A stretch of 64,000 bases of DNA from Clostridia bacterium (GTDB lineage Bacteria > Bacillota > Clostridia > Christensenellales > UBA1242), in NCBI GenBank assembly GCA_900767835.1, contig CAAGAO010000029.1:163-64162 (forward strand), read 5' to 3'. Within the stretch, counting starts at the first letter, position 1. Each line of letters begins with the position of its first letter. Under the pieces are notes generated by a model. It was not told where the DNA came from. It ran no database searches and worked only from the letters and a program-made list of their open reading frames with translations. Below, one piece after another: positions 1 through 64,000 of this stretch. Made by a program: the position numbers and the translations under genes.

Positions 1-568
1 AAATACTTTGCGAAAGCAAATTTGCTCTTGCAAGAAATAAGTACCAAGGTAATCCCCCAAACTTTATATTGAGCATAGCGAAAGTATAAGGTTAAATAAG
101 TTCCAACCAAGATCAAATGTCTACCCACCCACAATTTTAAATTCTGTATATTTTTTCTTAATAATAGTTAATTTGAATAAAAAATAACTATTTAATTACA
201 AAAAAATCTCTCAATTGTTTTTACTGTTGGGGTGGAATTTTACCAGGAATACCGTCTAAAAACTTCAATTAATGATTAAACTAAATAAAATAAATAAAAA
301 GGTCTATAATGAAAAATAGAGCAAATTTTATGCTAAAGTTTGATAGTAAAAATAGCAGATAACTACAAACCATTTATTAGGTCTTTTTATGAAATAAAAC
401 ATAACAACTATAGGAGTGAATCTATATAGAATTTATTCTATTAACTATCATTTTAATAATAAAAAAATCAACAAGTTAGATATAATCCAAAATGTTGATT
501 CCTTCTTTAATCTTCTTTATTTAGTTTATCTTCTATACAATCATCACATATATCTTGTCCAATTTCAC

Positions 569-1354
569 TTAACTTAATTTGTGCATGTTTATCTTTTTTT
601 CAAGCTCGTTTAGTGCAGTAAGATTATCTTTTAAAATTTCTTTTACAGATGCTTCCCCATCGAAATATTTTATTTCAGCTGTCAAAAACTCAGCGTTTGA
701 TTTAGCCAAATCTTCTGCCATTTTATCTTGATTGATTGTTCCTCTCCCAATAATCATATGTTCATCTTTGAGCCCATTGTTATCATGAATATGTGTTGTA
801 ACCAAAAGGTTTGCATATTTTTTCTCAAGCCTTTCGCCAGGAGTCAAAAAGTTTTCATGACCAGAGTCAAAGCAGAATTTTAGATTTTTGCTCTTTAAAT
901 TTTTGAAAATATATTTAACTTGACTTGCTAGATACAAGTTTTCGATGCAAAGATTTATATTGAATTTCTCGCAGACTTTTAGTATGCGACCAATTCTAAC
1001 TATCCCTATTTTGTTTGTTTTGCAAAATTTGTCTCCACAAGTGTGGATAACAAAATTAACATTTACACCAAAGTCTTTAATCTTTTCAATTTGATTTATT
1101 AAATCTCTCTCTACTTCATCACCAAACTCGCCATTCTCCCAAAGATAGTTTAATTTGCTATCATCATATTTGCAGTGGATCATAGAAATTTCAAGCCCAA
1201 GTTTTTTCATAAGTTCTATCTGCTCTGTAAGGGTCATGGTTTCATTCTTTTCATTTGCACCCAACAAAACCCCACCATATCCTGCACTTTTAATTTCTTC
1301 TAATTTAGTTTTTGTATCCAGCTCGCAAAAATACAAATTTATTGCTTTTTTCAT
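569..1354 (-). CDS. Sugar phosphate isomerase/epimerase (xylose-isomerase-like TIM barrel, AP-endonuclease-2 superfamily)
   Basis: 268-aa ORF. Metal-ligand style motifs DSGHENF and HIHDNNG..DEH fit this fold. AGGAGA lies 5 nt upstream of the second ATG (MKKAINLYF), so the start is set at 1354 rather than 1375. Confidence 0.7.
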   Translation of the reverse strand: MKKAINLYFCELDTKTKLEEIKSAGYGGVLLGANEKNETMTLTEQIELMKKLGLEISMIHCKYDDSKLNYLWENGEFGDEVERDLINQIEKIKDFGVNVNFVIHTCGDKFCKTNKIGIVRIGRILKVCEKFNINLCIENLYLASQVKYIFKNLKSKNLKFCFDSGHENFLTPGERLEKKYANLLVTTHIHDNNGLKDEHMIIGRGTINQDKMAEDLAKSNAEFLTAEIKYFDGEASVKEILKDNLTALNELEKKINMHKLS

Positions 1355-1998
1355 AAGTTCTCCTACACTATTCATTTTAAATAAAACACTAAAAATTTCA
1401 AAATAATTTTGTATATTTTTTTAGATTAAATGTGACTAATGATACAAGTAGAAATTTAACATTGACAACTACACATAAAACCAATATAGAGTTTATTATG
1501 GATAACTCAAGAACATTAAAACAAATTGAAGAATACCTAAAAAATTAAAAAAATGAAAAAAAATGAAAACGATAAACAATACTCTTTCGTTGCTCTAAAC
1601 CCAAGCCAAACAAACCCAACTGTTGCAGAAGTAATTTTAGATACTGTTGAACCAACAGATTTTGAAATTGTTTATTATGACCAGCTATCTACACAGAAAA
1701 AATATTCAACCTCACTACAAAAGAATCTTTGACGGATATGTTGCTGATCCAAACGGCAAATTTATGTTTTACCCATAACTATTAGAGTATCTCACTCGTT
1801 AACCAATCTATAGGTTCATTATCAAAAGATTTTAGACATTTGATACAATATCAATGAAAACGGAATCCATGCTTATTGCGTTGTTAATGAAGCAAAAAGA
1901 GAAATTGCGAATTCATTTCTGCAACTTTAGTTTTTCCAAAAGCTATAACACTTGTTATAAACATTCAAATAATCATCTTTTTTATAAACAATTAGTTT

Positions 1999-3099
1999 TT
2001 AATTCCCTAATGAATATTGGTAACCATCTTTTTGAAAATATATATAATAGTTTATAGATTTATCACCAATATTACCTACTACATGAAGAGCTTTTTTATT
2101 CTCAATTCTCTCATAATTAAATAATAAATTATTGGTTTCTCTTTCGGTTATAATATTCATTCTCAAACTTAATGCATTGTCTTCATACTCATATTTAATA
2201 GTATTTTTTTCTACTACTTTACCATCATTGTATAATGAGTAAATAAATTCTTGTTCAATCTCGTTTTCTCCGTCTTCATTTTCAATTTCAAAATTTTGTT
2301 GAACTTCAATGTATGAAGTTTTTTCTGAATTTAGGAAAGCTTTAAAAAACATTTCACTTTCAGACTCTCCTTTCTCTGTTTCAATCTTATGCAACCCTTC
2401 TACAAGATATTTCTCATTTCCTTTTAAAAGGATTCCATCAATTGCATAATTTTGTTCAACTTCGTCTTCTTCTTTCTCTTCGTCTAACAATAGTTTATTA
2501 AACATCATTTTAAAAAATACAACTTCTCCATTCAAATTAGTATAATGGATATTCATAACAAATTGATAATTAATATCGCCCTCTGCGATATTGCTTTCAA
2601 TTTTACTTGTACCAAATAGATTTTCAACAAGAGACATATATCTATCAATTATTTCTGTTTGTGCAGAATCTAATTCCGACTCATTTGTTTGTGCTACACA
2701 TGTTTTAACAGACATTGCATTTGCTATAACTGAACAATTTGTTTCTGTGTAAGGTGATGATAGTAAATCTCCGACTGAAGCTGCACTATAAGCAAAAAAT
2801 GATTCTGCATTAGTAACCTGCGCAAATTTATTATAAATTTGAATTTTATTCTTATTTGCATTTTTATTTAATAAAATTGGTATAAATATTCCAACGATCA
2901 ACAACACAATTAACGCCATTGAATAAACAAACAACTTCGTTTTAAAAGCATTGTCTACTTTTTGTTGTCCATTATGCGCATAAACAAGAGAAGTTTGATT
3001 TTGGTCAAGCCTAATTCTTTGTTTAATGTTTTCTTTTATTTCATTACTTGGCAATATTTCATGACTCTGTTGTGATAAAAGTTTTTTTATGTTTTTCAT
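1999..3099 (-). CDS. Anti-sigma factor, single-pass membrane protein with a ~290-aa extracytoplasmic domain
   Basis: ATGA stop/start overlap with the upstream ECF sigma gene. One TM segment (LFVYSMALIVLLIVGIFIPILL) follows a short cytoplasmic N-terminus. The external domain is paralogous to lipoprotein 3844..4755. Confidence 0.6.
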   Translation of the reverse strand: MKNIKKLLSQQSHEILPSNEIKENIKQRIRLDQNQTSLVYAHNGQQKVDNAFKTKLFVYSMALIVLLIVGIFIPILLNKNANKNKIQIYNKFAQVTNAESFFAYSAASVGDLLSSPYTETNCSVIANAMSVKTCVAQTNESELDSAQTEIIDRYMSLVENLFGTSKIESNIAEGDINYQFVMNIHYTNLNGEVVFFKMMFNKLLLDEEKEEDEVEQNYAIDGILLKGNEKYLVEGLHKIETEKGESESEMFFKAFLNSEKTSYIEVQQNFEIENEDGENEIEQEFIYSLYNDGKVVEKNTIKYEYEDNALSLRMNIITERETNNLLFNYERIENKKALHVVGNIGDKSINYYIYFQKDGYQYSLGN

Positions 3100-3635
3100 T
3101 TGATGCCCTCCTTTTCTAAATATTGTTTTAATTTTTTTAAAGCTTCATTGTTTTTCCAAGTAATAGTACCTATCGGCATATCAAGCATCATTGAAACTTC
3201 TCTCCGCTTATATCTTGAAACATGACAAAGCATTATAATTTTGTATTCATCTTCTGATAAAATCTTTGTTGCTATATCAAAAATGTATGGCAGTTCATTT
3301 TCACTAGAATCAAAATTATGTGTTTCCAAATCAAAATCAACACCGATTTCATGACGATATTTTTTTAAATGATTCATAGCTAACGATTTTCCTATTGTGC
3401 ATATCCACCCGACAAAGTTGGTATTTTCTTTATATTGAGATAAGCAGGACAATGCTCGTATAAAAGTGTCTTGTAAAATATCTTCAGCATATATTTTATC
3501 TCTCACAATTTTTAATATTGAAAAATAGACAATGCGATTTGTATAATCATAAACAAAGTCAAACGCTTTTAAATCTCCTTTTTTTAATTTTTCTATTTTT
3601 CTTTCAAGTTTTTTGTAGTCCATATTCCTTTCCAT
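3096..3635 (-). CDS. ECF-type (sigma-70 family) RNA polymerase sigma factor
   Basis: 179 aa. Region 2 reads DILQDTFIRAL...FVGWICTIGKSLAMNHLKK and region 4 HTH reads REVSMMLDMPIGTITWKNNEALKKLK. Translationally coupled to the downstream membrane protein. Confidence 0.8.
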   Translation of the reverse strand: MERNMDYKKLERKIEKLKKGDLKAFDFVYDYTNRIVYFSILKIVRDKIYAEDILQDTFIRALSCLSQYKENTNFVGWICTIGKSLAMNHLKKYRHEIGVDFDLETHNFDSSENELPYIFDIATKILSEDEYKIIMLCHVSRYKRREVSMMLDMPIGTITWKNNEALKKLKQYLEKEGIK

Positions 3636-3843
3636 TTATTATAACAATATTAACACATAAAATTGTTGATAAAATTTTAAATATTTTGATGTTAATATTG
3701 TATCATATCATAAAAAAACAATCAAACGACTTAGATTTTAAAAAATTATTATAAAATTACCAACAAATTGGATAAATTGAATTGTTATATTAATGACAAG
3801 AAAATACAAGAAATCTTGTTAAATAAATTAAAGGAGAAAAAAT

Positions 3844-4755
3844 ATGCAAAAAACAAAAAAATCAAAGTTCATAGCAATAATTGCAGCAATAACATTGTGT
3901 TTACCACTCGCACTGTTATTGACGGCATGTGGAGGAACAAAAAAACAAGTAAATTCAAAGGAAATGTATGCACTATCAGCTATATCAAGTGCAATTTATC
4001 TACAACAGGAGCAAGAACAAATTAGTGCTGTAAAAAGTATGAAAGCAGTAACCCTTGCACAAACACTAGCAGACAAGCCAGCAAATATTACTGATGAAGA
4101 CCTAGCTGGGACAGAAAGTTGCCTAACTATGTTTGGCGATATTATAAAAAATAATGGGTTTACTCAAGTAGTTGAAAAAAACACAAATCTTTCAGAAGGA
4201 CTAAAAAATTATAACTTTGTTATGACAATTTCCATTCCACACTTATCAAATACAAACACCTATAAACTTTATTATGATGAAATTGATACAGAAACTCAAA
4301 TCGAAATTGAAGATGAGGAACCCGAAACTGAAATTTCGACTACATTAGAAGGCGTTTTAATTGCTAATGAAACCCATTTCAAAGTTGAAGGCAAAAAAAC
4401 AATTGAAACCGAAGGCAATAATACAGAGTATTCAATTGAGTTCAAAACTTACTTTGATGAAAACAATTATGTTGTTGTTGAACAAAGTTCAGAAAATAAT
4501 GAACTTGAATATGAATACGAAATCTACAAAAACGGAGTAAAAGTTCAAAAAATTGAAATTGAATTTGAAAAAGAAAACGATAAAACTGAACTTGAATTTG
4601 AGCTTGTAAACATAAATTCTGGTATTAAAGAAAAAACTACTTACAAAATTAAGTCAGCAGATAATGAACTTTTTGAAATTTCTTTAAATAAAAACGGCGA
4701 AATACAAACGTTCCAAGCAAAAATTGTTGAAGGAAAAATAAATTTCATATTCTAA
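3844..4755 (+). CDS. Lipoprotein, paralogue of the anti-sigma extracytoplasmic domain
   Basis: AAAGGAGAAAAAAT-ATG ribosome-binding site. Signal peptide with lipobox LLLTAC|G. Blocks NYNFVMTI / LEGVLIANETHFKVEGKKTIETEG / ELEYEYEIYKNG align with NYQFVMNI / IDGILLKGNEKYLVEGLHKIETEKG / EQEFIYSLYNDG of ORF 1999..3099. Confidence 0.75.
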   Translation: MQKTKKSKFIAIIAAITLCLPLALLLTACGGTKKQVNSKEMYALSAISSAIYLQQEQEQISAVKSMKAVTLAQTLADKPANITDEDLAGTESCLTMFGDIIKNNGFTQVVEKNTNLSEGLKNYNFVMTISIPHLSNTNTYKLYYDEIDTETQIEIEDEEPETEISTTLEGVLIANETHFKVEGKKTIETEGNNTEYSIEFKTYFDENNYVVVEQSSENNELEYEYEIYKNGVKVQKIEIEFEKENDKTELEFELVNINSGIKEKTTYKIKSADNELFEISLNKNGEIQTFQAKIVEGKINFIF

Positions 4756-4798
4756 AACTAATACATTTTTAATAAAATTTTATAATTTTTATTATAAC

Positions 4799-4830
4799 AA
4801 AAGTCGAGATGAACTCTCGACTTTTATTAT
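4799..4830 (+). terminator. Rho-independent terminator of the lipoprotein gene
   Basis: Perfect 9-bp stem AAGTCGAGA/TCTCGACTT with a 5-nt loop, followed by TTTTATT. Confidence 0.7.
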
Positions 4831-5087
4831 TTAAAAAACAAGTCAATCTACATATTGTGCATTCTCTAGTTTTTATTTTCTCTTTTTATCATTATTTTCC
4901 AAGCATGACTTGTCCCCTTAATTATTTTAAAACTCTCCTTTCTTTATTTTTCTGTATGATTATTTTTTTTGCATAAATAGCATAGGGTTCAGAGCCTTAT
5001 TAAAAAGGTTAATTGTTTTGGTAAGATTTGAAATGCCTAAGATTACCGACTTAAAAACTTAATAAATTAGCCTATTTTTATAGATAT

Positions 5088-5124
5088 GCTACTGTGGCTC
5101 AGCGGTAGAGCACTGCCTTGGTAA
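5088..5124 (+). other. Orphan 5' half of a tRNA-Thr(GGU) (acceptor through anticodon loop)
   Basis: GCTACTG-TG-GCTC-AGCGGTA-GAGC-A-CTGCC-TTGGTAA, then non-tRNA sequence. Its acceptor and anticodon-stem strands are perfectly complementary to the 3' half at 5225..5262. Confidence 0.7.
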
Positions 5125-5187
5125 AACAAAAACAGCACTTTTTCACTACTCAAAATCACCGCAAAAATCGTTCAAAAACAGCACTAT

Positions 5188-5262
5188 GCTGGTGTGGCTC
5201 AGCGGTAGAGCACCACCTTGGTAAGGCAGGGGTCACGGGTCCGATTCCCGTCAGTAGCTCCA
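5188..5262 (+). tRNA. tRNA-Thr (anticodon GGU), 75 nt with encoded CCA; chimeric stems
   Basis: Manual cloverleaf with anticodon loop TTGGTAA. The acceptor has one G.G mismatch and one G.U pair. The anticodon stem CCACC/GGCAG has 2 mismatches. The T-loop is TCCGATT, i.e. C at position 55. Confidence 0.65.
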
Positions 5263-5268
5263 CTTATT

Positions 5269-5317
5269 AAAAATCGCTAAAATCCTTTATTTCCCTAGGG
5301 TTTTGGCGATTTTTTAT
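5269..5317 (+). terminator. Hairpin/terminator after the tRNA
   Basis: AAAATCGCTAAAATCC...GGTTTTGGCGATTTT followed by a T-run. Analogous hairpins follow the tRNA fragments at 19202 and 25924. Confidence 0.55.
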
Positions 5318-5355
5318 TCTTATTTTTTAACGAAATTTTTAAAGCGAAAAAACAT

Positions 5356-5490
5356 TTGCTGTCAATTTTTGGTGCAATTGCTGTCAATATTTGCTCCATA
5401 AAAAAGACCGATAGTCAAAAAATCAACTATCGGTCTAATTCTTTCGTAAACTCTCTAAAACTGGTACATTTGCTGTCAATTGCTGTCAAA
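5356..5490 (+). repeat. Four direct copies of TTGCTGTCAA(T/A) (candidate integrase arm-type sites)
   Basis: Copies at 5356-5366, 5378-5388, 5470-5480 and 5480-5490. They lie between the tRNA and the integrase 3' end. Confidence 0.55.
5400..5435 (-). terminator. Terminator of the integrase gene
   Basis: GACCGATAGT...ACTATCGGTC 10-bp stem followed by a T-run on the minus strand. Confidence 0.55.
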
Positions 5491-5494
5491 TTAT

Positions 5495-6862
5495 TTACAT
5501 CTCAAAATCTTTTTCTTTTCTTCTGCGTTTGCGTTCTTGCAATTTTTCAAGTTCATGAATTTGGCGTTCTATTTCTTCATCAGATAAATCATCATCAATT
5601 TCTTGTTCAACTTCTCGCTCTTGTTCGTGCTCTTGAATTTTTGTGTTTAATCTATCAGTCGCTTCTCTTACATATTCGCTATTGACTGAGTTGTAAACAG
5701 TGATTGTGGTTTTCACATCACGGTGTCCTAAAAGTTGTTGAATTACTTTTGGATTTTCATTCATTTCAAAAAGCATATTTGAAAATGTATGGCGAAGCCC
5801 GTGAAAGTGAATGTGATATTTACTTAAACCATTTCTTCGTTTAAACCTATCAAATATAACTCTTGTGCCATAATAAGTCCTATAACTTCCATTATCATTA
5901 GCAAACACAAAAGATGTTGGTGCGGTTAAAATTGCTGTTACATTTGGATTAGTTTCTTGCCTTTTACTTTGCTTTTCTTTCCATTGTTTTAAGGTCTCTA
6001 GGACAATATCCGTAACAGGTATGTCTCTAACACTGCAAGCAGTTTTCGTGTCACCAATAACCGTTGTGCGGTCTTTAACATTGCCTTGTTCATCAAACTT
6101 TAAAGTTTGTGTAATTGCTCGTTCTATTTTTATTGTTTTATTTGCAAAGTCAATGTTTTTCCATTTAAGCGCCAAAGCTTCACCAATACGAAGCCCAGCA
6201 AACATAAGAGTAATACAAAGCGGTTTAATAAAATTCGCTTCATCTTTATTCAAAGCATCTATAAATTTATCTCTTATTTCAGGTGGCAAGGCTTTGTATC
6301 TTTCATCACCATCTTCTTCATAAACATTTCTTTTACCTTTAACTTTTACTTTCAAAGTTGGATTAATATATATCCATTTATTTTCAATGGAATACTCAAA
6401 AAATTGATTTAATAAATGTTTACACTTCTTTATGGTGTCAACACTGTAACCTTGGTCTAAAAGAATATTTACGAATTTTTGAATTGTATAATTATCAATC
6501 TCATAGACTTTCATTTTGCCGATATGTGGAACAATATGCAACTTGAAGTTTCTAATATTACCTTCAAATGTTCGTGGACTTACAGTGCTTTTTTTGAATG
6601 TCATAAGATATTCAAACATCAATTTTTCAAGGTCGCTATTTTCTACAAGTTCGTAAGAATTACTTTTAACTCTGCCACTTATTTCAGATAATTTTTTAGC
6701 AACTTCGGCTTGTGTTTTTCCATAAATCGTTTTCCTAATAATCTTGCCGTTTTCATCATAGCCCATTGTTAAGGCTCCGCCCCAACGACCATCGCTTCTT
6801 TGGAATATTGAGCCTTCGTTGTTGGCTCTGCGAGTTTTACTTACAACTTTCTTTCTAGCCAT
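5495..6862 (-). CDS. int: Tyrosine site-specific recombinase (phage-type integrase)
   Basis: 455 aa. Catalytic signature AGLRIGEALAL (Arg), HGLRHTF, LLGHRDVKTT and VY (Tyr). SAM-like N-terminal domain. Adjacent to a tRNA gene. Confidence 0.9.
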   Translation of the reverse strand: MARKKVVSKTRRANNEGSIFQRSDGRWGGALTMGYDENGKIIRKTIYGKTQAEVAKKLSEISGRVKSNSYELVENSDLEKLMFEYLMTFKKSTVSPRTFEGNIRNFKLHIVPHIGKMKVYEIDNYTIQKFVNILLDQGYSVDTIKKCKHLLNQFFEYSIENKWIYINPTLKVKVKGKRNVYEEDGDERYKALPPEIRDKFIDALNKDEANFIKPLCITLMFAGLRIGEALALKWKNIDFANKTIKIERAITQTLKFDEQGNVKDRTTVIGDTKTACSVRDIPVTDIVLETLKQWKEKQSKRQETNPNVTAILTAPTSFVFANDNGSYRTYYGTRVIFDRFKRRNGLSKYHIHFHGLRHTFSNMLFEMNENPKVIQQLLGHRDVKTTITVYNSVNSEYVREATDRLNTKIQEHEQEREVEQEIDDDLSDEEIERQIHELEKLQERKRRRKEKDFEM

Positions 6863-6863
6863 T

Positions 6864-7118
6864 TTACACCTCGCTTTGGTTGTTGTTTAGTGTTAGCCAA
6901 GTTACAAAATTAAGCACACTCACAACTTGTCGTTTGCCAACTTTGGTTGTTGGAAAACTTTTGCTTCTAAGCAGGTTTCTAACATTATCTCTGCCAAGTC
7001 CAGTGATTTTTATTAAGTCTTCGCAATCCAAAAAATCCTTATTATATTTAGTTGAAATTCGGTCAACTTCCGCTTGTATTAAGTTGTTTAAATTTAGATT
7101 CGTATTGTTTAAATTCAT
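6864..7118 (-). CDS. xis: Excisionase / MerR-type HTH DNA-binding protein
   Basis: 84 aa, 1 nt upstream of int. The segment LIKITGLGRDNVRNLLRSKSFPTTKVGKRQVV resembles the HTH_17/excisionase fold. Confidence 0.6.
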   Translation of the reverse strand: MNLNNTNLNLNNLIQAEVDRISTKYNKDFLDCEDLIKITGLGRDNVRNLLRSKSFPTTKVGKRQVVSVLNFVTWLTLNNNQSEV

Positions 7119-8181
7119 AGTTTAATGTTCCTTTTATTTGTAAGATTTTTTTCTTTCTACAATCTCTTTCTAAATCTAAATTTACTAAAATCTATCTGCG
7201 TCGAGCAAAATAGAAGTGGTAGGTTACTACCATAAAAATAAAGTGGGTTTCACACTTGTAATTTGTTAAGGGAGATGACTCAAAAATGATGCTTTTTTAT
7301 TTTTAAGCTGAATCGTAAAAATACCAGTATTTTAAAGGCTTTCAAGCACTTAAAAAGTCATTTTGAGCCAATCTCTTATCCTGCTCGTTAAAATAAACGC
7401 CATTCTTCCTCGAAATTTCAATGCATAATTACATTTTTCATCACTTTTCATAATCCTTCATAATTTTAAAAATATTTTTATTCCTATTAGAACTTGCATA
7501 AGTGTTGACTTTGAAATAAGTGTTAAAGTTGTTTAATTAGTCCATATTTGCTCGAACCTCCTTTTGATGATAATTTATCTGTCTATACTATTTTCTTGTC
7601 ATAATGGCTTGATTTTGGCTTCGTACCTCCTTTTATAAATTTCTCACAGCAAAAAAAGAAACCACAAAATTGATTTCTTAATTGTTCGTCTTTCTAAAAC
7701 GGCTGGAATGAAGTTTTGCAATTACTCTATTAACCACACCAGCGCTCAAAATATCTTTTCTTTATTAAATTTTCATTTCTTATCTAACAAGTAAAGAATA
7801 ATTAAAAATTATATTTATAAATAATATAGGAGTGGGAAGTGGGTGGCACTTTTCCTTGTTAGAGATGTTTGTTTGAACAATCCGCTTGTCAACAACACCA
7901 GCATATTTTTACTTTGTAAGAGAACTATAATGCCATTCAAAAAATCCCCCTCTATAATGTTAACCACTCGTTTTCTAAAATCGTTGCCCATTTTTGCCAC
8001 TTTTTGAAAACTTTCTTTAAAATTTTTTTTAATCCCTTCACTTTATTAACTACATATTATTCCAAATCGTCAGGGTTTTTTTCAAAAATTTCATTAAAAA
8101 AGGTAAAATTTTTTATTAAAATTCATTATTATTTATTGGTACGACAAAAAAACACCCAATCAATTAAGATTGAATGTTTGC

Positions 8182-11100
8182 TTAATTTACCATTAATTTA
8201 CTTGTTTGTTCAATGAATTTTGCTGGTATTTTATTTTTCAATCTCCAAACAAAAGATATAGGCCTTGAGCCTTCATGTGAAACATAATCTGCAAAACCTA
8301 AAATTGAATAGTTCTCTGTCAAGCCAGTTTCATCGTTTCTGTTATTTCTTACGCAAATAAGTATTTTGTTATCAGTTTCTCTATGATGAATATATCTTTG
8401 ACCAACTTTAGATGTAACATCTGTGCCATTTTGAGATTGCCAATGAAATAATTCATCATTAATAGAATAATCTTCATATCTCGTTTCTGGTGAATAATAC
8501 TTTTCTGATTTATTTAATGTAACAAAAAATATATCTGTCTTTTGATTTTCAATATACCAAACTCCGGCCGTTAATGGATAATATGTATCCTCCGTATATA
8601 TTCCATATCCAGCCAAAATTTGAGCATTAGAATAACTAGAATATAATTCTAATGGATTTTTACCATCTAACACTAATGGTGAATTTGTAATATCAATTTT
8701 TGAATAATTAAATTTTAATAATTCCAAAATTTCATCGTAATAGTCAGTGTTGATCAGACTATAAATACTTTCAAGCACATTGTTAAAACCAAGAGATTTT
8801 GGTGATTTTTGAGCTTCATAAGTATAATGAAGCATTAATAAACATCGTTTATCATACTCAGTAATATCTGCAAGAGATTTGTTTTTAATTTTAGGTAATA
8901 AATATAATAGTTTTTTTATCCATGCTGTTGAATTTATTTGGGTAGCTCTCGCTAAAAAGTTTATAATTTTGTCATTATCTTTCAAATCTTTATTTTGTAA
9001 GCTTGTAAAAGAAATGCCCATTTTATATAGTTTGGCAGGGTTTAAGTTGTAATAGTTGAAAAAATTCGCATAACTAACAGGCAATCCACTATCATTTTCA
9101 AAATTATCATATTTTTCAATAATATTGTTTTTATTGTTAAAAGATTGTCGTATGTTGTTAAGGACATAATCTTTTGCTTTCTTTTCTAACGTTATAAAAC
9201 AACCTTTAGGCAGGTTCGGAAACCCCATTTTAATTTCTGTTGAAATTGAACCAGCATTTACACCAAGCAAAGCTTGATATTTATCTGCATATCGATACTT
9301 CTTATTTGCTTGTCCAACATAATCCAAAACTGTTAAACAGTCTTTGCCATCTGATAGTCTCAGACCTCTACCAAGTTGTTGTAAAAATACAGTTAAACTA
9401 TCTGTTGGGCGTAAAAACAAAACGGTATTAACTTCCGGAATATCAATTCCTTCATTATACAAATCAACTACAAAAATAAATTTTATATCGCCATTAATCA
9501 ATTTATTTTTCGCTGTAGCTCTATCTTCTTCGGAACTATCAGAGTTCAGAGAGAGTGATGGAATATTGCAATCATTGAAAATTTTAGCCATATAATCAGC
9601 ATGATTCTTACTTACGCAAAAACCTAAAGCCTTTACATCATCAATATTGTTAAGATATTTATCTAAGGATTGAACAATCATGGAAGCCCTAGTTTTATTG
9701 AAAGATAAAACATTATCAAGTTCTTTTAAATCGTAGCCACCTCTAGTCCATTTAACATCACTTAAATCAGTATCATCTGAAATACCAAAATAAGAAAACG
9801 GAACAAGTAAATTTCTATCAATTGATTCTGGCAATCTAATTTCTGCTGAAATTTTTCCATTAAAATATTTTAATATATCTTTACCATCCATTCTTTCAGG
9901 GGTAGCTGTTAATCCTAAAAGAATTTTTGGGTTAAAATGCGATAATAATCTTTGATAAGTATCTGCAGCTGCATGATGAAATTCGTCAACAACAATATAA
10001 TCATAAAAATCTGAAGAAACACTTTCATACAGTTTTTTCGAATTAAAAGTTTGAATTGAAACAAATAAATTATCAAAACTAGGAGGAATTATTCCATCTA
10101 CCATCAAATTTCCAAAATTATGATCCTTTAATACTGATCTAAATTTTTTAATTGATTGTTCAAGTATTTCTTTTCTATGGGCAACAAACAAGAAGTTAAC
10201 TTTTTGATTTTTATGTTCTGCCAAGAAACGGTTAAAATCTAATGCTGAAATTATTGTTTTCCCGGTTCCAGTAGCTGCCACAACTAAATTTTTGTAATTT
10301 CCAAAATTTTCTCTTTCAACTTTTAATTTTTCTAAAACGCGTTCTTGATAAGGATGGGGAATAATGTCTACAACATAAGGATTGTTTTCATTTTTCCTTG
10401 GATATTTTTCTTCATTTAGTGCTTGTCTTAGCTTTAATTGGTCTTTTATTGTAAATGTTTCAAATTCATCATTGTGCCAATATACTTCAAATGTTCCACA
10501 TATTTTATCAAAAACATCTTTCATTTCATGTTCAGTAACTTTCACGTTCCATTCTGTGCCACTTGTTAAAGCCGCACTTGAAATATTTGAAGAACCCACA
10601 TATGCTGTTGAAAAACCAGTTTTTCTTTTAAAAACATAACTTTTTGCATGAAGCCTAGTAAATTTGGTGTTATACGAAATTTTTATTTCAGTATTATTTA
10701 GTTCTGCTAATTTTTCAATTGCTTTAGCATCAGTACTTCCGGTATAAGTAGTTGTAACTATTCTAAGTTTACCGTCATTGTCAGTAAATGTTTTCAAATC
10801 GTCAAACATTCTAACAATACCACTCCATTTTATAAAAGAAACAATAAAGTCTATTTCATCTGAACTTTCAATTTCTTTTTTCAACTCACTTAAAAACTGA
10901 GCATCTGTATTTGCCCCAGTAAAAATAAATGGTTCAGAGATTGAATAGTATGGGCGAGTTGGATATGTTGTTTTAACTGCTGCAATGTTGTTCTTTTTAT
11001 TAACCAATGAATACAATATTTCTCCATTGCTATTAATCTTTTGAGTGTCGTAAAATTTATCATTAGTTTTATCTTCAATCTGAGAGATCAAGTTATTACA

Positions 11101-11298
11101 AAATTCTAATTGTTCTTCTACCGAACAATTAGAATCCTTTAAATCTTTTAGTCCGCTTTCCAAAACAGAAGAAAAATATTTAGATAATATTTGGGGTGCT
11201 TTTTCTTTATCTATTTTGTTTTTTTCAACTTGTATTGATTCTTCATCAATACTGGATAATGCCTTATTAATAATTTGTTCATAAAGCCCAAATTCCAT
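8182..11298 (-). CDS. PLD-family nuclease / SF2 DExH helicase / DUF3427 fusion protein
   Basis: 1038 aa. PLD motif HAKSYVF...VGSSNIS. Helicase motifs AATGTGKT (I), VDEFHH (II), LTATPER (III), QQLGRGLR (VI). A long C-terminal domain has the architecture I recall for DUF3427 proteins. AAGGAG ribosome-binding site; the gene starts 40 nt after the hsdR stop. Confidence 0.8.
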   Translation of the reverse strand: MEFGLYEQIINKALSSIDEESIQVEKNKIDKEKAPQILSKYFSSVLESGLKDLKDSNCSVEEQLEFCNNLISQIEDKTNDKFYDTQKINSNGEILYSLVNKKNNIAAVKTTYPTRPYYSISEPFIFTGANTDAQFLSELKKEIESSDEIDFIVSFIKWSGIVRMFDDLKTFTDNDGKLRIVTTTYTGSTDAKAIEKLAELNNTEIKISYNTKFTRLHAKSYVFKRKTGFSTAYVGSSNISSAALTSGTEWNVKVTEHEMKDVFDKICGTFEVYWHNDEFETFTIKDQLKLRQALNEEKYPRKNENNPYVVDIIPHPYQERVLEKLKVERENFGNYKNLVVAATGTGKTIISALDFNRFLAEHKNQKVNFLFVAHRKEILEQSIKKFRSVLKDHNFGNLMVDGIIPPSFDNLFVSIQTFNSKKLYESVSSDFYDYIVVDEFHHAAADTYQRLLSHFNPKILLGLTATPERMDGKDILKYFNGKISAEIRLPESIDRNLLVPFSYFGISDDTDLSDVKWTRGGYDLKELDNVLSFNKTRASMIVQSLDKYLNNIDDVKALGFCVSKNHADYMAKIFNDCNIPSLSLNSDSSEEDRATAKNKLINGDIKFIFVVDLYNEGIDIPEVNTVLFLRPTDSLTVFLQQLGRGLRLSDGKDCLTVLDYVGQANKKYRYADKYQALLGVNAGSISTEIKMGFPNLPKGCFITLEKKAKDYVLNNIRQSFNNKNNIIEKYDNFENDSGLPVSYANFFNYYNLNPAKLYKMGISFTSLQNKDLKDNDKIINFLARATQINSTAWIKKLLYLLPKIKNKSLADITEYDKRCLLMLHYTYEAQKSPKSLGFNNVLESIYSLINTDYYDEILELLKFNYSKIDITNSPLVLDGKNPLELYSSYSNAQILAGYGIYTEDTYYPLTAGVWYIENQKTDIFFVTLNKSEKYYSPETRYEDYSINDELFHWQSQNGTDVTSKVGQRYIHHRETDNKILICVRNNRNDETGLTENYSILGFADYVSHEGSRPISFVWRLKNKIPAKFIEQTSKLMVN

Positions 11299-11338
11299 GT
11301 AAAAACTCCTTAACCGACTATATAATTTTTGTTATATT

Positions 11339-14320
11339 TTAATTATTTCTTAAATCTTTATATATTTCGCTCATAAAAATTCCCATAACTTCTTTTTTCA
11401 TATCTGGATTATTTAAAAGAAGAGAGAAGAAATCTTGATTTTGTGATAAGCCTTCTATTAAGGCATCATCAACATCGTCAAAATATGAAAATTCAAAATC
11501 TTTTTGTGTATTATTTTTTGCGCTTTCTTTTAATTTTGATGATTTCATAAGCAAATCTTTTATTTGAAGCATTGCCTTTATTGCGACATCATTATCATAA
11601 CTTCTACCTGTTCTATTATTTATTTCTGCAATTATTTCAGAAAGATGTTTAACTTTGTCTTCCGTCAAATTAAATGTCTCCGCTGTAGGCAATTTAACGA
11701 TAGGGTCAGATGTCAATGTTTCCTTTTTATGTTCATCTTCTTTCTTTTGTATAAAATTAGAAGCCTTAATTTTACCGGTCAAATCAAAACCCCCACCAGG
11801 ATTTTTTATATTAACAAAAGATAGTAAATAAGTTAAGAATAAGTATTTCTTATGCAGGTCAACATCTTCAAAACATGATACCTGAATAAGGAATTCATAA
11901 AATCTTACAAAATGCCTTATTACAGCCACTATTTCAATTTGCTTTAACAATTCAAACTGGTGCAATTTTTGCTCAGCTCTTTGCAAATAAAATGTAAGTT
12001 GTTTTTTATCGCGAACATCGATGTTTTTCTTGTAAATAATATTTGTAGCAACATCAATATCGTATGGATCTAATATCATATAACCATCTAGTTTTGCTTC
12101 TAGCTCATATACAGAACTTGCAGAAACTGAATTTGCAAGTAAGGTTGTAGTATAATAAGGACTAAAAGCATCAACAATTTCATCATAGGTGTTAACAAAA
12201 TCAAGAATAAACGTTTTCTTTTCAAAAGGCGGACAGATGCGGTTTAGCCTAGAAAATGTTTGAACTGCATTTACACCTCTCAATTTTTTAAGAACGTACA
12301 TTGCACATAGTTTTGGCTGATCAAAACCGGTTTGATATTTATTTGCAACAAGCAAAACATTAAATGCTTCGCTATCAAACATTTTTGGCAATTTTTCCTC
12401 AGAAAATCCATTCATATTACTTTCAGTGTATTCTCGTTCATCATCTGGCAGTTTTACTTTTCCAGAGAAAGCAACAAGTGCATGAATATTTGTATATCCT
12501 TTTTTTGTAACATAATCTTCAAATGCTTGTCTATATTTAACAGCACTTGCTCTTGAAGCAGTAACAACCATTGCTTTCGCCATTCCACCAAGTTCATTGA
12601 TTACTGTTGTTCTAAAGTGTTCAACAATAACTTCAACTCTTTGTGCGATATTTGTTTCATGAAGTTCTACAAATCTTGCTATTTGCCTTTTTGCATCTAC
12701 AGTTTTACATCTTGGATCTTCAGATATGTCTTTATTTATTTGATAATAAGTTTTGTATTCAGTAAAGTTTTCCAAAACATCCAAAATAAAGCCTTCTTCA
12801 ATTGCTTGTTTCATCGAATAAAGATGGAAGGCTTCTCTTTGTCCCTTTTTATTAACTCTACCAAACAAGTTTAATGTTGTAGGTTTTGGCGTGGCGGTAA
12901 AAGCAAACATAGAAACATTTGATTGTTTGCCATTTCTTGATATTTCATCAACAATCATATCTTCTGCATCATAAACACCATCATCGCTTACTGTAACATC
13001 ACCAGAGCCTAATGTTTTGGTAATTGCAGCCATATCTTTGCCTGCAGTAGATGAATGTGCCTCATCAATAATAACAGCAAAATGTTTTTTGTTAAGATTT
13101 TTAACCGAATCCACTATGTATGGAAACTTTTGAATTGTTGTTGCAATAATTTTTACATTATTTTCAAGTGCAGACTTTAAATCAGCTGATGAACATTTAT
13201 CATCCATTACTTTTATAACGCCAGACTTGTGTTCCATTCCTATAATTGCGGCTTGCAATTGCCTGTCAACAATAACACGATCCGTACAAATAATTATGTT
13301 GTCAAATATGATTTTGTTTTCATTGTCATGCAAAGATGTTAATCTGTGTGCAAGCCATGCTATTGAATTTGTTTTTCCAGAGCCAGCACTGTGTTGGATA
13401 AGATAATTTTGACTTGTTTTATTGGTTTGGAGGTCAGCTAAAGTTTTTCTAATTACATCTAATTGATGATATCTTGGGAATATCAAATTTTCTTTAACTT
13501 TTGTTTTTCCTGTCACTTCATCTGTTTCTTCTTTATGTTCAACAAAAATAAAATCATTAATAAGGCTAAGAATAGTATCTTTGGTTAAAATATCATCCCA
13601 CATATAATGTACGGAATATTTATCTTGAAAAACAGGATTTCCTTTGCCGGCGTTAATACCTTCGCCATTTCCCATATTGAAAGGCAAGAAGAATGTACTT
13701 TCTCCATTTAATTTAGTAGTCATATAAACTTCTTGCAAGTCCATAGCAAAATTAACAAGACATCCTGCCTTAAATAAGAATAATCTGTTTTTAGCATTCC
13801 TTTGAGTTCTATATTGATATATTGCATCTCCATATGATTGTCCTGAAAAATTACATTTCAATTCAAAAGACATTATAGCAAAACCATTTAAGAATATTAC
13901 AACATCAATTCTTTCTTCATCACTAATCCAAACTTCTTCCATTACAGAAAAGATATTTTTTTCGTACTTTTTAATGAGTTCTGTATTAAAACTTGTTGCT
14001 GGTTTTGTATACATTAAATCTAGGTGATAGTTTGATATTTCAACGCCATGCTTCAAAACATATATTAGCCCTTTTTTAGGATTGGTTATTTCTGCATTAA
14101 TATAATTTACAATGGTTTCTGCTGTAGCATCTTTGTAAATTTTTATTAAAGCAGCCATTTCATTAGGTTGAGTGGAGTTCAAAAATTCAAACAGCATTTC
14201 TTTATCCATTGCAAAAAGACGGTCATATTTAACATTTTCTCTAATTCTATAACCATTTTGTTTCTTTAAAATATCTAATATAAATTTTTGATATTCTTTT
14301 TCGGTTAAAATGTTATTCAT
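11339..14320 (-). CDS. hsdR: Type I restriction enzyme R subunit
   Basis: 993 aa. Motifs SAGSGKTNS (I), IIDEAHSS (II), FTATP (III), QTFSRLNR (VI). Lies in an operon with hsdM/hsdS. Confidence 0.9.
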   Translation of the reverse strand: MNNILTEKEYQKFILDILKKQNGYRIRENVKYDRLFAMDKEMLFEFLNSTQPNEMAALIKIYKDATAETIVNYINAEITNPKKGLIYVLKHGVEISNYHLDLMYTKPATSFNTELIKKYEKNIFSVMEEVWISDEERIDVVIFLNGFAIMSFELKCNFSGQSYGDAIYQYRTQRNAKNRLFLFKAGCLVNFAMDLQEVYMTTKLNGESTFFLPFNMGNGEGINAGKGNPVFQDKYSVHYMWDDILTKDTILSLINDFIFVEHKEETDEVTGKTKVKENLIFPRYHQLDVIRKTLADLQTNKTSQNYLIQHSAGSGKTNSIAWLAHRLTSLHDNENKIIFDNIIICTDRVIVDRQLQAAIIGMEHKSGVIKVMDDKCSSADLKSALENNVKIIATTIQKFPYIVDSVKNLNKKHFAVIIDEAHSSTAGKDMAAITKTLGSGDVTVSDDGVYDAEDMIVDEISRNGKQSNVSMFAFTATPKPTTLNLFGRVNKKGQREAFHLYSMKQAIEEGFILDVLENFTEYKTYYQINKDISEDPRCKTVDAKRQIARFVELHETNIAQRVEVIVEHFRTTVINELGGMAKAMVVTASRASAVKYRQAFEDYVTKKGYTNIHALVAFSGKVKLPDDEREYTESNMNGFSEEKLPKMFDSEAFNVLLVANKYQTGFDQPKLCAMYVLKKLRGVNAVQTFSRLNRICPPFEKKTFILDFVNTYDEIVDAFSPYYTTTLLANSVSASSVYELEAKLDGYMILDPYDIDVATNIIYKKNIDVRDKKQLTFYLQRAEQKLHQFELLKQIEIVAVIRHFVRFYEFLIQVSCFEDVDLHKKYLFLTYLLSFVNIKNPGGGFDLTGKIKASNFIQKKEDEHKKETLTSDPIVKLPTAETFNLTEDKVKHLSEIIAEINNRTGRSYDNDVAIKAMLQIKDLLMKSSKLKESAKNNTQKDFEFSYFDDVDDALIEGLSQNQDFFSLLLNNPDMKKEVMGIFMSEIYKDLRNN

Positions 14321-15203
14321 GTTTTTCTCCCTTAAAATATTCTAATTCTCTTGGCAACTCAATACGCGTATTTTCAAATTCTTCACATAAATTTTCCGAA
14401 TGCATATCAAACGCATAATAATTGTTTAACACATCGCGTCCAACAATAGTAATATTTTTCAAAATTTGAATTTCTTTATCATAATAGCTTATTTGCAACT
14501 GTATTTTACCATCTTTTTCCAAAACAACATTTTTTAATGAATAATATGTATTATGAATTATAATGTCTGTTACAAATATAATTGATTTGCTAATATTATG
14601 TAAATATAATACAAATGACTGACATTTAAAATCATCTTGTTTATTAATATCAATAAATTCAATTTTTACATTTTGATCTAATCTATAACTTTTTAAATAG
14701 TTTTTCAAATAAGGTTTTACTTTATTTTTTTCTTCCTCTTTTCTATCTTTATCAGATTTCCTTATAGTCCATGCAACGCCAACAAGGGTGAGTAGCCCAC
14801 CATAAACTGCTGAAACAATCGGTATAACTACTTGTTGCAAGCTTTCATTTGGGATAATGTATATTAAATAAATAGTTAAAGCAACTCCCACAATAAAATC
14901 TTGAATTAAACCAAATTTTAATTGTGAATCTCCATTTATAAAGGCTTTAGATAAATTATAGAATATGATAACCATTATCAACCCACTAAGGATAAATTTC
15001 CATGTTAGATTATTGATAATAAATGTCATATAAAAACAATCACAAAGCCAATAGAATAAACATAAAATGGCAAATCTTTGATTAACTATTTTATTTTGTT
15101 CTTCAGTTGGGTTAATTCTTTTTGCCACAAAATTTTTAATTGCATATAAGCCAACTGGCACCATTAAAATTATCAATCCAAATATTAACCATTGCCACCA
15201 CAT
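14313..15203 (-). CDS. Uncharacterised membrane protein (5 predicted TM helices + ~130-aa soluble C-terminal domain) embedded in the Type I R-M operon
   Basis: 296 aa. TAAGGAGG ribosome-binding site 8 nt upstream of the ATG. 8-nt overlap with the hsdR start. I recognise no family motif. Confidence 0.75.
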   Translation of the reverse strand: MWWQWLIFGLIILMVPVGLYAIKNFVAKRINPTEEQNKIVNQRFAILCLFYWLCDCFYMTFIINNLTWKFILSGLIMVIIFYNLSKAFINGDSQLKFGLIQDFIVGVALTIYLIYIIPNESLQQVVIPIVSAVYGGLLTLVGVAWTIRKSDKDRKEEEKNKVKPYLKNYLKSYRLDQNVKIEFIDINKQDDFKCQSFVLYLHNISKSIIFVTDIIIHNTYYSLKNVVLEKDGKIQLQISYYDKEIQILKNITIVGRDVLNNYYAFDMHSENLCEEFENTRIELPRELEYFKGEKHE

Positions 15204-15215
15204 AAAATTTCCTCC

Positions 15216-16366
15216 TTAAGCGTTTTTAACTTCTTTTTTCCCGGTAACATATTCATAGATTAAAGATTTTTTATACTCTTCAATTATCTCTACTTGTTCT
15301 TTTTTATTTTTGATAATCTCATCAATTCAGCACATTTATTGTCTAAATAATTTGCAATCTCTTTTTGCTCTTGGATTGGTGGTCTAGGTATTAATATATT
15401 TTTCATATCTTGCCAATTTGTTGTCCACAAATCATCAACAATTCCGTGTCCCCATTTATAAAACTCATCAGCAAATTTTACTGTGTGAAAAAGCCAATTA
15501 TAGTATCTTGCATTCATGTTTGTAAGGGGACATAAAACTGTATTAATTAAAGAAACTGATCCTTCTGTAAAAGCGATACCACACGAGCCACGCCTATCAG
15601 ATCTGCTATTGATAACAAAATCCCCTTTACAAACTAATCTCCTATCATCGTGTGCGTCTGATTTTGCTACGCATTCTAACTGCTGTACTACTCCCTGCAT
15701 TGTAACAGATAAAGGTGGATAATCACGGTCATTAACTTTTGAATTTCTTAATTTATATATTGCAGCAATTCTTGATACAACCCAATGTCTTGGAATTTTA
15801 CCAAACCATTGTCTTACGTTGCAATTATAATCAGCGGTTGAATTTAATCCTTTTGTTACAGCTTCAGTAATAACCGATTTCTTATAGTTTTCTAGTATAT
15901 CTATTTGTTCTTGCAAATCTTTTGTTATACCATCGATTTCCGCACATGTTTCATCTAAAAAATTTGCTATTGTCTTTTGTCTGTATAAATTGTTTGGAAG
16001 ATAAATTTTTCTATTTCCATATTCAGAAAAGTAAATGTGAGGTATAGTTGTTTTATCTATAGATTCATTTAAATTCAATGACATGATACAATACTTTAAC
16101 CAATGTATATCTATATTCTTTTTAGGTATAATATAGGACATTGTTCCAATCAATGAAGAATTTTTTGGATAAATTGTAATTCTTCCAACTCCAGCCCCAT
16201 CTTTAACGATTCCAAGATATTCTTTATTCATAGATTTAAATTTATAGAATCCTAATAAACCGCTTGCTCCAAATATTTTAAAATAATTGTCATTATCACT
16301 AATATATTCTGTTGATATATTTGAATTAAATGAATAACAAACATATTTTAATTTTGATTTTTTCAT
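15216..16366 (-). CDS. hsdS: Type I R-M specificity subunit, apparent 1-nt frameshift near the 3' end
   Basis: Two target-recognition domains. The central conserved helix is FLDETCAEIDGITKDLQEQIDILENYKKSVITEAVTKG. The ORF stops at 15290 (CAELMRLSKIKKNK*). The canonical C-terminal repeat IDEIIKNKKEQVEIIEEYKKSLIYEYVTGKKEVKNA* continues in another frame down to 15216. AGGTGG ribosome-binding site before the ATG at 16366. Confidence 0.8.
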
Positions 16367-16376
16367 TCTGTACCAC

Positions 16377-18482
16377 CTAAAACAACCCATTAATTTTCTC
16401 GCGAACTTGTTTTTCTAATTCTTGAAATTTAGCAAGCAATTCTTCACTTGGAGTTGGTTCTTTATATTCATAAAAATATCTTGTGAAAGGAATTTCTGCA
16501 CCAATTTTTATTGTCTTTTCACCGTTATCTTCATCCCAAGTTGCAGTTTCACTTTTGCCCTCAAAAAATGCTTTTGCATCTGGAATATGTGGTAAAACTT
16601 CGCGTGCCATATATGTATTGATATCTTCTTCAAATTCCACAATTTCTGTGTCTTTTGATTCTTTATCATAGATAATATTACCTTTTTTATCTTTATGAAT
16701 TTCAGCCTTTTTATCCATCTCGGATAAACCATCAATAACTTTATTTATTATTTTATTATCAAAATTCTTTAATACATTTGTTATAACCGGTTCAAAATCA
16801 GATAATTTATAATATATTTTCTCATTTAAATTAGCTTTAAGTGTTTCTAAAATTTTATCGTATATAGGTTTATTTTTATAAAACTCTTCTAGTTTTTTCT
16901 TTTCTTTATCTGTCAATGGCTCTAATTTGTTCTCAAATTCAAATACTTTTCCTTCGTCATAAATAAATGATAAAGAACCTTTTGTAAGCATTTGTTCAAT
17001 TCGCTCTTCAGTTATTGCATAACTTCTTTGTAGAGGTTGCATAACGGTATATTCTTTATATAAAAACTCTTCATTTTTATAAATCTTACAATATTTGTTT
17101 TCTACAAAATCTGCATATAGATGAGCAATCTTTTTTCTATCTTCTGGTTTTATTTCATTCTTTTTATTGCCAGCTGCTTTACGAAGTTTATGATATATTT
17201 CTGCCGCATTAATAAGTTGAATTTTACCTTTTCTTTCTGACCTTTTATTTTTTGATAAAATCCACACATAGGTTTGAATTCCGGTATTATAGAAAAGATC
17301 GGTAGGAAGGGCGATAATTGCTTCAATTAAATCGCTTTCAATCATCCATCTTCTAATTTGACTTTCTCCAGAAGCTGTGTTACCAGTGAAAAGTGGTGAA
17401 CCATTTGCTATAATAGCTGCACGTCCAAGTTTATCATCCATTTTGTTTATTGCGGACTGCATAAAAATAAGTTGAGAATCTCCACCACTAGGAAGGCCGT
17501 GTCCCCAGCGACCATTTTCACCTTTAAGAGCTTCATCACGAACGGCTTTTTCCTGACCTTCTTTTGCATCTTTTCCGGACCAAGTAGTACCAAATGGAGG
17601 ATTTTCTATTACAAAACGCATTTTTATATCTTTAAAACAATCTGTTTTAAATGTATCTACATGTTTAAAGTTTTCTGCATCTTGTCCTTTAATAAGCATT
17701 TCCGCAAGTCCAACGGCATATGATTGGCCCATAAACTCTTGACCAAACAACTTCACATCCGCTGTTGGGTTATAGTGTTTAATATAATTGTAAGCAGTAG
17801 ATAGCATGCCCCCAGTCCCACAAGCTTGGTCACAAACTGTAATAACTTTTCTATTGTCAAATATATCATCACAGCCTTCAGCCATAAGTATTTCTACAAG
17901 CATTTTAATAATATCTCTGCCTGTATAAAACTGTCCGGCATCAACATTTTGATAAAACTTACCAATAAGGTGTTCAAAAATGTATCCCATTTTTATGCTA
18001 TCGTATGTTTTGATACTTAAATCCAAATCAGAGAACGCTTCAACAACTGTATATAAACAGCCGTCCTTATCCATTTTGTCAATATGTTTATTTATCTCAA
18101 GTTCAGTAAAGATATCTTGAACGTTAGTAGAAAAACCATTTATGTAATTTTTAAAATTATCTGCAATATGATTAGGGTCATTACAAAGTTCTTTTAAACT
18201 ATATTCACTTGTATTATAGAATTGAAATCCCGATATTCTATACAACGCTTTGGCTGGAAATGATGGATTTTGTTTATATGCTTTTATAACTTTTCCTTTT
18301 GTAGATTCTAATGCGCATTCCAATCTTCTAAGAATTGTCATAGGAATAACAACATCTCCGTATTTATCTGGCATATATGATCCACGCAATTTATTTGCAA
18401 TAGACCAAATAAAGTTGGCTTCTTGTGTTACATCAATTGGATTCTCATCCCACATTGTATCTAAAATTTTATTATCTGTCAT
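16377..18482 (-). CDS. hsdM: Type I R-M N6-adenine DNA methyltransferase subunit
   Basis: 701 aa. HsdM N-terminal domain, AdoMet motif DQACGTGGML and catalytic motif NPPFG. AAGGAG ribosome-binding site. Confidence 0.9.
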   Translation of the reverse strand: MTDNKILDTMWDENPIDVTQEANFIWSIANKLRGSYMPDKYGDVVIPMTILRRLECALESTKGKVIKAYKQNPSFPAKALYRISGFQFYNTSEYSLKELCNDPNHIADNFKNYINGFSTNVQDIFTELEINKHIDKMDKDGCLYTVVEAFSDLDLSIKTYDSIKMGYIFEHLIGKFYQNVDAGQFYTGRDIIKMLVEILMAEGCDDIFDNRKVITVCDQACGTGGMLSTAYNYIKHYNPTADVKLFGQEFMGQSYAVGLAEMLIKGQDAENFKHVDTFKTDCFKDIKMRFVIENPPFGTTWSGKDAKEGQEKAVRDEALKGENGRWGHGLPSGGDSQLIFMQSAINKMDDKLGRAAIIANGSPLFTGNTASGESQIRRWMIESDLIEAIIALPTDLFYNTGIQTYVWILSKNKRSERKGKIQLINAAEIYHKLRKAAGNKKNEIKPEDRKKIAHLYADFVENKYCKIYKNEEFLYKEYTVMQPLQRSYAITEERIEQMLTKGSLSFIYDEGKVFEFENKLEPLTDKEKKKLEEFYKNKPIYDKILETLKANLNEKIYYKLSDFEPVITNVLKNFDNKIINKVIDGLSEMDKKAEIHKDKKGNIIYDKESKDTEIVEFEEDINTYMAREVLPHIPDAKAFFEGKSETATWDEDNGEKTIKIGAEIPFTRYFYEYKEPTPSEELLAKFQELEKQVREKINGLF

Positions 18483-18486
18483 AAAT

Positions 18487-18792
18487 TTACTCCTTGTTGT
18501 TCCTTATTTTCTCTATCCATTCCGGGGCGTTAATGATTGTTTCTTTAATATCTAATGGTATGTCTTCCACAACTTTTGCAGCCAAATCAAATAATTTATT
18601 TCGCTGTTCTTTATTTAATTTCAAACATTCTGCTATATCGTTAAGTCGTTTATAGTTTTGCGGTGGCTTTGTATTGCCTTGTTCAATATCCCACAAGTAA
18701 GGTTTAGAACAACCACAAAAATTAGCAAGTTGCTGCAAACTTACCTGACCTCTACATTTATTCAAATATTTACCAAAGTCGTTATTTTTCAT
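18487..18792 (-). CDS. XRE-family HTH transcriptional regulator (controller-like) heading the R-M operon
   Basis: HTH segment VSLQQLANFCGCSKPYLWDIEQG. GGAGA ribosome-binding site before the internal ATG (MKNNDFGKYL). The stop lies 4 nt before the hsdM start. Confidence 0.7.
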   Translation of the reverse strand: MKNNDFGKYLNKCRGQVSLQQLANFCGCSKPYLWDIEQGNTKPPQNYKRLNDIAECLKLNKEQRNKLFDLAAKVVEDIPLDIKETIINAPEWIEKIRNNKE

Positions 18793-18802
18793 TATTTTCT
18801 CC

Positions 18803-18828
18803 GTAAATACGTTAGTTAACATATTTAC
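18803..18828. promoter_or_regulatory. Inverted repeat GTAAATA-N12-TATTTAC (candidate operator / C-box)
   Basis: Sits immediately upstream of the ribosome-binding site of the HTH gene. The centre contains GTTAAC. Confidence 0.4.
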
Positions 18829-19159
18829 ATAATAACACATTTAAAACTTAAATACAAATGATTTTTATTAAATATAATATAAATCAACAATTTAAAAAAT
18901 CAAATCTTTACCATTTAATTAATATAGCAGCATCAAATTATTAAATTGCAAAATTAAAGATTGTTTACGAGAATAAAAGTCCACAAAGTTCTATGTTGTT
19001 TTAAAGCGTTTAGGAAGGAAAAGAGTGGCTGGAAATGTGTGTTTAATAGTACATAGGGTTTGGAAAATTGTGTACCTAAATAAAAAATACTAGCGAAAGT
19101 GCTAGTATTCATGGATGATTTTGGGGTGTGGGCACAAGTTTGGAGCAAAGGTTAATGTG

Positions 19160-19202
19160 TTGGTAGATGGGGGCATGGGTCCGATTCCCATCACCAGCTC
19201 CA
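19160..19202 (+). other. tRNA-Thr-like 3' half (att remnant) ending in CCA
   Basis: TTGGTA...ATGGG-TCCGATT-CCCAT-CACCAGC-TCCA. The acceptor strand CACCAGC is the exact complement of GCTGGTG, the 5' end of the tRNA at 5188. The T-stem covaries with the 5240 copy. Confidence 0.7.
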
Positions 19203-19206
19203 TTAT

Positions 19207-19256
19207 TAAAAATCCTTGAAACCTAAGTTATATGGGCACTTTCAAGGGTTTTTATT
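19207..19256. terminator. Bidirectional hairpin terminator
   Basis: AAAAATCCTTGAAA...TTTCAAGGGTTTTT. Closely related to the hairpin at 25930..25978. Confidence 0.6.
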
Positions 19257-19295
19257 TTACAATTTTTTAGATCACAACTCTCTTCAAAAAATACA

Positions 19296-19314
19296 TTAGG
19301 TACATTTAGGTACA
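19296..19314 (+). repeat. Two direct TTAGGTACA copies, 10-nt phase (an inverted copy lies at 19071..19079)
   Basis: CATTAGGTACATTTAGGTACAC abuts the RT stop codon. It occupies the same relative position as the TTGCTGTCAA repeats of module 1. Confidence 0.5.
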
Positions 19315-20865
19315 CGAAATCTCGTGTTGATCCATATAAAAGCTATCATAAAAATTTATATTGTTTTTTGCAAATATTTGATAAATTTTTGTTAGTTTTA
19401 TTTTATTTAATTTTATTTTCTTGTTTATTCTTAAATCTAATTTACTAATAGTATATATTAACAACCAATTTTTTGAAAGCATTGAAGAATCCTTAATCTT
19501 GTCAGATATTAAAGATAATTCTTTATCATATTTTTCTGCAACTTCTTTTAAATTAATAAAACCAGCATTTTTATAATTATTTTCTAAATAATCTAAACAC
19601 ATAATAATTGCTAAATCATTATCACTTTTTAATATGCTTTTAATATTTTCCTCAACAATAGTTACACCGGCTTTAAGGATTATATAAAGCAACCATAAAA
19701 CTTCATGGTCGTGATTTGCAGATAATTCTTTACCCAATATTTTATTCATTTGTTTATGAAATTTTTCTGGTTTTATATAAGGTAAATATAATTCAATCAC
19801 ATTCACCACATACGGAGACAATAAAGGAAACGTTATCATTGTATTTATTAGTAATCCGTAAATTTGTGGTAAATAACTGCCTGGCAAATTTTTACCATTT
19901 AATACCTTTAACAAATACTTCAACGCTCCAACATTCCCATCCGAAGCCAATGAATAAGCTTTTTGTAAAAGCATGTAAACATTTTCACCATCATCAGATA
20001 ACTGAAATAAGTCATCAAAGTTTTCAAGTACATCAAATGGGAATTTTGAAATTTGTATTTTTTCCTTATTTATTAATAAATTATATTCGCTTAATATTGC
20101 GGCTATCTTTGGTATAGCATTATTTGCATCTTCTTGTGTTGAAAAATAAAAGTTATAATCATCAACATATCTAACAAAATCATAATCTTTTTTTAAAATT
20201 TTGTCTAATTCACTTAAAACTATTTCTGAAGTAACTTTTGAAGTAAACGGACCTGTTAATATTCCATTAGTTTGTCTTACATTCATATTTGAATTTAACG
20301 TATCAATTTTATCTCCAATATTATATTCTTCAGACTTCATACTTTTATTGTTGTACATATTTTTTGCATATTCTTTTCCAACACAAGCCCATGCTATAGA
20401 ATGAGTATAGATGCTATTAAAGCAATTTGCGATATCTATTTTTAATTTATATTTATAGCCTACAAAGCGTGCATTACGCGAATAAATAGATTGTCTATAG
20501 TTAGATGGATAATCAAAAGTTTTTATATGTGTTATTCTAGACTCACTACACTTAGAATTACATATGGATAATATAAAATCATAATTCATCCCCAAGTAAT
20601 CAGCCAACTCTAAGAATGAAATAATATTAGGGATATATATTTGCCTTCTTAATAAACCTTCTTTACTCATCGAAATTGACAAAGGACAGGTTCCTTTAGG
20701 GGAAGCGTCTATTAATTGCTTTAATTCGTATTTAATACAATCCCATTTTTCACCTAGGCTATTTGTATTAAAACATTTAGGGAAATGCTCACAAAAATAG
20801 CCATTGTTTGTTAAAATGGCTTCAACAAAATTATTTTGAGTTAACTTTCGAAGCGTGCTTTTCAT
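19306..20865 (-). CDS. Reverse transcriptase, Abi/UG (defence-associated, DRT-like) type with helical-repeat C-terminal domain
   Basis: 519 aa. RT motifs KIDIANCFNSIYTHSI, GILTGPFTS, RYVDDYNFYF (YxDD) and LLINKEKI. The C-terminal ~230 aa is alpha-helical and repeat-like. No group II intron maturase/En domain and no retron-like flank. Confidence 0.8.
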   Translation of the reverse strand: MKSTLRKLTQNNFVEAILTNNGYFCEHFPKCFNTNSLGEKWDCIKYELKQLIDASPKGTCPLSISMSKEGLLRRQIYIPNIISFLELADYLGMNYDFILSICNSKCSESRITHIKTFDYPSNYRQSIYSRNARFVGYKYKLKIDIANCFNSIYTHSIAWACVGKEYAKNMYNNKSMKSEEYNIGDKIDTLNSNMNVRQTNGILTGPFTSKVTSEIVLSELDKILKKDYDFVRYVDDYNFYFSTQEDANNAIPKIAAILSEYNLLINKEKIQISKFPFDVLENFDDLFQLSDDGENVYMLLQKAYSLASDGNVGALKYLLKVLNGKNLPGSYLPQIYGLLINTMITFPLLSPYVVNVIELYLPYIKPEKFHKQMNKILGKELSANHDHEVLWLLYIILKAGVTIVEENIKSILKSDNDLAIIMCLDYLENNYKNAGFINLKEVAEKYDKELSLISDKIKDSSMLSKNWLLIYTISKLDLRINKKIKLNKIKLTKIYQIFAKNNINFYDSFYMDQHEISCT

Positions 20866-20881
20866 ACTATACCTTTGATAT

Positions 20882-20909
20882 ATTATAGCATATTTTGTAA
20901 AATTTTCAA
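20882..20909 (-). promoter_or_regulatory. Sigma-70-type promoter of the RT gene
   Basis: On the minus strand: TTGAAA, 16-nt spacer, TGC-TATAAT (extended -10). It lies about 17 nt upstream of the RT start codon. Confidence 0.6.
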
Positions 20910-20918
20910 TACATTGCT

Positions 20919-21690
20919 TTACATTTCCATATCACTTTCTCGTCTGCGTTTACGTTCTTTGCGTTCTTCGAGAAGCTTTGTGAGAATTTCATCAAACTCG
21001 TCATCATCCATATCTGCAACAAACTCATTTTTGCGTTGTTCAAGAATTTCCTCTCGCTTTTTATCGTTTAAAAGCATTTGGCCTTCTTTAACTCTTTCGT
21101 TAAACTTGTCAGTTGTCTGGCGGATATATTCGCTATCAACAGAATTATAGACCGTGATTGTTGTTTTAACATCACGGTGGCCTAAAAGTTGTTGAATAAC
21201 CTTTGGGTTCTCATTCATTTCAAAAAGCATATTTGAGAATGTATGGCGAAGCCCGTGGAAGTGAATATTACATTTGGTTAATTGATGTCGGTCTTTTCCA
21301 GCCATCAAAATGTTTTCTACAGCCATAATATGTTCTAACACTTCCATCATCATTAGAGAAAATATAGGCCGTATTTGCCGTCAAATCGGCAGTAACTCTT
21401 GGATTGGATTTCTGTATTTCCTTTTGCTTTTCTCACCATTCTTTAAGCGTTTCAATAATTATATCAGCAATAGGAATTTCTCTCACACTACATGCCGTTT
21501 TTGTGTCTCCAACAACTGTTAAACGACTTGTTACATTGCCTTCATTATCAAACTTTGGTATTGTTGTTATTGCTCGTTCTACTTTTAATGTTTTAGTTTC
21601 AAAATTTACATTTTACCATTTCAGTGCAAGCGTTTCACCAATACGAAGCCCACCAAACATTAAACAAACACAAAAAAGATATCATTCCTA
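20919..21690 (-). pseudogene. Tyrosine integrase pseudogene (paralogue of int 5495..6862)
   Basis: The C-terminal 144 aa is intact and nearly identical in the block HFHGLRHTFSNMLFEMNENPKVIQQLLGHRDVKTTITVYNSV. Upstream there is one frameshift after ...RTYYG and two in-frame stops (KW*, EW*). Homology ends at about 21690, so about 215 N-terminal codons are missing. Confidence 0.8.
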
Positions 21691-21868
21691 ATGGTAAAGA
21701 CCCAAAATTATCAACTAACGAAGATTTTGACCATGGTCTGGCAATTTCATACAAAACAACAACTATCAATAATAAAATAATACTCGAATAAATAGAATAC
21801 ACTATAAAAATATTAAAATATGCGAAAATAATATTAACTGTAAGCAATAAACACCATATCAATAACAT
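21635..21868 (-). CDS. Small membrane protein (2 TM)
   Basis: 77 aa and very hydrophobic. Its 3' end reads into the integrase remnant. Lies 13 nt downstream of the preceding small TM gene. Confidence 0.45.
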   Translation of the reverse strand: MLLIWCLLLTVNIIFAYFNIFIVYSIYSSIILLLIVVVLYEIARPWSKSSLVDNFGSLPLGMISFLCLFNVWWASYW

Positions 21869-21881
21869 TAAAAATAAAATT

Positions 21882-22082
21882 TTATATTTTTTCGTATTTT
21901 TTGCTTTTAACTTTTATAAAACCTTCAAAAACAATCCAGAAAATATTAACAATAGCAAAAATTAAATGTAATATTGATATCTCATCAAAAAAAGAATAAA
22001 CAAAAGTAGTTACCCCAAGAATACAAACTATTAAAGATATTATAATATTTAATTTGCTTCCTTTCACTTTCTTTCTCCTCAA
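21882..22082 (-). CDS. Small membrane protein (2 TM)
   Basis: 66 aa. Basic N-terminus MRRKKVKGSK followed by two hydrophobic helices. Lies 4 nt downstream of the 22087 gene. Confidence 0.5.
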   Translation of the reverse strand: MRRKKVKGSKLNIIISLIVCILGVTTFVYSFFDEISILHLIFAIVNIFWIVFEGFIKVKSKKYEKI

Positions 22083-22086
22083 AAAA

Positions 22087-23076
22087 TTATAATACTACTT
22101 CAACTTCTTGTGATTTATTGTTAGGTAAATATGAACCTATGTCTGCTTGATTATCTGCAAGCGCTTTATATACACCCATTAATTCTTTAATTTGGGGTTC
22201 TTGTCCTTGCATTGCTTTTGTTTGAATATTATTCAAAACTTTTGCTATTTCATCATTAGTTAAACCTTTTTTTACTAATCTATTTACATAGTCAGAAATA
22301 TCTTGATTCTTTTCATAATTTTGAAGATTGATTATTTGAGCTGTATCCCTTGCTTCATATTTCATCTTAGGAATTTCTATTTTTATACCACCTTGTTGTC
22401 TACCATTCTTTAAATCTTCATCTTCTTGTGTGATTTGCAAATCACTATTGCAATTTAGAAATGAATTTATTTGTTCCAAAGATTTTATAACCAATGTTGG
22501 TATTTTGGCAACATTCTGCTCACCATAATACATCTTGCTTCTATTTGTGGGATCATAAATGTAACCAACATTATTTTCTTTATCTTGAATAACAATAAAC
22601 GCATGATTCTCTCGATTAGTTCCATTTGTAGCATCAGCCAAAACCATCTTACAATCATATCCCAAAATCTGCAAAAAATTATTTGCCATCGCAGACTTTT
22701 GAATACATTGTCCACCTCTGTTTTTATAGTCCTTAATAGAATGAATGTTATTCCTTAATTTTTGTTGTTCTTCTGTAACTGCTTTAACCTCATCCATCCC
22801 ACCAACAAAATAATTATCTAATGTTTGTTGAATTAAAGAAATGTCTTTAGAAATATTTTTATCTTCATTTCCTTTTATTTTAATAAAATCAAAATATACA
22901 TCTTGATCATCCATTTTGAAACCAACCGTGTGGTCTGAGTATGGTTTTAATTCTGTTTGATCACCAATGAATCCTTTACATATCAACATGGGCTTAATAG
23001 CTTTTTTCCTATCATTTTCAATTACTGCATTAATGCTATTCCCTTTTAACTTTTTATATCGTTCAAAATAATCCAT
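22087..23076 (-). CDS. Transglutaminase-like (papain-fold) Cys-His-Asp domain protein
   Basis: Candidate triad residues in the order and spacing typical of transglutaminase-core proteins: GGQC(IQKSAMANNFLQILG), ENHAFIV and YIYDPTN. GAGGG ribosome-binding site before the internal ATG (MDYFERY). Confidence 0.55.
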   Translation of the reverse strand: MDYFERYKKLKGNSINAVIENDRKKAIKPMLICKGFIGDQTELKPYSDHTVGFKMDDQDVYFDFIKIKGNEDKNISKDISLIQQTLDNYFVGGMDEVKAVTEEQQKLRNNIHSIKDYKNRGGQCIQKSAMANNFLQILGYDCKMVLADATNGTNRENHAFIVIQDKENNVGYIYDPTNRSKMYYGEQNVAKIPTLVIKSLEQINSFLNCNSDLQITQEDEDLKNGRQQGGIKIEIPKMKYEARDTAQIINLQNYEKNQDISDYVNRLVKKGLTNDEIAKVLNNIQTKAMQGQEPQIKELMGVYKALADNQADIGSYLPNNKSQEVEVVL

Positions 23077-23413
23077 ATACAACCCTCTATTATAATTATA
23101 ACAAGCAAATAAAAAAATGTATACTCTTTGATTACAGTTTGTATACATTTCTTATTGAAAAAAATTCAAATTTTACTTTTTCGGTCGCAGAAGTTAGTTT
23201 GGTTATTAGTCAAGGCTCGGCAAAAATTCAAGACAGGAGTTTACTAATACGTAAATGACTGGTTTGAATTTTTAGACAGAAACGCAGTCTAATGGCGAAA
23301 TTCACCCCGCGAAATTGTCTATCTACATTCAACACAACACCTATCGCACTTTAAAATATGCTCAAAAGCAAAACAAACCAATAATTTATATCTAACAAAA
23401 AAGAAGACTTTAA

Positions 23414-24361
23414 TCAGTCTTCTTTTTTTGTCGTTTTATCAGTTATATCTTGTATGATTTTATTCATTTCTGGTTCACATTTTTCTAAAATTATAGTTTT
23501 CATTTCTTCTTGATCTTGTTTTGATAAATTTTCAAATTTAGAGTCTGATGCACATATTTCATCAATTGAATCCTTAACTTTATCTTCAACTATTCCAATA
23601 AGAATTTCATCCTTATATCGTTTATCATTTACTAAATCTTGTTTTTGAATAAACAGCTTTGTTATTGTTGGTGTTAAAATATCTATAACTAAAATAATCA
23701 TAGAATTTAGCAAAAGTTGCAAATTATAATAAAGTAATGTTTGCGTTGCTATGTCAATTTTTTTATTTATCAAAACATTTGTCGTAACATACGATATGAA
23801 CAACAAACTTACTCCAAATGGGATTATATCCCAAAAATAATTTTTGGCAGCGATATTTTTTTCATAATCATCTAAAATTTTTGATATTCTTTCATCCAAA
23901 CCGAAAAGTTTAGTCTTCGTTTTATTTTTGCTTACTTCTTTTTCTATAATAACGCACCACGTAACAACTAACGCAGTTAAAATTGCAAATAATGCAAATT
24001 CTATATTCAAAAGATTCCTTGCCTCTTCAATATTGATTTCAATGCTAGGTTTTACAGAAATAAGCAAATTTATTACTATAATGTAAAGAATATAATATTT
24101 AACAAAATTTGGAACTTTAAAAATTACATTTTTTTCTTTAACTTTTTTTGTGTAATGAAAAATTGATATTATTATCGTTGAAATAAGAGTAAAAGACAAT
24201 GTAATAATCGCTGCGACATTAATATTAATGACTTTTAAATTTATTAAAGCATTTGCGGATAAAAATATAATGATAAAACTCGCAATAAAAACAAAAACGA
24301 CATAAAGAATTGCTTTTAATATATGTTTAAAAATTGTTTTACATTTTTGGCTTTTCCCCAT
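23414..24361 (-). CDS. Multi-pass membrane protein (about 6 TM) with acidic C-terminal tail
   Basis: 315 aa, 14 nt downstream of the Fic gene. The terminator hairpin AAGAAGACT..AGTCTTCTT overlaps its stop codon. Confidence 0.6.
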   Translation of the reverse strand: MGKSQKCKTIFKHILKAILYVVFVFIASFIIIFLSANALINLKVININVAAIITLSFTLISTIIISIFHYTKKVKEKNVIFKVPNFVKYYILYIIVINLLISVKPSIEINIEEARNLLNIEFALFAILTALVVTWCVIIEKEVSKNKTKTKLFGLDERISKILDDYEKNIAAKNYFWDIIPFGVSLLFISYVTTNVLINKKIDIATQTLLYYNLQLLLNSMIILVIDILTPTITKLFIQKQDLVNDKRYKDEILIGIVEDKVKDSIDEICASDSKFENLSKQDQEEMKTIILEKCEPEMNKIIQDITDKTTKKED

Positions 24362-24375
24362 TATTTTCTCCTTTG

Positions 24376-25365
24376 TTAAATCTTAAAATACCTTTGGTTT
24401 TTGCTTGTTGGTTTGTCTGGTTCAGTCATTCCAATTAACCCTGCGTCTAGGGCTGGTTGTAAATAATTTTTCCTAAATCCTAGACGAGATTTTAGATTAA
24501 GTTTTTCCATAAGTTCGGTTGCTGACTGTGGATAACTTTCAATCACTTTCATAAGTTCTGTAATTTGATTGTTGATATGGTTATAGTGATTTCCAGTGTC
24601 GGTTATTATATCTTTAATTGCTTTGTTAATTACATCTAGCATAAACTCAATGAAAATATTAGATTTGCCCTGACTAGTAGATAAAGTGATTGCATTGTAA
24701 TAATCTTCTTGGTTATCTTTAATAATGCTTTCGATAGGTATCCAAGCAAATATTGGTTTCCAACTAGCAAGCAATGCTGTCTGCCAAAGTCTTCCAGTTC
24801 TTCCGTTACCATCATTAAATGGGTGGATAAATTCAAACTCATAATGGAAGACACTCGATTTAATTAACATATTTGCGTTGCTGTTTTTCACCCAATCAAA
24901 AAGTTGTCCTAACTGTTGTGAAACAAAATCTGCTGGCGGAGCAAGATGAACAACTTTGCCATCTTGATTATAAACTCCAACTTGTCCCGAGCGGAGCCTT
25001 CCTGCTTCCTTTACAAGACCATTCATCATAATGCCGTGAATTTTCAACAAATCATCAATGCTATATGGATTTATTTCACTTAATTTTTCGTAAGCATTAA
25101 AAGCATTGTGGACTTCTTCAATATCTTTTTGTGGAGCAAGAACCCTTTTCCCATTGATAACATCTGTTACTTGTTCAATAGAGAGTGTGTTGTTTTCAAT
25201 TGCTAATGAAGAGTGAATAGACTTTATTCTACTCACTCTGCGAAGCCTTGGTAATTTTCCCAATTCATTAACACCCGAAAGTTTGCCTAAATTTTCCATT
25301 ATTTCGGAAACAAGTTCCAACATTTCATCAGTTATATCGTATGGTGGAATATATCTATCTTCCAT
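24376..25365 (-). CDS. Fic/DOC family protein (AMPylase-type)
   Basis: Canonical Fic motif HPFNDGNGRTGR. Fic_N-like N-terminus and a winged-helix-like C-terminus. Confidence 0.9.
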   Translation of the reverse strand: MEDRYIPPYDITDEMLELVSEIMENLGKLSGVNELGKLPRLRRVSRIKSIHSSLAIENNTLSIEQVTDVINGKRVLAPQKDIEEVHNAFNAYEKLSEINPYSIDDLLKIHGIMMNGLVKEAGRLRSGQVGVYNQDGKVVHLAPPADFVSQQLGQLFDWVKNSNANMLIKSSVFHYEFEFIHPFNDGNGRTGRLWQTALLASWKPIFAWIPIESIIKDNQEDYYNAITLSTSQGKSNIFIEFMLDVINKAIKDIITDTGNHYNHINNQITELMKVIESYPQSATELMEKLNLKSRLGFRKNYLQPALDAGLIGMTEPDKPTSKNQRYFKI

Positions 25366-25878
25366 TTAAAAACCTCACTTATTTTTGTACAAATAGATTA
25401 TATTATTGGAAGTTGTCGGCAAGCAGCCCAAAGGGATATTTGCCAGCAACTGATGTTTATTCAATCTATGTGACCACGATTTTATCGTGGAATTTGTGAT
25501 AGCAAATAAAATTTTAACTTTTTTAAAATTTTATATCACATAGATTATAACCAATTAAAAATAAAAAGTCAACATCTTGTATACTATCTTGTATATTATG
25601 TTGTATTCTAATTTTAATAAGAAAAAATGTAAGTTATTTATTTCACTCACAAAATTTTTGCGTAAATATGTACTTCAAATACGAAAAGTTCACAAAAGTT
25701 TTAGGCAGTTTTATATAGTTTTAGAACACTTAAATTTACTAAATTTGTTAATTTAAGTGTAAAAAAGTGTAGTAAACTAAAATCTTACAACACTAATTGA
25801 TTTTTTATATCTCAAATTCGCTTATTTTATGGGCGATTTAGGGGATAGAGCGAAACTCTTGAATTTCAGAACAAAGTT

Positions 25879-25924
25879 TTGGTAAGCAAGAGGTTCGGAG
25901 GTTCGAGCCCGCTCGTTAGCTCCA
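25879..25924 (+). other. tRNA-like 3' half (att remnant) ending in CCA
   Basis: TTGGTAA-GCAAG...GGAGG-TTCGAGC-CCGCT-CGTTAGC-TCCA, with one A.G mismatch in the T-stem. No matching 5' half lies upstream. Confidence 0.55.
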
Positions 25925-25929
25925 GATAC

Positions 25930-25978
25930 AAAAACCCTTGAAACCCTAGGGAAATAGGCACTTTCAAGGGTTTTTGTT
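25930..25978. terminator. Hairpin homologous to the one at 19207..19256
   Basis: AAAAACCCTTGAAA...CTTTCAAGGGTTTTT. Confidence 0.55.
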
Positions 25979-26126
25979 TTGCAAAAAAATTTGTTTAATT
26001 TTAGACTAAAAATACAAAACGCGAGCGTAAACTGCTCCAAAAAGTGTAGTAAAATTGCATAAAAAAAGACCGAGAGTTCAATTTTTAAACTCTTGGTCTA
26101 ATTCTTTCTAAATCTCCCTAAAACTA

Positions 26127-26154
26127 GTGTAATATGGTGTAAATTGGTGTAATA
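26127..26154 (+). repeat. Three direct GTGTAA(T/A) copies in 10-nt phase
   Basis: AGTGTAATATGGTGTAAATTGGTGTAATA. In addition, AGTGTAGTAAA occurs at 25766 and 26043, on both sides of the tRNA fragment. Confidence 0.5.
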
Positions 26155-26156
26155 AA

Positions 26157-26642
26157 TTATTTAATAACTTTCAAATCATCAATCTTTACTGAGATACAAT
26201 CACCATAATAATTTCCATCTTTATCTATACCAGAAAAATCCACTTCAATATAATTTTGGGAAGCGTTATTATCCATTACACAACCTCTATCACCTTTGTG
26301 AATACCAAATTTAGTATAACTTTCTTCTTCAACCAACAATTCAACCATGTCGTATTCGTTTATTGCTATTGGCTCTATGACATTTTTTGCCTTTAATTTT
26401 AAGGTCTCTAATTTAGACAACAATTCTTTTTCAAACTCTGTTGGAAGTTTTTCTTTATCCAAATCTAAATCAATAGTTTTTACATTAACAATTGCATAAT
26501 CTCCGACATTGTGTGGATTAAAAAATAGTACATCTGCATTATCGAAATTTATATCAACTACAATTCCATGCATATCTTTATTTAAATTGTTCGATTTATA
26601 TGGTCTATCGTTTTTAAGTTTTACTATAACTAATTTTTTCAT
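26157..26642 (-). CDS. Putative immunity protein with two DUF4926-like small beta domains
   Basis: ATGA overlap with the upstream toxin-like ORF. The C-terminal repeat DMVELLVEEESYTKFGIHKGDRGCVMD...YIEVDFSGIDKDGNYYGDCISVKIDDLKVI matches my recollection of the DUF4926 pattern. The N-terminal half is a weaker copy. Confidence 0.55.
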   Translation of the reverse strand: MKKLVIVKLKNDRPYKSNNLNKDMHGIVVDINFDNADVLFFNPHNVGDYAIVNVKTIDLDLDKEKLPTEFEKELLSKLETLKLKAKNVIEPIAINEYDMVELLVEEESYTKFGIHKGDRGCVMDNNASQNYIEVDFSGIDKDGNYYGDCISVKIDDLKVIK

Positions 26643-27130
26643 TTTATCCATCCTCCAGATGGTGTAGTATTTTTTATTTTTCCTTCGGGATATAACATCC
26701 AACCGCTATAAAAGGTTATTCCACTTAAAGTGGTTGGAATTGCCAACCTTAAGCCTCTTCTATCTAAATTTTTACGGATATAATTTCCTAAAAGATATTG
26801 TTTTAATGCTTGTTTACAATATTCATTTTGTAGATACTCAGAATCGTTGATATCAGAACCCAAATCATAAAATATTTTATTTTTGCCTTTAGAATCTTTT
26901 ACATTTTTAAAAACATACTCCGTAAATTTCCTTATATCACATTCGGCAATTGCACTATATTTAACATTTGAATATGTAATATCTTTTTTGCGACAATCAC
27001 AGTTATCATGCAATGGCTGCTCCGGCATATTTCTTGTAACAAGATAGCAACCATCTAATGCAGTGTTATACAGAATGTTAAAATAAATGATTTTCTTTTT
27101 GTCATAAAATTCTCCTTTATATTTCCCCAT
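26639..27130 (-). pseudogene. Orphan C-terminal fragment of a polymorphic-toxin-like protein (Mu-F/SPP1-gp7-like HxxCxC motif + toxin-like tail)
   Basis: PLHDNCDCRK resembles the PLHPNCRC motif of the Phage_Mu_F family. The ATG at 27130 has no ribosome-binding site. A strong AAGGAGA site instead serves an out-of-frame 16-codon lipoprotein-like stub, MTKRKSFILTFCITLH*. Confidence 0.5.
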
Positions 27131-27484
27131 TGCAAAAGTGGAGTAGAAAATATGAGTGCCTTTGCAACTATATGTATATAATAATATAAAATATTCAAAT
27201 CTGTATATAAATTTTCAAATTTTCACAACTTAGATAAAAAATTTACAAAATTTTATAGGTTTTATTATCTTCGTTGCGAATTTTTGCAATAAAAATGCAA
27301 GATTTTTGCAATTTTATCGTTTTTTGCCAGATTGTTTTGTATTTTTTTATTTTGTGTGCTAATATAGGTATGAGTTAAGGTAAACCTAGGAAAATAAAGG
27401 GTTTTAGCCATTTTTTAATACGGTAAAACACGATAAAATATGGTAAAAAACACGAACCCCCGAATTACAATCCTTAATTTCTAC

Positions 27485-27525
27485 GAACCGAAAGGTCGGG
27501 GATTCGAATCCCTCCGGTTGCACCA
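27485..27525 (+). other. Degenerate tRNA 3' fragment (att remnant) ending in ACCA
   Basis: GGTCGGGGATTCGAATCCCTCCGGTTGCACCA has a T-arm-like TTCGAAT. No 5' half is present. It is flanked by the inverted repeats AATACGGTAAAA (27417) and TTTTACCGTAT (27658). Confidence 0.5.
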
Positions 27526-27563
27526 AAAAAATAGCGACACATAAAGTGTCGCTATTTTTTTTG
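27525..27563 (+). terminator. Rho-independent terminator
   Basis: ATAGCGACAC-ATAAA-GTGTCGCTAT followed by T8. Confidence 0.65.
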
Positions 27564-27701
27564 AGAAACCAACCGCCATGGATTATGGTTGGTGGGGTAA
27601 ATCGCCCATGGCGCACCAAAATGCGAATTCAATACGAAATAAGGTGCGAAAACCCTTATTTTACCGTATGTTTCCGTATTGTATCGCCCTTTATGTTTTT
27701 G

Positions 27702-27749
27702 AAAAAAATAGCTGTAAAGAAATTATTTTTTACGTAATTTCTTTACAGC
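27702..27749 (-). terminator. Terminator of lipoprotein gene 27783..28421
   Basis: GCTGTAAAGAAATTA...TAATTTCTTTACAGC 15-bp stem, with a T-run on the minus strand. Confidence 0.65.
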
Positions 27750-27782
27750 CCCTTATAAGTGAAAAAATCATGTTTAATAAGT

Positions 27783-28421
27783 TTATTTCATTTTATAGTA
27801 ATATGAAAATACCCCATTAGATGATGTATCTGCTTTTTCTATGAAAAGTTTGAACAAATATTGATTTGTCGAAGTGCTAAATTCATATCTAATTTCAAAA
27901 GTATAAACCGAGTTTTTAACAAAATATCCTTCTTTGTCTGTATCGTGGTTTGTAACATAATAAAATCTATAAAGTTTACTTGGATTATTATCAAAATAAT
28001 CGCCTAATGAGTTGCTTTGTTCCAAGATATACCATGTTTTATTTTGACCATATTTTGCACCATAATTGTTAGAGATATGTCCAAAATACCCATTATAATT
28101 TGTTTTGAAATAATTAAAATAAATTTCAGCATTCTGTTCTAATAGGTCAGCATTATCACAAGGTTGCGAAAATGAGTAACCATCTTTAAACCAAGAATCA
28201 CTAGAAGAGATTGTCCCATTAAGACCAGTTGGCGCTGTTAAATTAGATAATCCAACTGCCGACAACTCGGCTTCGGTAAACCATTTAGAACTATCGTGTG
28301 AGTTGCAATTTCCACCTGAGCCACTATTTCCATTATCGCCACAAGCGGTTAAGAAAAACATTGCTGGAATAATTAGCAATACTGCCATTATTAAACTAAA
28401 AATTTTGTTTTTTGTTTTCAT
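27783..28421 (-). CDS. Lipoprotein
   Basis: 212 aa. Signal peptide with lipobox FFLTAC|G, followed by a G/S/N-rich linker. Confidence 0.75.
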   Translation of the reverse strand: MKTKNKIFSLIMAVLLIIPAMFFLTACGDNGNSGSGGNCNSHDSSKWFTEAELSAVGLSNLTAPTGLNGTISSSDSWFKDGYSFSQPCDNADLLEQNAEIYFNYFKTNYNGYFGHISNNYGAKYGQNKTWYILEQSNSLGDYFDNNPSKLYRFYYVTNHDTDKEGYFVKNSVYTFEIRYEFSTSTNQYLFKLFIEKADTSSNGVFSYYYKMK

Positions 28422-28689
28422 ATTTTCTCTTTTATATAACCTGAATTCATCAATCTATGCTTTTTATTATTTCTTAAAAATCAAAATAGCCTTTGCTCCA
28501 AGCGTGATTGTTGTGGAAATTAAAACATATCCTTCTTTTTCCATTTCGTTACACTTGTCTTCAATTTTCTTTGCCATCTTCTTTGCCACGGGTGTATAGC
28601 CTATTTGTTCAGTTTCATATATTTATTTTTTCCTTTTTATTGTTTATTTTAAAGTTTAAAAATTTATCGAAATTAAAGTGTAATAACTA

Positions 28690-30213
28690 TTAAGGATTAT
28701 TTGTAAAGAATTCTATCTTTTCAGTTGGAACACTTGCTCTTACTGTGATTGTAAATCTGCTTGCTTTTGTTTCACCATCAAAGCCATATTGTTCTTTTGT
28801 TACAACAACATCTGAGTTCCAAGTGCTGTCATCAACCTTTACAACAACTCCTCCAATGCGAACAAATTCATAATCAACTTCACTATAAAAATTAATTATG
28901 AAAGTTAAATATTCATTTTTTAAGAAATACAAGATTCCGCCGTTTGCTCTTCCAACACACTTGTTTTTAATCAACTCGGGAGTATCAATAGAGCCATGTT
29001 GCGAGGAATTTTCAGCTCCATTCATTTCAATTTTATCAACAATTCGATAACTTTTTTCTGTAACCATATTCATTGTTTTTAAAAGTTCTAGCGCGTTTGT
29101 TGAAACAACATAAACATCATATTCAAAATTATAATTATAATATTTATCAAATTCAATCTCAACATATGAGCCATCTGCACTTCTTTGTGCTTGTGTTCCA
29201 GCAAGATCAAAAGTTAAAGCATCATAAAAGTTTTTATAATTTTCATCTGTATATTTTAGGAAATCAATCTTAAGCTTTGGAAGATCTGTTCCTGTGAAAT
29301 CTGAGAACTTAATAAATCCTTGAATAAGTTCATAATCTGAAGTTTTGGCACGAATTTCGCCATTCACTGAAAGAGCAAACAAATCTTTGTTCATTGAAAC
29401 TTTATCCCAGTCATGAACAAAATCAACCATATATTCTTCTTTAACTTCGTCATAAATTGTAATTGTGTTATTTTGTGAAAATCTGATTGTGTGTTTATAA
29501 CCGTATTTTTGGTTTTCTTCATCAATAATCTTTTCAACCTGCTCTTTATAGCCAATTCCAGTATTGCCGTCAGCATTATGAATGCGAACACTATTTTGTT
29601 TTTGAATTGCAAAATCATATGTTCCAACTGTATAAACAGAAACTGTAATTGGCATATCATAGTTTATTTGAGCAAATGAACTTCCAATATTTTTAAATTC
29701 TGCAAAACTCATCTTTCCTTTTTCAAGTCCAAATAAATCATATCTGTCAATTTCAACCATAATTCTGTCATGATAGCTTGGATACGACATATCTCCAACT
29801 GCAAGACTAATGTTTGCAACTTTTGGCGCAACAGCCCCAGCAAATGTGATTGCAAAATCTTTGGTAGGTTCAAAAGTTGCTTTATAGGCATATTCGCCTT
29901 CTTCTTCTGTAATAGTGAGCTCTTCACCATTGCTTAAAACTTTCAAAGTTCCAAGGTTGTATCCTTCTTCAATAAAAAATCTAATTTCAGCGATGTCGCC
30001 ATCTGTCAAGAATTTTCCTTTACTATCTGAACCATAGCCACCAGTTGTATTTTGAACTGTCACTTCTGAAACATGTGATGGAAGAGCATCAACTGTGAAA
30101 TAGTAATATTTTGGAGCCTTTTTTCCACATGCTGACAATAATAGAACTGTTGGTATAATAGCAAATAATATAAAAATCGCCAATTTGTAAATTTTTTTCT
30201 TTGTCATAGCCAT
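28690..30213 (-). CDS. Lipoprotein (507 aa)
   Basis: AAGGAGA ribosome-binding site. Lipobox LLLSAC|G. Confidence 0.75.
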   Translation of the reverse strand: MAMTKKKIYKLAIFILFAIIPTVLLLSACGKKAPKYYYFTVDALPSHVSEVTVQNTTGGYGSDSKGKFLTDGDIAEIRFFIEEGYNLGTLKVLSNGEELTITEEEGEYAYKATFEPTKDFAITFAGAVAPKVANISLAVGDMSYPSYHDRIMVEIDRYDLFGLEKGKMSFAEFKNIGSSFAQINYDMPITVSVYTVGTYDFAIQKQNSVRIHNADGNTGIGYKEQVEKIIDEENQKYGYKHTIRFSQNNTITIYDEVKEEYMVDFVHDWDKVSMNKDLFALSVNGEIRAKTSDYELIQGFIKFSDFTGTDLPKLKIDFLKYTDENYKNFYDALTFDLAGTQAQRSADGSYVEIEFDKYYNYNFEYDVYVVSTNALELLKTMNMVTEKSYRIVDKIEMNGAENSSQHGSIDTPELIKNKCVGRANGGILYFLKNEYLTFIINFYSEVDYEFVRIGGVVVKVDDSTWNSDVVVTKEQYGFDGETKASRFTITVRASVPTEKIEFFTNNP

Positions 30214-30522
30214 AACATTCTCCTTTTTGTTTTTTTAGTTGCATAAGTGGAGTAAAATATTGAGTATCTTTGCAACTTATATTGGTATTATAACATATTA
30301 TTCTCAATTTTGTATAAAAATTTTTAAATTTTCAAAGAAAAAATATTAACCAAAAAACCATAAATTTACAGTTTTTTTAAGTTTTAGATGATTTCAGGCG
30401 TTTTTAGATTAAAAATTCTTTCAAAACTCTCACAATATCAGCATTTTTCTTTGCTCCAAAAGGTGTTCCATTAAAATTTCTACCGAAAATAAGTTTTAAA
30501 AAACTTAAATTATCAAACAATA

Positions 30523-31869
30523 TTAAGCTTTTAAAATTATAACCTTAAAGCCATTATTCAAAGATATTGAAAGTTCTCCGTCCAGAGTTTCGGCATTTAA
30601 TCGCATACCTTTTATTCCTGTGTTCTCAATAAATGTTTGATTTGTGAATTTACCGTTGTCAAATATTTCAATTCGGTCTTGTGAAATATTAACAAACAGT
30701 TTTGTTGCGTTGGCATGACGAATCGCGTTTGTTGCACATTCTCTTATAATTTTAACAAGTGCTTTTGCTTTTGGTGTTTCTTTTGGTATTTCACCTGAAA
30801 TTTCAATATTAAAGCCAATCATTTCAAAGGCTGTTACAATGGAATTTTGCAAATTTTGAGTCTCGGATATATCCTCATTATCAATTTCGTCAAGCATTGT
30901 TTTTAGCAAACTTTTAACGCTGTTTAGGTCAAATGTTTTTTCGTCTATAACATCTAAAATATGGTGTAAAATAAACAACCTTTGCCCGATTATGTCATGC
31001 AACTTGCTTTTAAGCAACAAAACTTCTCTTTGTCTTTCAATCTCGTCAAGATTTTCAATCATTTGCAAAATTTCTGTTTGTTTTGCTTTTAATTCGGTTT
31101 GTTTGCTTTCAATCTCGGTAGTTGTTAAATATTCTTTTGTAATATCAAAAGCATAAATTTGAGTTTTTGATTGCTTAATTATTGAAAATGAATATACTTT
31201 TTTATCTAAAAACACCAAAATATTTTGCTCATCTATAATTTTGGAATTTTCTCTTGATTTAAGTCTTTTCCAAATTTCAAAAGAACTTTGATTTTGTTTG
31301 ATGTTTAGTTTTTCAAGCAAGATTTTCATTGCAAGGTTTTCATAAACCACATTAAACTCACTTTCAAACATAACAGCGGTTTTAAGCCCGTCTAGTGCTT
31401 CTTTAAGAGAATAATAATTTATATTGCTTTTTAGTTTGATTAAAGAGTTTAATAAACTTGTCAGTGATTTTGAAAATAGATAAATGACACTTATAACGAT
31501 AAACACAACTGAAAGTGTTTCATTTGTATATTTCCAAAATGGCAAAAGCATAATTAAAAATGGAAAATCTATTGCCAATTTATAGTCTTTTTTTGCAAGT
31601 ATTAGCCCTAACTCAAACACCAAAACCAAAATACAATAATACGCTAAAATCTCACAAATTGGCGTGTTTTTGAAGTTAAAGATTATAAACGCCCAAATAA
31701 CGCAAAGAGCAATATTTAAAACCCTGCAAACAATAAAAAGGTCAATTTTAAGTTTTCTATTAGAAAACATTTCACACAGTAATGTAATTGTTAAAAATAT
31801 GATAGAAACAAACAGCAAAACAACCATAAGAGACTGCATTTCGTTGTTTAAAATGGATAAATAACTCAT
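30523..31869 (-). CDS. Sensor histidine kinase, HisKA_3 (NarX/LiaS-type) with polytopic N-terminus
   Basis: H-box LHDIIGQRLFIL. N-box ECATNAIRHANA and G-box-like FDNGKF...GIKGM. ATGA overlap with the upstream membrane gene. Confidence 0.8.
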   Translation of the reverse strand: MSYLSILNNEMQSLMVVLLFVSIIFLTITLLCEMFSNRKLKIDLFIVCRVLNIALCVIWAFIIFNFKNTPICEILAYYCILVLVFELGLILAKKDYKLAIDFPFLIMLLPFWKYTNETLSVVFIVISVIYLFSKSLTSLLNSLIKLKSNINYYSLKEALDGLKTAVMFESEFNVVYENLAMKILLEKLNIKQNQSSFEIWKRLKSRENSKIIDEQNILVFLDKKVYSFSIIKQSKTQIYAFDITKEYLTTTEIESKQTELKAKQTEILQMIENLDEIERQREVLLLKSKLHDIIGQRLFILHHILDVIDEKTFDLNSVKSLLKTMLDEIDNEDISETQNLQNSIVTAFEMIGFNIEISGEIPKETPKAKALVKIIRECATNAIRHANATKLFVNISQDRIEIFDNGKFTNQTFIENTGIKGMRLNAETLDGELSISLNNGFKVIILKA

Positions 31870-33491
31870 TTGATTACCTCCTTAAAACAAACGATTGTGC
31901 TGTCGTCTTCCAATGTGAAAATATATTCCATTTTATATTCATTAGGTAAATTTAGTTCTGGTTTTTCAAGCCTTATATCATCAAAAGTGATTTCAAACTC
32001 CCAAACATCTCTCTTTTTGATTGTTAGCCAAATATCAAAGTTTTTCTTTTTGATTTTTGTGAGTAATTCGTTGTAAATATCATAAAACTTGCTAGCAATG
32101 CTAACTGGAATAAGACATTTATCAAGTCCAATACCAGCGTTTATATTAAGCCATTTAATGTCATTAAAACTTTCATTGAACAAAAGTTTTAATTCATCTT
32201 TTGTAATTTCTTGTTTTTGTTCTGAAAGAAGAATAAGGCTTGTTTTGCGTTTTAAGTATCCAACAATGCTTTTTATTTCATTTAAAGTTTCTTTTGTTTG
32301 CTTTTTGTTTTCAGTGGTTATCGTTTCTGGCAAATTGTTTAACAATTCTTCAAGTACATTTCTCTTGTTTTTAATCTGCTTTTCCACCTTGTCTAAAAGC
32401 AAGGTGTGTTGTTTAATTTGTTTTTCTTTTTGCAAAACTTCTTTTTTGTTTTCCAAAATTTTGTTTATATATTCAAGTTTTTCATTTTCGGTTTTAAGTT
32501 CTTTTTGCAAAGATTTAAGTTTTTCAACATCATTAAGCACCAAAAGTGTGCCAGAATTTAATTTTTGCTTTTCTAGTAGCATGTTGCTATTTGCTTTTTG
32601 CTTGCGATATTGTGCGTTTTGATATTCAATATTTTGCTTTTCATTCACTATTGCAAGTGGCACATTGCATGTTTCAAAAAATTCAAAATATGCTCCGCTG
32701 TTTTTAACAAGTCCACATTTTAGTGAAACATAAACAAGAATTGTTCCTAAAATTGTGTAAACAAGTGTCATATCCGAAAGATATGGAACAGCAATATCTG
32801 TAACAACATACAAAATGCTATAAACTAAAACTAGCAAAATAACGACACTTGGCAAAATTTTTTGCTTTATGGTAGTTTTTTTGTTTGAAAAGGTGTAGAA
32901 AAGCACAATAGTAGTTAAAATTTCAAGGAAAATAAAGGCGTAGATAATAAAATAGCCAAGGTTGTATTTATAGTTGCTTGAATGAGAACCAATCTCGCCG
33001 TCAGGGAAAATAAATACAAATTGATGAAAATCATTTGTTAAAACTAGAACTAATAAAAGCAAGGATATTGCAAGCGAAATAATAGCAACAACTCTTTTAT
33101 ATGTTTTGTTTTTAATGTAAATTTGATTGTTTGTAATAAACCACATACTCGGAATAAAAAGCAAAGGAATATACAAAAGATACCAAGTATAATCATTGTT
33201 ATCGTTAAAAGCTGATACTTTGTCAAAAATTTTTAGTCCCAACCAAAAAGCAAACAAACAAAACAAAATGATGAAACAAATTTTTGTCTTTTTATCAATT
33301 GTTTTGATTATTGCGCCAAACATAACAACCGACAGCACGATTGCCACCGAGCAGTAAATAAAAACATTCGCTTTTTTGTTGGTTTCAGTGGGATCAGTTT
33401 TGCCAAACACAAGTGCAAAAACAATTGCCAGCAAAATGCAAAGCACAGTTCCCGCAATAATCAAGTTTCTTTTGCAAAACAATTTTTTCAT
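31866..33491 (-). CDS. Polytopic membrane sensor-like protein (about 8 TM + coiled coil + degenerate kinase-like C-terminus; no H-box seen)
   Basis: 541 aa. A long coiled coil (KLKSLQKELKTENEKLEYINKILENKKEVLQKEKQ). The C-terminal ~110 aa lacks N/G-box motifs. Translationally coupled to the kinase gene. Confidence 0.55.
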   Translation of the reverse strand: MKKLFCKRNLIIAGTVLCILLAIVFALVFGKTDPTETNKKANVFIYCSVAIVLSVVMFGAIIKTIDKKTKICFIILFCLFAFWLGLKIFDKVSAFNDNNDYTWYLLYIPLLFIPSMWFITNNQIYIKNKTYKRVVAIISLAISLLLLVLVLTNDFHQFVFIFPDGEIGSHSSNYKYNLGYFIIYAFIFLEILTTIVLFYTFSNKKTTIKQKILPSVVILLVLVYSILYVVTDIAVPYLSDMTLVYTILGTILVYVSLKCGLVKNSGAYFEFFETCNVPLAIVNEKQNIEYQNAQYRKQKANSNMLLEKQKLNSGTLLVLNDVEKLKSLQKELKTENEKLEYINKILENKKEVLQKEKQIKQHTLLLDKVEKQIKNKRNVLEELLNNLPETITTENKKQTKETLNEIKSIVGYLKRKTSLILLSEQKQEITKDELKLLFNESFNDIKWLNINAGIGLDKCLIPVSIASKFYDIYNELLTKIKKKNFDIWLTIKKRDVWEFEITFDDIRLEKPELNLPNEYKMEYIFTLEDDSTIVCFKEVIK

Positions 33492-33573
33492 ATTTGTATT
33501 ATAACATAAAAAGTCAGATTTTCCATAAATAAATGCAAATTAAGTTGTAAATAACACTAATTTTTAATGTGCA

Positions 33574-33610
33574 ACAAAAAAACCACGGGTTTTTACCCGT
33601 GGATTTTTTA
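33574..33610 (-). terminator. Terminator of lipoprotein gene 33623..35386
   Basis: CCACGGGTTTTTACCCGTGG stem followed by a T-run on the minus strand. Confidence 0.65.
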
Positions 33611-33622
33611 TTATTTAAATTA

Positions 33623-35386
33623 TTACCAAGAAACATAGAAGCTTATAGGTTTTGAAGAAACAGAAGCACTAGCTTCGGCTGTTTTTGTTAATTTGAGAAC
33701 AAGTGTGTATGTTCCAGCTTCAGAAAGTGTGAATGTGTTAACACCGGCTGTTGCAATTGGTTTTCCGGTTGTCTTATCGAAAACCGCGTAAGCATTTTCT
33801 CCAGCATATCCACCAGCATAATCACTTGGGTAGATAGTGAATGTTGTTGATTGTATTATGGTTACAGTAAATTCAAGATATCTGCATTCTCCAACATTCA
33901 ATAATTTTTCTGAACTATTGTTAGTATAATTTTTTCCGCTTAATGATGTTTGCACTTTAAGCACTTCATAATCTACTTTTGTAAAGGTTTTGTTAAGAAG
34001 TTTTGTTTTTGCATCATTTTCTGTAAAACCTGGTGTTTCAAATGAAATGTCTACTGTTTCTCCTGCCAATGCAATATTTAAACAAGATGACGAAGAGCTG
34101 CCAGAAACACTACCCTTATTAAGTTTAATATCTTTAACTTTCAAAGGAATATTAACTCCTTCGCAAATCAAATAGTCACCAACTCGCAAGGTTCCAGTTG
34201 TAATTTGGTACATTGTGATAGTTGGATATGGAGGGGTTGCATAACCTATCCAATTAACATTACTCTCAGTTTGGTTGGTTCCAGTAACAACAGGTGCTTC
34301 ATTGGTATAAACAACAATGCTTATGCTAAGGGTTGATTTATTTGGAATTGGTTTAAAGTTTTTGTTGTCAAATTCCAAACCTTCGAATTCGCCGTTTGTT
34401 TTTGCAATACTATATCTTCCTTGATTTTTGTATTGTTCGCCATATGCACGAAGAGTTAGCGTTACATTTGATGGAAGACTAGGATTAGTAACCTCGTATG
34501 TTTCCAAGGTTATATAATTATTAGAAGTTGTTTGTTTTTCTTTTATGAACGAAATGCCAACTTTAACTTCGATTTGCTTGATAACATATTCTGCTTTTGC
34601 AACTTCGCCTTTTAAATAAGTAGCATTTCCTCTGCAGTAGATTCTTACTTCATAAGTTCCTGCATTTGTTGGTGCAGTTGTGGTATAGGTGCTATCGTTT
34701 GCGCCTTTCACTTTGTATTGAATTTCGCAAAGGTCTTTGATTGCTTCATTAACTGTATAATCACTTGGAACAACACCTTGTGCTCCAGCATTGTATGTTT
34801 TTGCTGAAATTGCATTAAATGAACCTTTCCCAGTCAAATCTCTTTCATAGACACAGTCATTGCAAGTTGTGTCATCCACATTGTCATATCTATGTGGAAT
34901 GTTAATTTCTGTTCTTGATGAATGTTTTTCTGCGCCACAATTAGTTGTGCGTCTGTGTGTTAATTCGCCTTCTGACGCATATACCCAAATGTGGTCTTGT
35001 TCATTTTGTTTTAATGGGGTTTCGTGTTCGCAAGTTGTTTGTTGCCAATGTTTATGTTCGTTAGCTTGCCATATCCAAGTGTGGAGGCCAGTGCCTTCAA
35101 CTGTTCTGTCTTTTTGATATTGACAGGTTTTGCAAGTGCCAGTTTCCACTTTGTCGGTGTGGACACCAGCAGGGGTCTTTTCAGCCCAAACAAAGTCGTG
35201 ATCACCCAAGTCGCTTTTTTCTTCGCAATTTTTGTCTTTGCAAGCGTGCCAGTGTTGTGTCTCTGTTTTTGTCCACTCACTACTGAATGAGTGTTCGTGT
35301 TTTCCGCAAGCGGTCATCATAAACATTGCTGGAACAATTAAGCAAAGGGCTAAAACAAAAGCCCAAATAGATTTTTTCTTTGTCAT
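33623..35386 (-). CDS. Lipoprotein with Cys/His-rich N-terminal repeats and an MBG-like domain
   Basis: Lipobox FMMTAC|G. Repeated H.W....HW..C..C-type motifs. The segment NAGTYEVRIYCRGNATYLKGEVAKAEYVIKQ is MBG-like by recollection. Confidence 0.75.
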   Translation of the reverse strand: MTKKKSIWAFVLALCLIVPAMFMMTACGKHEHSFSSEWTKTETQHWHACKDKNCEEKSDLGDHDFVWAEKTPAGVHTDKVETGTCKTCQYQKDRTVEGTGLHTWIWQANEHKHWQQTTCEHETPLKQNEQDHIWVYASEGELTHRRTTNCGAEKHSSRTEINIPHRYDNVDDTTCNDCVYERDLTGKGSFNAISAKTYNAGAQGVVPSDYTVNEAIKDLCEIQYKVKGANDSTYTTTAPTNAGTYEVRIYCRGNATYLKGEVAKAEYVIKQIEVKVGISFIKEKQTTSNNYITLETYEVTNPSLPSNVTLTLRAYGEQYKNQGRYSIAKTNGEFEGLEFDNKNFKPIPNKSTLSISIVVYTNEAPVVTGTNQTESNVNWIGYATPPYPTITMYQITTGTLRVGDYLICEGVNIPLKVKDIKLNKGSVSGSSSSSCLNIALAGETVDISFETPGFTENDAKTKLLNKTFTKVDYEVLKVQTSLSGKNYTNNSSEKLLNVGECRYLEFTVTIIQSTTFTIYPSDYAGGYAGENAYAVFDKTTGKPIATAGVNTFTLSEAGTYTLVLKLTKTAEASASVSSKPISFYVSW

Positions 35387-35482
35387 ATTTTCTCCTTATA
35401 TTTTTATTTGTGAAACATAAGAAGAATATAACAATCTTCTTTTTCACATTTTCATTATATCATATAAACATCAAAATTGTTT

Positions 35483-35526
35483 AGGACTTAAGTCCAAACT
35501 TTGGCATTAAAAAAAGGACAAAAGTC
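35483..35526. promoter_or_regulatory. Two GGAC-N4-GTCC inverted repeats 32 nt apart (GGACTTAAGTCC, GGACAAAAGTCC)
   Basis: The first lies just upstream of a TGATATAAT extended -10 on the minus strand. The second doubles as the terminator stem of the 35572 gene. Both are repeated at 36167..36210. Confidence 0.4.
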
Positions 35527-35571
35527 CTTTTTTTGTGTTTTTGTTTTATTCCATATCAAGTGTGGTATATT

Positions 35572-36063
35572 TTACACATTTGCAGATAGTTTTATAACAA
35601 CACTGGTTTTAGCACTAATTTGTTGTTTTATGGTTATAACTCTTTTATCTGCACTAAATTTATACTCGGCACCTAAGTAGTCATCAGTAACTCTATTAAC
35701 TTTGTTTTCAGCATCTTCTTTGGTATCGTAAAACTCTATACAATTATATTCATTTATAACATAGAACCTTTCATCACCGCGTCCATCACCACCAACAAAA
35801 ATAGTAACACCACCATTTTCATCAAAAGTAAGAATAAATGTAGAAACCGCTGCTTTTGCATTTTCTTCATTTCCAACTTCTTCTATTAGAGTGTCTTTGT
35901 CATCGCCCCAATTGATAGTTATATCGCTTTGTTTGTTTAGAACTGTGTAAGTTTTTCCTTTTTCGCTGATTGGTTTATTGCCACAAGCGGTCATCATAAA
36001 CATTGCTGGAACAATCAAGCAAATTGCTAGAACAAAAGCCCATATTGATTTTTTCTTTGTCAT
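35572..36063 (-). CDS. Small lipoprotein (163 aa)
   Basis: The first 28 residues are nearly identical to those of 33623..35386 (MTKKKSIWAFVLA[I/L]CLIVPAMFMMTACG). The upstream region is duplicated. Confidence 0.75.
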   Translation of the reverse strand: MTKKKSIWAFVLAICLIVPAMFMMTACGNKPISEKGKTYTVLNKQSDITINWGDDKDTLIEEVGNEENAKAAVSTFILTFDENGGVTIFVGGDGRGDERFYVINEYNCIEFYDTKEDAENKVNRVTDDYLGAEYKFSADKRVITIKQQISAKTSVVIKLSANV

Positions 36064-36268
36064 ATTTTTCTCCTTATATTTTAATTTTTGTGAAACATAA
36101 GAAGAAAATCTATCAATCTTCTTTCTTCACATTTTTATTATATCATATAAATATCAAAATTGTTTAGGACTTAAGTCTAAATTTTTGTTCAAAAAAAAGG
36201 ACAAAAGTCCTATTATCTTGTGGGCTTTTATGGTATAATATAGGAAATAAATACTTTTGGGAGCGAAA

Positions 36269-36880
36269 ATGGATAAAATTAAAGTATTGCTTGTGGAAGA
36301 CCAAGATTTATTATTAGACGGAATGTCTTTGTCACTTGAAGCGAGTGGCGAAATTGAAATTGTTGGGAAATTTAAGGATATTGCGGACTATTTTGATATT
36401 GAAAATAGAAAAAACATAGATGTAATTTTAACCGATGTTTGTTGTGCGAATAATCACAATAGCATAGACTACACAAAAGAAATTAAGCAAGACAATCCAA
36501 ACATTAAAATTATTCTAATGACATCTGTTATGGAAATTAGTTTTATTGATAGAGCCAAAAAAGAAGGTGCAGACAGTTTTGTGTATAAGACAATCCCAAC
36601 AAAAGAACTAATCACAATTATTCAAAGTGTTATGAATGGATATGGCACTTTTCCAATAAGCAAAAGAGAAGAAATTTCTTTTTTGAAAGACTTAACCGAC
36701 AATGAACTAAATATTGTAAGACTTTATTGTCAAGGCAACAACCGAAAAGAAATTGCACAAAAAATGTCTTTTTCTGAGTCTACAGTCAAAAATGCTATAA
36801 CGCTAATTTTAGAAAAAACTGGCTTTGCTTCAATGTCAAAATTTGCCATTTGGCTAATGCAAAATGGATACATAGTATAA
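36269..36880 (+). CDS. Response regulator, NarL/FixJ (LuxR-type HTH) family
   Basis: Receiver domain (VLLVEDQ, ILTDV, K in FVYKT). LuxR HTH LTDNELNIVRLYCQGNNRKEIAQKMSFSESTVKNAI. GGGAG ribosome-binding site before the ATG at 36269. Confidence 0.85.
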   Translation: MDKIKVLLVEDQDLLLDGMSLSLEASGEIEIVGKFKDIADYFDIENRKNIDVILTDVCCANNHNSIDYTKEIKQDNPNIKIILMTSVMEISFIDRAKKEGADSFVYKTIPTKELITIIQSVMNGYGTFPISKREEISFLKDLTDNELNIVRLYCQGNNRKEIAQKMSFSESTVKNAITLILEKTGFASMSKFAIWLMQNGYIV

Positions 36881-37066
36881 TCGCTTTTTATTCAATTAAA
36901 AAATAGCACTAAAAAAAGCACCGACAAATAAAGGAGTTTACAATAAATTTACTCGAATATTGTGATTTATAGATGTAAAAATTTTACAAAATATACTCCC
37001 ATAACTTGCATTTTTATATTTCTATTCACACTCCAACACGCCCTGGCACATTTGTCAATTATTAAT

Positions 37067-37570
37067 TTAATTTTCTGATTTTCTATATCCCAATATGTGT
37101 ATTAGTCGATATTTATCATACGAATAAAAAGACAATGGGACTTCTTTTACATCTCTCGTGTTTGCACAAATATATATTTGTTTTGGTGTCACATCTTCAA
37201 TTTTTGTAACAAAAAGACAATGTGAAAAAATATTTTTATTTTTAAACTTTAACTGAATCACATCACCAATCTCGCACATTTCAAGTGGAGCGTTTATACC
37301 ATAAATTCCTTCGCCCTTATTATTAATTAAAAAATTGTATAACGGTTCCACATTTGCCCAAGACTCAGATGTCTTGGTGGGTGATATGTAATACCAACCA
37401 TTATAGTCAAAATTCATTACCATTGTACCAGCATACAAGCATTGACTAACATAGTTTGTGCAATTACCACCCTCGTTTGTATAGTCGTGGTATTTATAAT
37501 TCCTTTTTAATGCAAAATTTAATGCATAATCCACCGCTCTTTCCCTGTTGTATTTTTTTATTATTAACAT
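37067..37570 (-). CDS. Putative amidase-domain protein (Amidase_6-like)
   Basis: GGNCTNYVSQCL...SESWANV...GDVIQL...FSHCLFV pattern, assigned from recollection of PF12671. Confidence 0.5.
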   Translation of the reverse strand: MLIIKKYNRERAVDYALNFALKRNYKYHDYTNEGGNCTNYVSQCLYAGTMVMNFDYNGWYYISPTKTSESWANVEPLYNFLINNKGEGIYGINAPLEMCEIGDVIQLKFKNKNIFSHCLFVTKIEDVTPKQIYICANTRDVKEVPLSFYSYDKYRLIHILGYRKSEN

Positions 37571-37817
37571 ATAAATATATATGAAAATCTGTTAAATTTA
37601 TTGAAGAAATGTATAATTAAAAAATATGCATTAAAATCAACAAAAAATAAATATTATAATTATTTTTTTATTTTAATTATTTAATTAAAAAACGAACAAT
37701 TTGTAAAACAGATCTTATTCAAAGTATGTAAAAATTTAATTTTTAATAAATATATTTACTTAGTTATTAAATATTTGTCAAAAATATATTATTGTGATAT
37801 ATTTAAATGAGGTTTTT

Positions 37818-38531
37818 ATGAAAGAAAAAAACAAATATCATTTTTGGGATATTATTAATTTAACAATATTTTATTCTATATTTTTATGTTTTTTAGTTAC
37901 TTTAATATTGGGCATAATTGATTACGCAAAAGGACTATTACCTATTAAAGAAGTTTTGTACAGAGTTTCATTTTTACTATTAATGTGCATACCTTTTGCC
38001 GTAAAGAAAATATTTAAAGTGTCTTTTTCACGCGTTGTTGGCATTGTGTTTTACATATATTTGTTCTTGGCAAGTTTTTGTGGTGTATGTTTAAAGTTTT
38101 ATTCTAGAATTGAATGCTGGGATATGATTATACACTTTTTAATGGGAGTGTGCCTAAGTGTACTTAGTATATATATTCTAAATTTGACAGTTTACAAAAA
38201 GGACCGCAACAAACACAATATGTTTTTTACCTGTCTTTTTATGGTTTGTTTTACTCTTGGAGTTAGCGTTGTTTGGGAACTGTTAGAATTTGGTTGCGAT
38301 TTGATTTTTGACACAGGTTTTCAAAGATATGTCACTTATGATGGTGTAACTCTTGTAGGACAACAAGCGTTAATGGATACAATGTTAGACCTTCTTATTG
38401 ATTTTGCTGGAGCATTATTTGGGGTTTGTTTTACTTTTGTTGCGATTAAAATTGACAATAAATTTTTACAATCTTTTTATGTTAAAAAACTAAAAAATAG
38501 CGAAGTCGAAGTTGAAGATATTGAAGAATAA
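37818..38531 (+). CDS. Multi-pass membrane protein, function unknown
   Basis: About 6 hydrophobic helices, with a WELLEFGCDLIF motif. TGAGG ribosome-binding site before the ATG at 37818. Confidence 0.55.
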   Translation: MKEKNKYHFWDIINLTIFYSIFLCFLVTLILGIIDYAKGLLPIKEVLYRVSFLLLMCIPFAVKKIFKVSFSRVVGIVFYIYLFLASFCGVCLKFYSRIECWDMIIHFLMGVCLSVLSIYILNLTVYKKDRNKHNMFFTCLFMVCFTLGVSVVWELLEFGCDLIFDTGFQRYVTYDGVTLVGQQALMDTMLDLLIDFAGALFGVCFTFVAIKIDNKFLQSFYVKKLKNSEVEVEDIEE

Positions 38532-38730
38532 ATAATTAAAATTAATGTAAGATGATAAAATTACAACTTGCATTCTTATAAAACATTATTTACCATTAAC
38601 AATGGTTAACAATAAATAGAGTAAAATTTATCGCAATTTTATCAACTATTCAAACGAAAATACTTTTTTTATAAATAAAAAACTTGAAAATTGCACATAT
38701 TTTTGATAAAATATAAAAAAGAGGTAATTT

Positions 38731-39060
38731 ATGAGAACAACATCTTATGGCAAGGTTGACGCGCTTGCACAGACTGGAGAGGTATCCATTCCTTTGGTAG
38801 TGATTAAAAATTCTATGGAAAGTGCAAAAATTCCCTATATCGGTTTTATCCCTGGATTTTTAATGAAAAATATAAATGGGTATACAATAGATGAATGCAA
38901 AACAAAACTAAAAGAATATTTAATAAACAAATTAAAAATAATGAAATTGAATGAAGAGCCATTCCCTTTCTTTCCTACAAAAGAAGAAATATTAAAAGAT
39001 TACGACAATGTTGAACTTGTTGAGTTTATTAAAATCACATCAAATGATAGAAAAAATTAA
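38731..39060 (+). CDS. HicB-like (UPF0150) antitoxin-fold protein, solo
   Basis: IPYIGFIPGFLMKNINGYTIDECKTKLKEYL...EEPFPFFPT pattern. TTGAAA-N17-TAAAAT promoter and AGAGG ribosome-binding site upstream. No hicA is adjacent. Confidence 0.5.
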   Translation: MRTTSYGKVDALAQTGEVSIPLVVIKNSMESAKIPYIGFIPGFLMKNINGYTIDECKTKLKEYLINKLKIMKLNEEPFPFFPTKEEILKDYDNVELVEFIKITSNDRKN

Positions 39061-39317
39061 AGAATTGCTAATCAACCTTTTTTAATTCTATTATTAGTAT
39101 TTACTAAAAGATAACATTGTTTACTTTATTATTTAAATTATAGAGAAATTACTCTATTTGTTTATGCTAATTATATAGTTGCTACATCATAATCAAAAAA
39201 AACGAAACTATGAGAAAATTCTTACTGTTTCGTTTTTTTATCATTTATATTTATTGAAATTATACAAATTTAAGTATGTTTGAAATTTATTATACAATTA
39301 TTATTTCGCTATAAAAA

Positions 39318-39968
39318 TTATTCTGGCAAATTAAAAGATTGTACTTCTGTATAAAATATGGTTGTAATATCAACAACTGTGTTGTCGGTTTTTGTATAGT
39401 TGATAGTGCATGTCGAAAGTTTACCACTTCTTACGATAACTTTTAATGTCATTGTATTAATGTTTTGTATTTCCTTATTTATAAATTGATTTGCTTTTGA
39501 AGGCAACAATATGCCATTAAATATTTTAATTCCTGTTTGGTCTTCTTGGACACTAAAACCTTTAAAATACTCTTCTTTAATATTAATTCCTAAACTTAAA
39601 GAAATCTCTGCATTTTCGGTTTCTTTATACTCGCCATCAACAAGTTCTTGTTTTTTGCCATCAACTATATAATATGTATTGTCTACAACTGTAAACTGGT
39701 CCGCTGAATCTAACCCATTTAGCGTTTTTTCCATTTCGTACACTTTATAGTCTTGCCCATTATAGTTAATCATTTTTATATAACTTGTATAACTTAAATT
39801 TCCCGCTTGAACATCTACCGTTTGCATATATCCATAGTAGTTTTCGAAATTAAGAGAATCAAAATCTTGGCGTAGTTTGACTATATTATTATCTTCACAA
39901 CCAGCAAAAAGTATTACCGATAACACAATTAAACAAACTGACGATATAATTTTTTTAAATTTATTCAT
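39318..39968 (-). CDS. Lipoprotein
   Basis: Lipobox LFAGC|E. Lies 11 nt downstream of the giant surface protein gene. Confidence 0.7.
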   Translation of the reverse strand: MNKFKKIISSVCLIVLSVILFAGCEDNNIVKLRQDFDSLNFENYYGYMQTVDVQAGNLSYTSYIKMINYNGQDYKVYEMEKTLNGLDSADQFTVVDNTYYIVDGKKQELVDGEYKETENAEISLSLGINIKEEYFKGFSVQEDQTGIKIFNGILLPSKANQFINKEIQNINTMTLKVIVRSGKLSTCTINYTKTDNTVVDITTIFYTEVQSFNLPE

Positions 39969-39979
39969 ATTTTTATCTC

Positions 39980-42900
39980 CTAACCTAAAATTTTCCTTTT
40001 ACTTATTAAAAACAACACACTTACTGCGGTAACAAGTGAACTAACGACTAAATATATATTAATTGTATTGTTGGCTACGACTTTTGCTTCGTTTGCAATA
40101 TCATTTACTTTTTCAACAAGTTTATTATATTCTACAATTTTTTCATTTAGTTTGGTTTTATTTATTTGGTCTTGTTCGTACGAACTAACTTCTAATATCG
40201 TTGAATTGATTTGTTTAAACAAATCAAAAGTTTCTTTTTTGACATTCATTTCTTCTGGCAGTCTATCAATCAAATTATTCACATCATTAACACTTCTTGT
40301 TGTTTTTTGTTTAAATGTTTTGATTGTGTCATTATGATTGCTGTCCCCTAAATGTTTAACATAAATTCTGTATGTTTGCAATGCATTTAAACTATCAAAT
40401 GTTTTTGCCCCAGCAAAATAATTATTACCATCAATACTATATTCAATATTGTTTAAACTTGCAAAAGAAATTGAATTTGCCTTTACAATCAGTTTGCCTT
40501 TTACTTCTTCTAAATTAAAGACTACATTAACTTTATTTATTGTGACATAGAATATATATTCGCCATAATAATTACTTTCGTTAATTGTAATTATAAATTT
40601 ATATTCGCCAGCATTGACAATTTCATCAACAGTTTTTTCTTCACAAACAACTTTTATAGTATAGTTTTTATCAAAATCAACTGGGATAAACTCTCCTACA
40701 TTTTTTGGAATACCATTATAATCAATTTGTTTATTTTCAAATGTGTAATTGTAGTATTTTTTTACAATTCTTAAAGTAATTTCAAGTTCTACTTTTTTGT
40801 AATTTTCATTTTCTTTTGCCACAAGTTTAACTATATATTCGCCAACATTAATTCTGCTTGTACTTGATAGGTATGTAACTTCAACTCGTCTACCGTCTTG
40901 AGTAAAACCAACAACATTATATTCATTTCCTGAATATACTACTTCCAAAACATTATTTTCTTTAATGCTTCCTGTTCCATCTGCAACATTAAAATATTCA
41001 ATTTGTGTTTGTTTTTTGTCAATAGCAAAGTTTAATTCTAAAATATTATCTAAAAAATTCTCTCTACTCCAAGCATAATTTTCAAAATCTTTTAAAGTAG
41101 TTTTTATTTGATATTGCCCTGCATTTTTGAAAATTTGAGGGTTTACTATTTCCATAGTGTTTTCATCAAAATTATTAAACAACACTTTAATTTCTTCGCC
41201 AGTGTATGTATATGTACCTAAAATTGTTGGTAAATATAATAATGTTTTTTCAACTACACAGTTGCAAGTATTATTTGAACAATGATATTTAACATATCCG
41301 TTTGCGGTTTCTGTTGCATAGGTTATGGTATCTATAACATAACTATGCTCATGCCCTTCAACCCAAACACCACTGATTGTTATGCTTGAATCGTCATTAT
41401 AGGTTATCATTTTATGATATCTTATTGTCTCTCCAAGTTTTGTGGTTAACGTTGAATCTGCATCATCTTTTATAGTGTTTATAACATAATTAAAGATTGT
41501 TTTTGTCGCTTGTAAAGTCCCTGTGCTTGTGGCTTTGTATGATTTATTCTTTTCAATAGTTACAAAATCGCCATTTTCGGTTATAATTTTTGCTTTTAAG
41601 TTAAATTTTACAATATTGCAATCGTATTCAGATTTTGCACCATTAACAACATCTATATCTAAAATTGCTTTTTCTTTTACATTAATTGTCGCGTTAACAA
41701 CTTTAGATTGAATATATCCTGCAAAAGTGCCATTTATGTTTAATATGCCATTTACAACAAAAACACCATTTATATCAAAGCCATAATCGGTTAAATTTTG
41801 TGTGCTTGGATAAATTTTGCCGTCCATATCACTGCTTTTAAATGTATTATAAACTAGGAGTTTACCATTTACATTTAAAGTAGCATCAGTCCCTACAACA
41901 AGGTTTGCTCCCGGCATAACTTTATAGCCATAACCTTCTGGGATTTCATAAGTTCCATTATGAAGATATATATCAAAAGTGTATGGAATTGCTAAATACA
42001 TTCCTTTTGAGCCATAACCTTGAATACTGAAATTACCAGCTAGCGCACCACCATAAATATGTAAAGTGCGTTTGCCACTATCTGATAAATCTATATTGCT
42101 TCCGTTTTTTAAAAATTTATCTTTGTTAAATGTTGAAACTATATACGAATTTGGCATAGTTAATTGAATTAGCCCAACTTCTTTTCCTACCAAGTCAACA
42201 TCTTGAATATGTGTTGACCCCCAGAAATATAGGCTTGTCATACCTATAACTTTGGCGTCATAATTTATTTTTAATTCGGTTCTTATATTTATTGTATCGT
42301 ATTGTTCAAAAGGGAATTGATTTGCATTGTACAATGCTTCGGTATCTGTACCACCTGAGAAATTGTTTACAAGGTATGGTTCATACAAAGTTGCACCGTC
42401 GTTTAATTCTATTTTTCCTGTGCCATCAATTAAACCATATACTCTTAATTCTCCATTAACAATAATGTTACCATTATTTAATATTTGGTTATATTTGCCT
42501 GATGTTATACCTTGTGCGAATTGTTCAACATAATGTTGAACCGCACCAATTATTAGTTCGCCATCTATTGTTAAAGCAACACCGCTGTTTATTGTTAATG
42601 TGTTTAACAAATATTTTTCTGGATTATTAAAACTTGCTGTGCTTTGAGCATTCTTTGTTGTGCCAACTTGTGTGTATGTGCCGTCAATTTCAATAGGCAT
42701 AACTAGTTTTACACCGCTTGGAATTGTTAAATTTTCGGTAAGAGTTGTATCCTTTAATAAATATATTGTATCGCCTGCTTTGGCATTATTTATTGCATCT
42801 TTCAAACTTGAATACGTATCAAAACCAATTCTTGCAACATCACTTGTTTTTAAGAATACTGCTTTAATTACAAAATCATCAACTTGACTTATTGAATATG

Positions 42901-45520
42901 TTTCATTATAAGATAGAACATTATTATTTTTATCAACAAAAGCAAAGAATTTATATCCCTCACTTGCCTTTGCTGTAAAGGTTGTTTTGCTACCTTTAAC
43001 TACTCTTTCAACAGTTTCATTTGTGCCTGATATTGTATAGTTTTCTTTTCCACTTTCCTTTTGAATGGTTGTATTTATCTCAATTTCGCCACCGACATTA
43101 TTATAAACTGAAAACTCCGTTTTTGCTTCGCCTTGCAAGAATGCCATATCTTTAATGTAAAAACTATGGTCGTCACTGTCAGCTTTTAAGTATGCCAAAT
43201 ATAAATCGGTAACATAATCATCATTTTCTGCACTCACTGGAATTTGGACATAAGACCAACCATTATCATCTGCGGTTATATAGTCGGTTGCAACATTTTT
43301 ATTATACCATAATTTTGTGCTTGCAGACTCAATATAACTATAATTGACTTTATTCATAGTTATTTTTGCACCTATGTTAAATAAAACCGCCATAAACACT
43401 TCATTGCTACTTGAATAAAGACAGCTACCAAACTTCGCATAAAAAGTTAAAACTCCTGAGCCTTTAACTGAAATTTTTAGATTAGAGCATGCGGCCGCTT
43501 TCCAGTCGGAACTGCCATCTAATTTTTTATATGCTTTAGCATTGCCTGGTTTAAATGCATAATTTCCAACACTTGAGCACTCTGGAGCAAACACCCATTC
43601 ATTTTTATTTTCTATATCGCCTATTAAGAAAGTTGTATCATCATTTTCAAAAGTAATATTGTTGGTTAGTTTTAAATCATCAATTGTTGTATCTGATGTC
43701 ATTTTTAAATAAACATAAAAATCATCGGAGTCAGTATAACCGTCTAAAGTTGTTATAATTCTTATAGTGGTATCAATCGTTACATTTTCTAGAATAAAAC
43801 CATTGTAACCAACTGCAAAATCAACACTTGTTTCAACATTATTTACAAAGACTTTTACAACATCGTTTAAATTTTCAAAATCGGAAATTTTTACTGCAAC
43901 CATATTGCTCTTACCAAAAGGCAATGTGATTTCATCTCTATTTTGAACTGTTTTTTGTTCGGTCAAATTGTTCTCAACATACTTTTCTACTGTAACTTCA
44001 CTTGGAGCAATTACCACTTCTTGAAAGTTCAATTTATATGGTATTGTTTCATTATAGAAAATATATTTTCTGCAACAATCTTTACCGCTATCATATCTGC
44101 CGTCTGCCACATACTCTGATGGATAAGTGTAATCGCCATCTATAATGGTAAGACCAGCAAGGGTTGAATAAGTTGTTTTTGTTGTATCTATTGTTGATTG
44201 AATGTTTGAATATGGAACTCTCCAAATATTTTTAGTTTCAAGACCATTAAACACTCTTATTGTATCGCCATTATGATATATCTTATGTTGATATTCAACA
44301 TAGCCAAGTCTGTCATCTAATTCAAGTTTGATGGCAGAAAATTTAAGACCATCAACAACTTGCAAACTTTTAATAATAAACTTGTTTAAATAGTATGTAC
44401 TAAAATCGGTTAATTCCACTTCTAATTTAACATTATGAACACCTGTGCCTTCTATAGGAATGTTTAATGTTTTAAACTTTGCCTTTGATTCATCTTTTAA
44501 ATCCCAAGTAGGAGATGCTGATTCTTCTACAATTTTTTTGCCGTCAACATACACATAAAAGCAACCTCTTAATTCTGTTGAAAAATTTAAAATTAAAGTT
44601 TTTTCACCAATATAAGTTGCTTCATATGTGCAGACTGATTTATTTGAAAAAGTTGCTTTTAAGTTTTCTTTATCCCAAGCGACATTGCTGTCTTTTGTGG
44701 CAAAAATTGGAGTAAGATTAATTTCAGATTCCTTAACAAAACTTGCTATTAGTTTTGTGCTTAGTTCTAGATTTACTTCTAAATCTGTTACACTTGAATA
44801 ATTCTCATTAGTCGCCGAGTCTATCCAACCCGCAAAATAATATCCATTTTCAGCAACTGCTCTTATTGTTGCGGTGTCAGATTTTGTACCAGAAAAACTA
44901 TCTTTTAAGGCAAGTGCATTGTCGTTTATTGCAACCTTGCCACCTTCTTGTGCTTCTACTTGTAATGTTCTTTCTTTATTTATTGCAAAAGGTAGCCCTG
45001 TAATTTCACAAAAATTATATTTTTCATATGAGCCGTATCTGTTTGAATATAAATAATCATAACCTCTATTTGGTCTTTTATAATTTATAGAAATTATATC
45101 ACCTTTTGAAACCGAGCCTGTGTATGTTGCAGTTTGGTCCACTCGTTCAAGAGCTTTAATTTCTGGCAACATATTTATAACATCTGCACCTTTTGTAATA
45201 GTTGCAGTAAAACCCGCATTGCTTAATGAGTATAATCTATATTTAAAAGAAACGTTAATTTCTCCGCCCGTTTCCACTATCATATATAGATTATATACAA
45301 TGTTGTCATCTAAATCTATATCGTAAACATTGTATGTACTCCAAAGATTTTGTGAGTCATCATACTGCCAGTGGCGATTATATTTATTAATTGAATAATC
45401 ATAGGTTGCCGTAACAGCATCGGCATTAACCATGCTTTTATTTTGTGGCAAAAATATTACACCCGATAATAATGTAAAAATTGCCAACAAAGATAATGTT
45501 AAAAAAGATTTCTTTTTCAT
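39980..45520 (-). CDS. Giant surface protein (1846 aa) with signal peptide, beta-helix-like core, MBG-like repeats and C-terminal TM anchor
   Basis: N-terminal signal sequence. A segment AKAGDTIYLLKDTTLTENLTIPSGVKLVMP. Three NAG.Y/VGEY MBG-like units. C-terminal helix LVVSSLVTAVSVLFLISKRK. No LPXTG motif. Confidence 0.75.
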   Translation of the reverse strand: MKKKSFLTLSLLAIFTLLSGVIFLPQNKSMVNADAVTATYDYSINKYNRHWQYDDSQNLWSTYNVYDIDLDDNIVYNLYMIVETGGEINVSFKYRLYSLSNAGFTATITKGADVINMLPEIKALERVDQTATYTGSVSKGDIISINYKRPNRGYDYLYSNRYGSYEKYNFCEITGLPFAINKERTLQVEAQEGGKVAINDNALALKDSFSGTKSDTATIRAVAENGYYFAGWIDSATNENYSSVTDLEVNLELSTKLIASFVKESEINLTPIFATKDSNVAWDKENLKATFSNKSVCTYEATYIGEKTLILNFSTELRGCFYVYVDGKKIVEESASPTWDLKDESKAKFKTLNIPIEGTGVHNVKLEVELTDFSTYYLNKFIIKSLQVVDGLKFSAIKLELDDRLGYVEYQHKIYHNGDTIRVFNGLETKNIWRVPYSNIQSTIDTTKTTYSTLAGLTIIDGDYTYPSEYVADGRYDSGKDCCRKYIFYNETIPYKLNFQEVVIAPSEVTVEKYVENNLTEQKTVQNRDEITLPFGKSNMVAVKISDFENLNDVVKVFVNNVETSVDFAVGYNGFILENVTIDTTIRIITTLDGYTDSDDFYVYLKMTSDTTIDDLKLTNNITFENDDTTFLIGDIENKNEWVFAPECSSVGNYAFKPGNAKAYKKLDGSSDWKAAACSNLKISVKGSGVLTFYAKFGSCLYSSSNEVFMAVLFNIGAKITMNKVNYSYIESASTKLWYNKNVATDYITADDNGWSYVQIPVSAENDDYVTDLYLAYLKADSDDHSFYIKDMAFLQGEAKTEFSVYNNVGGEIEINTTIQKESGKENYTISGTNETVERVVKGSKTTFTAKASEGYKFFAFVDKNNNVLSYNETYSISQVDDFVIKAVFLKTSDVARIGFDTYSSLKDAINNAKAGDTIYLLKDTTLTENLTIPSGVKLVMPIEIDGTYTQVGTTKNAQSTASFNNPEKYLLNTLTINSGVALTIDGELIIGAVQHYVEQFAQGITSGKYNQILNNGNIIVNGELRVYGLIDGTGKIELNDGATLYEPYLVNNFSGGTDTEALYNANQFPFEQYDTINIRTELKINYDAKVIGMTSLYFWGSTHIQDVDLVGKEVGLIQLTMPNSYIVSTFNKDKFLKNGSNIDLSDSGKRTLHIYGGALAGNFSIQGYGSKGMYLAIPYTFDIYLHNGTYEIPEGYGYKVMPGANLVVGTDATLNVNGKLLVYNTFKSSDMDGKIYPSTQNLTDYGFDINGVFVVNGILNINGTFAGYIQSKVVNATINVKEKAILDIDVVNGAKSEYDCNIVKFNLKAKIITENGDFVTIEKNKSYKATSTGTLQATKTIFNYVINTIKDDADSTLTTKLGETIRYHKMITYNDDSSITISGVWVEGHEHSYVIDTITYATETANGYVKYHCSNNTCNCVVEKTLLYLPTILGTYTYTGEEIKVLFNNFDENTMEIVNPQIFKNAGQYQIKTTLKDFENYAWSRENFLDNILELNFAIDKKQTQIEYFNVADGTGSIKENNVLEVVYSGNEYNVVGFTQDGRRVEVTYLSSTSRINVGEYIVKLVAKENENYKKVELEITLRIVKKYYNYTFENKQIDYNGIPKNVGEFIPVDFDKNYTIKVVCEEKTVDEIVNAGEYKFIITINESNYYGEYIFYVTINKVNVVFNLEEVKGKLIVKANSISFASLNNIEYSIDGNNYFAGAKTFDSLNALQTYRIYVKHLGDSNHNDTIKTFKQKTTRSVNDVNNLIDRLPEEMNVKKETFDLFKQINSTILEVSSYEQDQINKTKLNEKIVEYNKLVEKVNDIANEAKVVANNTINIYLVVSSLVTAVSVLFLISKRKILG

Positions 45521-45698
45521 AAGTTTCTCCTTTTATTTTTTGTTAATTAAAGTAATATTTTCAATTTCAGTCTACCAAACAAAGTTATACGATGTCAAAT
45601 TTATTAAGTTTTGTTTTTACCTATTTAATAGATGTGTATTTTTTTATAGATTAATATGTATTTAAAGCAAAATAATGAATTATTAAAACAATTTTTTT

Positions 45699-48600
45699 TT
45701 AATGATTCATATATTCATAGGCTTCGCCAGATGCAAAATCATTTATTTGTTTTTGTACCGAAAAATTTTCGTTGGAATATAGCATAAATCTAAATGGTTG
45801 TTTACCAGACGCCATTTCTAAAATATTTTGTTTACGTGCATCATTTAATATACTAAAGTCTATTAAGTGTTGGTCAAGTGTCGCACCCGTATAATCGGTT
45901 TTGTTTACTATACTATAATTTTTGCCACCACCATAAAGGGCAATTCCGCCATGAACATATTGTTCATCATTATACATCGTTGTAAGTGTTTTATATTTTT
46001 CTTGCTCGCTTGCATTTTTTATAATTTTTTGGAAATCAAAACTTAGCCCAAAAGAGTCCGTTCCTACCGTTTCTATCAAGGTTGAACTATCCACATTAGC
46101 GACTTTTTTCCAGTCATAAATACGCACATCACCTATTAAATTTAATATGCTAGGATAACTTGTGCCTGCTATATCATACCAACCGTAATCTTTCAACTTC
46201 CAAGAATTATAACTCTCACCCGCAAGGCATGGTCCTGCGAATTTGGTTTCTATGCCTATTGCAAAAATGCCACTTTCTGAAAGCATACTACTATTTAAAT
46301 TTACAATAGTTTTAACATAATTTTGCATAAAATCGGCATTATTTATGTTTGCATCATTGCGATACATAAAGCCCGCCAAGTTTGGTGATGCTTTATTAAA
46401 TTTTTGTGCAAGTGTTGTTGCTGTGCTGATATCACCTAAAATGTGTTTGTTTGTACCCATTTTTAAAATGAACTCACGAGCCGAACGTAGTACACATTTG
46501 TTTATGTTTACTGTAATTTGTTTATCGCTATTTTCATAGTCGCCAAACACTCTTAAAACATTTCTGCCGTTTTGGATATAACAACCATTTAAAGTAACAT
46601 TGTTACCCATAACTTCACAAGTTGTGCCAATATAATTTAGTTTAGTTAAATCGTCCACATTGTCGCAACCTTTAAGTTCAATGTTGTTTATTGATATGTT
46701 AGAGTTTCTTATTAAGAATACAATATTATCTTGCGCTTTGACGCTTGCAACATTATTTAGTGCGACCATATCTAATGGACCTTTAAATTTTGCAAAAGAT
46801 AATGGTTTGTTTGTGATGTCAGTTAGGTTGGTTATATATTCTGCATTTAATGTATGTCCGTTGCCATATACATTATTTTTAAACTCTACACAATAGTTAA
46901 TTTGTGGTCTTTCCTTATTATTGTTTTTATAATATGTCCAATCTGCAGTTGTGTAAATTTGTTTAACTTCGCGCTCTAGTATTTCTTGTGCTTTTGCTTC
47001 CGTAATGCCATCTACCAAGTTTGTAGCAGAAGATGTCTTGTTTATAAGTTTTGTTCCGAGCATTATATCGTTTTGAATTGCAACTTGCTGACCAAGGTCG
47101 GTTGCTAGCATCAAATCGCTATAATTATATACATTAACACCATTTATGCAGTAAATTTTTAGATTTTCTTGCAATTTATCGTTAATTTTGTCGCAATTTT
47201 TATTTTTTAATGTTAAGGTAACTTCGCCATCTCCCACTATTTTTAATTTGCCATTTTGCATATAAGCAATATTTTCATTTGATGATGTGATTTCAATTAA
47301 TTCTTGATTTACCTTTGTTGATTCCGAATAAATTTTAAACTCATACAAATTATCTTCAATTTGATTATTGTTTACAATTTTGTTGCCTAAAGTCCAAAGC
47401 CCTGCATTATGCCACCTATAATTCTCACTCTCCGAAAAGCGAAGACTTGTATATGCTTCCAACACTTCTATATCTTTCCCAAAACTAAAAAGTATTTTAG
47501 AGTTATAGTAGCATTCAATAGTTATGGTAACTTTGCCAGACTGCCTAGCCCTATAGAACATAGTATCTTGAGATAAGTTGTTTACTTCTAAAATTTGACT
47601 ATTATTTGATTTTGCTCTGAAATAATAATTGCTATCTTCAATTATATGGCTAACTGCAAAATTCCCTGTTGAAAATGTTTCTAATGGCGATTTCGTGATA
47701 TATTCTTTTAAATTTATTATTTCGCAATCTTCTGCTGATATATATTCGTTTTTATTTATAGTTAAAGTTGAAATTGTCGTGTTTAAATAATTTAAATTAA
47801 TTATTATCTTACCGTAATAATCTTCTTTTAATGTACAAAGAACTGTATATTCTAGGACATTGTCATGTATTTCGTAAGATTTATCAAAATTTACAATTAA
47901 AGCGGTATCGTATACAAAAGAAAAATCTTCTATTCCACTTATACTTGTAAATTTGTTTAAATTCACTATCGCAGAAAAAGTTACTGTGCTTGTAACTATT
48001 TTTACTGCACTATTTTCTTGTCCATTTATTAGTGCTACCTTATCCTCAGATATAGGTTTTACATTTATTGTCGTTTGTTTTGTAAATTCATTATCTCCAC
48101 TTTTCACTTTTGTTGTGACTACAGCCTGCCCATTGCTTTTTGCAAGAGATGAACCCGTGACGGAATTTATACTTAAAACTTTCTCATTGTTTGACATAAA
48201 ACTTACACTATCGTATTGTAAATTTTCTGGAATAGTTGTAATAGAAAAAATTATATTTTCACCTATGTCTAAATTATATATACCTGAACTGTGTAGTAAT
48301 GAATCATCTTTATTGGAAGTGACTTTTATGTCTAAAATTTTACTTGAAATTGTTTTTACACGAATTGAAGTCTTATAATTACCATCGACACTTCTTGCCG
48401 TGATTCTTATTTCACCCAAACCGTCAAAAGTTGCTGAATCTTGTTCTATTAAACAAGAAACATTATCGCTTTCTTTAACCTTTTCCCACGAGTAAGAAAT
48501 ATCTTGATTGGTTGCATTTTTAGGGTACACTTCAGCATTTAATATAATCATATTTGAGTCTGCCAAATCTAAAACCGTATATTCCTCATTTATAAACCTA

Positions 48601-48713
48601 ACACCAGCAACCGACACATCAGTTTTTAAACTAACATATTTTGTAAGCGAAAACATAACTAAAATCAGCACAAGAGGGACTGCCATAATGAATAAGATAA
48701 TTTTATTCTTCAT
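45699..48713 (-). CDS. Surface protein (1004 aa) with N-terminal TM anchor, Big_2-like Ig domains and right-handed beta-helix region
   Basis: A Big_2-like segment VAGVRFINEEYTVLDL...NAEVYPKNATNQDISYSW. A beta-helix-like segment NISINNIELKGCDN...VTLNGCYIQNGRN. The start overlaps the permease stop by 11 nt. Confidence 0.7.
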   Translation of the reverse strand: MKNKIILFIMAVPLVLILVMFSLTKYVSLKTDVSVAGVRFINEEYTVLDLADSNMIILNAEVYPKNATNQDISYSWEKVKESDNVSCLIEQDSATFDGLGEIRITARSVDGNYKTSIRVKTISSKILDIKVTSNKDDSLLHSSGIYNLDIGENIIFSITTIPENLQYDSVSFMSNNEKVLSINSVTGSSLAKSNGQAVVTTKVKSGDNEFTKQTTINVKPISEDKVALINGQENSAVKIVTSTVTFSAIVNLNKFTSISGIEDFSFVYDTALIVNFDKSYEIHDNVLEYTVLCTLKEDYYGKIIINLNYLNTTISTLTINKNEYISAEDCEIINLKEYITKSPLETFSTGNFAVSHIIEDSNYYFRAKSNNSQILEVNNLSQDTMFYRARQSGKVTITIECYYNSKILFSFGKDIEVLEAYTSLRFSESENYRWHNAGLWTLGNKIVNNNQIEDNLYEFKIYSESTKVNQELIEITSSNENIAYMQNGKLKIVGDGEVTLTLKNKNCDKINDKLQENLKIYCINGVNVYNYSDLMLATDLGQQVAIQNDIMLGTKLINKTSSATNLVDGITEAKAQEILEREVKQIYTTADWTYYKNNNKERPQINYCVEFKNNVYGNGHTLNAEYITNLTDITNKPLSFAKFKGPLDMVALNNVASVKAQDNIVFLIRNSNISINNIELKGCDNVDDLTKLNYIGTTCEVMGNNVTLNGCYIQNGRNVLRVFGDYENSDKQITVNINKCVLRSAREFILKMGTNKHILGDISTATTLAQKFNKASPNLAGFMYRNDANINNADFMQNYVKTIVNLNSSMLSESGIFAIGIETKFAGPCLAGESYNSWKLKDYGWYDIAGTSYPSILNLIGDVRIYDWKKVANVDSSTLIETVGTDSFGLSFDFQKIIKNASEQEKYKTLTTMYNDEQYVHGGIALYGGGKNYSIVNKTDYTGATLDQHLIDFSILNDARKQNILEMASGKQPFRFMLYSNENFSVQKQINDFASGEAYEYMNH

Positions 48714-50355
48714 ATTTTACACCCCCGTTATTTAAATTTCGAACAAAATACCATATACTTAATATCAAAACTAAAATTGCCACAATTAAAGGGAAAACAT
48801 AGAGCATAAATTTGCTAAGGTTATTGCCTTTAAGTAAATTAAATATTGAATATAAAACAATTATTCCAACTAAAATAATTGTCGCAAAAAATGACAATAT
48901 TAAGCATATGTTTGAACTAGGAGTTGCAGTATCAGGCTCTCCTTTTGTGTTTTTTGCAAAAACTGGGTGTTTTAAATCATATATTGTGGCAAATAAATTT
49001 TCGGCAAGAGATAAACACTCAACAACAAAAGTAATGCCTAACGCCTGCCAAATTGTTATGTAACCATAACCAACTAAAACAAACGAACTAACTAAAACAG
49101 AAAATGATGAAACAATAAAGCATAATGTTATTTTAGGAAGTAAGATTTGGTAATTGGTTAAAGGTAATAATTTTAAATTATAAAAATTTTTGCCCTCGCG
49201 AGATATGCTAGATGCACAAAATGTGTTTGTTAAAAGAGCAAACATACAAAGCACAAAGAATGATATTTGATAACCTAAATCTAAATAAACTAAATTTTTT
49301 ACAAGTCCCGATAAAAGTCTTGTACATAGAAGTGCCAAAATAGGCAAATCTATTGCCATTGCGAAAAGCGAAAATGCAAAACTTGGTGTGCGTATAATTG
49401 ATTTTATTTCTTTATTAAACAAACTCAAAAACCAACCATTTTGTTTTATGTGCTTTTTTACTCTATAAACTTTGTTATTTATGTAAGAGTTCTTTGATAG
49501 ATAATTAAACAATTTTGCAAAGGCAAAGACGACAATTACAGCCCCAACCACAATAAATAATAAAAGTATTAAAATTGCTACAAATCTATTGTTCCCTAAC
49601 AGAAAATCACTTAAAAAATTGGCTGGGAAAGCAAAATTTGCTATTTTTTCTATAATTTTATACTTTCTTTCATCAAAAAAACTGTTTAAATTCCCCGACA
49701 CCAATAAAGCATTTAACGCATTTAAAAATTTACCATATACATATATAACTAATGCCATTATGGCAGAATATGTAATAATTAATGTAATATATCTTGCTTG
49801 CATAAATTTTTTGAGATAGTAATAAGGTACAACTAAGATGCAAGCAATGGCAATAGCAATAAGTGGCACAATAAACATTGTCAAAAATAAGCCAAAATAA
49901 AACATAACCGTTTGATGGCAAATAACACCAAACACTATTCCAAAAGGAAGAACTGTTAAAAAACCAGAAATAAATTGCCAAAATAAAATACTCGTCAATT
50001 TATAAACAAAAAGGGTGCTATCTTTTATTGGTAATATGTAGTATTTTTCCATATCGTTATTGCCTACAATTTTTTTATAGATATTTTTGACTGCAGTAAA
50101 AATATTAATAATAATGACAACCAAAAATGTAATAGTTAAAAGTTCGTTTTGTCTTTGCAATGTGTTTGAAGGACTATTATTTATATATCCTTTTGATAAG
50201 GCAATATACAAAACAAGACCACTTATAAGCAAAAGTGCCATAAACAAAAAGTACAAAAAATAACCAAACTTTCCGTATGTGTTTTGTTTAGTTTTAAATT
50301 TGTTTTTAATTTCTTGTATATCCTTTTTATATAAGCACCTTAATTGTTCTTTCAA
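48703..50355 (-). CDS. ABC exporter permease (polytopic, ABC-2-like)
   Basis: 550 aa with about 12 hydrophobic helices. TTG start preceded by GGAG at 5 nt. Downstream of the ABC ATPase gene. Confidence 0.6.
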   Translation of the reverse strand: MKEQLRCLYKKDIQEIKNKFKTKQNTYGKFGYFLYFLFMALLLISGLVLYIALSKGYINNSPSNTLQRQNELLTITFLVVIIINIFTAVKNIYKKIVGNNDMEKYYILPIKDSTLFVYKLTSILFWQFISGFLTVLPFGIVFGVICHQTVMFYFGLFLTMFIVPLIAIAIACILVVPYYYLKKFMQARYITLIITYSAIMALVIYVYGKFLNALNALLVSGNLNSFFDERKYKIIEKIANFAFPANFLSDFLLGNNRFVAILILLLFIVVGAVIVVFAFAKLFNYLSKNSYINNKVYRVKKHIKQNGWFLSLFNKEIKSIIRTPSFAFSLFAMAIDLPILALLCTRLLSGLVKNLVYLDLGYQISFFVLCMFALLTNTFCASSISREGKNFYNLKLLPLTNYQILLPKITLCFIVSSFSVLVSSFVLVGYGYITIWQALGITFVVECLSLAENLFATIYDLKHPVFAKNTKGEPDTATPSSNICLILSFFATIILVGIIVLYSIFNLLKGNNLSKFMLYVFPLIVAILVLILSIWYFVRNLNNGGVKYEE

Positions 50356-50410
50356 GTTTACTCCATTATAAAAGTATTAAATTAATTAAAAATTTCAATT
50401 TTTTATTAAT

Positions 50411-50443
50411 TTTTGCTATATTTTTGCTATATTTTTGCTATAT
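50411..50443. repeat. 3 x 11-nt perfect tandem repeat TTTTGCTATAT
   Basis: Spans the stop codon of the ABC ATPase gene (...ENIAKI*). Confidence 0.8.
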
Positions 50444-51158
50444 TTTCAATAAAATATTGTTCTAAAGATTTTCCATTATGCTCATTAGTAAAGTTTTTAA
50501 CTTCACATTCTTCTACTATTTCACCTTTTTGTATTATATAAATTCTATCACATATTTTTTCCACAATATGCAAATCATGAGAAGAAAAAATTACTGTTTT
50601 TTTATGCGTTATGTAGTCTAACATTAATTGCTCAACCTCATAAGTTGTTGATGCATCTAGTCCAGTAAAAGGTTCATCTAAAATCCAAACATTTGGTTGA
50701 TAAATTAACACCCCCATAATGCATATTTTTTGTTTCATACCAAAAGAGTACGAACTAATTAAACTGTTAATTTTATCTCCAAGTTTAAAAGTTTGTTCTA
50801 ATGCCTCTAGCCTTTTCTTGCGAATATCTGCTGGAACTTTAAATATATCTGCCATAAAATTTACATACTCAAAGCCAGTCATATTTTCAAAAACCGAATG
50901 GTCGTCCGAAATATAACCAAATTGTTTTTTTGCGTCAATGCTTTGAGTTTTTATATTGAACCCATTTATTAAAATTTCGCCTTCAGAAAAATCTAAAAGT
51001 CCAACAAGACATTTAAGTAATGTGCTTTTACCCGCACCATTACCGCCAACAATACCAACAATTTCTCCAGGCTTGCATGTAAAATTTGCATTTTTTAATG
51101 AAAAATAACTATTATTTTTATATTTTTTTGATAAATTTTTAATTTCTACCATTTCCAA
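50427..51158 (-). CDS. ABC transporter ATP-binding protein
   Basis: Walker A GGNGAGKST, signature-like SYSFGMKQK, Walker B VWILDEP and an H-loop SSHD. Confidence 0.9.
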   Translation of the reverse strand: MEMVEIKNLSKKYKNNSYFSLKNANFTCKPGEIVGIVGGNGAGKSTLLKCLVGLLDFSEGEILINGFNIKTQSIDAKKQFGYISDDHSVFENMTGFEYVNFMADIFKVPADIRKKRLEALEQTFKLGDKINSLISSYSFGMKQKICIMGVLIYQPNVWILDEPFTGLDASTTYEVEQLMLDYITHKKTVIFSSHDLHIVEKICDRIYIIQKGEIVEECEVKNFTNEHNGKSLEQYFIENIAKI

Positions 51159-51376
51159 ACCTTATATTACCTAATTTTTACTACTTTTTTGTTTATTACT
51201 TAAAGTATATTTTACCATAATTATATATATTTTACAAATTAATTACCTAGACAAATTTTAGCATTTTAAAAATACAAAATTAAAATAACATATGTCGAAA
51301 TATAAAACAATTAATCGAGTTTTTAGCAAGATAAAAAAGTTTTAACAAAATAAGATAAATTTTCATAAAGAAAAGT

Positions 51377-52276
51377 ATGAAAAAAATATTATACAGCGGT
51401 GTTGGGACCGCACTTATAACCCCTTTTAAAAATGAAAAAGTTGATTATAACTCTTTAGAATTGTTAATTGAAAAACAGCTTAACGCAAATATAGATGCTC
51501 TAATTATTTTAGGAACGACTGGAGAGCCAGCAACCATACCACCAAAAGAAAGAAAAGAAATTATTAATTTTTGTAAAAAAGCAACCAACAACAAAACTAA
51601 ACTAATTATTGGTTGCGGATCTAACGATACGCAAAAAGCAATAAAACTCTATAATCAAGCAGAAGAAATGGGAGCAGATGGAGCATTAATTGTGACTCCT
51701 TATTACAACAAATGTTCACAAAACGGTTTAGTAGAACATTATAAAAAAATAAGTGAGAATGGGAGTTTGCCCATTATTGTTTATAACGTCCCAAGTAGAA
51801 CGGGAGTAAATATTTTACCTGATACAATGAAGTCTCTTACAAGTATCAAAAATATATGTGGATTAAAAGAGGCAAACGGAAATATAAATCAAATCTTAGA
51901 CGATTTTGCACAATGCAACCTAATAACAGCAATATATTCGGGCGAAGATTTATTGAATAGTATATTTTATACTCTTGGCGGGAGTGGTTGTATTTCGGTT
52001 GTTAGCAATATATTCCCTAAATTATGTAAGAAAATTTTTGAATTAAATAAAAGTCATCTATATGATAATATGTTCATATTGCAACAACGATTACTGCCTT
52101 TTACAAAAGCATTATTTAGAGAAGTTAATCCTATTGGAATAAAAGCAGGGCTAAATTATTTAGGTTTATGTAAAAATGAGTTAAGACTCCCCTTGACCCC
52201 TATTTTAAACGAAAATTTTGAAACATTAAAGATGGAGATTAATAAAGTTGTAGGTCTAGAAAATGATTGTATGTAA
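51377..52276 (+). CDS. dapA: 4-hydroxy-tetrahydrodipicolinate synthase
   Basis: GTTGE, YNVPSRTG and GLKEANG (Schiff-base Lys) motifs. 299 aa. Confidence 0.9.
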   Translation: MKKILYSGVGTALITPFKNEKVDYNSLELLIEKQLNANIDALIILGTTGEPATIPPKERKEIINFCKKATNNKTKLIIGCGSNDTQKAIKLYNQAEEMGADGALIVTPYYNKCSQNGLVEHYKKISENGSLPIIVYNVPSRTGVNILPDTMKSLTSIKNICGLKEANGNINQILDDFAQCNLITAIYSGEDLLNSIFYTLGGSGCISVVSNIFPKLCKKIFELNKSHLYDNMFILQQRLLPFTKALFREVNPIGIKAGLNYLGLCKNELRLPLTPILNENFETLKMEINKVVGLENDCM

Positions 52277-53504
52277 ATTTGGTGGAACAAGTGTGTCAGA
52301 TACAATCTCCGCTAAAAACATAAAAAAAATAGTGTCATCTAACCCCAATAGGCATATTATTGTTTTTTCTGCAATAGGCAAAAATAAACAATATTTTAAA
52401 AAGGTTACAGACGAATTATATGAATGTTTTTTCATATACCAACAAAACAAATCAACATCAAAATCTTTACTTTTAAACATTTTCAATAAGTATAAACATT
52501 TAGCAAAAACACTAAATGTCAAGTTTGGTTTTAATAAAGAATTCAACCGTATTATTTCACTTATAAATCAAAACAAATTAACAAAGGAATATTTAGTATC
52601 AAGAGGCGAATATCTAAGTGCGTTGTTATTTTCAAAATATTTAGGTTTTAAATTTCTTGACGCATCAAAATACATAATTTTTAATAACAACGGAAAATTT
52701 AATTACGCATTAACAAAAGCAAGATTAAATACTTTAAACAAAAATAAAAAATATTGTATTGGCGGGTTTTATGGAGGAACAAAAAAGGGCGATATAAGAA
52801 TATTTCCACGAGGTGGTTCAGATATTACTGGTGCTATTATTGCAAAAGCACTCAATGCCGAAATTTACGAAAACTACACAGATGTGAACGGAGTATACAA
52901 TAAAAATCCTAACATTTTTAGTAATGCCGTACAACTCCCATTTTTAAATTACAAAACTGCCTACCAAATGGCAGATGCAGGCAATGAAGTTGTACATAAA
53001 ACAGCATTAAACTTTCTTAAAGATTCAAACACTGTTTTGATAGTAAAAAATACAAGAAATTCAAATTGTTTTGGAACTGTTTTGGTTTGTACAAATTATC
53101 TTTTTAACGATATTTATGTTTGTCTTTCAAATGCATATTTATTAGAAGTAAAAGAATTAGATAATTTAAAATTAGAAAAAATAAAGCAATATTCTAATGT
53201 AAAAAAAACAATATTTCACAACAGCAAATACTATGTAATTTTTGACGAATTGTATGTAAACAAAGAAAAACTTTTATCAATCAACTTGAAAGCAAGTTTA
53301 TATAATGCATATATGTTTACAATCTTTTGCAATAACAAATTTGATAAAAATCATATTAAAAAGTTAAAAATATTGCAAAAAAAGTTAAAAAACACCCAAA
53401 TTTTATCAAAATTCTTATCTTATAAGAATAATTTTATTGTTTTGTGTTTAAAGGAAAATTATAATAAAGTCGTGCAAGAACTAAACAAATATTTACAAAA
53501 ATAA
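52263..53504 (+). CDS. Aspartate kinase
   Basis: MIVCKFGGTSVSD N-terminus and the RGGSDITGAIIA motif. 413 aa. Overlaps the dapA 3' end by 14 nt. Confidence 0.8.
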   Translation: MIVCKFGGTSVSDTISAKNIKKIVSSNPNRHIIVFSAIGKNKQYFKKVTDELYECFFIYQQNKSTSKSLLLNIFNKYKHLAKTLNVKFGFNKEFNRIISLINQNKLTKEYLVSRGEYLSALLFSKYLGFKFLDASKYIIFNNNGKFNYALTKARLNTLNKNKKYCIGGFYGGTKKGDIRIFPRGGSDITGAIIAKALNAEIYENYTDVNGVYNKNPNIFSNAVQLPFLNYKTAYQMADAGNEVVHKTALNFLKDSNTVLIVKNTRNSNCFGTVLVCTNYLFNDIYVCLSNAYLLEVKELDNLKLEKIKQYSNVKKTIFHNSKYYVIFDELYVNKEKLLSINLKASLYNAYMFTIFCNNKFDKNHIKKLKILQKKLKNTQILSKFLSYKNNFIVLCLKENYNKVVQELNKYLQK

Positions 53505-53572
53505 TTCATTATGGTAAAATATTTCTAAGTTTATATAGGCAAATTATAAAAGCCTTTATGATTGGAGATATT

Positions 53573-54457
53573 ATGAAGAATTTATTGGTCGTTTTTAATG
53601 AAAGTATTCCAGATGAAGTTTTTAAAGAAAAAAATGCACACTTAATAGAGGTCGCAAAAAAATACAATGTTGACATAACATTTAAAAGCAATTCTGAAAT
53701 TTTTACATTTTTAAATACAAACTCGGTTAAATCTTTTGGTGGCAATTTAAATTACGATTGTTGTTTATTTTTTGACCATGATACATACCTTGCAAAAAGC
53801 CTTGAAATGCTTGGAATGAGAGTAATTAATAGCAGTTATGCTTTCTTGTTGTGTGAAAATAAAGCACATATGTATCAACAAATGATAACTAAACACATAA
53901 GTATACCTAGAACTTTTATATTACCAGAGCAGAACACATATACTCGTCAAGGAATTGAAACTTTTGTTGAAGAAGCCGTTAGAGAACTATCTTTCCCAAT
54001 GGTAGTAAAAATGTGGTACGGTTCATCAGGAGAAGGAGTTTACCTAGTAAAACGAAAAGACGACCTTTTTGCTGTCATAGATAAATTTAAAGGAAAAAAC
54101 ATTCTTCTTCAAGAATATATTGCAGAATCAGCAGGAACAGATGTCCGCTTGTTTGTAATTAAAGATAAAGTTATGTGTGCCATTCGTCGTGAAAGTGCTG
54201 ACGGGAACTTTAGGTCCAACGCCTCACTTGGCGGTAAATTATCACCATATGTTCCAACCGTTATTGAAAACAAATTGGCCATTGATGCAACAAAAGCAAT
54301 GGGTTGCGATTTTGCAGTAGTAGATATGCTAAAAGGTGTTACAGGCTCTCTTGTGTGCGAAGTAAATGCGACAGCAAATATCAGCAATTTTTACAAAACC
54401 ACCCAAATTGACGTTTTTGAAAGTTTGATTAGGCTTTGCTTAAATAAAAAAATTTAA
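53573..54457 (+). CDS. RimK-family ATP-grasp ligase
   Basis: ATP-grasp blocks PMVVKMWYGSSGEGVYLV, LLQEYI, DVRLFVI, NASLGG and CEVNA. GGAGA ribosome-binding site before the ATG at 53573. Confidence 0.75.
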   Translation: MKNLLVVFNESIPDEVFKEKNAHLIEVAKKYNVDITFKSNSEIFTFLNTNSVKSFGGNLNYDCCLFFDHDTYLAKSLEMLGMRVINSSYAFLLCENKAHMYQQMITKHISIPRTFILPEQNTYTRQGIETFVEEAVRELSFPMVVKMWYGSSGEGVYLVKRKDDLFAVIDKFKGKNILLQEYIAESAGTDVRLFVIKDKVMCAIRRESADGNFRSNASLGGKLSPYVPTVIENKLAIDATKAMGCDFAVVDMLKGVTGSLVCEVNATANISNFYKTTQIDVFESLIRLCLNKKI

Positions 54458-54620
54458 CAATTCAATCTTATACTTATAAGCAAAAATATTTGAAACATAG
54501 ATTTTGTTTGTAATGAATATTAGAAAACACTAAATTTTGTTCGCGTTGTTACTATATCTTTTAAAAAATATGCTTCAATTTTTATCTAATTGAAGCATAT
54601 TTTATTTATTCTTAGTTTTA

Positions 54621-55247
54621 TTATAATAATTCTTCGAGTTTTTTCTTTGTTCTTGAAATAGCATTATCAACCGATTTTGTTGTGTCACCTATTTTTTCCG
54701 CAATTTGTGCATAAGAAAGACCATTTAAATACAAAACAAGAACTTTTTTCTCTTTTATTGACAAATTTTCGTTTATTATTCTATTTATCTCATTTTTTTG
54801 TTCCTCAGCCAAAAGTGCATCTTCTGGATCCAATATGTTTGATGGAACATACAAACTGACGTCTTCATCATCTAAATCTTTTCCATCCAAAAGTACCGAG
54901 CCTTGATTTGAAAGCGATAAACTTTCATTCAACATTTTATTTTTTAACCTATTCGCTTTTTTGACTGCCGACTGTACCGCCCTAGTTATACATAAAGTTG
55001 CAAATGATTTAAAACTTGCACCATTATCTGTATATGTTCTACAAGCACTATACAAACCAAGCATTGCTTCTTGCAAGATGTCTTCACTTTCTGCACCAAC
55101 CAAAAAATAAGAACGCGCAATTTTGCTTGCAAGTGATTTATATTTTTCCAACAAAAAATCTAGTGCGTTTTCGTCACCACTTTTGTACAATAATAAAATT
55201 TGTTCATCAGTTAAAGAATTATACATATTTTTTACTTTTTTATCCAC
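54621..55247 (-). CDS. sigH: RNA polymerase sigma factor, SigH-like
   Basis: ARSYFLVGAESEDILQEAMLGLYSACRTY...SFKSFATLCITRAVQSAVK closely parallels the region 2 block I recall for B. subtilis SigH. A region 4 HTH is at the C-terminus. Confidence 0.7.
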   Translation of the reverse strand: MDKKVKNMYNSLTDEQILLLYKSGDENALDFLLEKYKSLASKIARSYFLVGAESEDILQEAMLGLYSACRTYTDNGASFKSFATLCITRAVQSAVKKANRLKNKMLNESLSLSNQGSVLLDGKDLDDEDVSLYVPSNILDPEDALLAEEQKNEINRIINENLSIKEKKVLVLYLNGLSYAQIAEKIGDTTKSVDNAISRTKKKLEELL

Positions 55248-55318
55248 AAGTTGAATTGCTTTAAAATTTTAATAATCATCAAACTATTATTTGATTCTCG
55301 ACTTCTAAATTATAACCT

Positions 55319-58300
55319 TTAACTTAAAGGTTCAAAAGCAACTTTAAATTCATCTTTTATTATTTGCTTTCCTTTGCCAGCGCGATTATCATATGGAATA
55401 TATTTTGACTTGATTAACTCTACTTTTCCATCCTTATAAACAGCGACATCTGGAGGAACAACACCAAATGATACAAATGCGACATTACCAGTGTTAGCAC
55501 CAGTAATTCTCAAACCTTTACGATTTCTACTAGACAAATCATATTCGCCAATAGATACATTTTTAATATATCCCTTATCAGTTAGTACAGTCACAGCTCC
55601 ACTCTTTTTTACTTGCAACACATTGATAATGGTTGTATCATCAAGAGCCATTGCCTTCACTCCAGCAGTCATTCTTCCACTAGGTTCTAAATCATCTGCA
55701 ATATTAACCGCCATACCATTTTTTGCAACTAAAAGCAAACTAAATCTTGTATCGCTCTCACCAGCAAATACAACCATGTCTTTATCTTTTAGTTTTATGC
55801 CAGCAAACACATTTTTTGCAATAATATATTCACTTAGTGGCGATTTTTTAATCATTCCGCTTGCAGTAACAAACACTATATTTGTGCTTGCAAGTTCAAA
55901 ATCTTCTTTTGCCAAACTTACAATATTTATTGGGTATTCGTCATGAAGAATGTTTTTATCCAGCTTTTGTAAATCAGTTCCGCGTTCACGCCATTTTGCT
56001 TCTGGTATATTATCTACCAAGGTTTTTAACACATTACCTTTGTTTGTAAAGATTAAAACCCTATCGGTTGATTTTGCCTTTAAAAGTTTTATGTGAACTT
56101 CATTCAAACCTGAATTTTCGCCTAATTCCCTAACCGCCAAATTATAGTTTTTTATAGGAATAGCTTTTATTGTTTTATTTGCTGTTATTGCAAGCATATA
56201 ATCACGGACAACAACTTCTTGTGGTTCATCAACTGTTTCACTTTCTAGTGTGTTAGGGTCTAAAAGTTTTGTACGCCTTGGAGATTTATATGTCTTTTTA
56301 ATTTCTAATATCTCTTTTTTAACAACTTCATACTGTTTAGCCTTTGAAACATAAATTGCTGTTAATTCTTCAATTTTAATTTTTAATTCCGCTAGTTCTT
56401 GTTTGATTTTATATACTTCCAAATTAACCAAACGAGATAATTTCATTTCTAGTATTGCAGTTGCTTGTTTGTCTGAAAGCAAAAATCTCTCTTTTAGTTT
56501 TTGTTTTGCAATAGATACCGACTCTGATTTCTTAATGATTTTAATAACTTCATCAATATTTTGAATAGCAATCAATAAGCCTTCTAAAATATGGGCTCTT
56601 TCTTTACATGCATCAAGGTCAAATTTAGTTCTTCTATAAATTACTTGCCTTTGATATTCAACATAATATGAAATTATTTCAAGCAAACTCATTTGTTTAG
56701 GTTTTCCGCCAGCAATGGCAACCATATTTATACCAAAAGTTATTTGTAGGTTTGTTGCTTTATACAAAAAGTCTAAAATTGCTTTCGCATTTGCATCTTT
56801 TTTTAGGCGAATAACCGCTCTGATTCCGTTACGGTCAGACTCATCTCTTATCTCTTGAATAGCCGATAATTTATCTTTGTTTTCTTCTTTTAGTTGTGCA
56901 ATTTTTTGAAGTAGTTGTGCTTTGTTTATTTGATAAGGAATATCAGTGATTATGATATTTTGTTTGTCGCCTTGGGTTTCTATTTCGGTATTGGCTCTTA
57001 TAGTAATTTTCCCTTTGCCTGTTTCATATGCTTGTTTTAATTCGTCCCCAGCAATTATGCTTGCACCAGTTGGGAAATCTGGACCTTTAATATATTTCAT
57101 TAGTCCTTTGGTGTCGATTGATGGTTTATCTATATATGCAACAACTGCGTCAATAACTTCAGCCAAGTTGTGAGGCGGAATGTTGGTCGCAACACCAACT
57201 GCTATACCATACGCGCCATTAACTAAAAGGTTTGGAAATCTACCAGGGAGAGTGTCTGGTTCTTTTAACCTATCATCAAAGTTCAAACTCCAATGTACAG
57301 TGTCTTTATCTATATCACGCAAAAGTTCGCAAGCCAAATCTTTTAACTTCATTTCAGTATAACGATACGCAGCAGCGCCATCACCGTCAATAGAACCGAA
57401 GTTGCCATGGCCATCAATAAGTGGTTCTCTTAAAGAAAAGTCTTGTGCCATACGAACGGCAGCATCGTAAACTGATGAGTCGCCATGTGGGTGATATTTA
57501 CCTAAACATTCCCCAACCACTGTTGCTGATTTACGATATGGTTTGTCTGGCAAAAGCCCCATATCATACATAGCATATAGTATTCTTCTTTGAACTGGTT
57601 TTAACCCGTCTTCAACTCTTGGCAAGGCTCTGTCCATAACTACGTGTTCTGTGTATGGAATCATACTTTCATGCAAGACATCTTCAAGTGGTTTATAAAT
57701 AATATTGCCACCCACAAAACTCATTTGTTCATTATTTGCCATTGTAACTCTCTCCCTTTTTTGTACCTTACTTATATCCTCGTTATACTTTAAAAATGTC
57801 TGGTATATTTCGTCCGCTTTTTGGTCGTCTAAATTTTCTTGTAATTGTTCTTTTGAAATTAAATCTTTTATATCGTTATTATTCTTAAATTTTTCACTTT
57901 GTTCTTGCTTGGTTTTTGTATATTTTTCTTTTGAAAAAATATTTTCTTGATTATTTCCAATTTCATCATTTGATTTATTTATTTTGATAAAATTATCTTC
58001 TTTATTATTAGTATTAAAATTATCAATTAGTAAATTGGGATTCTCCCCGTTTTTACCTTTATATTCAAAGGAATTTTCATCTTCTATTTTATTATTTTTC
58101 CCTTTTATGTTTTCTGTAATAATTTCATTATTATTTATTTCTTTATAATTATTAATTATATTTTTATTTTGATTTTCTATAATATTTAATGAATAATCAT
58201 TGTGTGTTTTTTGAGTATTTTCGCTATTATTTTTTTGTTTAGTTTTTTGATTTTTTTGTTTGGTTTTTTGAGTGTTTAAAAACTCATCAAATCCCAGTTG

Positions 58301-58459
58301 CCCAGAAAGCGGAGTGTTATCAATAATCTCGCTTTCACAAGTTGGCAACGGTTCTAATTCATCATAACACATCTGCCCAAGAAGTATACCTGGGTCCTCA
58401 ACTTTTTCCTCATCATCAATCATAATTTTTTTCACTTTACTAACATTTTTTATGGCCAA
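55319..58459 (-). CDS. parC: Type IIA topoisomerase subunit A, ParC-like, with a 239-codon low-complexity N-terminal extension (canonical start candidate at 57742)
   Basis: [29 protein letters not shown] and AAAYRYTE (catalytic Tyr). The C-terminal domain lacks a QRRGGKG GyrA box and has the ParC-like block FTNKGNV...[19 protein letters not shown] lies 5 nt before the ATG at 57742. The ORF-track start at 58459 is TTG with no ribosome-binding site. Confidence 0.75.
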
Positions 58460-58544
58460 ATTTTAAAAACTATATTAAAATTTATATAAACGTACCAAGA
58501 GCGTCTTTGCTGATTTATTTTTAATATTTTTGTTTTAAATTTAA

Positions 58545-60494
58545 TTATTTTTTTAAACCATACTCTTCTGCAAAACTATCTAAACGGTTAAAGTTTGCAT
58601 GTTCGGCAATGTATTCTTTTCTTGCATCAATATTGTCACCCATCCAAACAGTTACCATTTTTTCGGCTTGTGCTACATCATCTATTGTCACTTGCATAAG
58701 TGTTCGCTTATCTGGGTCCATAGTTGTTTCCCATAGTTGTTCTGGGTTCATTTCTCCAAGACCTTTATATCTTTGAATGCTATATCCTTTACCGCAACGA
58801 TTTATTGCCTCTGGAAGTTCCCTATCCGAATAAACATATTCTGTGTAATCTTTTTTATATACCTTATAAAGTGGTGGTAAACCAACATATACATGTCCGT
58901 TCGTGATTAAACCACGCATATATCTATAGAAGAAGGTTAAAAGAATACTTCTAATATGCATACCATCTTGGTCAGCATCGGACAAAATTATAACTTTGCC
59001 ATAACGCAAAGTATCAATATTAAAATCTTCTTGAATACCGGTTTCAAGTGCAGAAATTATAGTTTGTATTTCTTCATTTGCAAGCACTTGGTCTATGCGT
59101 TTTTTCTCTGCATTTAATGGCTTACCACGAAGTGGCAAAATTGCTTGGGTTTTACGGTCACGCCCCATTTTTGCAGAACCACCTGCCGAATCGCCCTCAA
59201 CTATAAACAACTCGCACAATTCGCTTTTTCTACTTGTGCAAGACGCAAGTTTACCAACCAAATTAAAATTATCAGCACTATTTTTTGCCCTTGTTATCTC
59301 TTTTGCGTGTTTTGCCGCTTCACGAGATTTTGCAGCACCTTTCGCTTTATTGATAATTACATCAGCAATTTTTTCATTTGTTTTATCTTTAAAGAACTTA
59401 GTAAGTTCTCTTGTGGTTATGGCATCAAGTTCGGTCTTTGCTTCCGGATTGCCTAGTTTTGTTTTAGTTTGACCTTCGAATTGGACACTTTTCATTTTTA
59501 CAGCAATAATAACCGTTAACCCTTCGCGATAATCATCACCTAATAAATTCGCATCTTTTTCTTTTAAATAACCATTATTTCTCGCATAATCATTTAGCAC
59601 TTTTGTTAGTGCCGTTTTAAAACCTACTTCATGCGTACCGCCTTCAGTGGTTGGAATGTTATTGACAAAACTGAAACAATTTTCAGTATATCCGTCAGTG
59701 TACTCCAAAGCACATTCGGCTTTTAAAATATCCGTTTCGGCACTGAAATATATTGGAGTGCTAAAAAGACGATTTTTGCCTTTATCTATATATGTTAAAA
59801 AGTCTTTAATTCCACCTTCGTAATGATAACTAACTCGGTCACCTGTTCTTAAGTCTGTAAGTTCAATTTTTAAGCCTTTATTTAAAAATGCTAATTCTTC
59901 TATCCTTTTTGCAATTATACCAAAATCAAAAGTCAAATCGCCAAAGACTCTACTATCAGGCAAGAAACTTACAGTTGTTCCGCGTTCGGTAGTATCTCCA
60001 ATTTCCCTTAATGGTGCTTTAGGCATACCACTTTTAATTTTACCATTTGGTGCAACATAGGACTCAAACTCCATATAATACTTTTTCTTGTTTTTGCAAA
60101 CTGTTACATTAAGCCAACGTGAAAGAGCATTTGTTACCGAAGCACCAACACCATGCAAACCACCAGAATAAGAATAGTTAGAGTTGTTAAATTTACCACC
60201 TGCGTGAAGTTCGGTAAATACAACTTGCACTGCACTTACGTGTGCGGTTGGGTGAATGTCAACCGGAATACCACGACCATTATCGGTTACGGTTGCACTA
60301 CCATCTTTATTTATTGTAATGGTAATTTTATCGCCAAATCCATTTGCAATTTCGTCAATCGCATTATCCACAATTTCCCAAAGTAAATGATGTAGACCTT
60401 TAAGCCCAGTTGTGCCAATATACATACCGGGACGAAGCCTAACAGCATCTAACCCTTCCAATACGACAATATCTTTTGCTTCATAATTAGACAT
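58545..60494 (-). CDS. parE: Type IIA topoisomerase subunit B (ParE/GyrB family)
   Basis: VLEGLDAVRLRPGMYIG and LHHLLWEIVDNAIDE (GHKL). Toprim EGDSAGG and PLRGK. 649 aa. Immediately upstream of the ParC-like gene. Confidence 0.8.
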   Translation of the reverse strand: MSNYEAKDIVVLEGLDAVRLRPGMYIGTTGLKGLHHLLWEIVDNAIDEIANGFGDKITITINKDGSATVTDNGRGIPVDIHPTAHVSAVQVVFTELHAGGKFNNSNYSYSGGLHGVGASVTNALSRWLNVTVCKNKKKYYMEFESYVAPNGKIKSGMPKAPLREIGDTTERGTTVSFLPDSRVFGDLTFDFGIIAKRIEELAFLNKGLKIELTDLRTGDRVSYHYEGGIKDFLTYIDKGKNRLFSTPIYFSAETDILKAECALEYTDGYTENCFSFVNNIPTTEGGTHEVGFKTALTKVLNDYARNNGYLKEKDANLLGDDYREGLTVIIAVKMKSVQFEGQTKTKLGNPEAKTELDAITTRELTKFFKDKTNEKIADVIINKAKGAAKSREAAKHAKEITRAKNSADNFNLVGKLASCTSRKSELCELFIVEGDSAGGSAKMGRDRKTQAILPLRGKPLNAEKKRIDQVLANEEIQTIISALETGIQEDFNIDTLRYGKVIILSDADQDGMHIRSILLTFFYRYMRGLITNGHVYVGLPPLYKVYKKDYTEYVYSDRELPEAINRCGKGYSIQRYKGLGEMNPEQLWETTMDPDKRTLMQVTIDDVAQAEKMVTVWMGDNIDARKEYIAEHANFNRLDSFAEEYGLKK

Positions 60495-60703
60495 AATAAA
60501 TTCCTTTAAACATAATAATTAATTTTATTATACTACAAATGTAAAATATTTTTCAACCTAAATTTGATATTGATTTTTAGCGAAAAATATGTTACGATTA
60601 AAATATAGAATAGACAAGATAAATCATATTTATTCTTAATTTAAAATGCGACTTTTGTTTTTAAAGAAATAATTTTGCGAACAAAAAAATAAAGGAGAAA
60701 ATT

Positions 60704-61024
60704 ATGACCGAAAAAGAATATTTTAATACATTAGAAAATTATACAAATCGCAGAGACACTTTAATTCTCAAACATTTTGGTAATAATTTTTTGCAAAAAT
60801 ATATGGACGCAAGCGAACGAGAATGGTACAAAAAAAATATTGCACCGCTTGATTCAAAAATTTTACAACTAGCAAATGAAATCTCAAAAAAATTTAATTT
60901 CAACAAAACCTATTCAAAACTCGCAGAAGTTTATAAAGACCCTGTAATCACTTCATGGTATGTTAAATTTAAAGTAGAAAAAATGAAAAGACTTCAAAAC
61001 CAAAACTTACCAAATAAACAATAA
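60704..61024 (+). CDS. Hypothetical protein (106 aa)
   Basis: AAAGGAGAAAATT-ATG ribosome-binding site. A terminator hairpin AAAAGATGC..GCATCTTTT lies at 61064..61090. Confidence 0.55.
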   Translation: MTEKEYFNTLENYTNRRDTLILKHFGNNFLQKYMDASEREWYKKNIAPLDSKILQLANEISKKFNFNKTYSKLAEVYKDPVITSWYVKFKVEKMKRLQNQNLPNKQ

Positions 61025-61092
61025 CCTTACAATAAAGACTTATTATTCAAAAAAATATAACCCCAAAAGATGCTATATGCATCTTTTTTGTA

Positions 61093-61317
61093 GCAAAAAA
61101 ACACCCTTAAGGGTGCTTTAATGGTTGCTCGATTTTGAACTTGCTTGGCGTGATTATATGGTTTCTTTAAACCATATATCCCTTCGATCGCAAAAAAAGC
61201 ACCCTTAAGGGTGCTTTAATGGTTGCTTGATTTTGAACTTGCTTGGCGTGATTATATGGTTTCTTTAAACCATATATCCCTTCGGTCGCAAAAAAAGCAC
61301 CTTTAAGGGTGCTTTAA
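61093..61317. repeat. Tandem ~98-bp repeat (2 full units + partial), each unit = terminator hairpin + degenerate tRNA 3' end + second hairpin
   Basis: Units at 61093-61189 and 61190-61287 differ by 2 substitutions and 1 indel. The third unit runs into the tRNA-fMet fragment. TGGTTGCT[C/T]GATTTTGAACTTGC is a decayed version of TGGTTGCGGGGGCAGGATTTGAACTTGC. Confidence 0.8.
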
Positions 61318-61367
61318 TGGTTGCGGGGGCAGGATTTGAACTTGCGACCTTCGGGTTATGAGCCCGA
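61318..61367 (-). other. 3' portion (positions about 27-76) of an initiator tRNA-fMet (CAU): att site remnant
   Basis: The reverse complement is TCGGG-CTCATAA-CCCGA-AGGTC-GCAAG-TTCAAAT-CCTGC-CCCCGCA-ACCA. It shows the three G-C pairs closing the anticodon stem and the CCCCGCAACCA end typical of bacterial tRNA-fMet. No D-arm or 5' acceptor follows. Confidence 0.75.
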
Positions 61368-62031
61368 TAGTCACCCCAATCAATGCCTTTATTTTAAAGA
61401 CATTTACAAATTACTACCCAGAACACTACCCAAAAAAATTTTAATTTTTGATACACTTTTTAAAATAATTATAATATAAAAATCACTAGCAATTTGTTAG
61501 TGATTTTTATTATATTTTTAAACCGCAAAAATATTGTAAAAATCGTGTTTTTTGATAGTTTATAAAATTAGTATACAATATGTAGTGGCATTAAACAATA
61601 ATAAATAGTGTTTAGTACACAATATATTGATTTTTAACAAAAAATATGCTCGTAGAGAGTACGGATTTTGCGAATAGATTAACGAAAATAAAGGGATTGA
61701 GGGCTCTTTTTCACTTTTTTTACCCCATTTGTTTCTATAGTATGAACACAACGCAAAACCGCGGGCTAAAGCCCGCTGTTTTGTATATTTTGGTCGATAA
61801 TAAGTTAATAAAAAACGCAACGCTAACGCGCGGACAAGTCCGCACATCAGTGTTGCGTTTTTAATATATCATTTGCAAGCTTATTACAGCGAGGACAAAT
61901 TGCTGAAGCAATTTGCAACCGTGAATTTCGCACCTGCGACAATTCCCTCGCTACCAGCCACGCAAATTTTGAAAGCAATTGCAAGAAGCAAAACAAAAAT
62001 TTGCTATTCAAAAGCCATACTTTCTATCAAT

Positions 62032-62337
62032 TTAAGAAATATCGTTATCTTTATTATCATCACAAGCCCTACCCTCTACTTTCCTAGACTTATTTTTCTT
62101 AAAAAGATAATAAGGAAATAAAAACACTGTTTTAAGTCCTCTACCAAGTTTCGTAAAAATTGATGTGCGAGGAACCTTAAAAAAAATATTGAAAAAATAA
62201 TGTGAGCAAACTTCAACTTTATAACTATGCGGTTCGGCATATTTGCAGTAAAAAATTCTTTTACCATTCTTATCAAGTTTGCCAAAACGACATCTGCTAC
62301 AATACTCACATAAGTTTACATTAAATTCATTCTTCAT
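62032..62337 (-). CDS. Small Cys-rich (zinc-ribbon-like) protein
   Basis: CEYCSRC...YCKY...C spacing in the first 45 residues. Overlaps the stop of the upstream gene by 11 nt. Weak call. Confidence 0.35.
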   Translation of the reverse strand: MKNEFNVNLCEYCSRCRFGKLDKNGKRIFYCKYAEPHSYKVEVCSHYFFNIFFKVPRTSIFTKLGRGLKTVFLFPYYLFKKNKSRKVEGRACDDNKDNDIS

Positions 62338-63280
62338 TATTTACTCCTTTCATAGAACCAATATAGTTCATTTCTTTTTCAATTGCTTTTTTAATAGATT
62401 TTTCTTTTCGATACTTTTGATTACTATCCTTTTTAGACTGTTCTAAAAACTCCTCAATATGTTGCTTATGTTCTCTAGCCTTATCTCCCCAAAAGTCCTC
62501 AACAAATTTGGCTTTAGTACTTCGCAAATAAGTCAATATTTCGGCATAAGAGTTAAAATAGAAATTATATCGAGCATTATTTTTATCAGTTCCGGCTTTA
62601 ATAATTTTAAAATTTGGAGATGGATAAACCAATTTATTATCATAAAAATAATAAGGATTTGGAACTGAAGCAATAATATAATCACCATTATTCAATAGAC
62701 AGCGATAATATTTAATCCCAAGTCGTGACTCTTCAAACCAAAGGCCCCAATCAGCATAATTCTTTAAAAAATTTATACGTTCAGTATCATTTTTTAAGAT
62801 AATAAATCGCTCAATACCTTTATTTTCCAAGGAACTGTTTTTTTGTTCAGTCGACTGAACAGCACTATTTGCAGTATTCTTAAAATCACGAATTTGTTTA
62901 GCTGACATATCTGGAATAATAAATGAAAGCAATTCATTAGGTATAGGTAACATTTCAGTCAACTGCGTGAAGTTATATAATTCAAACTCTTTTTTTAAAT
63001 GTTGCTTATGCTCCCCAAATCTATTACAAACGCCAATCAAAGTTGCAGTAGTCGTCTTTTTAAAACCAAAACGAAGTTCTGCCCACTCATAGACATTTTT
63101 ACAAGGGCGACCCTTATTTTCATTAAAAACATTACAACAAAAATATTTGGCATCATCTAAGTAACCACCAATATATATAAAATTATCAGTTGCGCGAGAC
63201 AATCCCTCCTTTATCTTATTAATAGTAAATATCTCATTTTGTTGCCAATCTTCAACAACAATTACATCTTCCATATACAC
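62327..63280 (-). CDS. Hypothetical element protein (317 aa), possibly DNA-binding
   Basis: Long ORF 5 nt downstream of Rep. N-terminal helical region (FGFKKTTTATLIGVCNRFG). No catalytic motif recognised. Confidence 0.55.
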   Translation of the reverse strand: MYMEDVIVVEDWQQNEIFTINKIKEGLSRATDNFIYIGGYLDDAKYFCCNVFNENKGRPCKNVYEWAELRFGFKKTTTATLIGVCNRFGEHKQHLKKEFELYNFTQLTEMLPIPNELLSFIIPDMSAKQIRDFKNTANSAVQSTEQKNSSLENKGIERFIILKNDTERINFLKNYADWGLWFEESRLGIKYYRCLLNNGDYIIASVPNPYYFYDNKLVYPSPNFKIIKAGTDKNNARYNFYFNSYAEILTYLRSTKAKFVEDFWGDKAREHKQHIEEFLEQSKKDSNQKYRKEKSIKKAIEKEMNYIGSMKGVNNEE

Positions 63281-63285
63281 CTCAA

Positions 63286-63999
63286 TTAACTAACATTACT
63301 ATCTTCAAAATCCTCAAGAACCATATGTCTTAAATATTGTTTTTCTAAAGTTACAAAATCATTACAACCACAGTACTTACAACAATGTTGCTCTTGTTCC
63401 TGGTTGCTTAAGGATAAGTCATTTTCAACAGAAATTTCAGACAAATAAAATCTCAAACAACCCCAAGCAGTTAAAGACCGAACACCTTTAAGGACCTTAA
63501 TCATTTCTGACAAATCATTATTATTAATAACGACATTACCTTGTTTAGCTTCAAAAGAAGATTTTGTTAAATATTTGACCGTTTCACGAATACCTTTATT
63601 AATATCATGTTGTAAAAATTTAACATCAACTGACCCTAGTTTGCCAGGCATATTAGTCACAACATTAACGCTATGATTCCATGCGTGCTCTAAAAATTCA
63701 AAATTATTTCCCTTTCCTTTTTTAATACAAAGAACGTGGAAATGAGGATGCCAATCATTACATATACTACCACGTTTAACTTCCAAAGCACGTAAACCAC
63801 CAATATATATTTCATTAAATTTTTTAGCAATACCTTTCTCATCATGCATCATATATCTAAATGCTTTAAGTAAAGTATCGACCCCCTCTTTTAAAGTTTT
63901 TGTACTTTTAATAGTAAACGTAATTAAATCTAACTTATAATCTTTACAACTAGACAATATTTTAGGTAATATACCTTGCAGTTTAGAATACCAAAGCAA
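63286..63999 (-). CDS. rep: Rolling-circle replication initiator (HUH, Rep_1 / pC194-pUB110-like), 5' end outside the window
   Basis: ITFTIKS (motif 1), WHPHFHVLC (HUH motif) and ETVKYLTKS (catalytic Tyr motif). The ORF is open to the window edge. Confidence 0.75.
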   Translation of the reverse strand: MLWYSKLQGILPKILSSCKDYKLDLITFTIKSTKTLKEGVDTLLKAFRYMMHDEKGIAKKFNEIYIGGLRALEVKRGSICNDWHPHFHVLCIKKGKGNNFEFLEHAWNHSVNVVTNMPGKLGSVDVKFLQHDINKGIRETVKYLTKSSFEAKQGNVVINNNDLSEMIKVLKGVRSLTAWGCLRFYLSEISVENDLSLSNQEQEQHCCKYCGCNDFVTLEKQYLRHMVLEDFEDSNVS

Positions 64000-64000
64000 T

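Follow-up and report, generated by a model that had tools for sequence, protein, structure and literature searches.

A composite island of stacked mobilizable elements in a tRNA-Thr gene of an uncultured gut Clostridia bacterium

A region of ~22 kb (positions 5088-27563) in the genome of an uncultured gut Clostridia bacterium is a composite island, in which at least three related mobilizable islands are stacked in one tRNA-Thr gene. The window, the whole stretch of DNA analysed here, is 64,000 nt long (Clostridia bacterium, Christensenellales; UBA1242; assembly GCA_900767835.1, contig CAAGAO010000029.1, positions 163-64,162). We consider it probable (about 0.8) that the island was formed via site-specific recombination at the anticodon loop of tRNA-Thr(GGT), with TTGGTAA as the core, and that small integrative mobilizable elements (IMEs) were involved. 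As originally predicted, the tandem modules share a backbone (att arm, integrase, xis) and differ in their cargo. The copies taken to be older have indeed lost their integrases, which is truncated at 21674 in module 2 and absent from module 3. The three modules are:

5218-19160: module 1, relaxase-less, with int and xis intact, a conserved non-coding stretch of 1 kb, a candidate Type IV restriction enzyme and Type I R-M
19160-25879: module 2, with a UG30 reverse transcriptase, a truncated integrase, a cassette 98% identical to ftsW inserts elsewhere and a SoFic-like Fic protein
25879 to about 27080: module 3, a stump made of an att arm and two cargo genes

The comparison set consists of 80 related integrase loci (53-99% identity) from distinct species genomes. 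In the relatives compared, the 22 kb is not conserved core genome; on the left flank, only a three-gene block is common to them, and it is arranged differently there. The proposed search of related genomes for an empty site or a single-module version of exactly this locus found none, and no excised circle or attP junction was seen. Nearly all of the 80 loci with enough flanking sequence have a tRNA-Thr(GGT) downstream of the integrase, in the opposite orientation, which agrees with the predicted integration hotspot.

A single tRNA-Thr(GGT) was called by ARAGORN at 5188-5262 (48.4 bits with Rfam tRNA). An nhmmer profile built from 27 related tRNA-Thr genes detects four Thr-type pieces in the window: this full gene (E 4e-21), one 5' half, at 5088-5124 (E 3e-7), and two 3' pieces, namely a half at 19160-19202 that covers model positions 32-76 (E 1e-5) and a part at 25872-25924 (E 0.017). 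The half-gene fragments lie below the Rfam thresholds, as expected for half genes, and are significant under the tRNA-Thr profile. The original prediction had listed four 3' fragments: those ending at 19202 and 25924 are of the Thr type, the one ending at 5262 belongs to the full gene and the one ending at 27525 is not Thr; the 5' half had not been listed as such. The two Thr-type 3' fragments start with the anticodon-loop core TTGGTAA itself, at positions 19160 and 25879. At many other loci, similarity to the window begins exactly at these two positions, the first base of TTGGTA(A); they are recombination junctions, and not chance matches. The tRNA pieces and junctions are organized as follows:

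5018-5024, plus strand: outermost copy of the core TTGGTAA, directly followed by spacer 'a'
5025-5087, plus strand: spacer 'a', 63 nt (BLAST)
5088-5124, plus strand: 5' half of an A-type tRNA-Thr, dead, with the core at its end (5118-5124)
5125-5187, plus strand: spacer 'b', 63 nt, which natively precedes the B-type tRNA-Thr, the type that moves together with the B-lineage integrase
5188-5262, plus strand: live chimeric tRNA-Thr(GGT), with a B-type 5' half, an A-type 3' half and the core at 5218-5224 (ARAGORN, Rfam, mismatch count)
19160-19314, plus strand: junction 2, with core TTGGTA, a B-type 3' half (decayed, ending at 19202), the hairpin 19207-19254 and the TAGGTACA repeat in two copies
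25766-26163, plus strand: junction 3, with a P arm carrying AGTGTAGTAAA (25766), the core TTGGTAA (25879-25885) and a C-type 3' part of tRNA-Thr that runs to 25924; then come a hairpin (25930-25977), another AGTGTAGTAAA copy (26043), a terminator and repeats of GGTGTAA

Self-BLAST bears out the repeated backbone. The hairpins noted earlier as near-identical share 84% (19208-19262 vs 25930-25984), and modules 1 and 3 can be aligned past the hairpin, as had been claimed, at 76% (5400-5497 vs 26062-26163). The first tRNA and the second junction share 87% (5229-5275 vs 19169-19214), and the integrase matches the dead integrase at 74.5% over 549 nt (5672-6219 vs 21126-21674).

The only live tRNA-Thr copy in the window is a mismatched chimera. 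Three of its stem pairs are broken, and its cloverleaf energy is -17.3 kcal/mol, vs -28.6 and -30.6 kcal/mol for the parental types. Partners for both of its halves are present in the window: the acceptor strand CACCAGC of junction 2 pairs 7/7 with its 5' half, and the dead 5' half at 5088-5124 pairs with its 3' half (5225-5262) at 7/7 acceptor and 5/5 anticodon-stem positions. The decayed 3' half at junction 2 is 2 nt shorter than its intact counterpart in locus L092. Both internal junctions are attP-like, with the same arm-type repeat on either side: TAGGTACA lies at 19071 and at 19297/19307, and the AGTGTAGTAAA copies at 25766 and 26043 are the only exact ones in 64 kb. Simple successive integration of unrelated lineages does not predict such junctions.

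Module 1 contains:

5263-5494, plus strand: left att arm (P'), with the tRNA terminator hairpin, four TGCTGTCAA copies and the integrase terminator
5495-6862, minus strand: tyrosine integrase of the A lineage, 455 aa (Pfam Phage_integrase, 5.5e-26, and SAM-like N-terminal domains)
6864-7118, minus strand: putative excisionase or DNA-binding protein, 84 aa (weak HTH_17 match)
7119-8181, minus strand: non-coding backbone segment, in place of the mob genes
8182-11298, minus strand: PLD nuclease-helicase-DUF3427 protein (Pfam; PADLOC mREase_IV, 703 bits)
11339-18840, minus strand: Type I R-M operon (Pfam, PADLOC), with hsdR (11339-14320), an embedded 296-aa membrane protein (14313-15203), hsdS (15290-16390), hsdM (16377-18482) and an HTH regulator (18487-18840)
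19049-19159, plus strand: right att arm (P), B-lineage in type; it carries a terminator hairpin and one TAGGTACA site, and its tRNA-like 5' part is degenerate

The TGCTGTCAA repeats (at 5357, 5379, 5471 and 5481) are candidate arm-type integrase sites. The left arm, which includes the integrase terminator on the minus strand (5405-5436), is kept in int1-lineage relatives. Copies of the integrase that are 98-99% identical occur in genomes of other species, and the 84-aa protein is near-identical across element lineages, with its position and sequence kept in relatives.

The non-coding segment has a mean column identity of 83% across seven elements. It contains ~45-nt repeats (ACGATTT...GTTAA...ATAGAGG), a terminator on the cargo side and conserved ribosome-binding sites followed by mini-ORFs of 2-4 codons; no conserved ORF and no Rfam match were found in 7119-8181. 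The segment does not represent a relaxase gene in decay. The same repeats are found upstream of MobL genes in L040, L043 and L052, and on the strength of these shared repeats the segment is a candidate oriT or regulatory region.

The att system proved more complex than the 3' fragment repeats first described, and the modules are mosaic. Module 1 combines int/xis of lineage A with a non-coding backbone and right arm of lineage B, the latter kept in L029, L041, L050, L092 and L094. The switch lies just upstream of xis, at ~7217-7240, and the same hybrid with the same junction is present in L029 and L050. The right-hand core is 1 nt short, and the tRNA half there is also damaged. Module 1 may no longer move, because no relaxase was found in the window, its P arm comes from another lineage and its right core is short.

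These features bear on a second, rather unlikely route, in which 19160 and 25879 mark intact attP sites and the elements entered via homologous recombination with a resident xis/int backbone, or as an already fused composite, and not via successive site-specific integrations here. The matching arm repeats around each internal junction and the lineage switch next to xis are in agreement with it, and the recurrence of the hybrid in two other loci suggests that composites travel as units. However, a single crossover predicts a second xis copy or a lineage-A right arm, neither of which remains, and same-lineage elements integrating serially would yield the same kind of junction, resembling attP. 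Neither route excludes the other.

That the elements carry a complete tRNA is supported by the sequences upstream of the live gene. In other species, spacer 'a' is the immediate upstream sequence of the A-type tRNA-Thr travelling with the int1 lineage; it is 99% identical among five species, and further upstream the similarity drops to background. In the five species with int1-lineage elements, tRNA and spacer together are 99% identical, vs 57%, equal to background, upstream of the dead unit. Of 56 loci, 47 have between one and three dead units, the commonest spacing being exactly 100 nt, and the number of units varies between near-identical strains. In L011, L023 and L026, the 3' fragment at the far end of the element has its partner (7/7 and 5/5 pairs) in the dead 5' unit that immediately precedes the live tRNA, and in each case this unit differs from the live tRNA; this nested-pair test fails in L029, L041 and L063. 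The architecture of these relatives indicates that an element carries a complete tRNA-Thr with its 63-nt upstream spacer and splits the resident gene.

Integration would then proceed as follows. The upstream core of the element would recombine with the anticodon loop of the resident tRNA, leaving the resident 5' half and its promoter upstream as a dead unit and pushing the resident 3' half to the far end of the element, while the element-borne tRNA would become the live copy. Since each unit would retain a core, later integrations, excisions and unequal exchanges may use alternative cores, resulting in stacked elements, more dead units and possibly chimeric tRNAs. The 5' and 3' pieces of the window itself are not in the simple nested order that this model predicts, and an additional excision or re-integration event, or unequal exchange, is needed to explain them. 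To the left of the core at 5018, the sequence is not tRNA-like, and its resemblance to a P arm is weak.

In classical accretion, by contrast, an element brings only a 3' tRNA part, which is the usual case for islands that target tRNA genes, and the 5'-half units upstream would have nothing to do with this, being tandem duplicates of the tRNA promoter region that arose locally. Most far-end junctions (P arm, core, 3' half) match this model, and the live tRNA of the window, with its resident 5' and incoming 3' halves, is exactly its outcome between unlike alleles. Yet for the displaced 3' fragment in L011, L023 and L026, the perfect pairing partner is the dead unit upstream and not the live 5' half; the spacer and whole live tRNA co-vary with the integrase lineage across species, which the dead unit and flank do not; and dead units always end exactly at the core. 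Classical accretion alone is improbable.

The modules are members of a large IME family in gut Christensenellales-type genomes. A MobL relaxase (PF18555, E 1e-24 to 3e-28) and an accessory gene are encoded directly upstream of xis-int in about 35 loci. The elements are small (about 9-14 kb). Comparison of the relatives established the canonical layout, which reads, in tRNA orientation: upstream core, 63-nt spacer, complete tRNA-Thr, terminator hairpin, arm repeats, cargo slot 1, integrase and xis, MobL relaxase with accessory gene, cargo slot 2, and P arm with core. In the relaxase-less variant, the conserved 1-kb non-coding stretch replaces MobL and its accessory gene. The elements, first proposed to be satellites or islands, are IMEs and not phage satellites: decayed prophage or phage satellite remnants, which the phage-type tyrosine integrase, excisionase-like gene and tRNA target might suggest, are highly improbable, as no satellite or phage genes turned up, the modules of the window and 12 complete relatives alike showing no capsid, terminase, primase or replication genes, the relatives carry a relaxase, and viral contigs (IMG/VR) contain only distant integrases (<=50% identity).

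Slot 1, between the att arm and the integrase stop codon, is filled in 48 of 58 loci with co-oriented genes, including PDC-S19, retron-type and other RTs, ABC-3C, Lamassu, KAP NTPase, AbiEii, RnlAB and HEPN proteins; slot 2 is rich in R-M genes. The reverse transcriptase before the dead integrase of module 2, and the toxin/immunity pair reported at the integrase position in module 3, can therefore be recast as contents of this regular slot. An intact analogue of the left end of module 2 (tRNA-hairpin-RT-int) is present in L065. The remaining features are:

19306-20865, minus strand: reverse transcriptase of the UG/Abi class (best model RT_UG30, PADLOC 380 bits)
20918-21674, minus strand: truncated integrase of the B lineage (Pfam on the C-terminal part)
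21675-23349, minus strand: 1.68-kb cassette abutting the integrase breakpoint; it encodes a 353-aa protein (22087-23148) and a 122-aa membrane protein, the latter split by a frameshift into ORFs of 66 and 77 aa, and includes ~60 nt of the ftsW 3' end (23290-23349)
23414-24361, minus strand: membrane protein, 315 aa, beside the Fic gene
24376-25365, minus strand: SoFic-like Fic-domain protein (Pfam Fic and Fic-like_C; PADLOC SoFic, 151 bits)
26157-27130, minus strand: what remains of the module 3 cargo, a protein of 181 aa (weak DUF4926 match) and an ORF of 163 aa
27382-27563, plus strand: right edge debris, with an inverted copy of the post-tRNA hairpin (27382-27420), a tRNA-Arg(ACG)-like 3' part (about 27478-27525) and its terminator (27526-27563)

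Most of the integrase of module 2 was lost, the break lying at the border of an imported cassette. What is left is a 144-aa ORF (20919-21353), in a remnant whose nucleotide sequence is 84-90% identical to integrases of L053, L057 and L047. In other genomes, inserts with 97.9% identity to the cassette follow ftsW in the cell-division gene cluster and are bordered by ftsW 3' fragments. The trio of TM/transglutaminase-like genes described earlier is a two-gene cassette with one gene frameshifted, and the supposed transglutaminase shows only a weak N-acetyltransferase-fold match (E 0.0024, below cut-off). In module 3, the 163-aa ORF is a copy of a 194-aa gene, truncated at the 5' end and joined to a foreign start; the intact counterpart of the left end of module 3 is arranged as int-194aa-161aa-att arm in L072, and 27084-27225 duplicates 30188-30334 (self-BLAST). 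The fragment ending at 27525 has a T-arm, acceptor strand, CCA and CTACGAA loop, and, judging from canonical sequences, resembles tRNA-Arg(ACG).

The cargo of the window and the 80 related loci consists mostly of defence genes, as the original prediction of a defence island had it, and the suggested PADLOC run, together with Pfam, recovered Type I R-M, a Type IV REase model, the RT (UG30) and Fic (SoFic). The PLD-helicase-DUF3427 protein is a candidate Type IV (modification-dependent) restriction enzyme, and the 296-aa membrane-protein family recurs beside Type I, Type II and Type IV restriction genes. The Type IV enzyme, the Type I R-M with its embedded membrane protein, the UG30-class RT and the SoFic-like Fic protein make the region a defence island, in which the individual cargo genes would serve in defence. 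The stacking (accretion) of islands at tRNA genes is already known. The tRNA-replacement att architecture looks like a new variant of it, in which this island family appears to import its own complete tRNA gene, leaving rows of dead tRNA half-genes behind.

The window has a G+C content of ~29% and a single tRNA gene, tRNA-Thr(GGT), at 5188-5262 (ARAGORN call; 48 bits with Rfam). Parts of further copies were located with nhmmer, using a tRNA-Thr profile built from 27 related genes. The TTGGTA(A) core, which is the crossover sequence of the anticodon loop, is found at 5218, 19160 and 25879, each time together with a tRNA-Thr 3' part. Three modules are distinguished (module 1, 5218-19160; module 2, 19160-25879; module 3, a stump from 25879 to ~27080), and all of their genes are located on the minus strand.

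Features of the tRNA-Thr island (coordinates, strand, description)
5018-5024: outermost core, upstream of the live tRNA
Between this core and the dead 5' half: spacer a, 63 nt
5088-5124: dead tRNA-Thr 5' half of type A with its core (nhmmer E 3e-7)
Between the dead 5' half and the live tRNA: spacer b, 63 nt
5495-6862, minus: module 1, intact tyrosine integrase, 455 aa
Minus: module 1, xis-like protein, 84 aa
7119-8181: module 1, ORF-free stretch, 1.06 kb
Minus: module 1, PLD-helicase-DUF3427 protein (PADLOC Type IV restriction model, 703 bits)
Minus: module 1, hsdR, 296-aa membrane protein, hsdS, hsdM and HTH regulator (Type I R-M by Pfam and PADLOC, the latter with Type I MTase, S and REase)
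19160-19202: tRNA-Thr 3' half (nhmmer E 1e-5)
Minus: module 2, RT (PADLOC best model RT_UG30, 380 bits)
Ending at 21674, minus: module 2, truncated integrase
Minus: module 2, 353-aa protein and two small membrane ORFs
Minus: module 2, 315-aa membrane protein
Minus: module 2, Fic protein (PADLOC SoFic model, 151 bits)
25872-25924: tRNA-Thr 3' part (nhmmer E 0.017)
Minus: module 3, ORFs of 181 aa and 163 aa, no significant family match

On the alignments with 80 related loci, 19160 and 25879 are recombination junctions, because the similarity begins there exactly, at the first base of TTGGTA(A). An Islander-type signature is also present, made of the tRNA at 5188-5262, the integrase at 5495-6862 and the same-orientation 3' fragment at 19160-19202, whose acceptor strand forms 7/7 pairs with the 5' half of the live tRNA. 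All repeats listed in the original prediction were recovered by self-BLAST: the hairpin repeats are 84% identical, the stretch following the hairpin is 76% identical between modules 1 and 3, and the module 1 integrase matches the dead integrase at 74.5% over 549 nt. Of the tRNA 3' fragments that it listed, those at 19160 and 25872-25924 are of Thr type; the piece ending at 27525 is not Thr-like. This last piece has a T-arm, an acceptor strand, CCA and a CTACGAA loop, and is presumably a tRNA-Arg(ACG), decayed as judged by A53 in place of the usual G53. Within 27382-27563, this tRNA-Arg(ACG)-like fragment, with a terminator of its own, adjoins the terminator hairpin of tRNA-Thr in an inverted copy, and the region may have been left behind by an inversion or by a different element that targets tRNA genes. 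A tmRNA match at 19123-19205 (14 bits) merely reflects the tRNA-like junction, and known RNA families gave no meaningful Rfam score elsewhere in the island.

Relatives of the module 1 integrase were confirmed in 128 cases among one-genome-per-species GTDB contigs, and 80 of them, with 53-99% identity, were kept. Almost all belong to uncultured Clostridia, in Christensenellales-type gut MAGs, and in nearly every relative with enough flank a tRNA-Thr(GGT) is located downstream in the opposite orientation. A MobL relaxase (PF18555, E 1e-24 to 3e-28) is encoded directly upstream of xis-int in ~35 loci, accompanied by an accessory protein of ~155 aa, which identifies the family as integrative mobilizable elements (IMEs). 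This IME family of gut Clostridia is large, widespread and previously undescribed; the 12 elements with both ends inside the fetched flanks are 8.7-13.5 kb long. A viral origin, as a phage satellite or prophage, was rejected: IMG/VR holds only integrases of at most 50% identity, and the domain search found no replication/primase, packaging or capsid-redirection genes.

Module 1 has its own recombinase (integrase and xis-like protein), while that of module 2 is truncated and module 3 has none. Module 2, bounded by the junctions at 19160 and 25879, and module 3, which keeps the one at 25879, fit decayed CIMEs, with att junctions kept and integration genes lost. No relaxase was found anywhere in the window by tblastn, nor any T4SS domain among the module proteins, and none of the fetched loci contains the predicted attP of a circular module 1. 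Exact-protein look-ups of both flanking genes returned the same arrangement only, in other samples, and neither these nor a metagenome scan with the left-flank protein gave an empty site. The scan gave eight relatives, whose common part is a three-gene block (1984-4777) in a different neighbourhood. This block (a 366-aa protein, a sigma-70-type factor and a 303-aa membrane protein) is the only part common to the contigs of sister species (L090-L096), where it adjoins rplL, with a junction of the form 'P arm, core, intact 3' half, hairpin' (L092, 2000-2180) ~2.7 kb to its left. Either the block is mobile itself or the locus has been rearranged.

The live tRNA-Thr combines two tRNA types. Its 5' half is of type B (GCTGGTG...CCACC) and its 3' half of type A (GGCAG...CAGTAGC), a chimera that leaves one pair of the acceptor stem and two of the anticodon stem broken. 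The dead 5' half at 5088-5124 pairs perfectly with the 3' half of the live tRNA, the 3' fragment at 19160 carries the B-type acceptor strand, and both perfect parental tRNAs exist in other species. Folding predicts a cloverleaf 11-13 kcal/mol weaker than those of the parental types, with a minimum-energy fold that would not be a cloverleaf. Stem mismatches occur in only 2/27 distinct live tRNA sequences of the family, and a similar chimera with two mismatches is found in one other locus (L088). The window chimera is present in 5/5 independent assemblies of the strain and is the only tRNA-Thr(GGT) in the 64 kb.

Dead units, one to three per locus and each ending exactly in TTGGTAA, are found in 47 of 56 loci, with a modal period of exactly 100 nt. 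Spacer a and tRNA type A go with integrases of the module 1 lineage (int1 lineage; 72-98% identity), spacer b and tRNA type B with those of the module 2 lineage (B lineage; 60-64%). Among five species, tRNA plus spacer are 99% identical, and the sequence beyond the dead unit is at background. In each of three loci (L011, L023 and L026), the far-end 3' fragment pairs perfectly (7/7 and 5/5 pairs) with the dead unit, which differs from the live tRNA. This pairing indicates that a complete tRNA-Thr arrives with the element, together with the 63-nt spacer upstream of it, and that recombination takes place via the core upstream of that spacer, splitting the resident gene.

The most far-reaching interpretation, with a probability only slightly above even (roughly 0.55), is an IME family with a two-core att system, in which each element carries its own complete tRNA-Thr(GGT), promoter included, and a second core 63 nt upstream of it. 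Integration would split and silence the host copy, for which the copy of the element would substitute. Repeated use of the alternative cores would carry 'promoter plus 5'-half' units from species to species, build the arrays of dead half-genes with their 100-nt period and occasionally leave a crippled chimeric tRNA as the sole local copy, as in the window. The term 'promoter' is purely positional, since a sigma-70 consensus scan gave no match in the spacers. No description of such a two-core, tRNA-replacing architecture was found in the literature searched.

For the window, the path might have been the entry of a B-lineage element into a live A-type tRNA via the upstream core, and its later exit via its own anticodon-loop core, leaving the residue 'a, 5'A, core, b, 5'B, core, 3'A'. 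The same product would result from an unequal exchange between cores. The number of dead units differs between near-identical strains (L004 and L005), so the array is still changing. In another locus (L010, 803-956), two complete tRNA-Thr genes flank a 10.7-kb element, with 'P arm, core, spacer' in front of the distal gene; this arrangement indicates that an element can also integrate at an upstream core with both tRNAs staying alive. Two further assignments were discarded: the sequence that precedes the outermost core (~5000-5017) does not resemble a P arm convincingly, and the by-eye idea that spacer a is a decayed 3' half found no support.

The left arm of module 1 contains four copies of TGCTGTCAA; the same holds for both arms of L010 and L011, elements of the int1 lineage. 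Its right arm has TAGGTACA instead, the same repeat as the left arm of module 2, and groups with the B-lineage backbone of L029, L041 and L050. The switch between lineages is located just upstream of xis, at ~7217-7240. At junction 3, AGTGTAGTAAA is present on both sides, in its only two exact copies in the 64 kb. The same arm repeat on both sides makes both internal junctions attP-like, which fits same-lineage neighbours, composite transfer or entry by homologous recombination. Module 1 is missing 1 nt of its right core and, by comparison with the intact L092 copy, 2 nt of its tRNA half; it may be immobile.

The end of the dead integrase (21674) adjoins a cassette (21675-23349) that is 97.9% identical to inserts found after ftsW elsewhere. 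Those inserts sit in the cell-division cluster of other genomes (L111-L118), with several alternative cassettes separated by ftsW 3' fragments, and the window cassette (1.68 kb, coding for the 353-aa protein and a 122-aa membrane protein) includes ~60 nt of ftsW. The comparison points to the ftsW site as a putative second, unrelated integration hotspot. In the window, a frameshift affects the 122-aa membrane gene, and the family of the 353-aa protein is rare (11 clusters); a transglutaminase label for this protein had a sub-threshold match only and was not retained.

Compared with its 194-aa homologue, the 163-aa ORF of module 3 is missing ~50 residues at the N-terminus and starts with a duplicate of the 5' region of a lipoprotein gene (30188-30334), a foreign start that places the right breakpoint of the island near 27080. 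To the right of the island, genes for lipoproteins and surface proteins have repeated 5' regions or promoters with 72-89% identity (27084-27225 with 30188-30334; 28333-28437 with 35304-35401 and 35975-36079; 35301-35531 with 35978-36214). Ordinary chromosome is marked by gyrA and gyrB at 55-60 kb. Further on, 61090-61324 holds a tandem duplication of ~97 nt (97% identity), with palindromes nearby at 61476-61510 and 61808-61865.

The ORF-free stretch at 7119-8181 replaces the relaxase genes in module 1 and in six relatives (L029, L041, L047, L048, L050 and L068). Its mean column identity across these elements is 83%, with no conserved ORF, and a conserved terminator stands at its start. It contains iteron-like repeats of ~45 nt (96-nt repeat units in L041), which are also found upstream of the mob genes in L040, L043 and L052, and two conserved Shine-Dalgarno sequences, each followed by an ORF of 2-4 codons. 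No Rfam match was obtained for this stretch, and its interpretation as a decayed relaxase gene was abandoned for lack of tblastn similarity. It could act in cis, as iterons, as an oriT or by regulating xis-int; the candidate oriT is suggested only by the repeats that the stretch shares with the mob-upstream regions. Module 1 would then be a relaxase-less hitcher of the iOriT kind (10.64898/2026.01.13.699239). Like those hitchers, module 1 and several relatives have int/xis, att and cargo and no relaxase or mating-pore genes, and a short repeated non-coding segment is common to the module 1 group and to relaxase-bearing relatives. Unlike in iOriT elements, the putative oriT is here a 1-kb conserved stretch with mini-ORFs and no defined nic site.

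Cargo is found in two slots. Slot 1, between the integrase stop codon and the tRNA-side att arm, holds 1-4 co-oriented genes in 48/58 loci, among them PDC-S19/DUF3644, several RT classes, ABC-3C, Lamassu, KAP NTPase, AbiEii, RnlA/RnlB, HEPN and Panacea proteins. The window RT is a slot-1 gene, an intact tRNA-hairpin-RT-integrase order is found in L065 (76% nucleotide identity), and the 181-aa/163-aa pair is also slot-1 cargo, with the order integrase, 194 aa, 161 aa, att arm in L072. Slot-1 cargo thus accounts for the RT followed by a dead integrase and for the toxin/immunity pair in the expected place of an integrase, both noted in the original prediction. Slot 2, upstream of the xis and mob genes, contains mainly R-M genes in complete relatives and likewise in module 1. 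In agreement with the proposed defence island, PADLOC matched several recognised anti-phage systems clustered there: a Type IV REase, Type I R-M, RT_UG30 and SoFic.

The module 2 RT matches RVT_1 (1.4e-12) and, over residues 16-507, RT_UG30 (3e-114), and this full-length profile match places the predicted protein in the UG/Abi class. With 220 bits against the NCBIfam Drt4 cut-off of 450, it is not a Drt4 equivalog; an exact-sequence look-up gave no match. Like the UG/Abi defence RTs AbiK, DRT4 and DRT6, it consists of one large RT extended by a helical C-terminal part; unlike them, it fits UG30 best and is a candidate defence gene by profile. To our knowledge, UG30 is not an experimentally tested RT group. 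At least 463 unannotated proteins without Pfam domain make up the family of the 296-aa membrane protein (14313-15203, minus), which is encoded between hsdS and hsdR. In other loci (L100, L104 and L107), homologues are likewise found between hsdS and hsdR, directly after a cluster of three C5-methylases and an HNH nuclease, or directly after a SLFN-type helicase and an SRA/ScoMcrA gene. Judged by its neighbours, it is a predicted restriction-linked membrane protein, in a position that resembles that of PrrC in the E. coli prr locus.

The accretion of tandem modules into a defence island, as originally proposed, was read correctly and is as such ordinary biology. That IMEs and decayed CIMEs accumulate in tandem at tRNA genes is established (PMC5704250), and defence cargo on integrated elements is well documented (PMC10201445). 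As in ICESt1/CIME of Streptococcus thermophilus and the tRNA-Lys composites of S. agalactiae (PMC5704250), a single target gene accumulates related elements of the same att specificity, the older of which have lost integration and transfer genes and kept their att sites, and mosaic structures and possibly complex excision patterns result. Unlike those systems, the island resides in an uncultured gut Clostridia host and targets the anticodon loop of tRNA-Thr(GGT), the cargo of its family is almost purely for defence, and the element would have a complete tRNA gene and a second upstream core, so that both the dead 5' half and the displaced 3' half of the resident gene would remain.

Islander islands (PMC4383910) share the tDNA, the same-orientation displaced fragment and the tyrosine integrase between them, and the crossover is centred on the anticodon here, as in Islander class A. 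Islander counts 3760 islands with a 3' fragment and 159 with a 5' fragment, and arrays of at least three are rare (4/3919) (PMC4383910). Unlike these either/or fragments, one event would leave both in the window family. P4-like satellites and P2 prophages have a fixed backbone with few slots that exchange very diverse anti-phage systems. The window family likewise has a fixed backbone with few defined defence slots; unlike in P4-like satellites, this backbone is conjugation-related (MobL) and one slot lies between an att arm and the integrase stop codon.

What goes beyond the original prediction is the undescribed, large IME family, its two-slot organisation and the proposed multi-core att system with tRNA replacement. 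The family sits in abundant but uncultured Clostridia of the human and animal gut, and its two slots provide a catalogue of defence genes with many unannotated candidates, such as the restriction-linked membrane protein and the UG30 RT. Island finders designed for a single displaced fragment, on one side, would set the limits of these elements wrongly. Accretion can degrade the target tRNA, as the window chimera suggests. If tRNA replacement is true, the textbook rule, by which an island restores the tRNA through a 3' fragment, changes, and the origin of the arrays of tRNA half-genes would be explained, as a readable record of past integrations.

Follow-up and report, generated by a model that had tools for sequence, protein, structure and literature searches.

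A candidate anti-phage membrane protein with an exchangeable cytoplasmic domain, encoded in restriction operons of gut Firmicutes

PrrC, a soluble protein, combines an ABC-ATPase with an RNase. Like PrrC/RloC, as in EcoprrI, the gene described here (gene X) is an accessory gene in the identical slot between hsdS and hsdR, co-transcribed with the restriction genes, and back-up immunity behind restriction is plausible for it as well. It shares the PrrC/RloC position, within a Type I locus between hsdS and hsdR, in the stretch of DNA analyzed and in 36 of 74 non-redundant loci (5 of them cut off by a contig end, the other 31 complete), but not the domain makeup of a soluble protein with an N-terminal ABC/P-loop NTPase and a C-terminal anticodon nuclease. 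X is a five-transmembrane (TM) protein with an Ig-like domain, has neither a P-loop nor a nuclease motif, and also occurs outside Type I loci, without co-evolution with Hsd proteins. Ronin (Silas et al., bioRxiv 10.1101/2023.04.06.535777) is a published membrane-effector form of the PrrC logic: its effector RonA, 61 aa with a single TM, is restrained by HsdMS and set off by Ocr/ArdA, and its locus lacks hsdR. The view in a first-pass annotation of this DNA that such a logic had not been described is accordingly out of date. X resembles Ronin in being a putative membrane-inserted effector in close linkage with hsdS and hsdM. Compared with RonA by description, X is not a ~60-aa single-TM peptide from a locus without hsdR but a five-TM protein of 296 aa whose cytoplasmic domain varies, in an operon that includes hsdR; its family, found in gut Firmicutes, also lies beside Type II, III, and IV systems.

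Other Abi effectors combine a TM module with a sensor (CBASS Cap15-type TM plus beta-barrel, RexB, PifA). X shares with these an N-terminal membrane module, a cytoplasmic beta-rich domain that could act as a gate, and a location in defense islands, but matches no PADLOC model and has no signaling enzyme encoded alongside. Its hypervariable cassette sensor, unlike that of Cap15-type effectors, suggests recognition of a protein rather than a nucleotide.

The window is a 64,000-nucleotide stretch of DNA from a Clostridia bacterium, in which X forms part of an operon lying on one strand in the order HTH gene, hsdM, hsdS, X, hsdR, and PLD-helicase-DUF3427 gene. The HTH regulator at the operon head (18487..18840, minus strand; HTH_31 match) keeps this position in four related loci (L001, L059, L120, L122). 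The Type I methyltransferase gene hsdM (16377..18482, minus) has HsdM_N and N6_Mtase domains and matches PADLOC MTase_I with E=3.7e-226; hsdS (15290..16390, minus) matches Methylase_S and PADLOC Specificity_I. Beyond X lie the restriction subunit gene hsdR (11339..14320, minus; HSDR_N, ResIII, SWI2_SNF2, and T1R_D3-like domains, PADLOC REase_I) and a Type IV-like gene for a PLD-nuclease/helicase/DUF3427 protein (8182..11298, minus), assigned from Pfam domains and PADLOC mREase_IV (E=1.8e-211). A terminator-like site at 8179-8150 on the operon strand directly follows this last gene, and none was found on that strand from 19085 to 8179. A promoter scan of this AT-rich DNA gave 102 sites against ~70 expected and was uninformative. 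With HsdM, HsdS, and HsdR domains encoded on one strand, this is a Type I restriction-modification (R-M) operon, in which the 3′ end of hsdS is frameshifted: loss of one nucleotide near 15326 (GAAATT to GAATT) brings the stop 77 nt early, the ancestral frame running on to 15216 by comparison with L001 and L059.

Gene X (14313..15203) was defined from the ORF listing, homologue searches, and a structure model. The first-pass annotation had correctly sited a 296-aa ORF between hsdS and hsdR, leaving its strand unstated; the strand is minus. Its reading of both junctions also held. The ribosome-binding site TAAGGAGG (15211..15218, minus), 7 nt 5′ of the ATG, includes the ancestral hsdS stop as the TAA at 15216-15218; this was read from the sequence and checked against L001, a relative 95-98% identical, whose intact hsdS ends at the same TAA. 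At the other end, the X stop (14313-15) and the hsdR ATG (14318-20) lie within an 8-nt overlap, ATGAATAA, and the hsdR ribosome-binding site GGGAGA is inside X at 14326-14331. Both elements fall in a conserved 3′ tail of X (14313..14332, minus; GEKHE followed by the stop), which is unchanged behind unrelated C-domains in P0011, P0024, and P0058. The description of X as hard-wired into the operon is nevertheless misleading. The −8 junction with hsdR is kept with any upstream gene, be it X, an unrelated 172-aa ORF, or a divergent X-like gene, and so belongs to the slot and not to X. In a related Type I operon, another gene fills the slot and X is absent. The hsdS/hsdR junction of the window's Type I lineage is thus a recombination slot that takes several unrelated small genes, which helps in mining for defense genes. 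The HsdR family of this lineage counts more than 7,994 homologues.

The five TM helices and beta-rich C-terminal domain noted on first pass were recovered in an AlphaFold2 model of X (mean pLDDT 82), which has helices at residues 2-30, 34-63, 66-90, 93-116, and 120-162 and then a beta-sandwich at 166-287; its pTM of only 0.50 makes the placement of the two domains relative to each other uncertain. The AlphaFold2 helices, loop charge, and conservation together delimit a conserved five-helix TM domain, aa 1-147 (14763..15203, minus). Lysine plus arginine averages 5.05 in loop 1 and 2.45 in loop 3 versus 0.16 in loop 2 and 0.56 in loop 4, and X is predicted to span the membrane five times with its N-terminus out and its C-terminus in. 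Two acids are buried in this domain: among 323 members, D55 is kept in 92%, and position 102 is D in 92% and E in 7%. G136, L140, and G142 are conserved in 100% and Y112 in 98%. The signature motif, YGGLxTLVGVAWT, lies in TM5, and cytoplasmic loop 1 shows fair conservation (T33 67%, Q36 70%). An intramembrane aspartyl protease, suggested by the two buried aspartates, was rejected: X lacks a GxGD motif, and no structure matched. The remainder of the protein is a hypervariable cytoplasmic beta-sandwich cassette, ~aa 165-290 (14333..14712, minus), bounded by breakpoints in DNA identity to L059. In Foldseek searches of the PDB, the C-domain gave generic Ig-like matches (PapD/MSP/ASH) with E>0.01 and the TM domain gave no match.

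X is no orphan, as it had been called. Among 90% clusters, 463 homologues of X reach E<=1e-3, and its family comprises 471 clusters at 50% identity, all unnamed; wherever taxonomy was assigned, the loci belong to gut Clostridia, Bacilli, or Acholeplasmatales and to no others. The earlier remark that it carries no recognizable family motif was confirmed, since Pfam, NCBIfam, PHROGs, and PADLOC searches of X and 89 family members identified no family. PADLOC gave 0 matches for the window protein and, for the 89 members, scattered matches in one or two members only, with E of 1.8e-4 or weaker; HMMs of its known membrane effectors (CBASS 2TM/4TM, Cap15-like, RexB, AbiZ, Csx28, and others) had no significant match to X. 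No homology to any characterized effector was detected, a sequence-profile search of the PDB returned nothing, and neither did a literature search with signature peptides of the family. The N-terminal extensions of long-form members are additional TM helices; the idea that they represent a fused small coiled-coil/TM 'alpha' ORF was rejected because no HMM matched. The X family is, in short, a group of several hundred membrane proteins of gut Firmicutes without annotation.

Two matches bear on the notion that X is an injection-blocking or superinfection-exclusion protein, which would hinder phage genome delivery at the membrane while its variable domain binds ejected phage proteins. An uncharacterized gut-virome protein, BFVD A0A8S5R7G4, shares the overall predicted architecture of X (E=2e-8), and the single PHROG match of X, weak (E=9e-4) and of unknown function, lies in the C-domain. 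Exclusion proteins typically span the membrane several times and contain a domain that evolves fast, which speaks for the same notion. We nonetheless consider it highly improbable, since the predicted location of the variable domain is the cytoplasm and not the cell surface, and since tblastn against cultured phages and plasmids, together with a scan of IMG/VR, found no X homologue.

Genomic context points to defense. Most loci outside the hsdS-X-hsdR arrangement have X directly behind Type II, IIG, III, or IV restriction genes or Abi-type genes. The upstream neighbor is co-directional in 65 of 71 loci (median gap 9 nt), as is the downstream neighbor in 63 of 68 (median gap 1 nt). Partners elsewhere include C5-MTases with HNH, SLFN-helicase with SRA, GmrSD with a C5-MTase, PLD-helicase followed by AbiTii, T5orf172, ICEA with an N6_N4 MTase, Type IIG, Type III Res, RES, DndB, Abi_2, and AAA_21. 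Some loci (L042, L034, L011) have no R-M gene adjacent to X, and at L011 X is preceded by a housekeeping PEP synthase. The first-pass annotation had held that homologues mostly in non-defense contexts, or a match to a housekeeping transporter or permease, would speak against its proposal. The collected homologues proved to be overwhelmingly in restriction/defense contexts, and no transporter or permease family matched X. A housekeeping transporter or permease was rejected on these grounds: no family reaches threshold, and the neighbors are restriction/defense genes except for the PEP synthase at L011. A defense rather than housekeeping setting is supported by both lines.

The linkage of X to restriction and Abi genes is far above chance, and this weighs against X being a non-immune hitchhiker, that is, a membrane protein belonging to an addiction/stabilization module or having an unrelated envelope function that makes use of the recombination-prone hsdS/hsdR junction. 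So does the cassette-type hypervariability, which is typical of conflict genes. The acceptance of unrelated genes by the slot and the one locus behind PEP synthase would suit a hitchhiker; on balance we regard this explanation as very unlikely.

The window and L059 operons are 94-97% identical, with breaks only at one HsdS target-recognition domain and at the X C-domain. Among pairs whose N-domains are >=90% identical, the C-domain is undetectable by BLAST in 39%, and a given C-domain type occurs alongside different partner genes. At the level of sequence, then, the C-domain is a cassette that has been exchanged between near-identical TM domains. This is akin to the shuffling of HsdS target-recognition domains, in which recombination within the same operon swaps variable cassettes flanked by conserved sequence. 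In X, however, what varies is a membrane protein's Ig-like domain instead of a domain for DNA recognition, and no silent C-domain cassettes or phase-variation or invertase-type repeats were found in the window. C-domain swapping beside HsdS target-recognition-domain swapping makes a natural experiment for mapping what the C-domain recognizes.

The X TM domain shows no co-divergence with HsdR (rho 0.24) or HsdM (rho 0.10), while HsdR and HsdM themselves diverge together (rho 0.90). Between L036 and L097, for example, HsdR is 94.6% identical and the X N-domains just 40.6%. Judged by these divergence values, the evolutionary history of X has been separate from that of HsdR and HsdM. This bears directly on the guard proposed in the first-pass annotation, in which the restriction complex (e.g., HsdMS) would keep X inactive until phage anti-restriction attack frees a membrane toxin, as in PrrC or Ronin systems. 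X fills the PrrC slot in about half of loci, translationally packed with hsdS and hsdR; Ronin sets a precedent, with a TM effector that HsdMS keeps silent and Ocr/ArdA set off; the partners of X are almost all restriction systems; and the fairly conserved cytoplasmic loop 1 could be a docking site. Against this, the partners have no common fold to guard, loci such as L042, L034, and L011 lack an adjacent R-M gene, co-divergence of X with HsdR and HsdM is absent, the C-domain differs within otherwise identical operons and is common to different partners, and a related Type I operon has a slot without X. Guarding by the Type I enzyme is not favored by these data, and we consider it unlikely. X is a good candidate for a new anti-phage gene, yet one not bound to the Type I enzyme.

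We tentatively prefer, with somewhat less than even confidence, to see X as a mobile single-gene defense cassette encoding a membrane sensor-effector, carried within restriction operons or at their 3′ end and in the window occupying the hsdS-hsdR slot. The variable cytoplasmic domain would be the specificity or sensor module for a fast-evolving phage factor; upon recognition, the conserved TM domain would become ion-conducting or membrane-damaging, and the infected cell would be halted, giving a second line behind restriction. Embedding in the operon would provide co-expression and co-transfer and need imply no physical leash to the Type I enzyme. Two counterpoints apply to such a cassette. 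The strong TM conservation could reflect contact with a host membrane machine and not a pore, and the near-exclusive pairing with DNA restriction, rather than with defense generally, hints at a functional link to restriction; a purely autonomous X leaves this pairing unexplained. Nor did any homologue in cultured phages, plasmids, or IMG/VR point to a vehicle for the putative mobility.

Another reading makes X a sentinel similar to Zorya or Kiwa: stationed in the membrane, it would detect incoming phage DNA and bring in or switch on the neighboring restriction nuclease at the entry site. Kiwa KwaA and Zorya ZorAB are, like X, polytopic membrane components beside DNA-targeting effectors; X adjoins helicase-nucleases of several restriction types, its cytoplasmic domain is free to contact protein or DNA, and its conserved buried aspartates may recall ion-coupled membrane sensors. 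X differs in having neither homology to these proteins nor a fixed partner. KwaA is recognized by PF28043 homology and a KwaB partner, and X has no Pfam match and no adjacent KwaB; a remote KwaA relationship was rejected, hhalign of A2 against a KwaA giving a probability of 0.2%. No PADLOC membrane component matches X, X and the nuclease do not co-evolve, and the C-domain type is not partner-specific, so that a sentinel of this kind seems distinctly unlikely.

A broader and doubtful reading is that X is the founder of a restriction-coupled membrane immune module. Its five-TM domain would be an ion-conducting or ion-sensing switch built on buried Asp55 and Asp102, and its exchangeable Ig-like domain would bind rapidly evolving proteins of phages, such as anti-restriction or early proteins; together they would make X a common back-up or entry-site sentinel for restriction Types I, II, IIG, III, and IV. 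To our knowledge, a partnership of restriction systems with a membrane sensor on the scale of all types has not been described. Should X prove to be an immune gene, the accessory genes of restriction operons, which so far include PrrC, RloC, and RonA, would gain a new and structurally unmatched membrane family. This family is abundant in uncultured Clostridia of the human and animal gut, whose defense systems are poorly charted.

The 1-nt deletion in the window's hsdS is present in two independent samples and recurs in L120 and L121. The sole lineage with this truncated hsdS also carries G73S in X, at a glycine 98% conserved; as an anecdote, a substitution there would fit the attenuation of a guarded toxin after loss of its leash.

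The 296-aa ORF at 14313..15203 on the minus strand, here called X, lies between hsdS and hsdR as first annotated. The gene order on that strand is an HTH gene (18487-18840), hsdM (16377-18482; HsdM_N and N6_Mtase, PADLOC MTase_I E=3.7e-226), hsdS (15290-16390; Methylase_S), X, hsdR (11339-14320; HSDR_N, ResIII, SWI2_SNF2 and T1R_D3-like) and a gene for a PLD-nuclease/SF2 helicase/DUF3427 protein (8182-11298; PADLOC mREase_IV E=1.8e-211). Because terminator-like sites on the operon's strand occur only at 19110-19085 and 8179-8150, these six genes look like a single transcription unit. The PLD-helicase gene starts 40 nt past hsdR, with no terminator in between. The junctions reported in the first-pass annotation were borne out: a ribosome-binding site, TAAGGAGG, at 15211-15218 with a 7-nt spacer before the X ATG; an 8-nt overlap (14313-14320), ATGAATAA, between the end of X (stop at 14313-15) and the hsdR ATG (14318-20); and the hsdR ribosome-binding site GGGAGA (14326-31) inside X. 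The ancestral hsdS stop was likewise placed correctly, as hsdS (435 aa) in the relative L001, which is 95-98% identical, ends ...EYKKSLIYEYVTGKKEVKNA at exactly the TAA within TAAGGAGG.

An AlphaFold2 model built on an 89-sequence alignment (mean pLDDT 82, pTM 0.50) matched the proposed five TM helices and beta-rich C-terminal domain, with long helices at 2-30, 34-63, 66-90, 93-116 and 120-162 followed by a beta-sandwich at 166-287. Among 323 family members, mean K+R counts are 5.05 (loop 1) and 2.45 (loop 3) against 0.16 (loop 2) and 0.56 (loop 4); together with the strong charge of the segment past TM5, this predicts an external N-terminus and a cytoplasmic beta-sandwich. TM-domain conservation in these members is high at W5 (99%), D55 (92%), Y58 (94%), D102 (92%, plus 7% E) and Y112 (98%), and around TM5 at G135 (98%), G136, L140 and G142 (100%), T139 (97%) and T146 (98%). 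Depths estimated along the predicted helices would put D55 near the middle of TM2, and D102 within the third of TM4 nearest the cytoplasm. X combines two parts: a polytopic membrane domain that is conserved and has two acidic residues buried in it, and an Ig-like cytoplasmic domain that is hypervariable in the manner of a cassette.

X is not the orphan it was first taken for: 463 homologues were found at E<=1e-3 among 90% clusters, and the family comprises 471 clusters at 50% identity. Source names were always absent or 'hypothetical protein'. Pfam, NCBIfam and PADLOC gave no family for the window X and none consistent across 89 members, and a PDB profile search with X was empty. Foldseek, suggested at first pass, returned only generic Ig-like PDB matches to the C-domain (E>0.01), the TM domain matching none; the top BFVD match, an uncharacterised protein from the gut virome, resembles X in overall architecture (E=2e-8). 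No homologues were found in cultured phages, plasmids or IMG/VR, and all 41 of 41 genome loci were gut MAGs of Clostridia, Christensenellaceae, Bacilli or Acholeplasmatales.

Genomic context was compared across 119 loci around X homologues, with ORFs called and neighbours labelled by profiles for which Pfam-annotated genes served as seeds. Merging X sequences at 95% identity left 76 clusters, 74 of them with some flank. The order hsdS-(0-1 small ORF)-X-hsdR occurred in 31 of the 74, and a further five, cut by a contig end, were compatible with hsdS-X-hsdR. Elsewhere X adjoined C5-MTases plus an HNH nuclease, overlapping the last MTase (L003, L045, L058); a PLD-helicase gene, 9 nt before X, with an AbiTii-like gene following (L014, L093, L105; the helicase directly upstream of X there is of the same kind as the window's); an SLFN-type helicase with or without an SRA domain (L002, L054); HsdR in the order HsdR-(YgjP)-X (L020, L089, L104, L027); an ICEA nuclease and N6_N4 MTase (L031); a Type IIG enzyme (L033); a Type III Res (L102); and a T5orf172 gene that X overlaps (L042, L107). 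Further neighbours were RES, DndB-like and DUF3800 genes, Abi_2 and AAA_21, and tallies of immediate-neighbour Pfams were consistent with this restriction and defence picture. The upstream neighbour ran in the same direction as X in 65/71 loci (median gap 9 nt) and the downstream neighbour in 63/68 (median gap 1 nt). These counts and the co-directional packing therefore indicate that X homologues are enriched between hsdS and hsdR or in other parts of defence islands; they do not fit a housekeeping permease, the sole housekeeping neighbour being a PEP synthase (L011).

The C-domain is swapped as a cassette. Among pairs with TM domains >=90% identical, 39% have C-domains without BLAST-detectable similarity, as for the window X and its homologue P0011 (N-domains 97.5% identical, C-domain similarity undetectable by BLAST), and where both domains could be aligned the C-domain had diverged further than the N-domain in 90% of pairs. 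In some pairs the opposite holds (window versus P0007: N 78%, C 92%), which points to mosaicism in both directions. At the DNA level the window and the related operon L059 are 96.6-97.2% identical across HTH+hsdM and across hsdR+PLD-helicase, and 94% identical from the hsdS centre to X codon ~164; identity is lost at two places only, HsdS target-recognition domain 1 (16372-15970) and the X C-domain (14712-14333). In L001, X is the same as in the window and is accompanied by two different HsdS target-recognition domains. Several unrelated C-domains share a ..GEKHE-stop tail bearing the hsdR ribosome-binding site and start, so that conserved flanks for homologous exchange are already present; the window contains no silent C-domain cassettes. 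Since the C-domains are all joined by single-linkage similarity and have N203 and D257 in common, they are a single, very divergent fold rather than unrelated domains.

The first-pass annotation proposed that X could be a membrane effector guarded by the Type I enzyme, with a PrrC-like logic. This guard model, whose logic is also that of Ronin, is the main rival to the reading given below. X pairs almost exclusively with restriction systems, which is suggestive, and a single anecdote would fit attenuation of an unleashed toxin. Relative to L001, the window hsdS has a 1-nt deletion (GAAATT to GAATT near 15326), so that HsdS ends 77 nt earlier and loses the last ~31 residues of its conserved C-terminal helix (15216-15340, minus strand). 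Two independent metagenome samples (L120, L121) share this very deletion and L001 and L059 lack it, which makes it a mutation of the lineage, not an assembly error. X codon 73 of the window (14985-14987) encodes Ser, the residue being Gly in 98% of 323 members and in all the close relatives P0001-P0008, and G73S is confined to the lineage with the frameshift. The two changes could represent joint decay or compensatory attenuation.

Against a guard stand the diversity of X partners, the lack of co-divergence with Hsd proteins and a C-domain that is independent of the partner. With C-types, or classes of C-domain, defined at >=40% identity, a single type can accompany several partners: type 0 was seen with Type I, PLD-helicase, T5orf172 and R-X, type 13 with PLD-helicase, C5-MTase and PEP synthase, and type 1 with Type I, C5-MTase and SLFN; the Type I slot (the hsdS-hsdR junction) by itself contains at least 15. 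Pairwise identities of HsdR and HsdM in 26 hsdS-X-hsdR loci were tightly correlated (Spearman 0.90), whereas correlation of the X TM domain was weak with HsdR (0.24) and absent with HsdM (0.10). L036 and L097 have HsdR 94.6% identical and X only 40.6%; L024 and L097 have X 88% identical and HsdR 48%. X is not tied to its partner, and we consider a guard unlikely. PrrC and RloC share the position of X and nothing else. Nor is a membrane effector coupled to Type I subunits undescribed: Ronin is already published, so the concept is not new. RonA is a 61-aa, single-TM protein that is toxic alone, suppressed by HsdMS and triggered by Ocr, ArdA or Aop1, and its locus is without hsdR (bioRxiv 10.1101/2023.04.06.535777). 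What is new is the protein family, with its unmatched five-TM fold, swappable cytoplasmic domain, distribution in gut Firmicutes and promiscuity with all restriction types.

The slot itself varies. The HsdR family (at least 7,994 matches at E<1e-100) is far larger than that of X, and in three sampled relatives the slot held X (L122, HsdR 85% identical to the window's), no more than an unrelated ORF of 172 aa, 'beta', with an Rx4H motif (L125, 75%), or a 273-aa multi-TM protein and a 463-aa divergent X relative (L128:3778-6008, 75%). In all three, the gene before hsdR touches or overlaps its start, with the same 8-nt overlap in L125 and L128 as in the window. With its changing content behind a preserved junction the slot is a recombination hotspot, and it is the slot, not X, that 'hard-wired' describes. 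The 8-nt overlap, kept whether X, 'beta' or the X-like gene precedes hsdR, the ..GEKHE-stop tail and the conserved hsdS 3' end have the look of two fixed flanks for recombination on either side of a cassette slot. Similarity between the 463-aa protein and X is limited to the TM5 motif (GGGLTLVGVAWTI) plus the C-terminal beta-sandwich (E=5.5e-24); the TM region of the 463-aa protein is different and longer, so the family extends beyond the five-TM form.

X is carried as a mobile unit inside restriction operons, and it is a candidate member of the accessory defence genes embedded there; a non-immune hitchhiker is less likely. Our tentative reading is an autonomous sensor-effector. Its variable C-domain would recognise a rapidly evolving phage factor and its TM domain would respond at the membrane, in the simplest case by ion leak and abortive infection, adding a layer to the defence given by restriction. 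A Zorya/Kiwa-like sentinel is a less probable role, as is blocking of injection. As a candidate defence gene X is well supported and its evolutionary signature is unusual, but its function is inferred throughout.

Further small genes occur in these operons. 'Alpha' (104-128 aa, coiled coil and C-terminal TM anchor) lies directly upstream of X in five loci (L005:9674-9988, L024:9470-9826, L035:5411-5797, L037:9253-9609, L109:2721-3077), with no Type I genes labelled nearby in L035, and is a possible partner of X. The N-terminal extensions of long X proteins, for which 'alpha' was considered as a source, show no homology to it. 'Beta' (172-187 aa, soluble) matches nothing in Pfam or PADLOC; it contains the conserved motif LTLPDICGK...YNLRCSLLH(E/Q)GNP (Rx4H, HEPN-like) and occurs in the slot with X or, in L125, alone (L009:1898-2425, L013:9276-9836, L057:7425-7988, L094:1342-1896, L097:531-1085, L125:5490-6008). 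AbiJ-like genes or a KAP-family NTPase lie between hsdM and hsdS in L053:5976-6749, L062, L065, L066, L098, L010:7397-8755 and L128:1166-2524, and in some of those operons SIR2 or GmrSD genes are fused on past hsdR.

Immediately upstream of the window's R-M operon is a 519-aa reverse transcriptase (19306-20865, minus strand), whose top PADLOC match is RT_UG30 (E=3.2e-114), ahead of Drt6, Drt4 and AbiK-like models; this adds a second defence gene to the island. A 144-aa ORF (20919-21353, minus strand) carries the C-terminal motif of tyrosine recombinases (HGLRHTF...LLGH) and resembles a piece of an integrase at the edge of the defence island.
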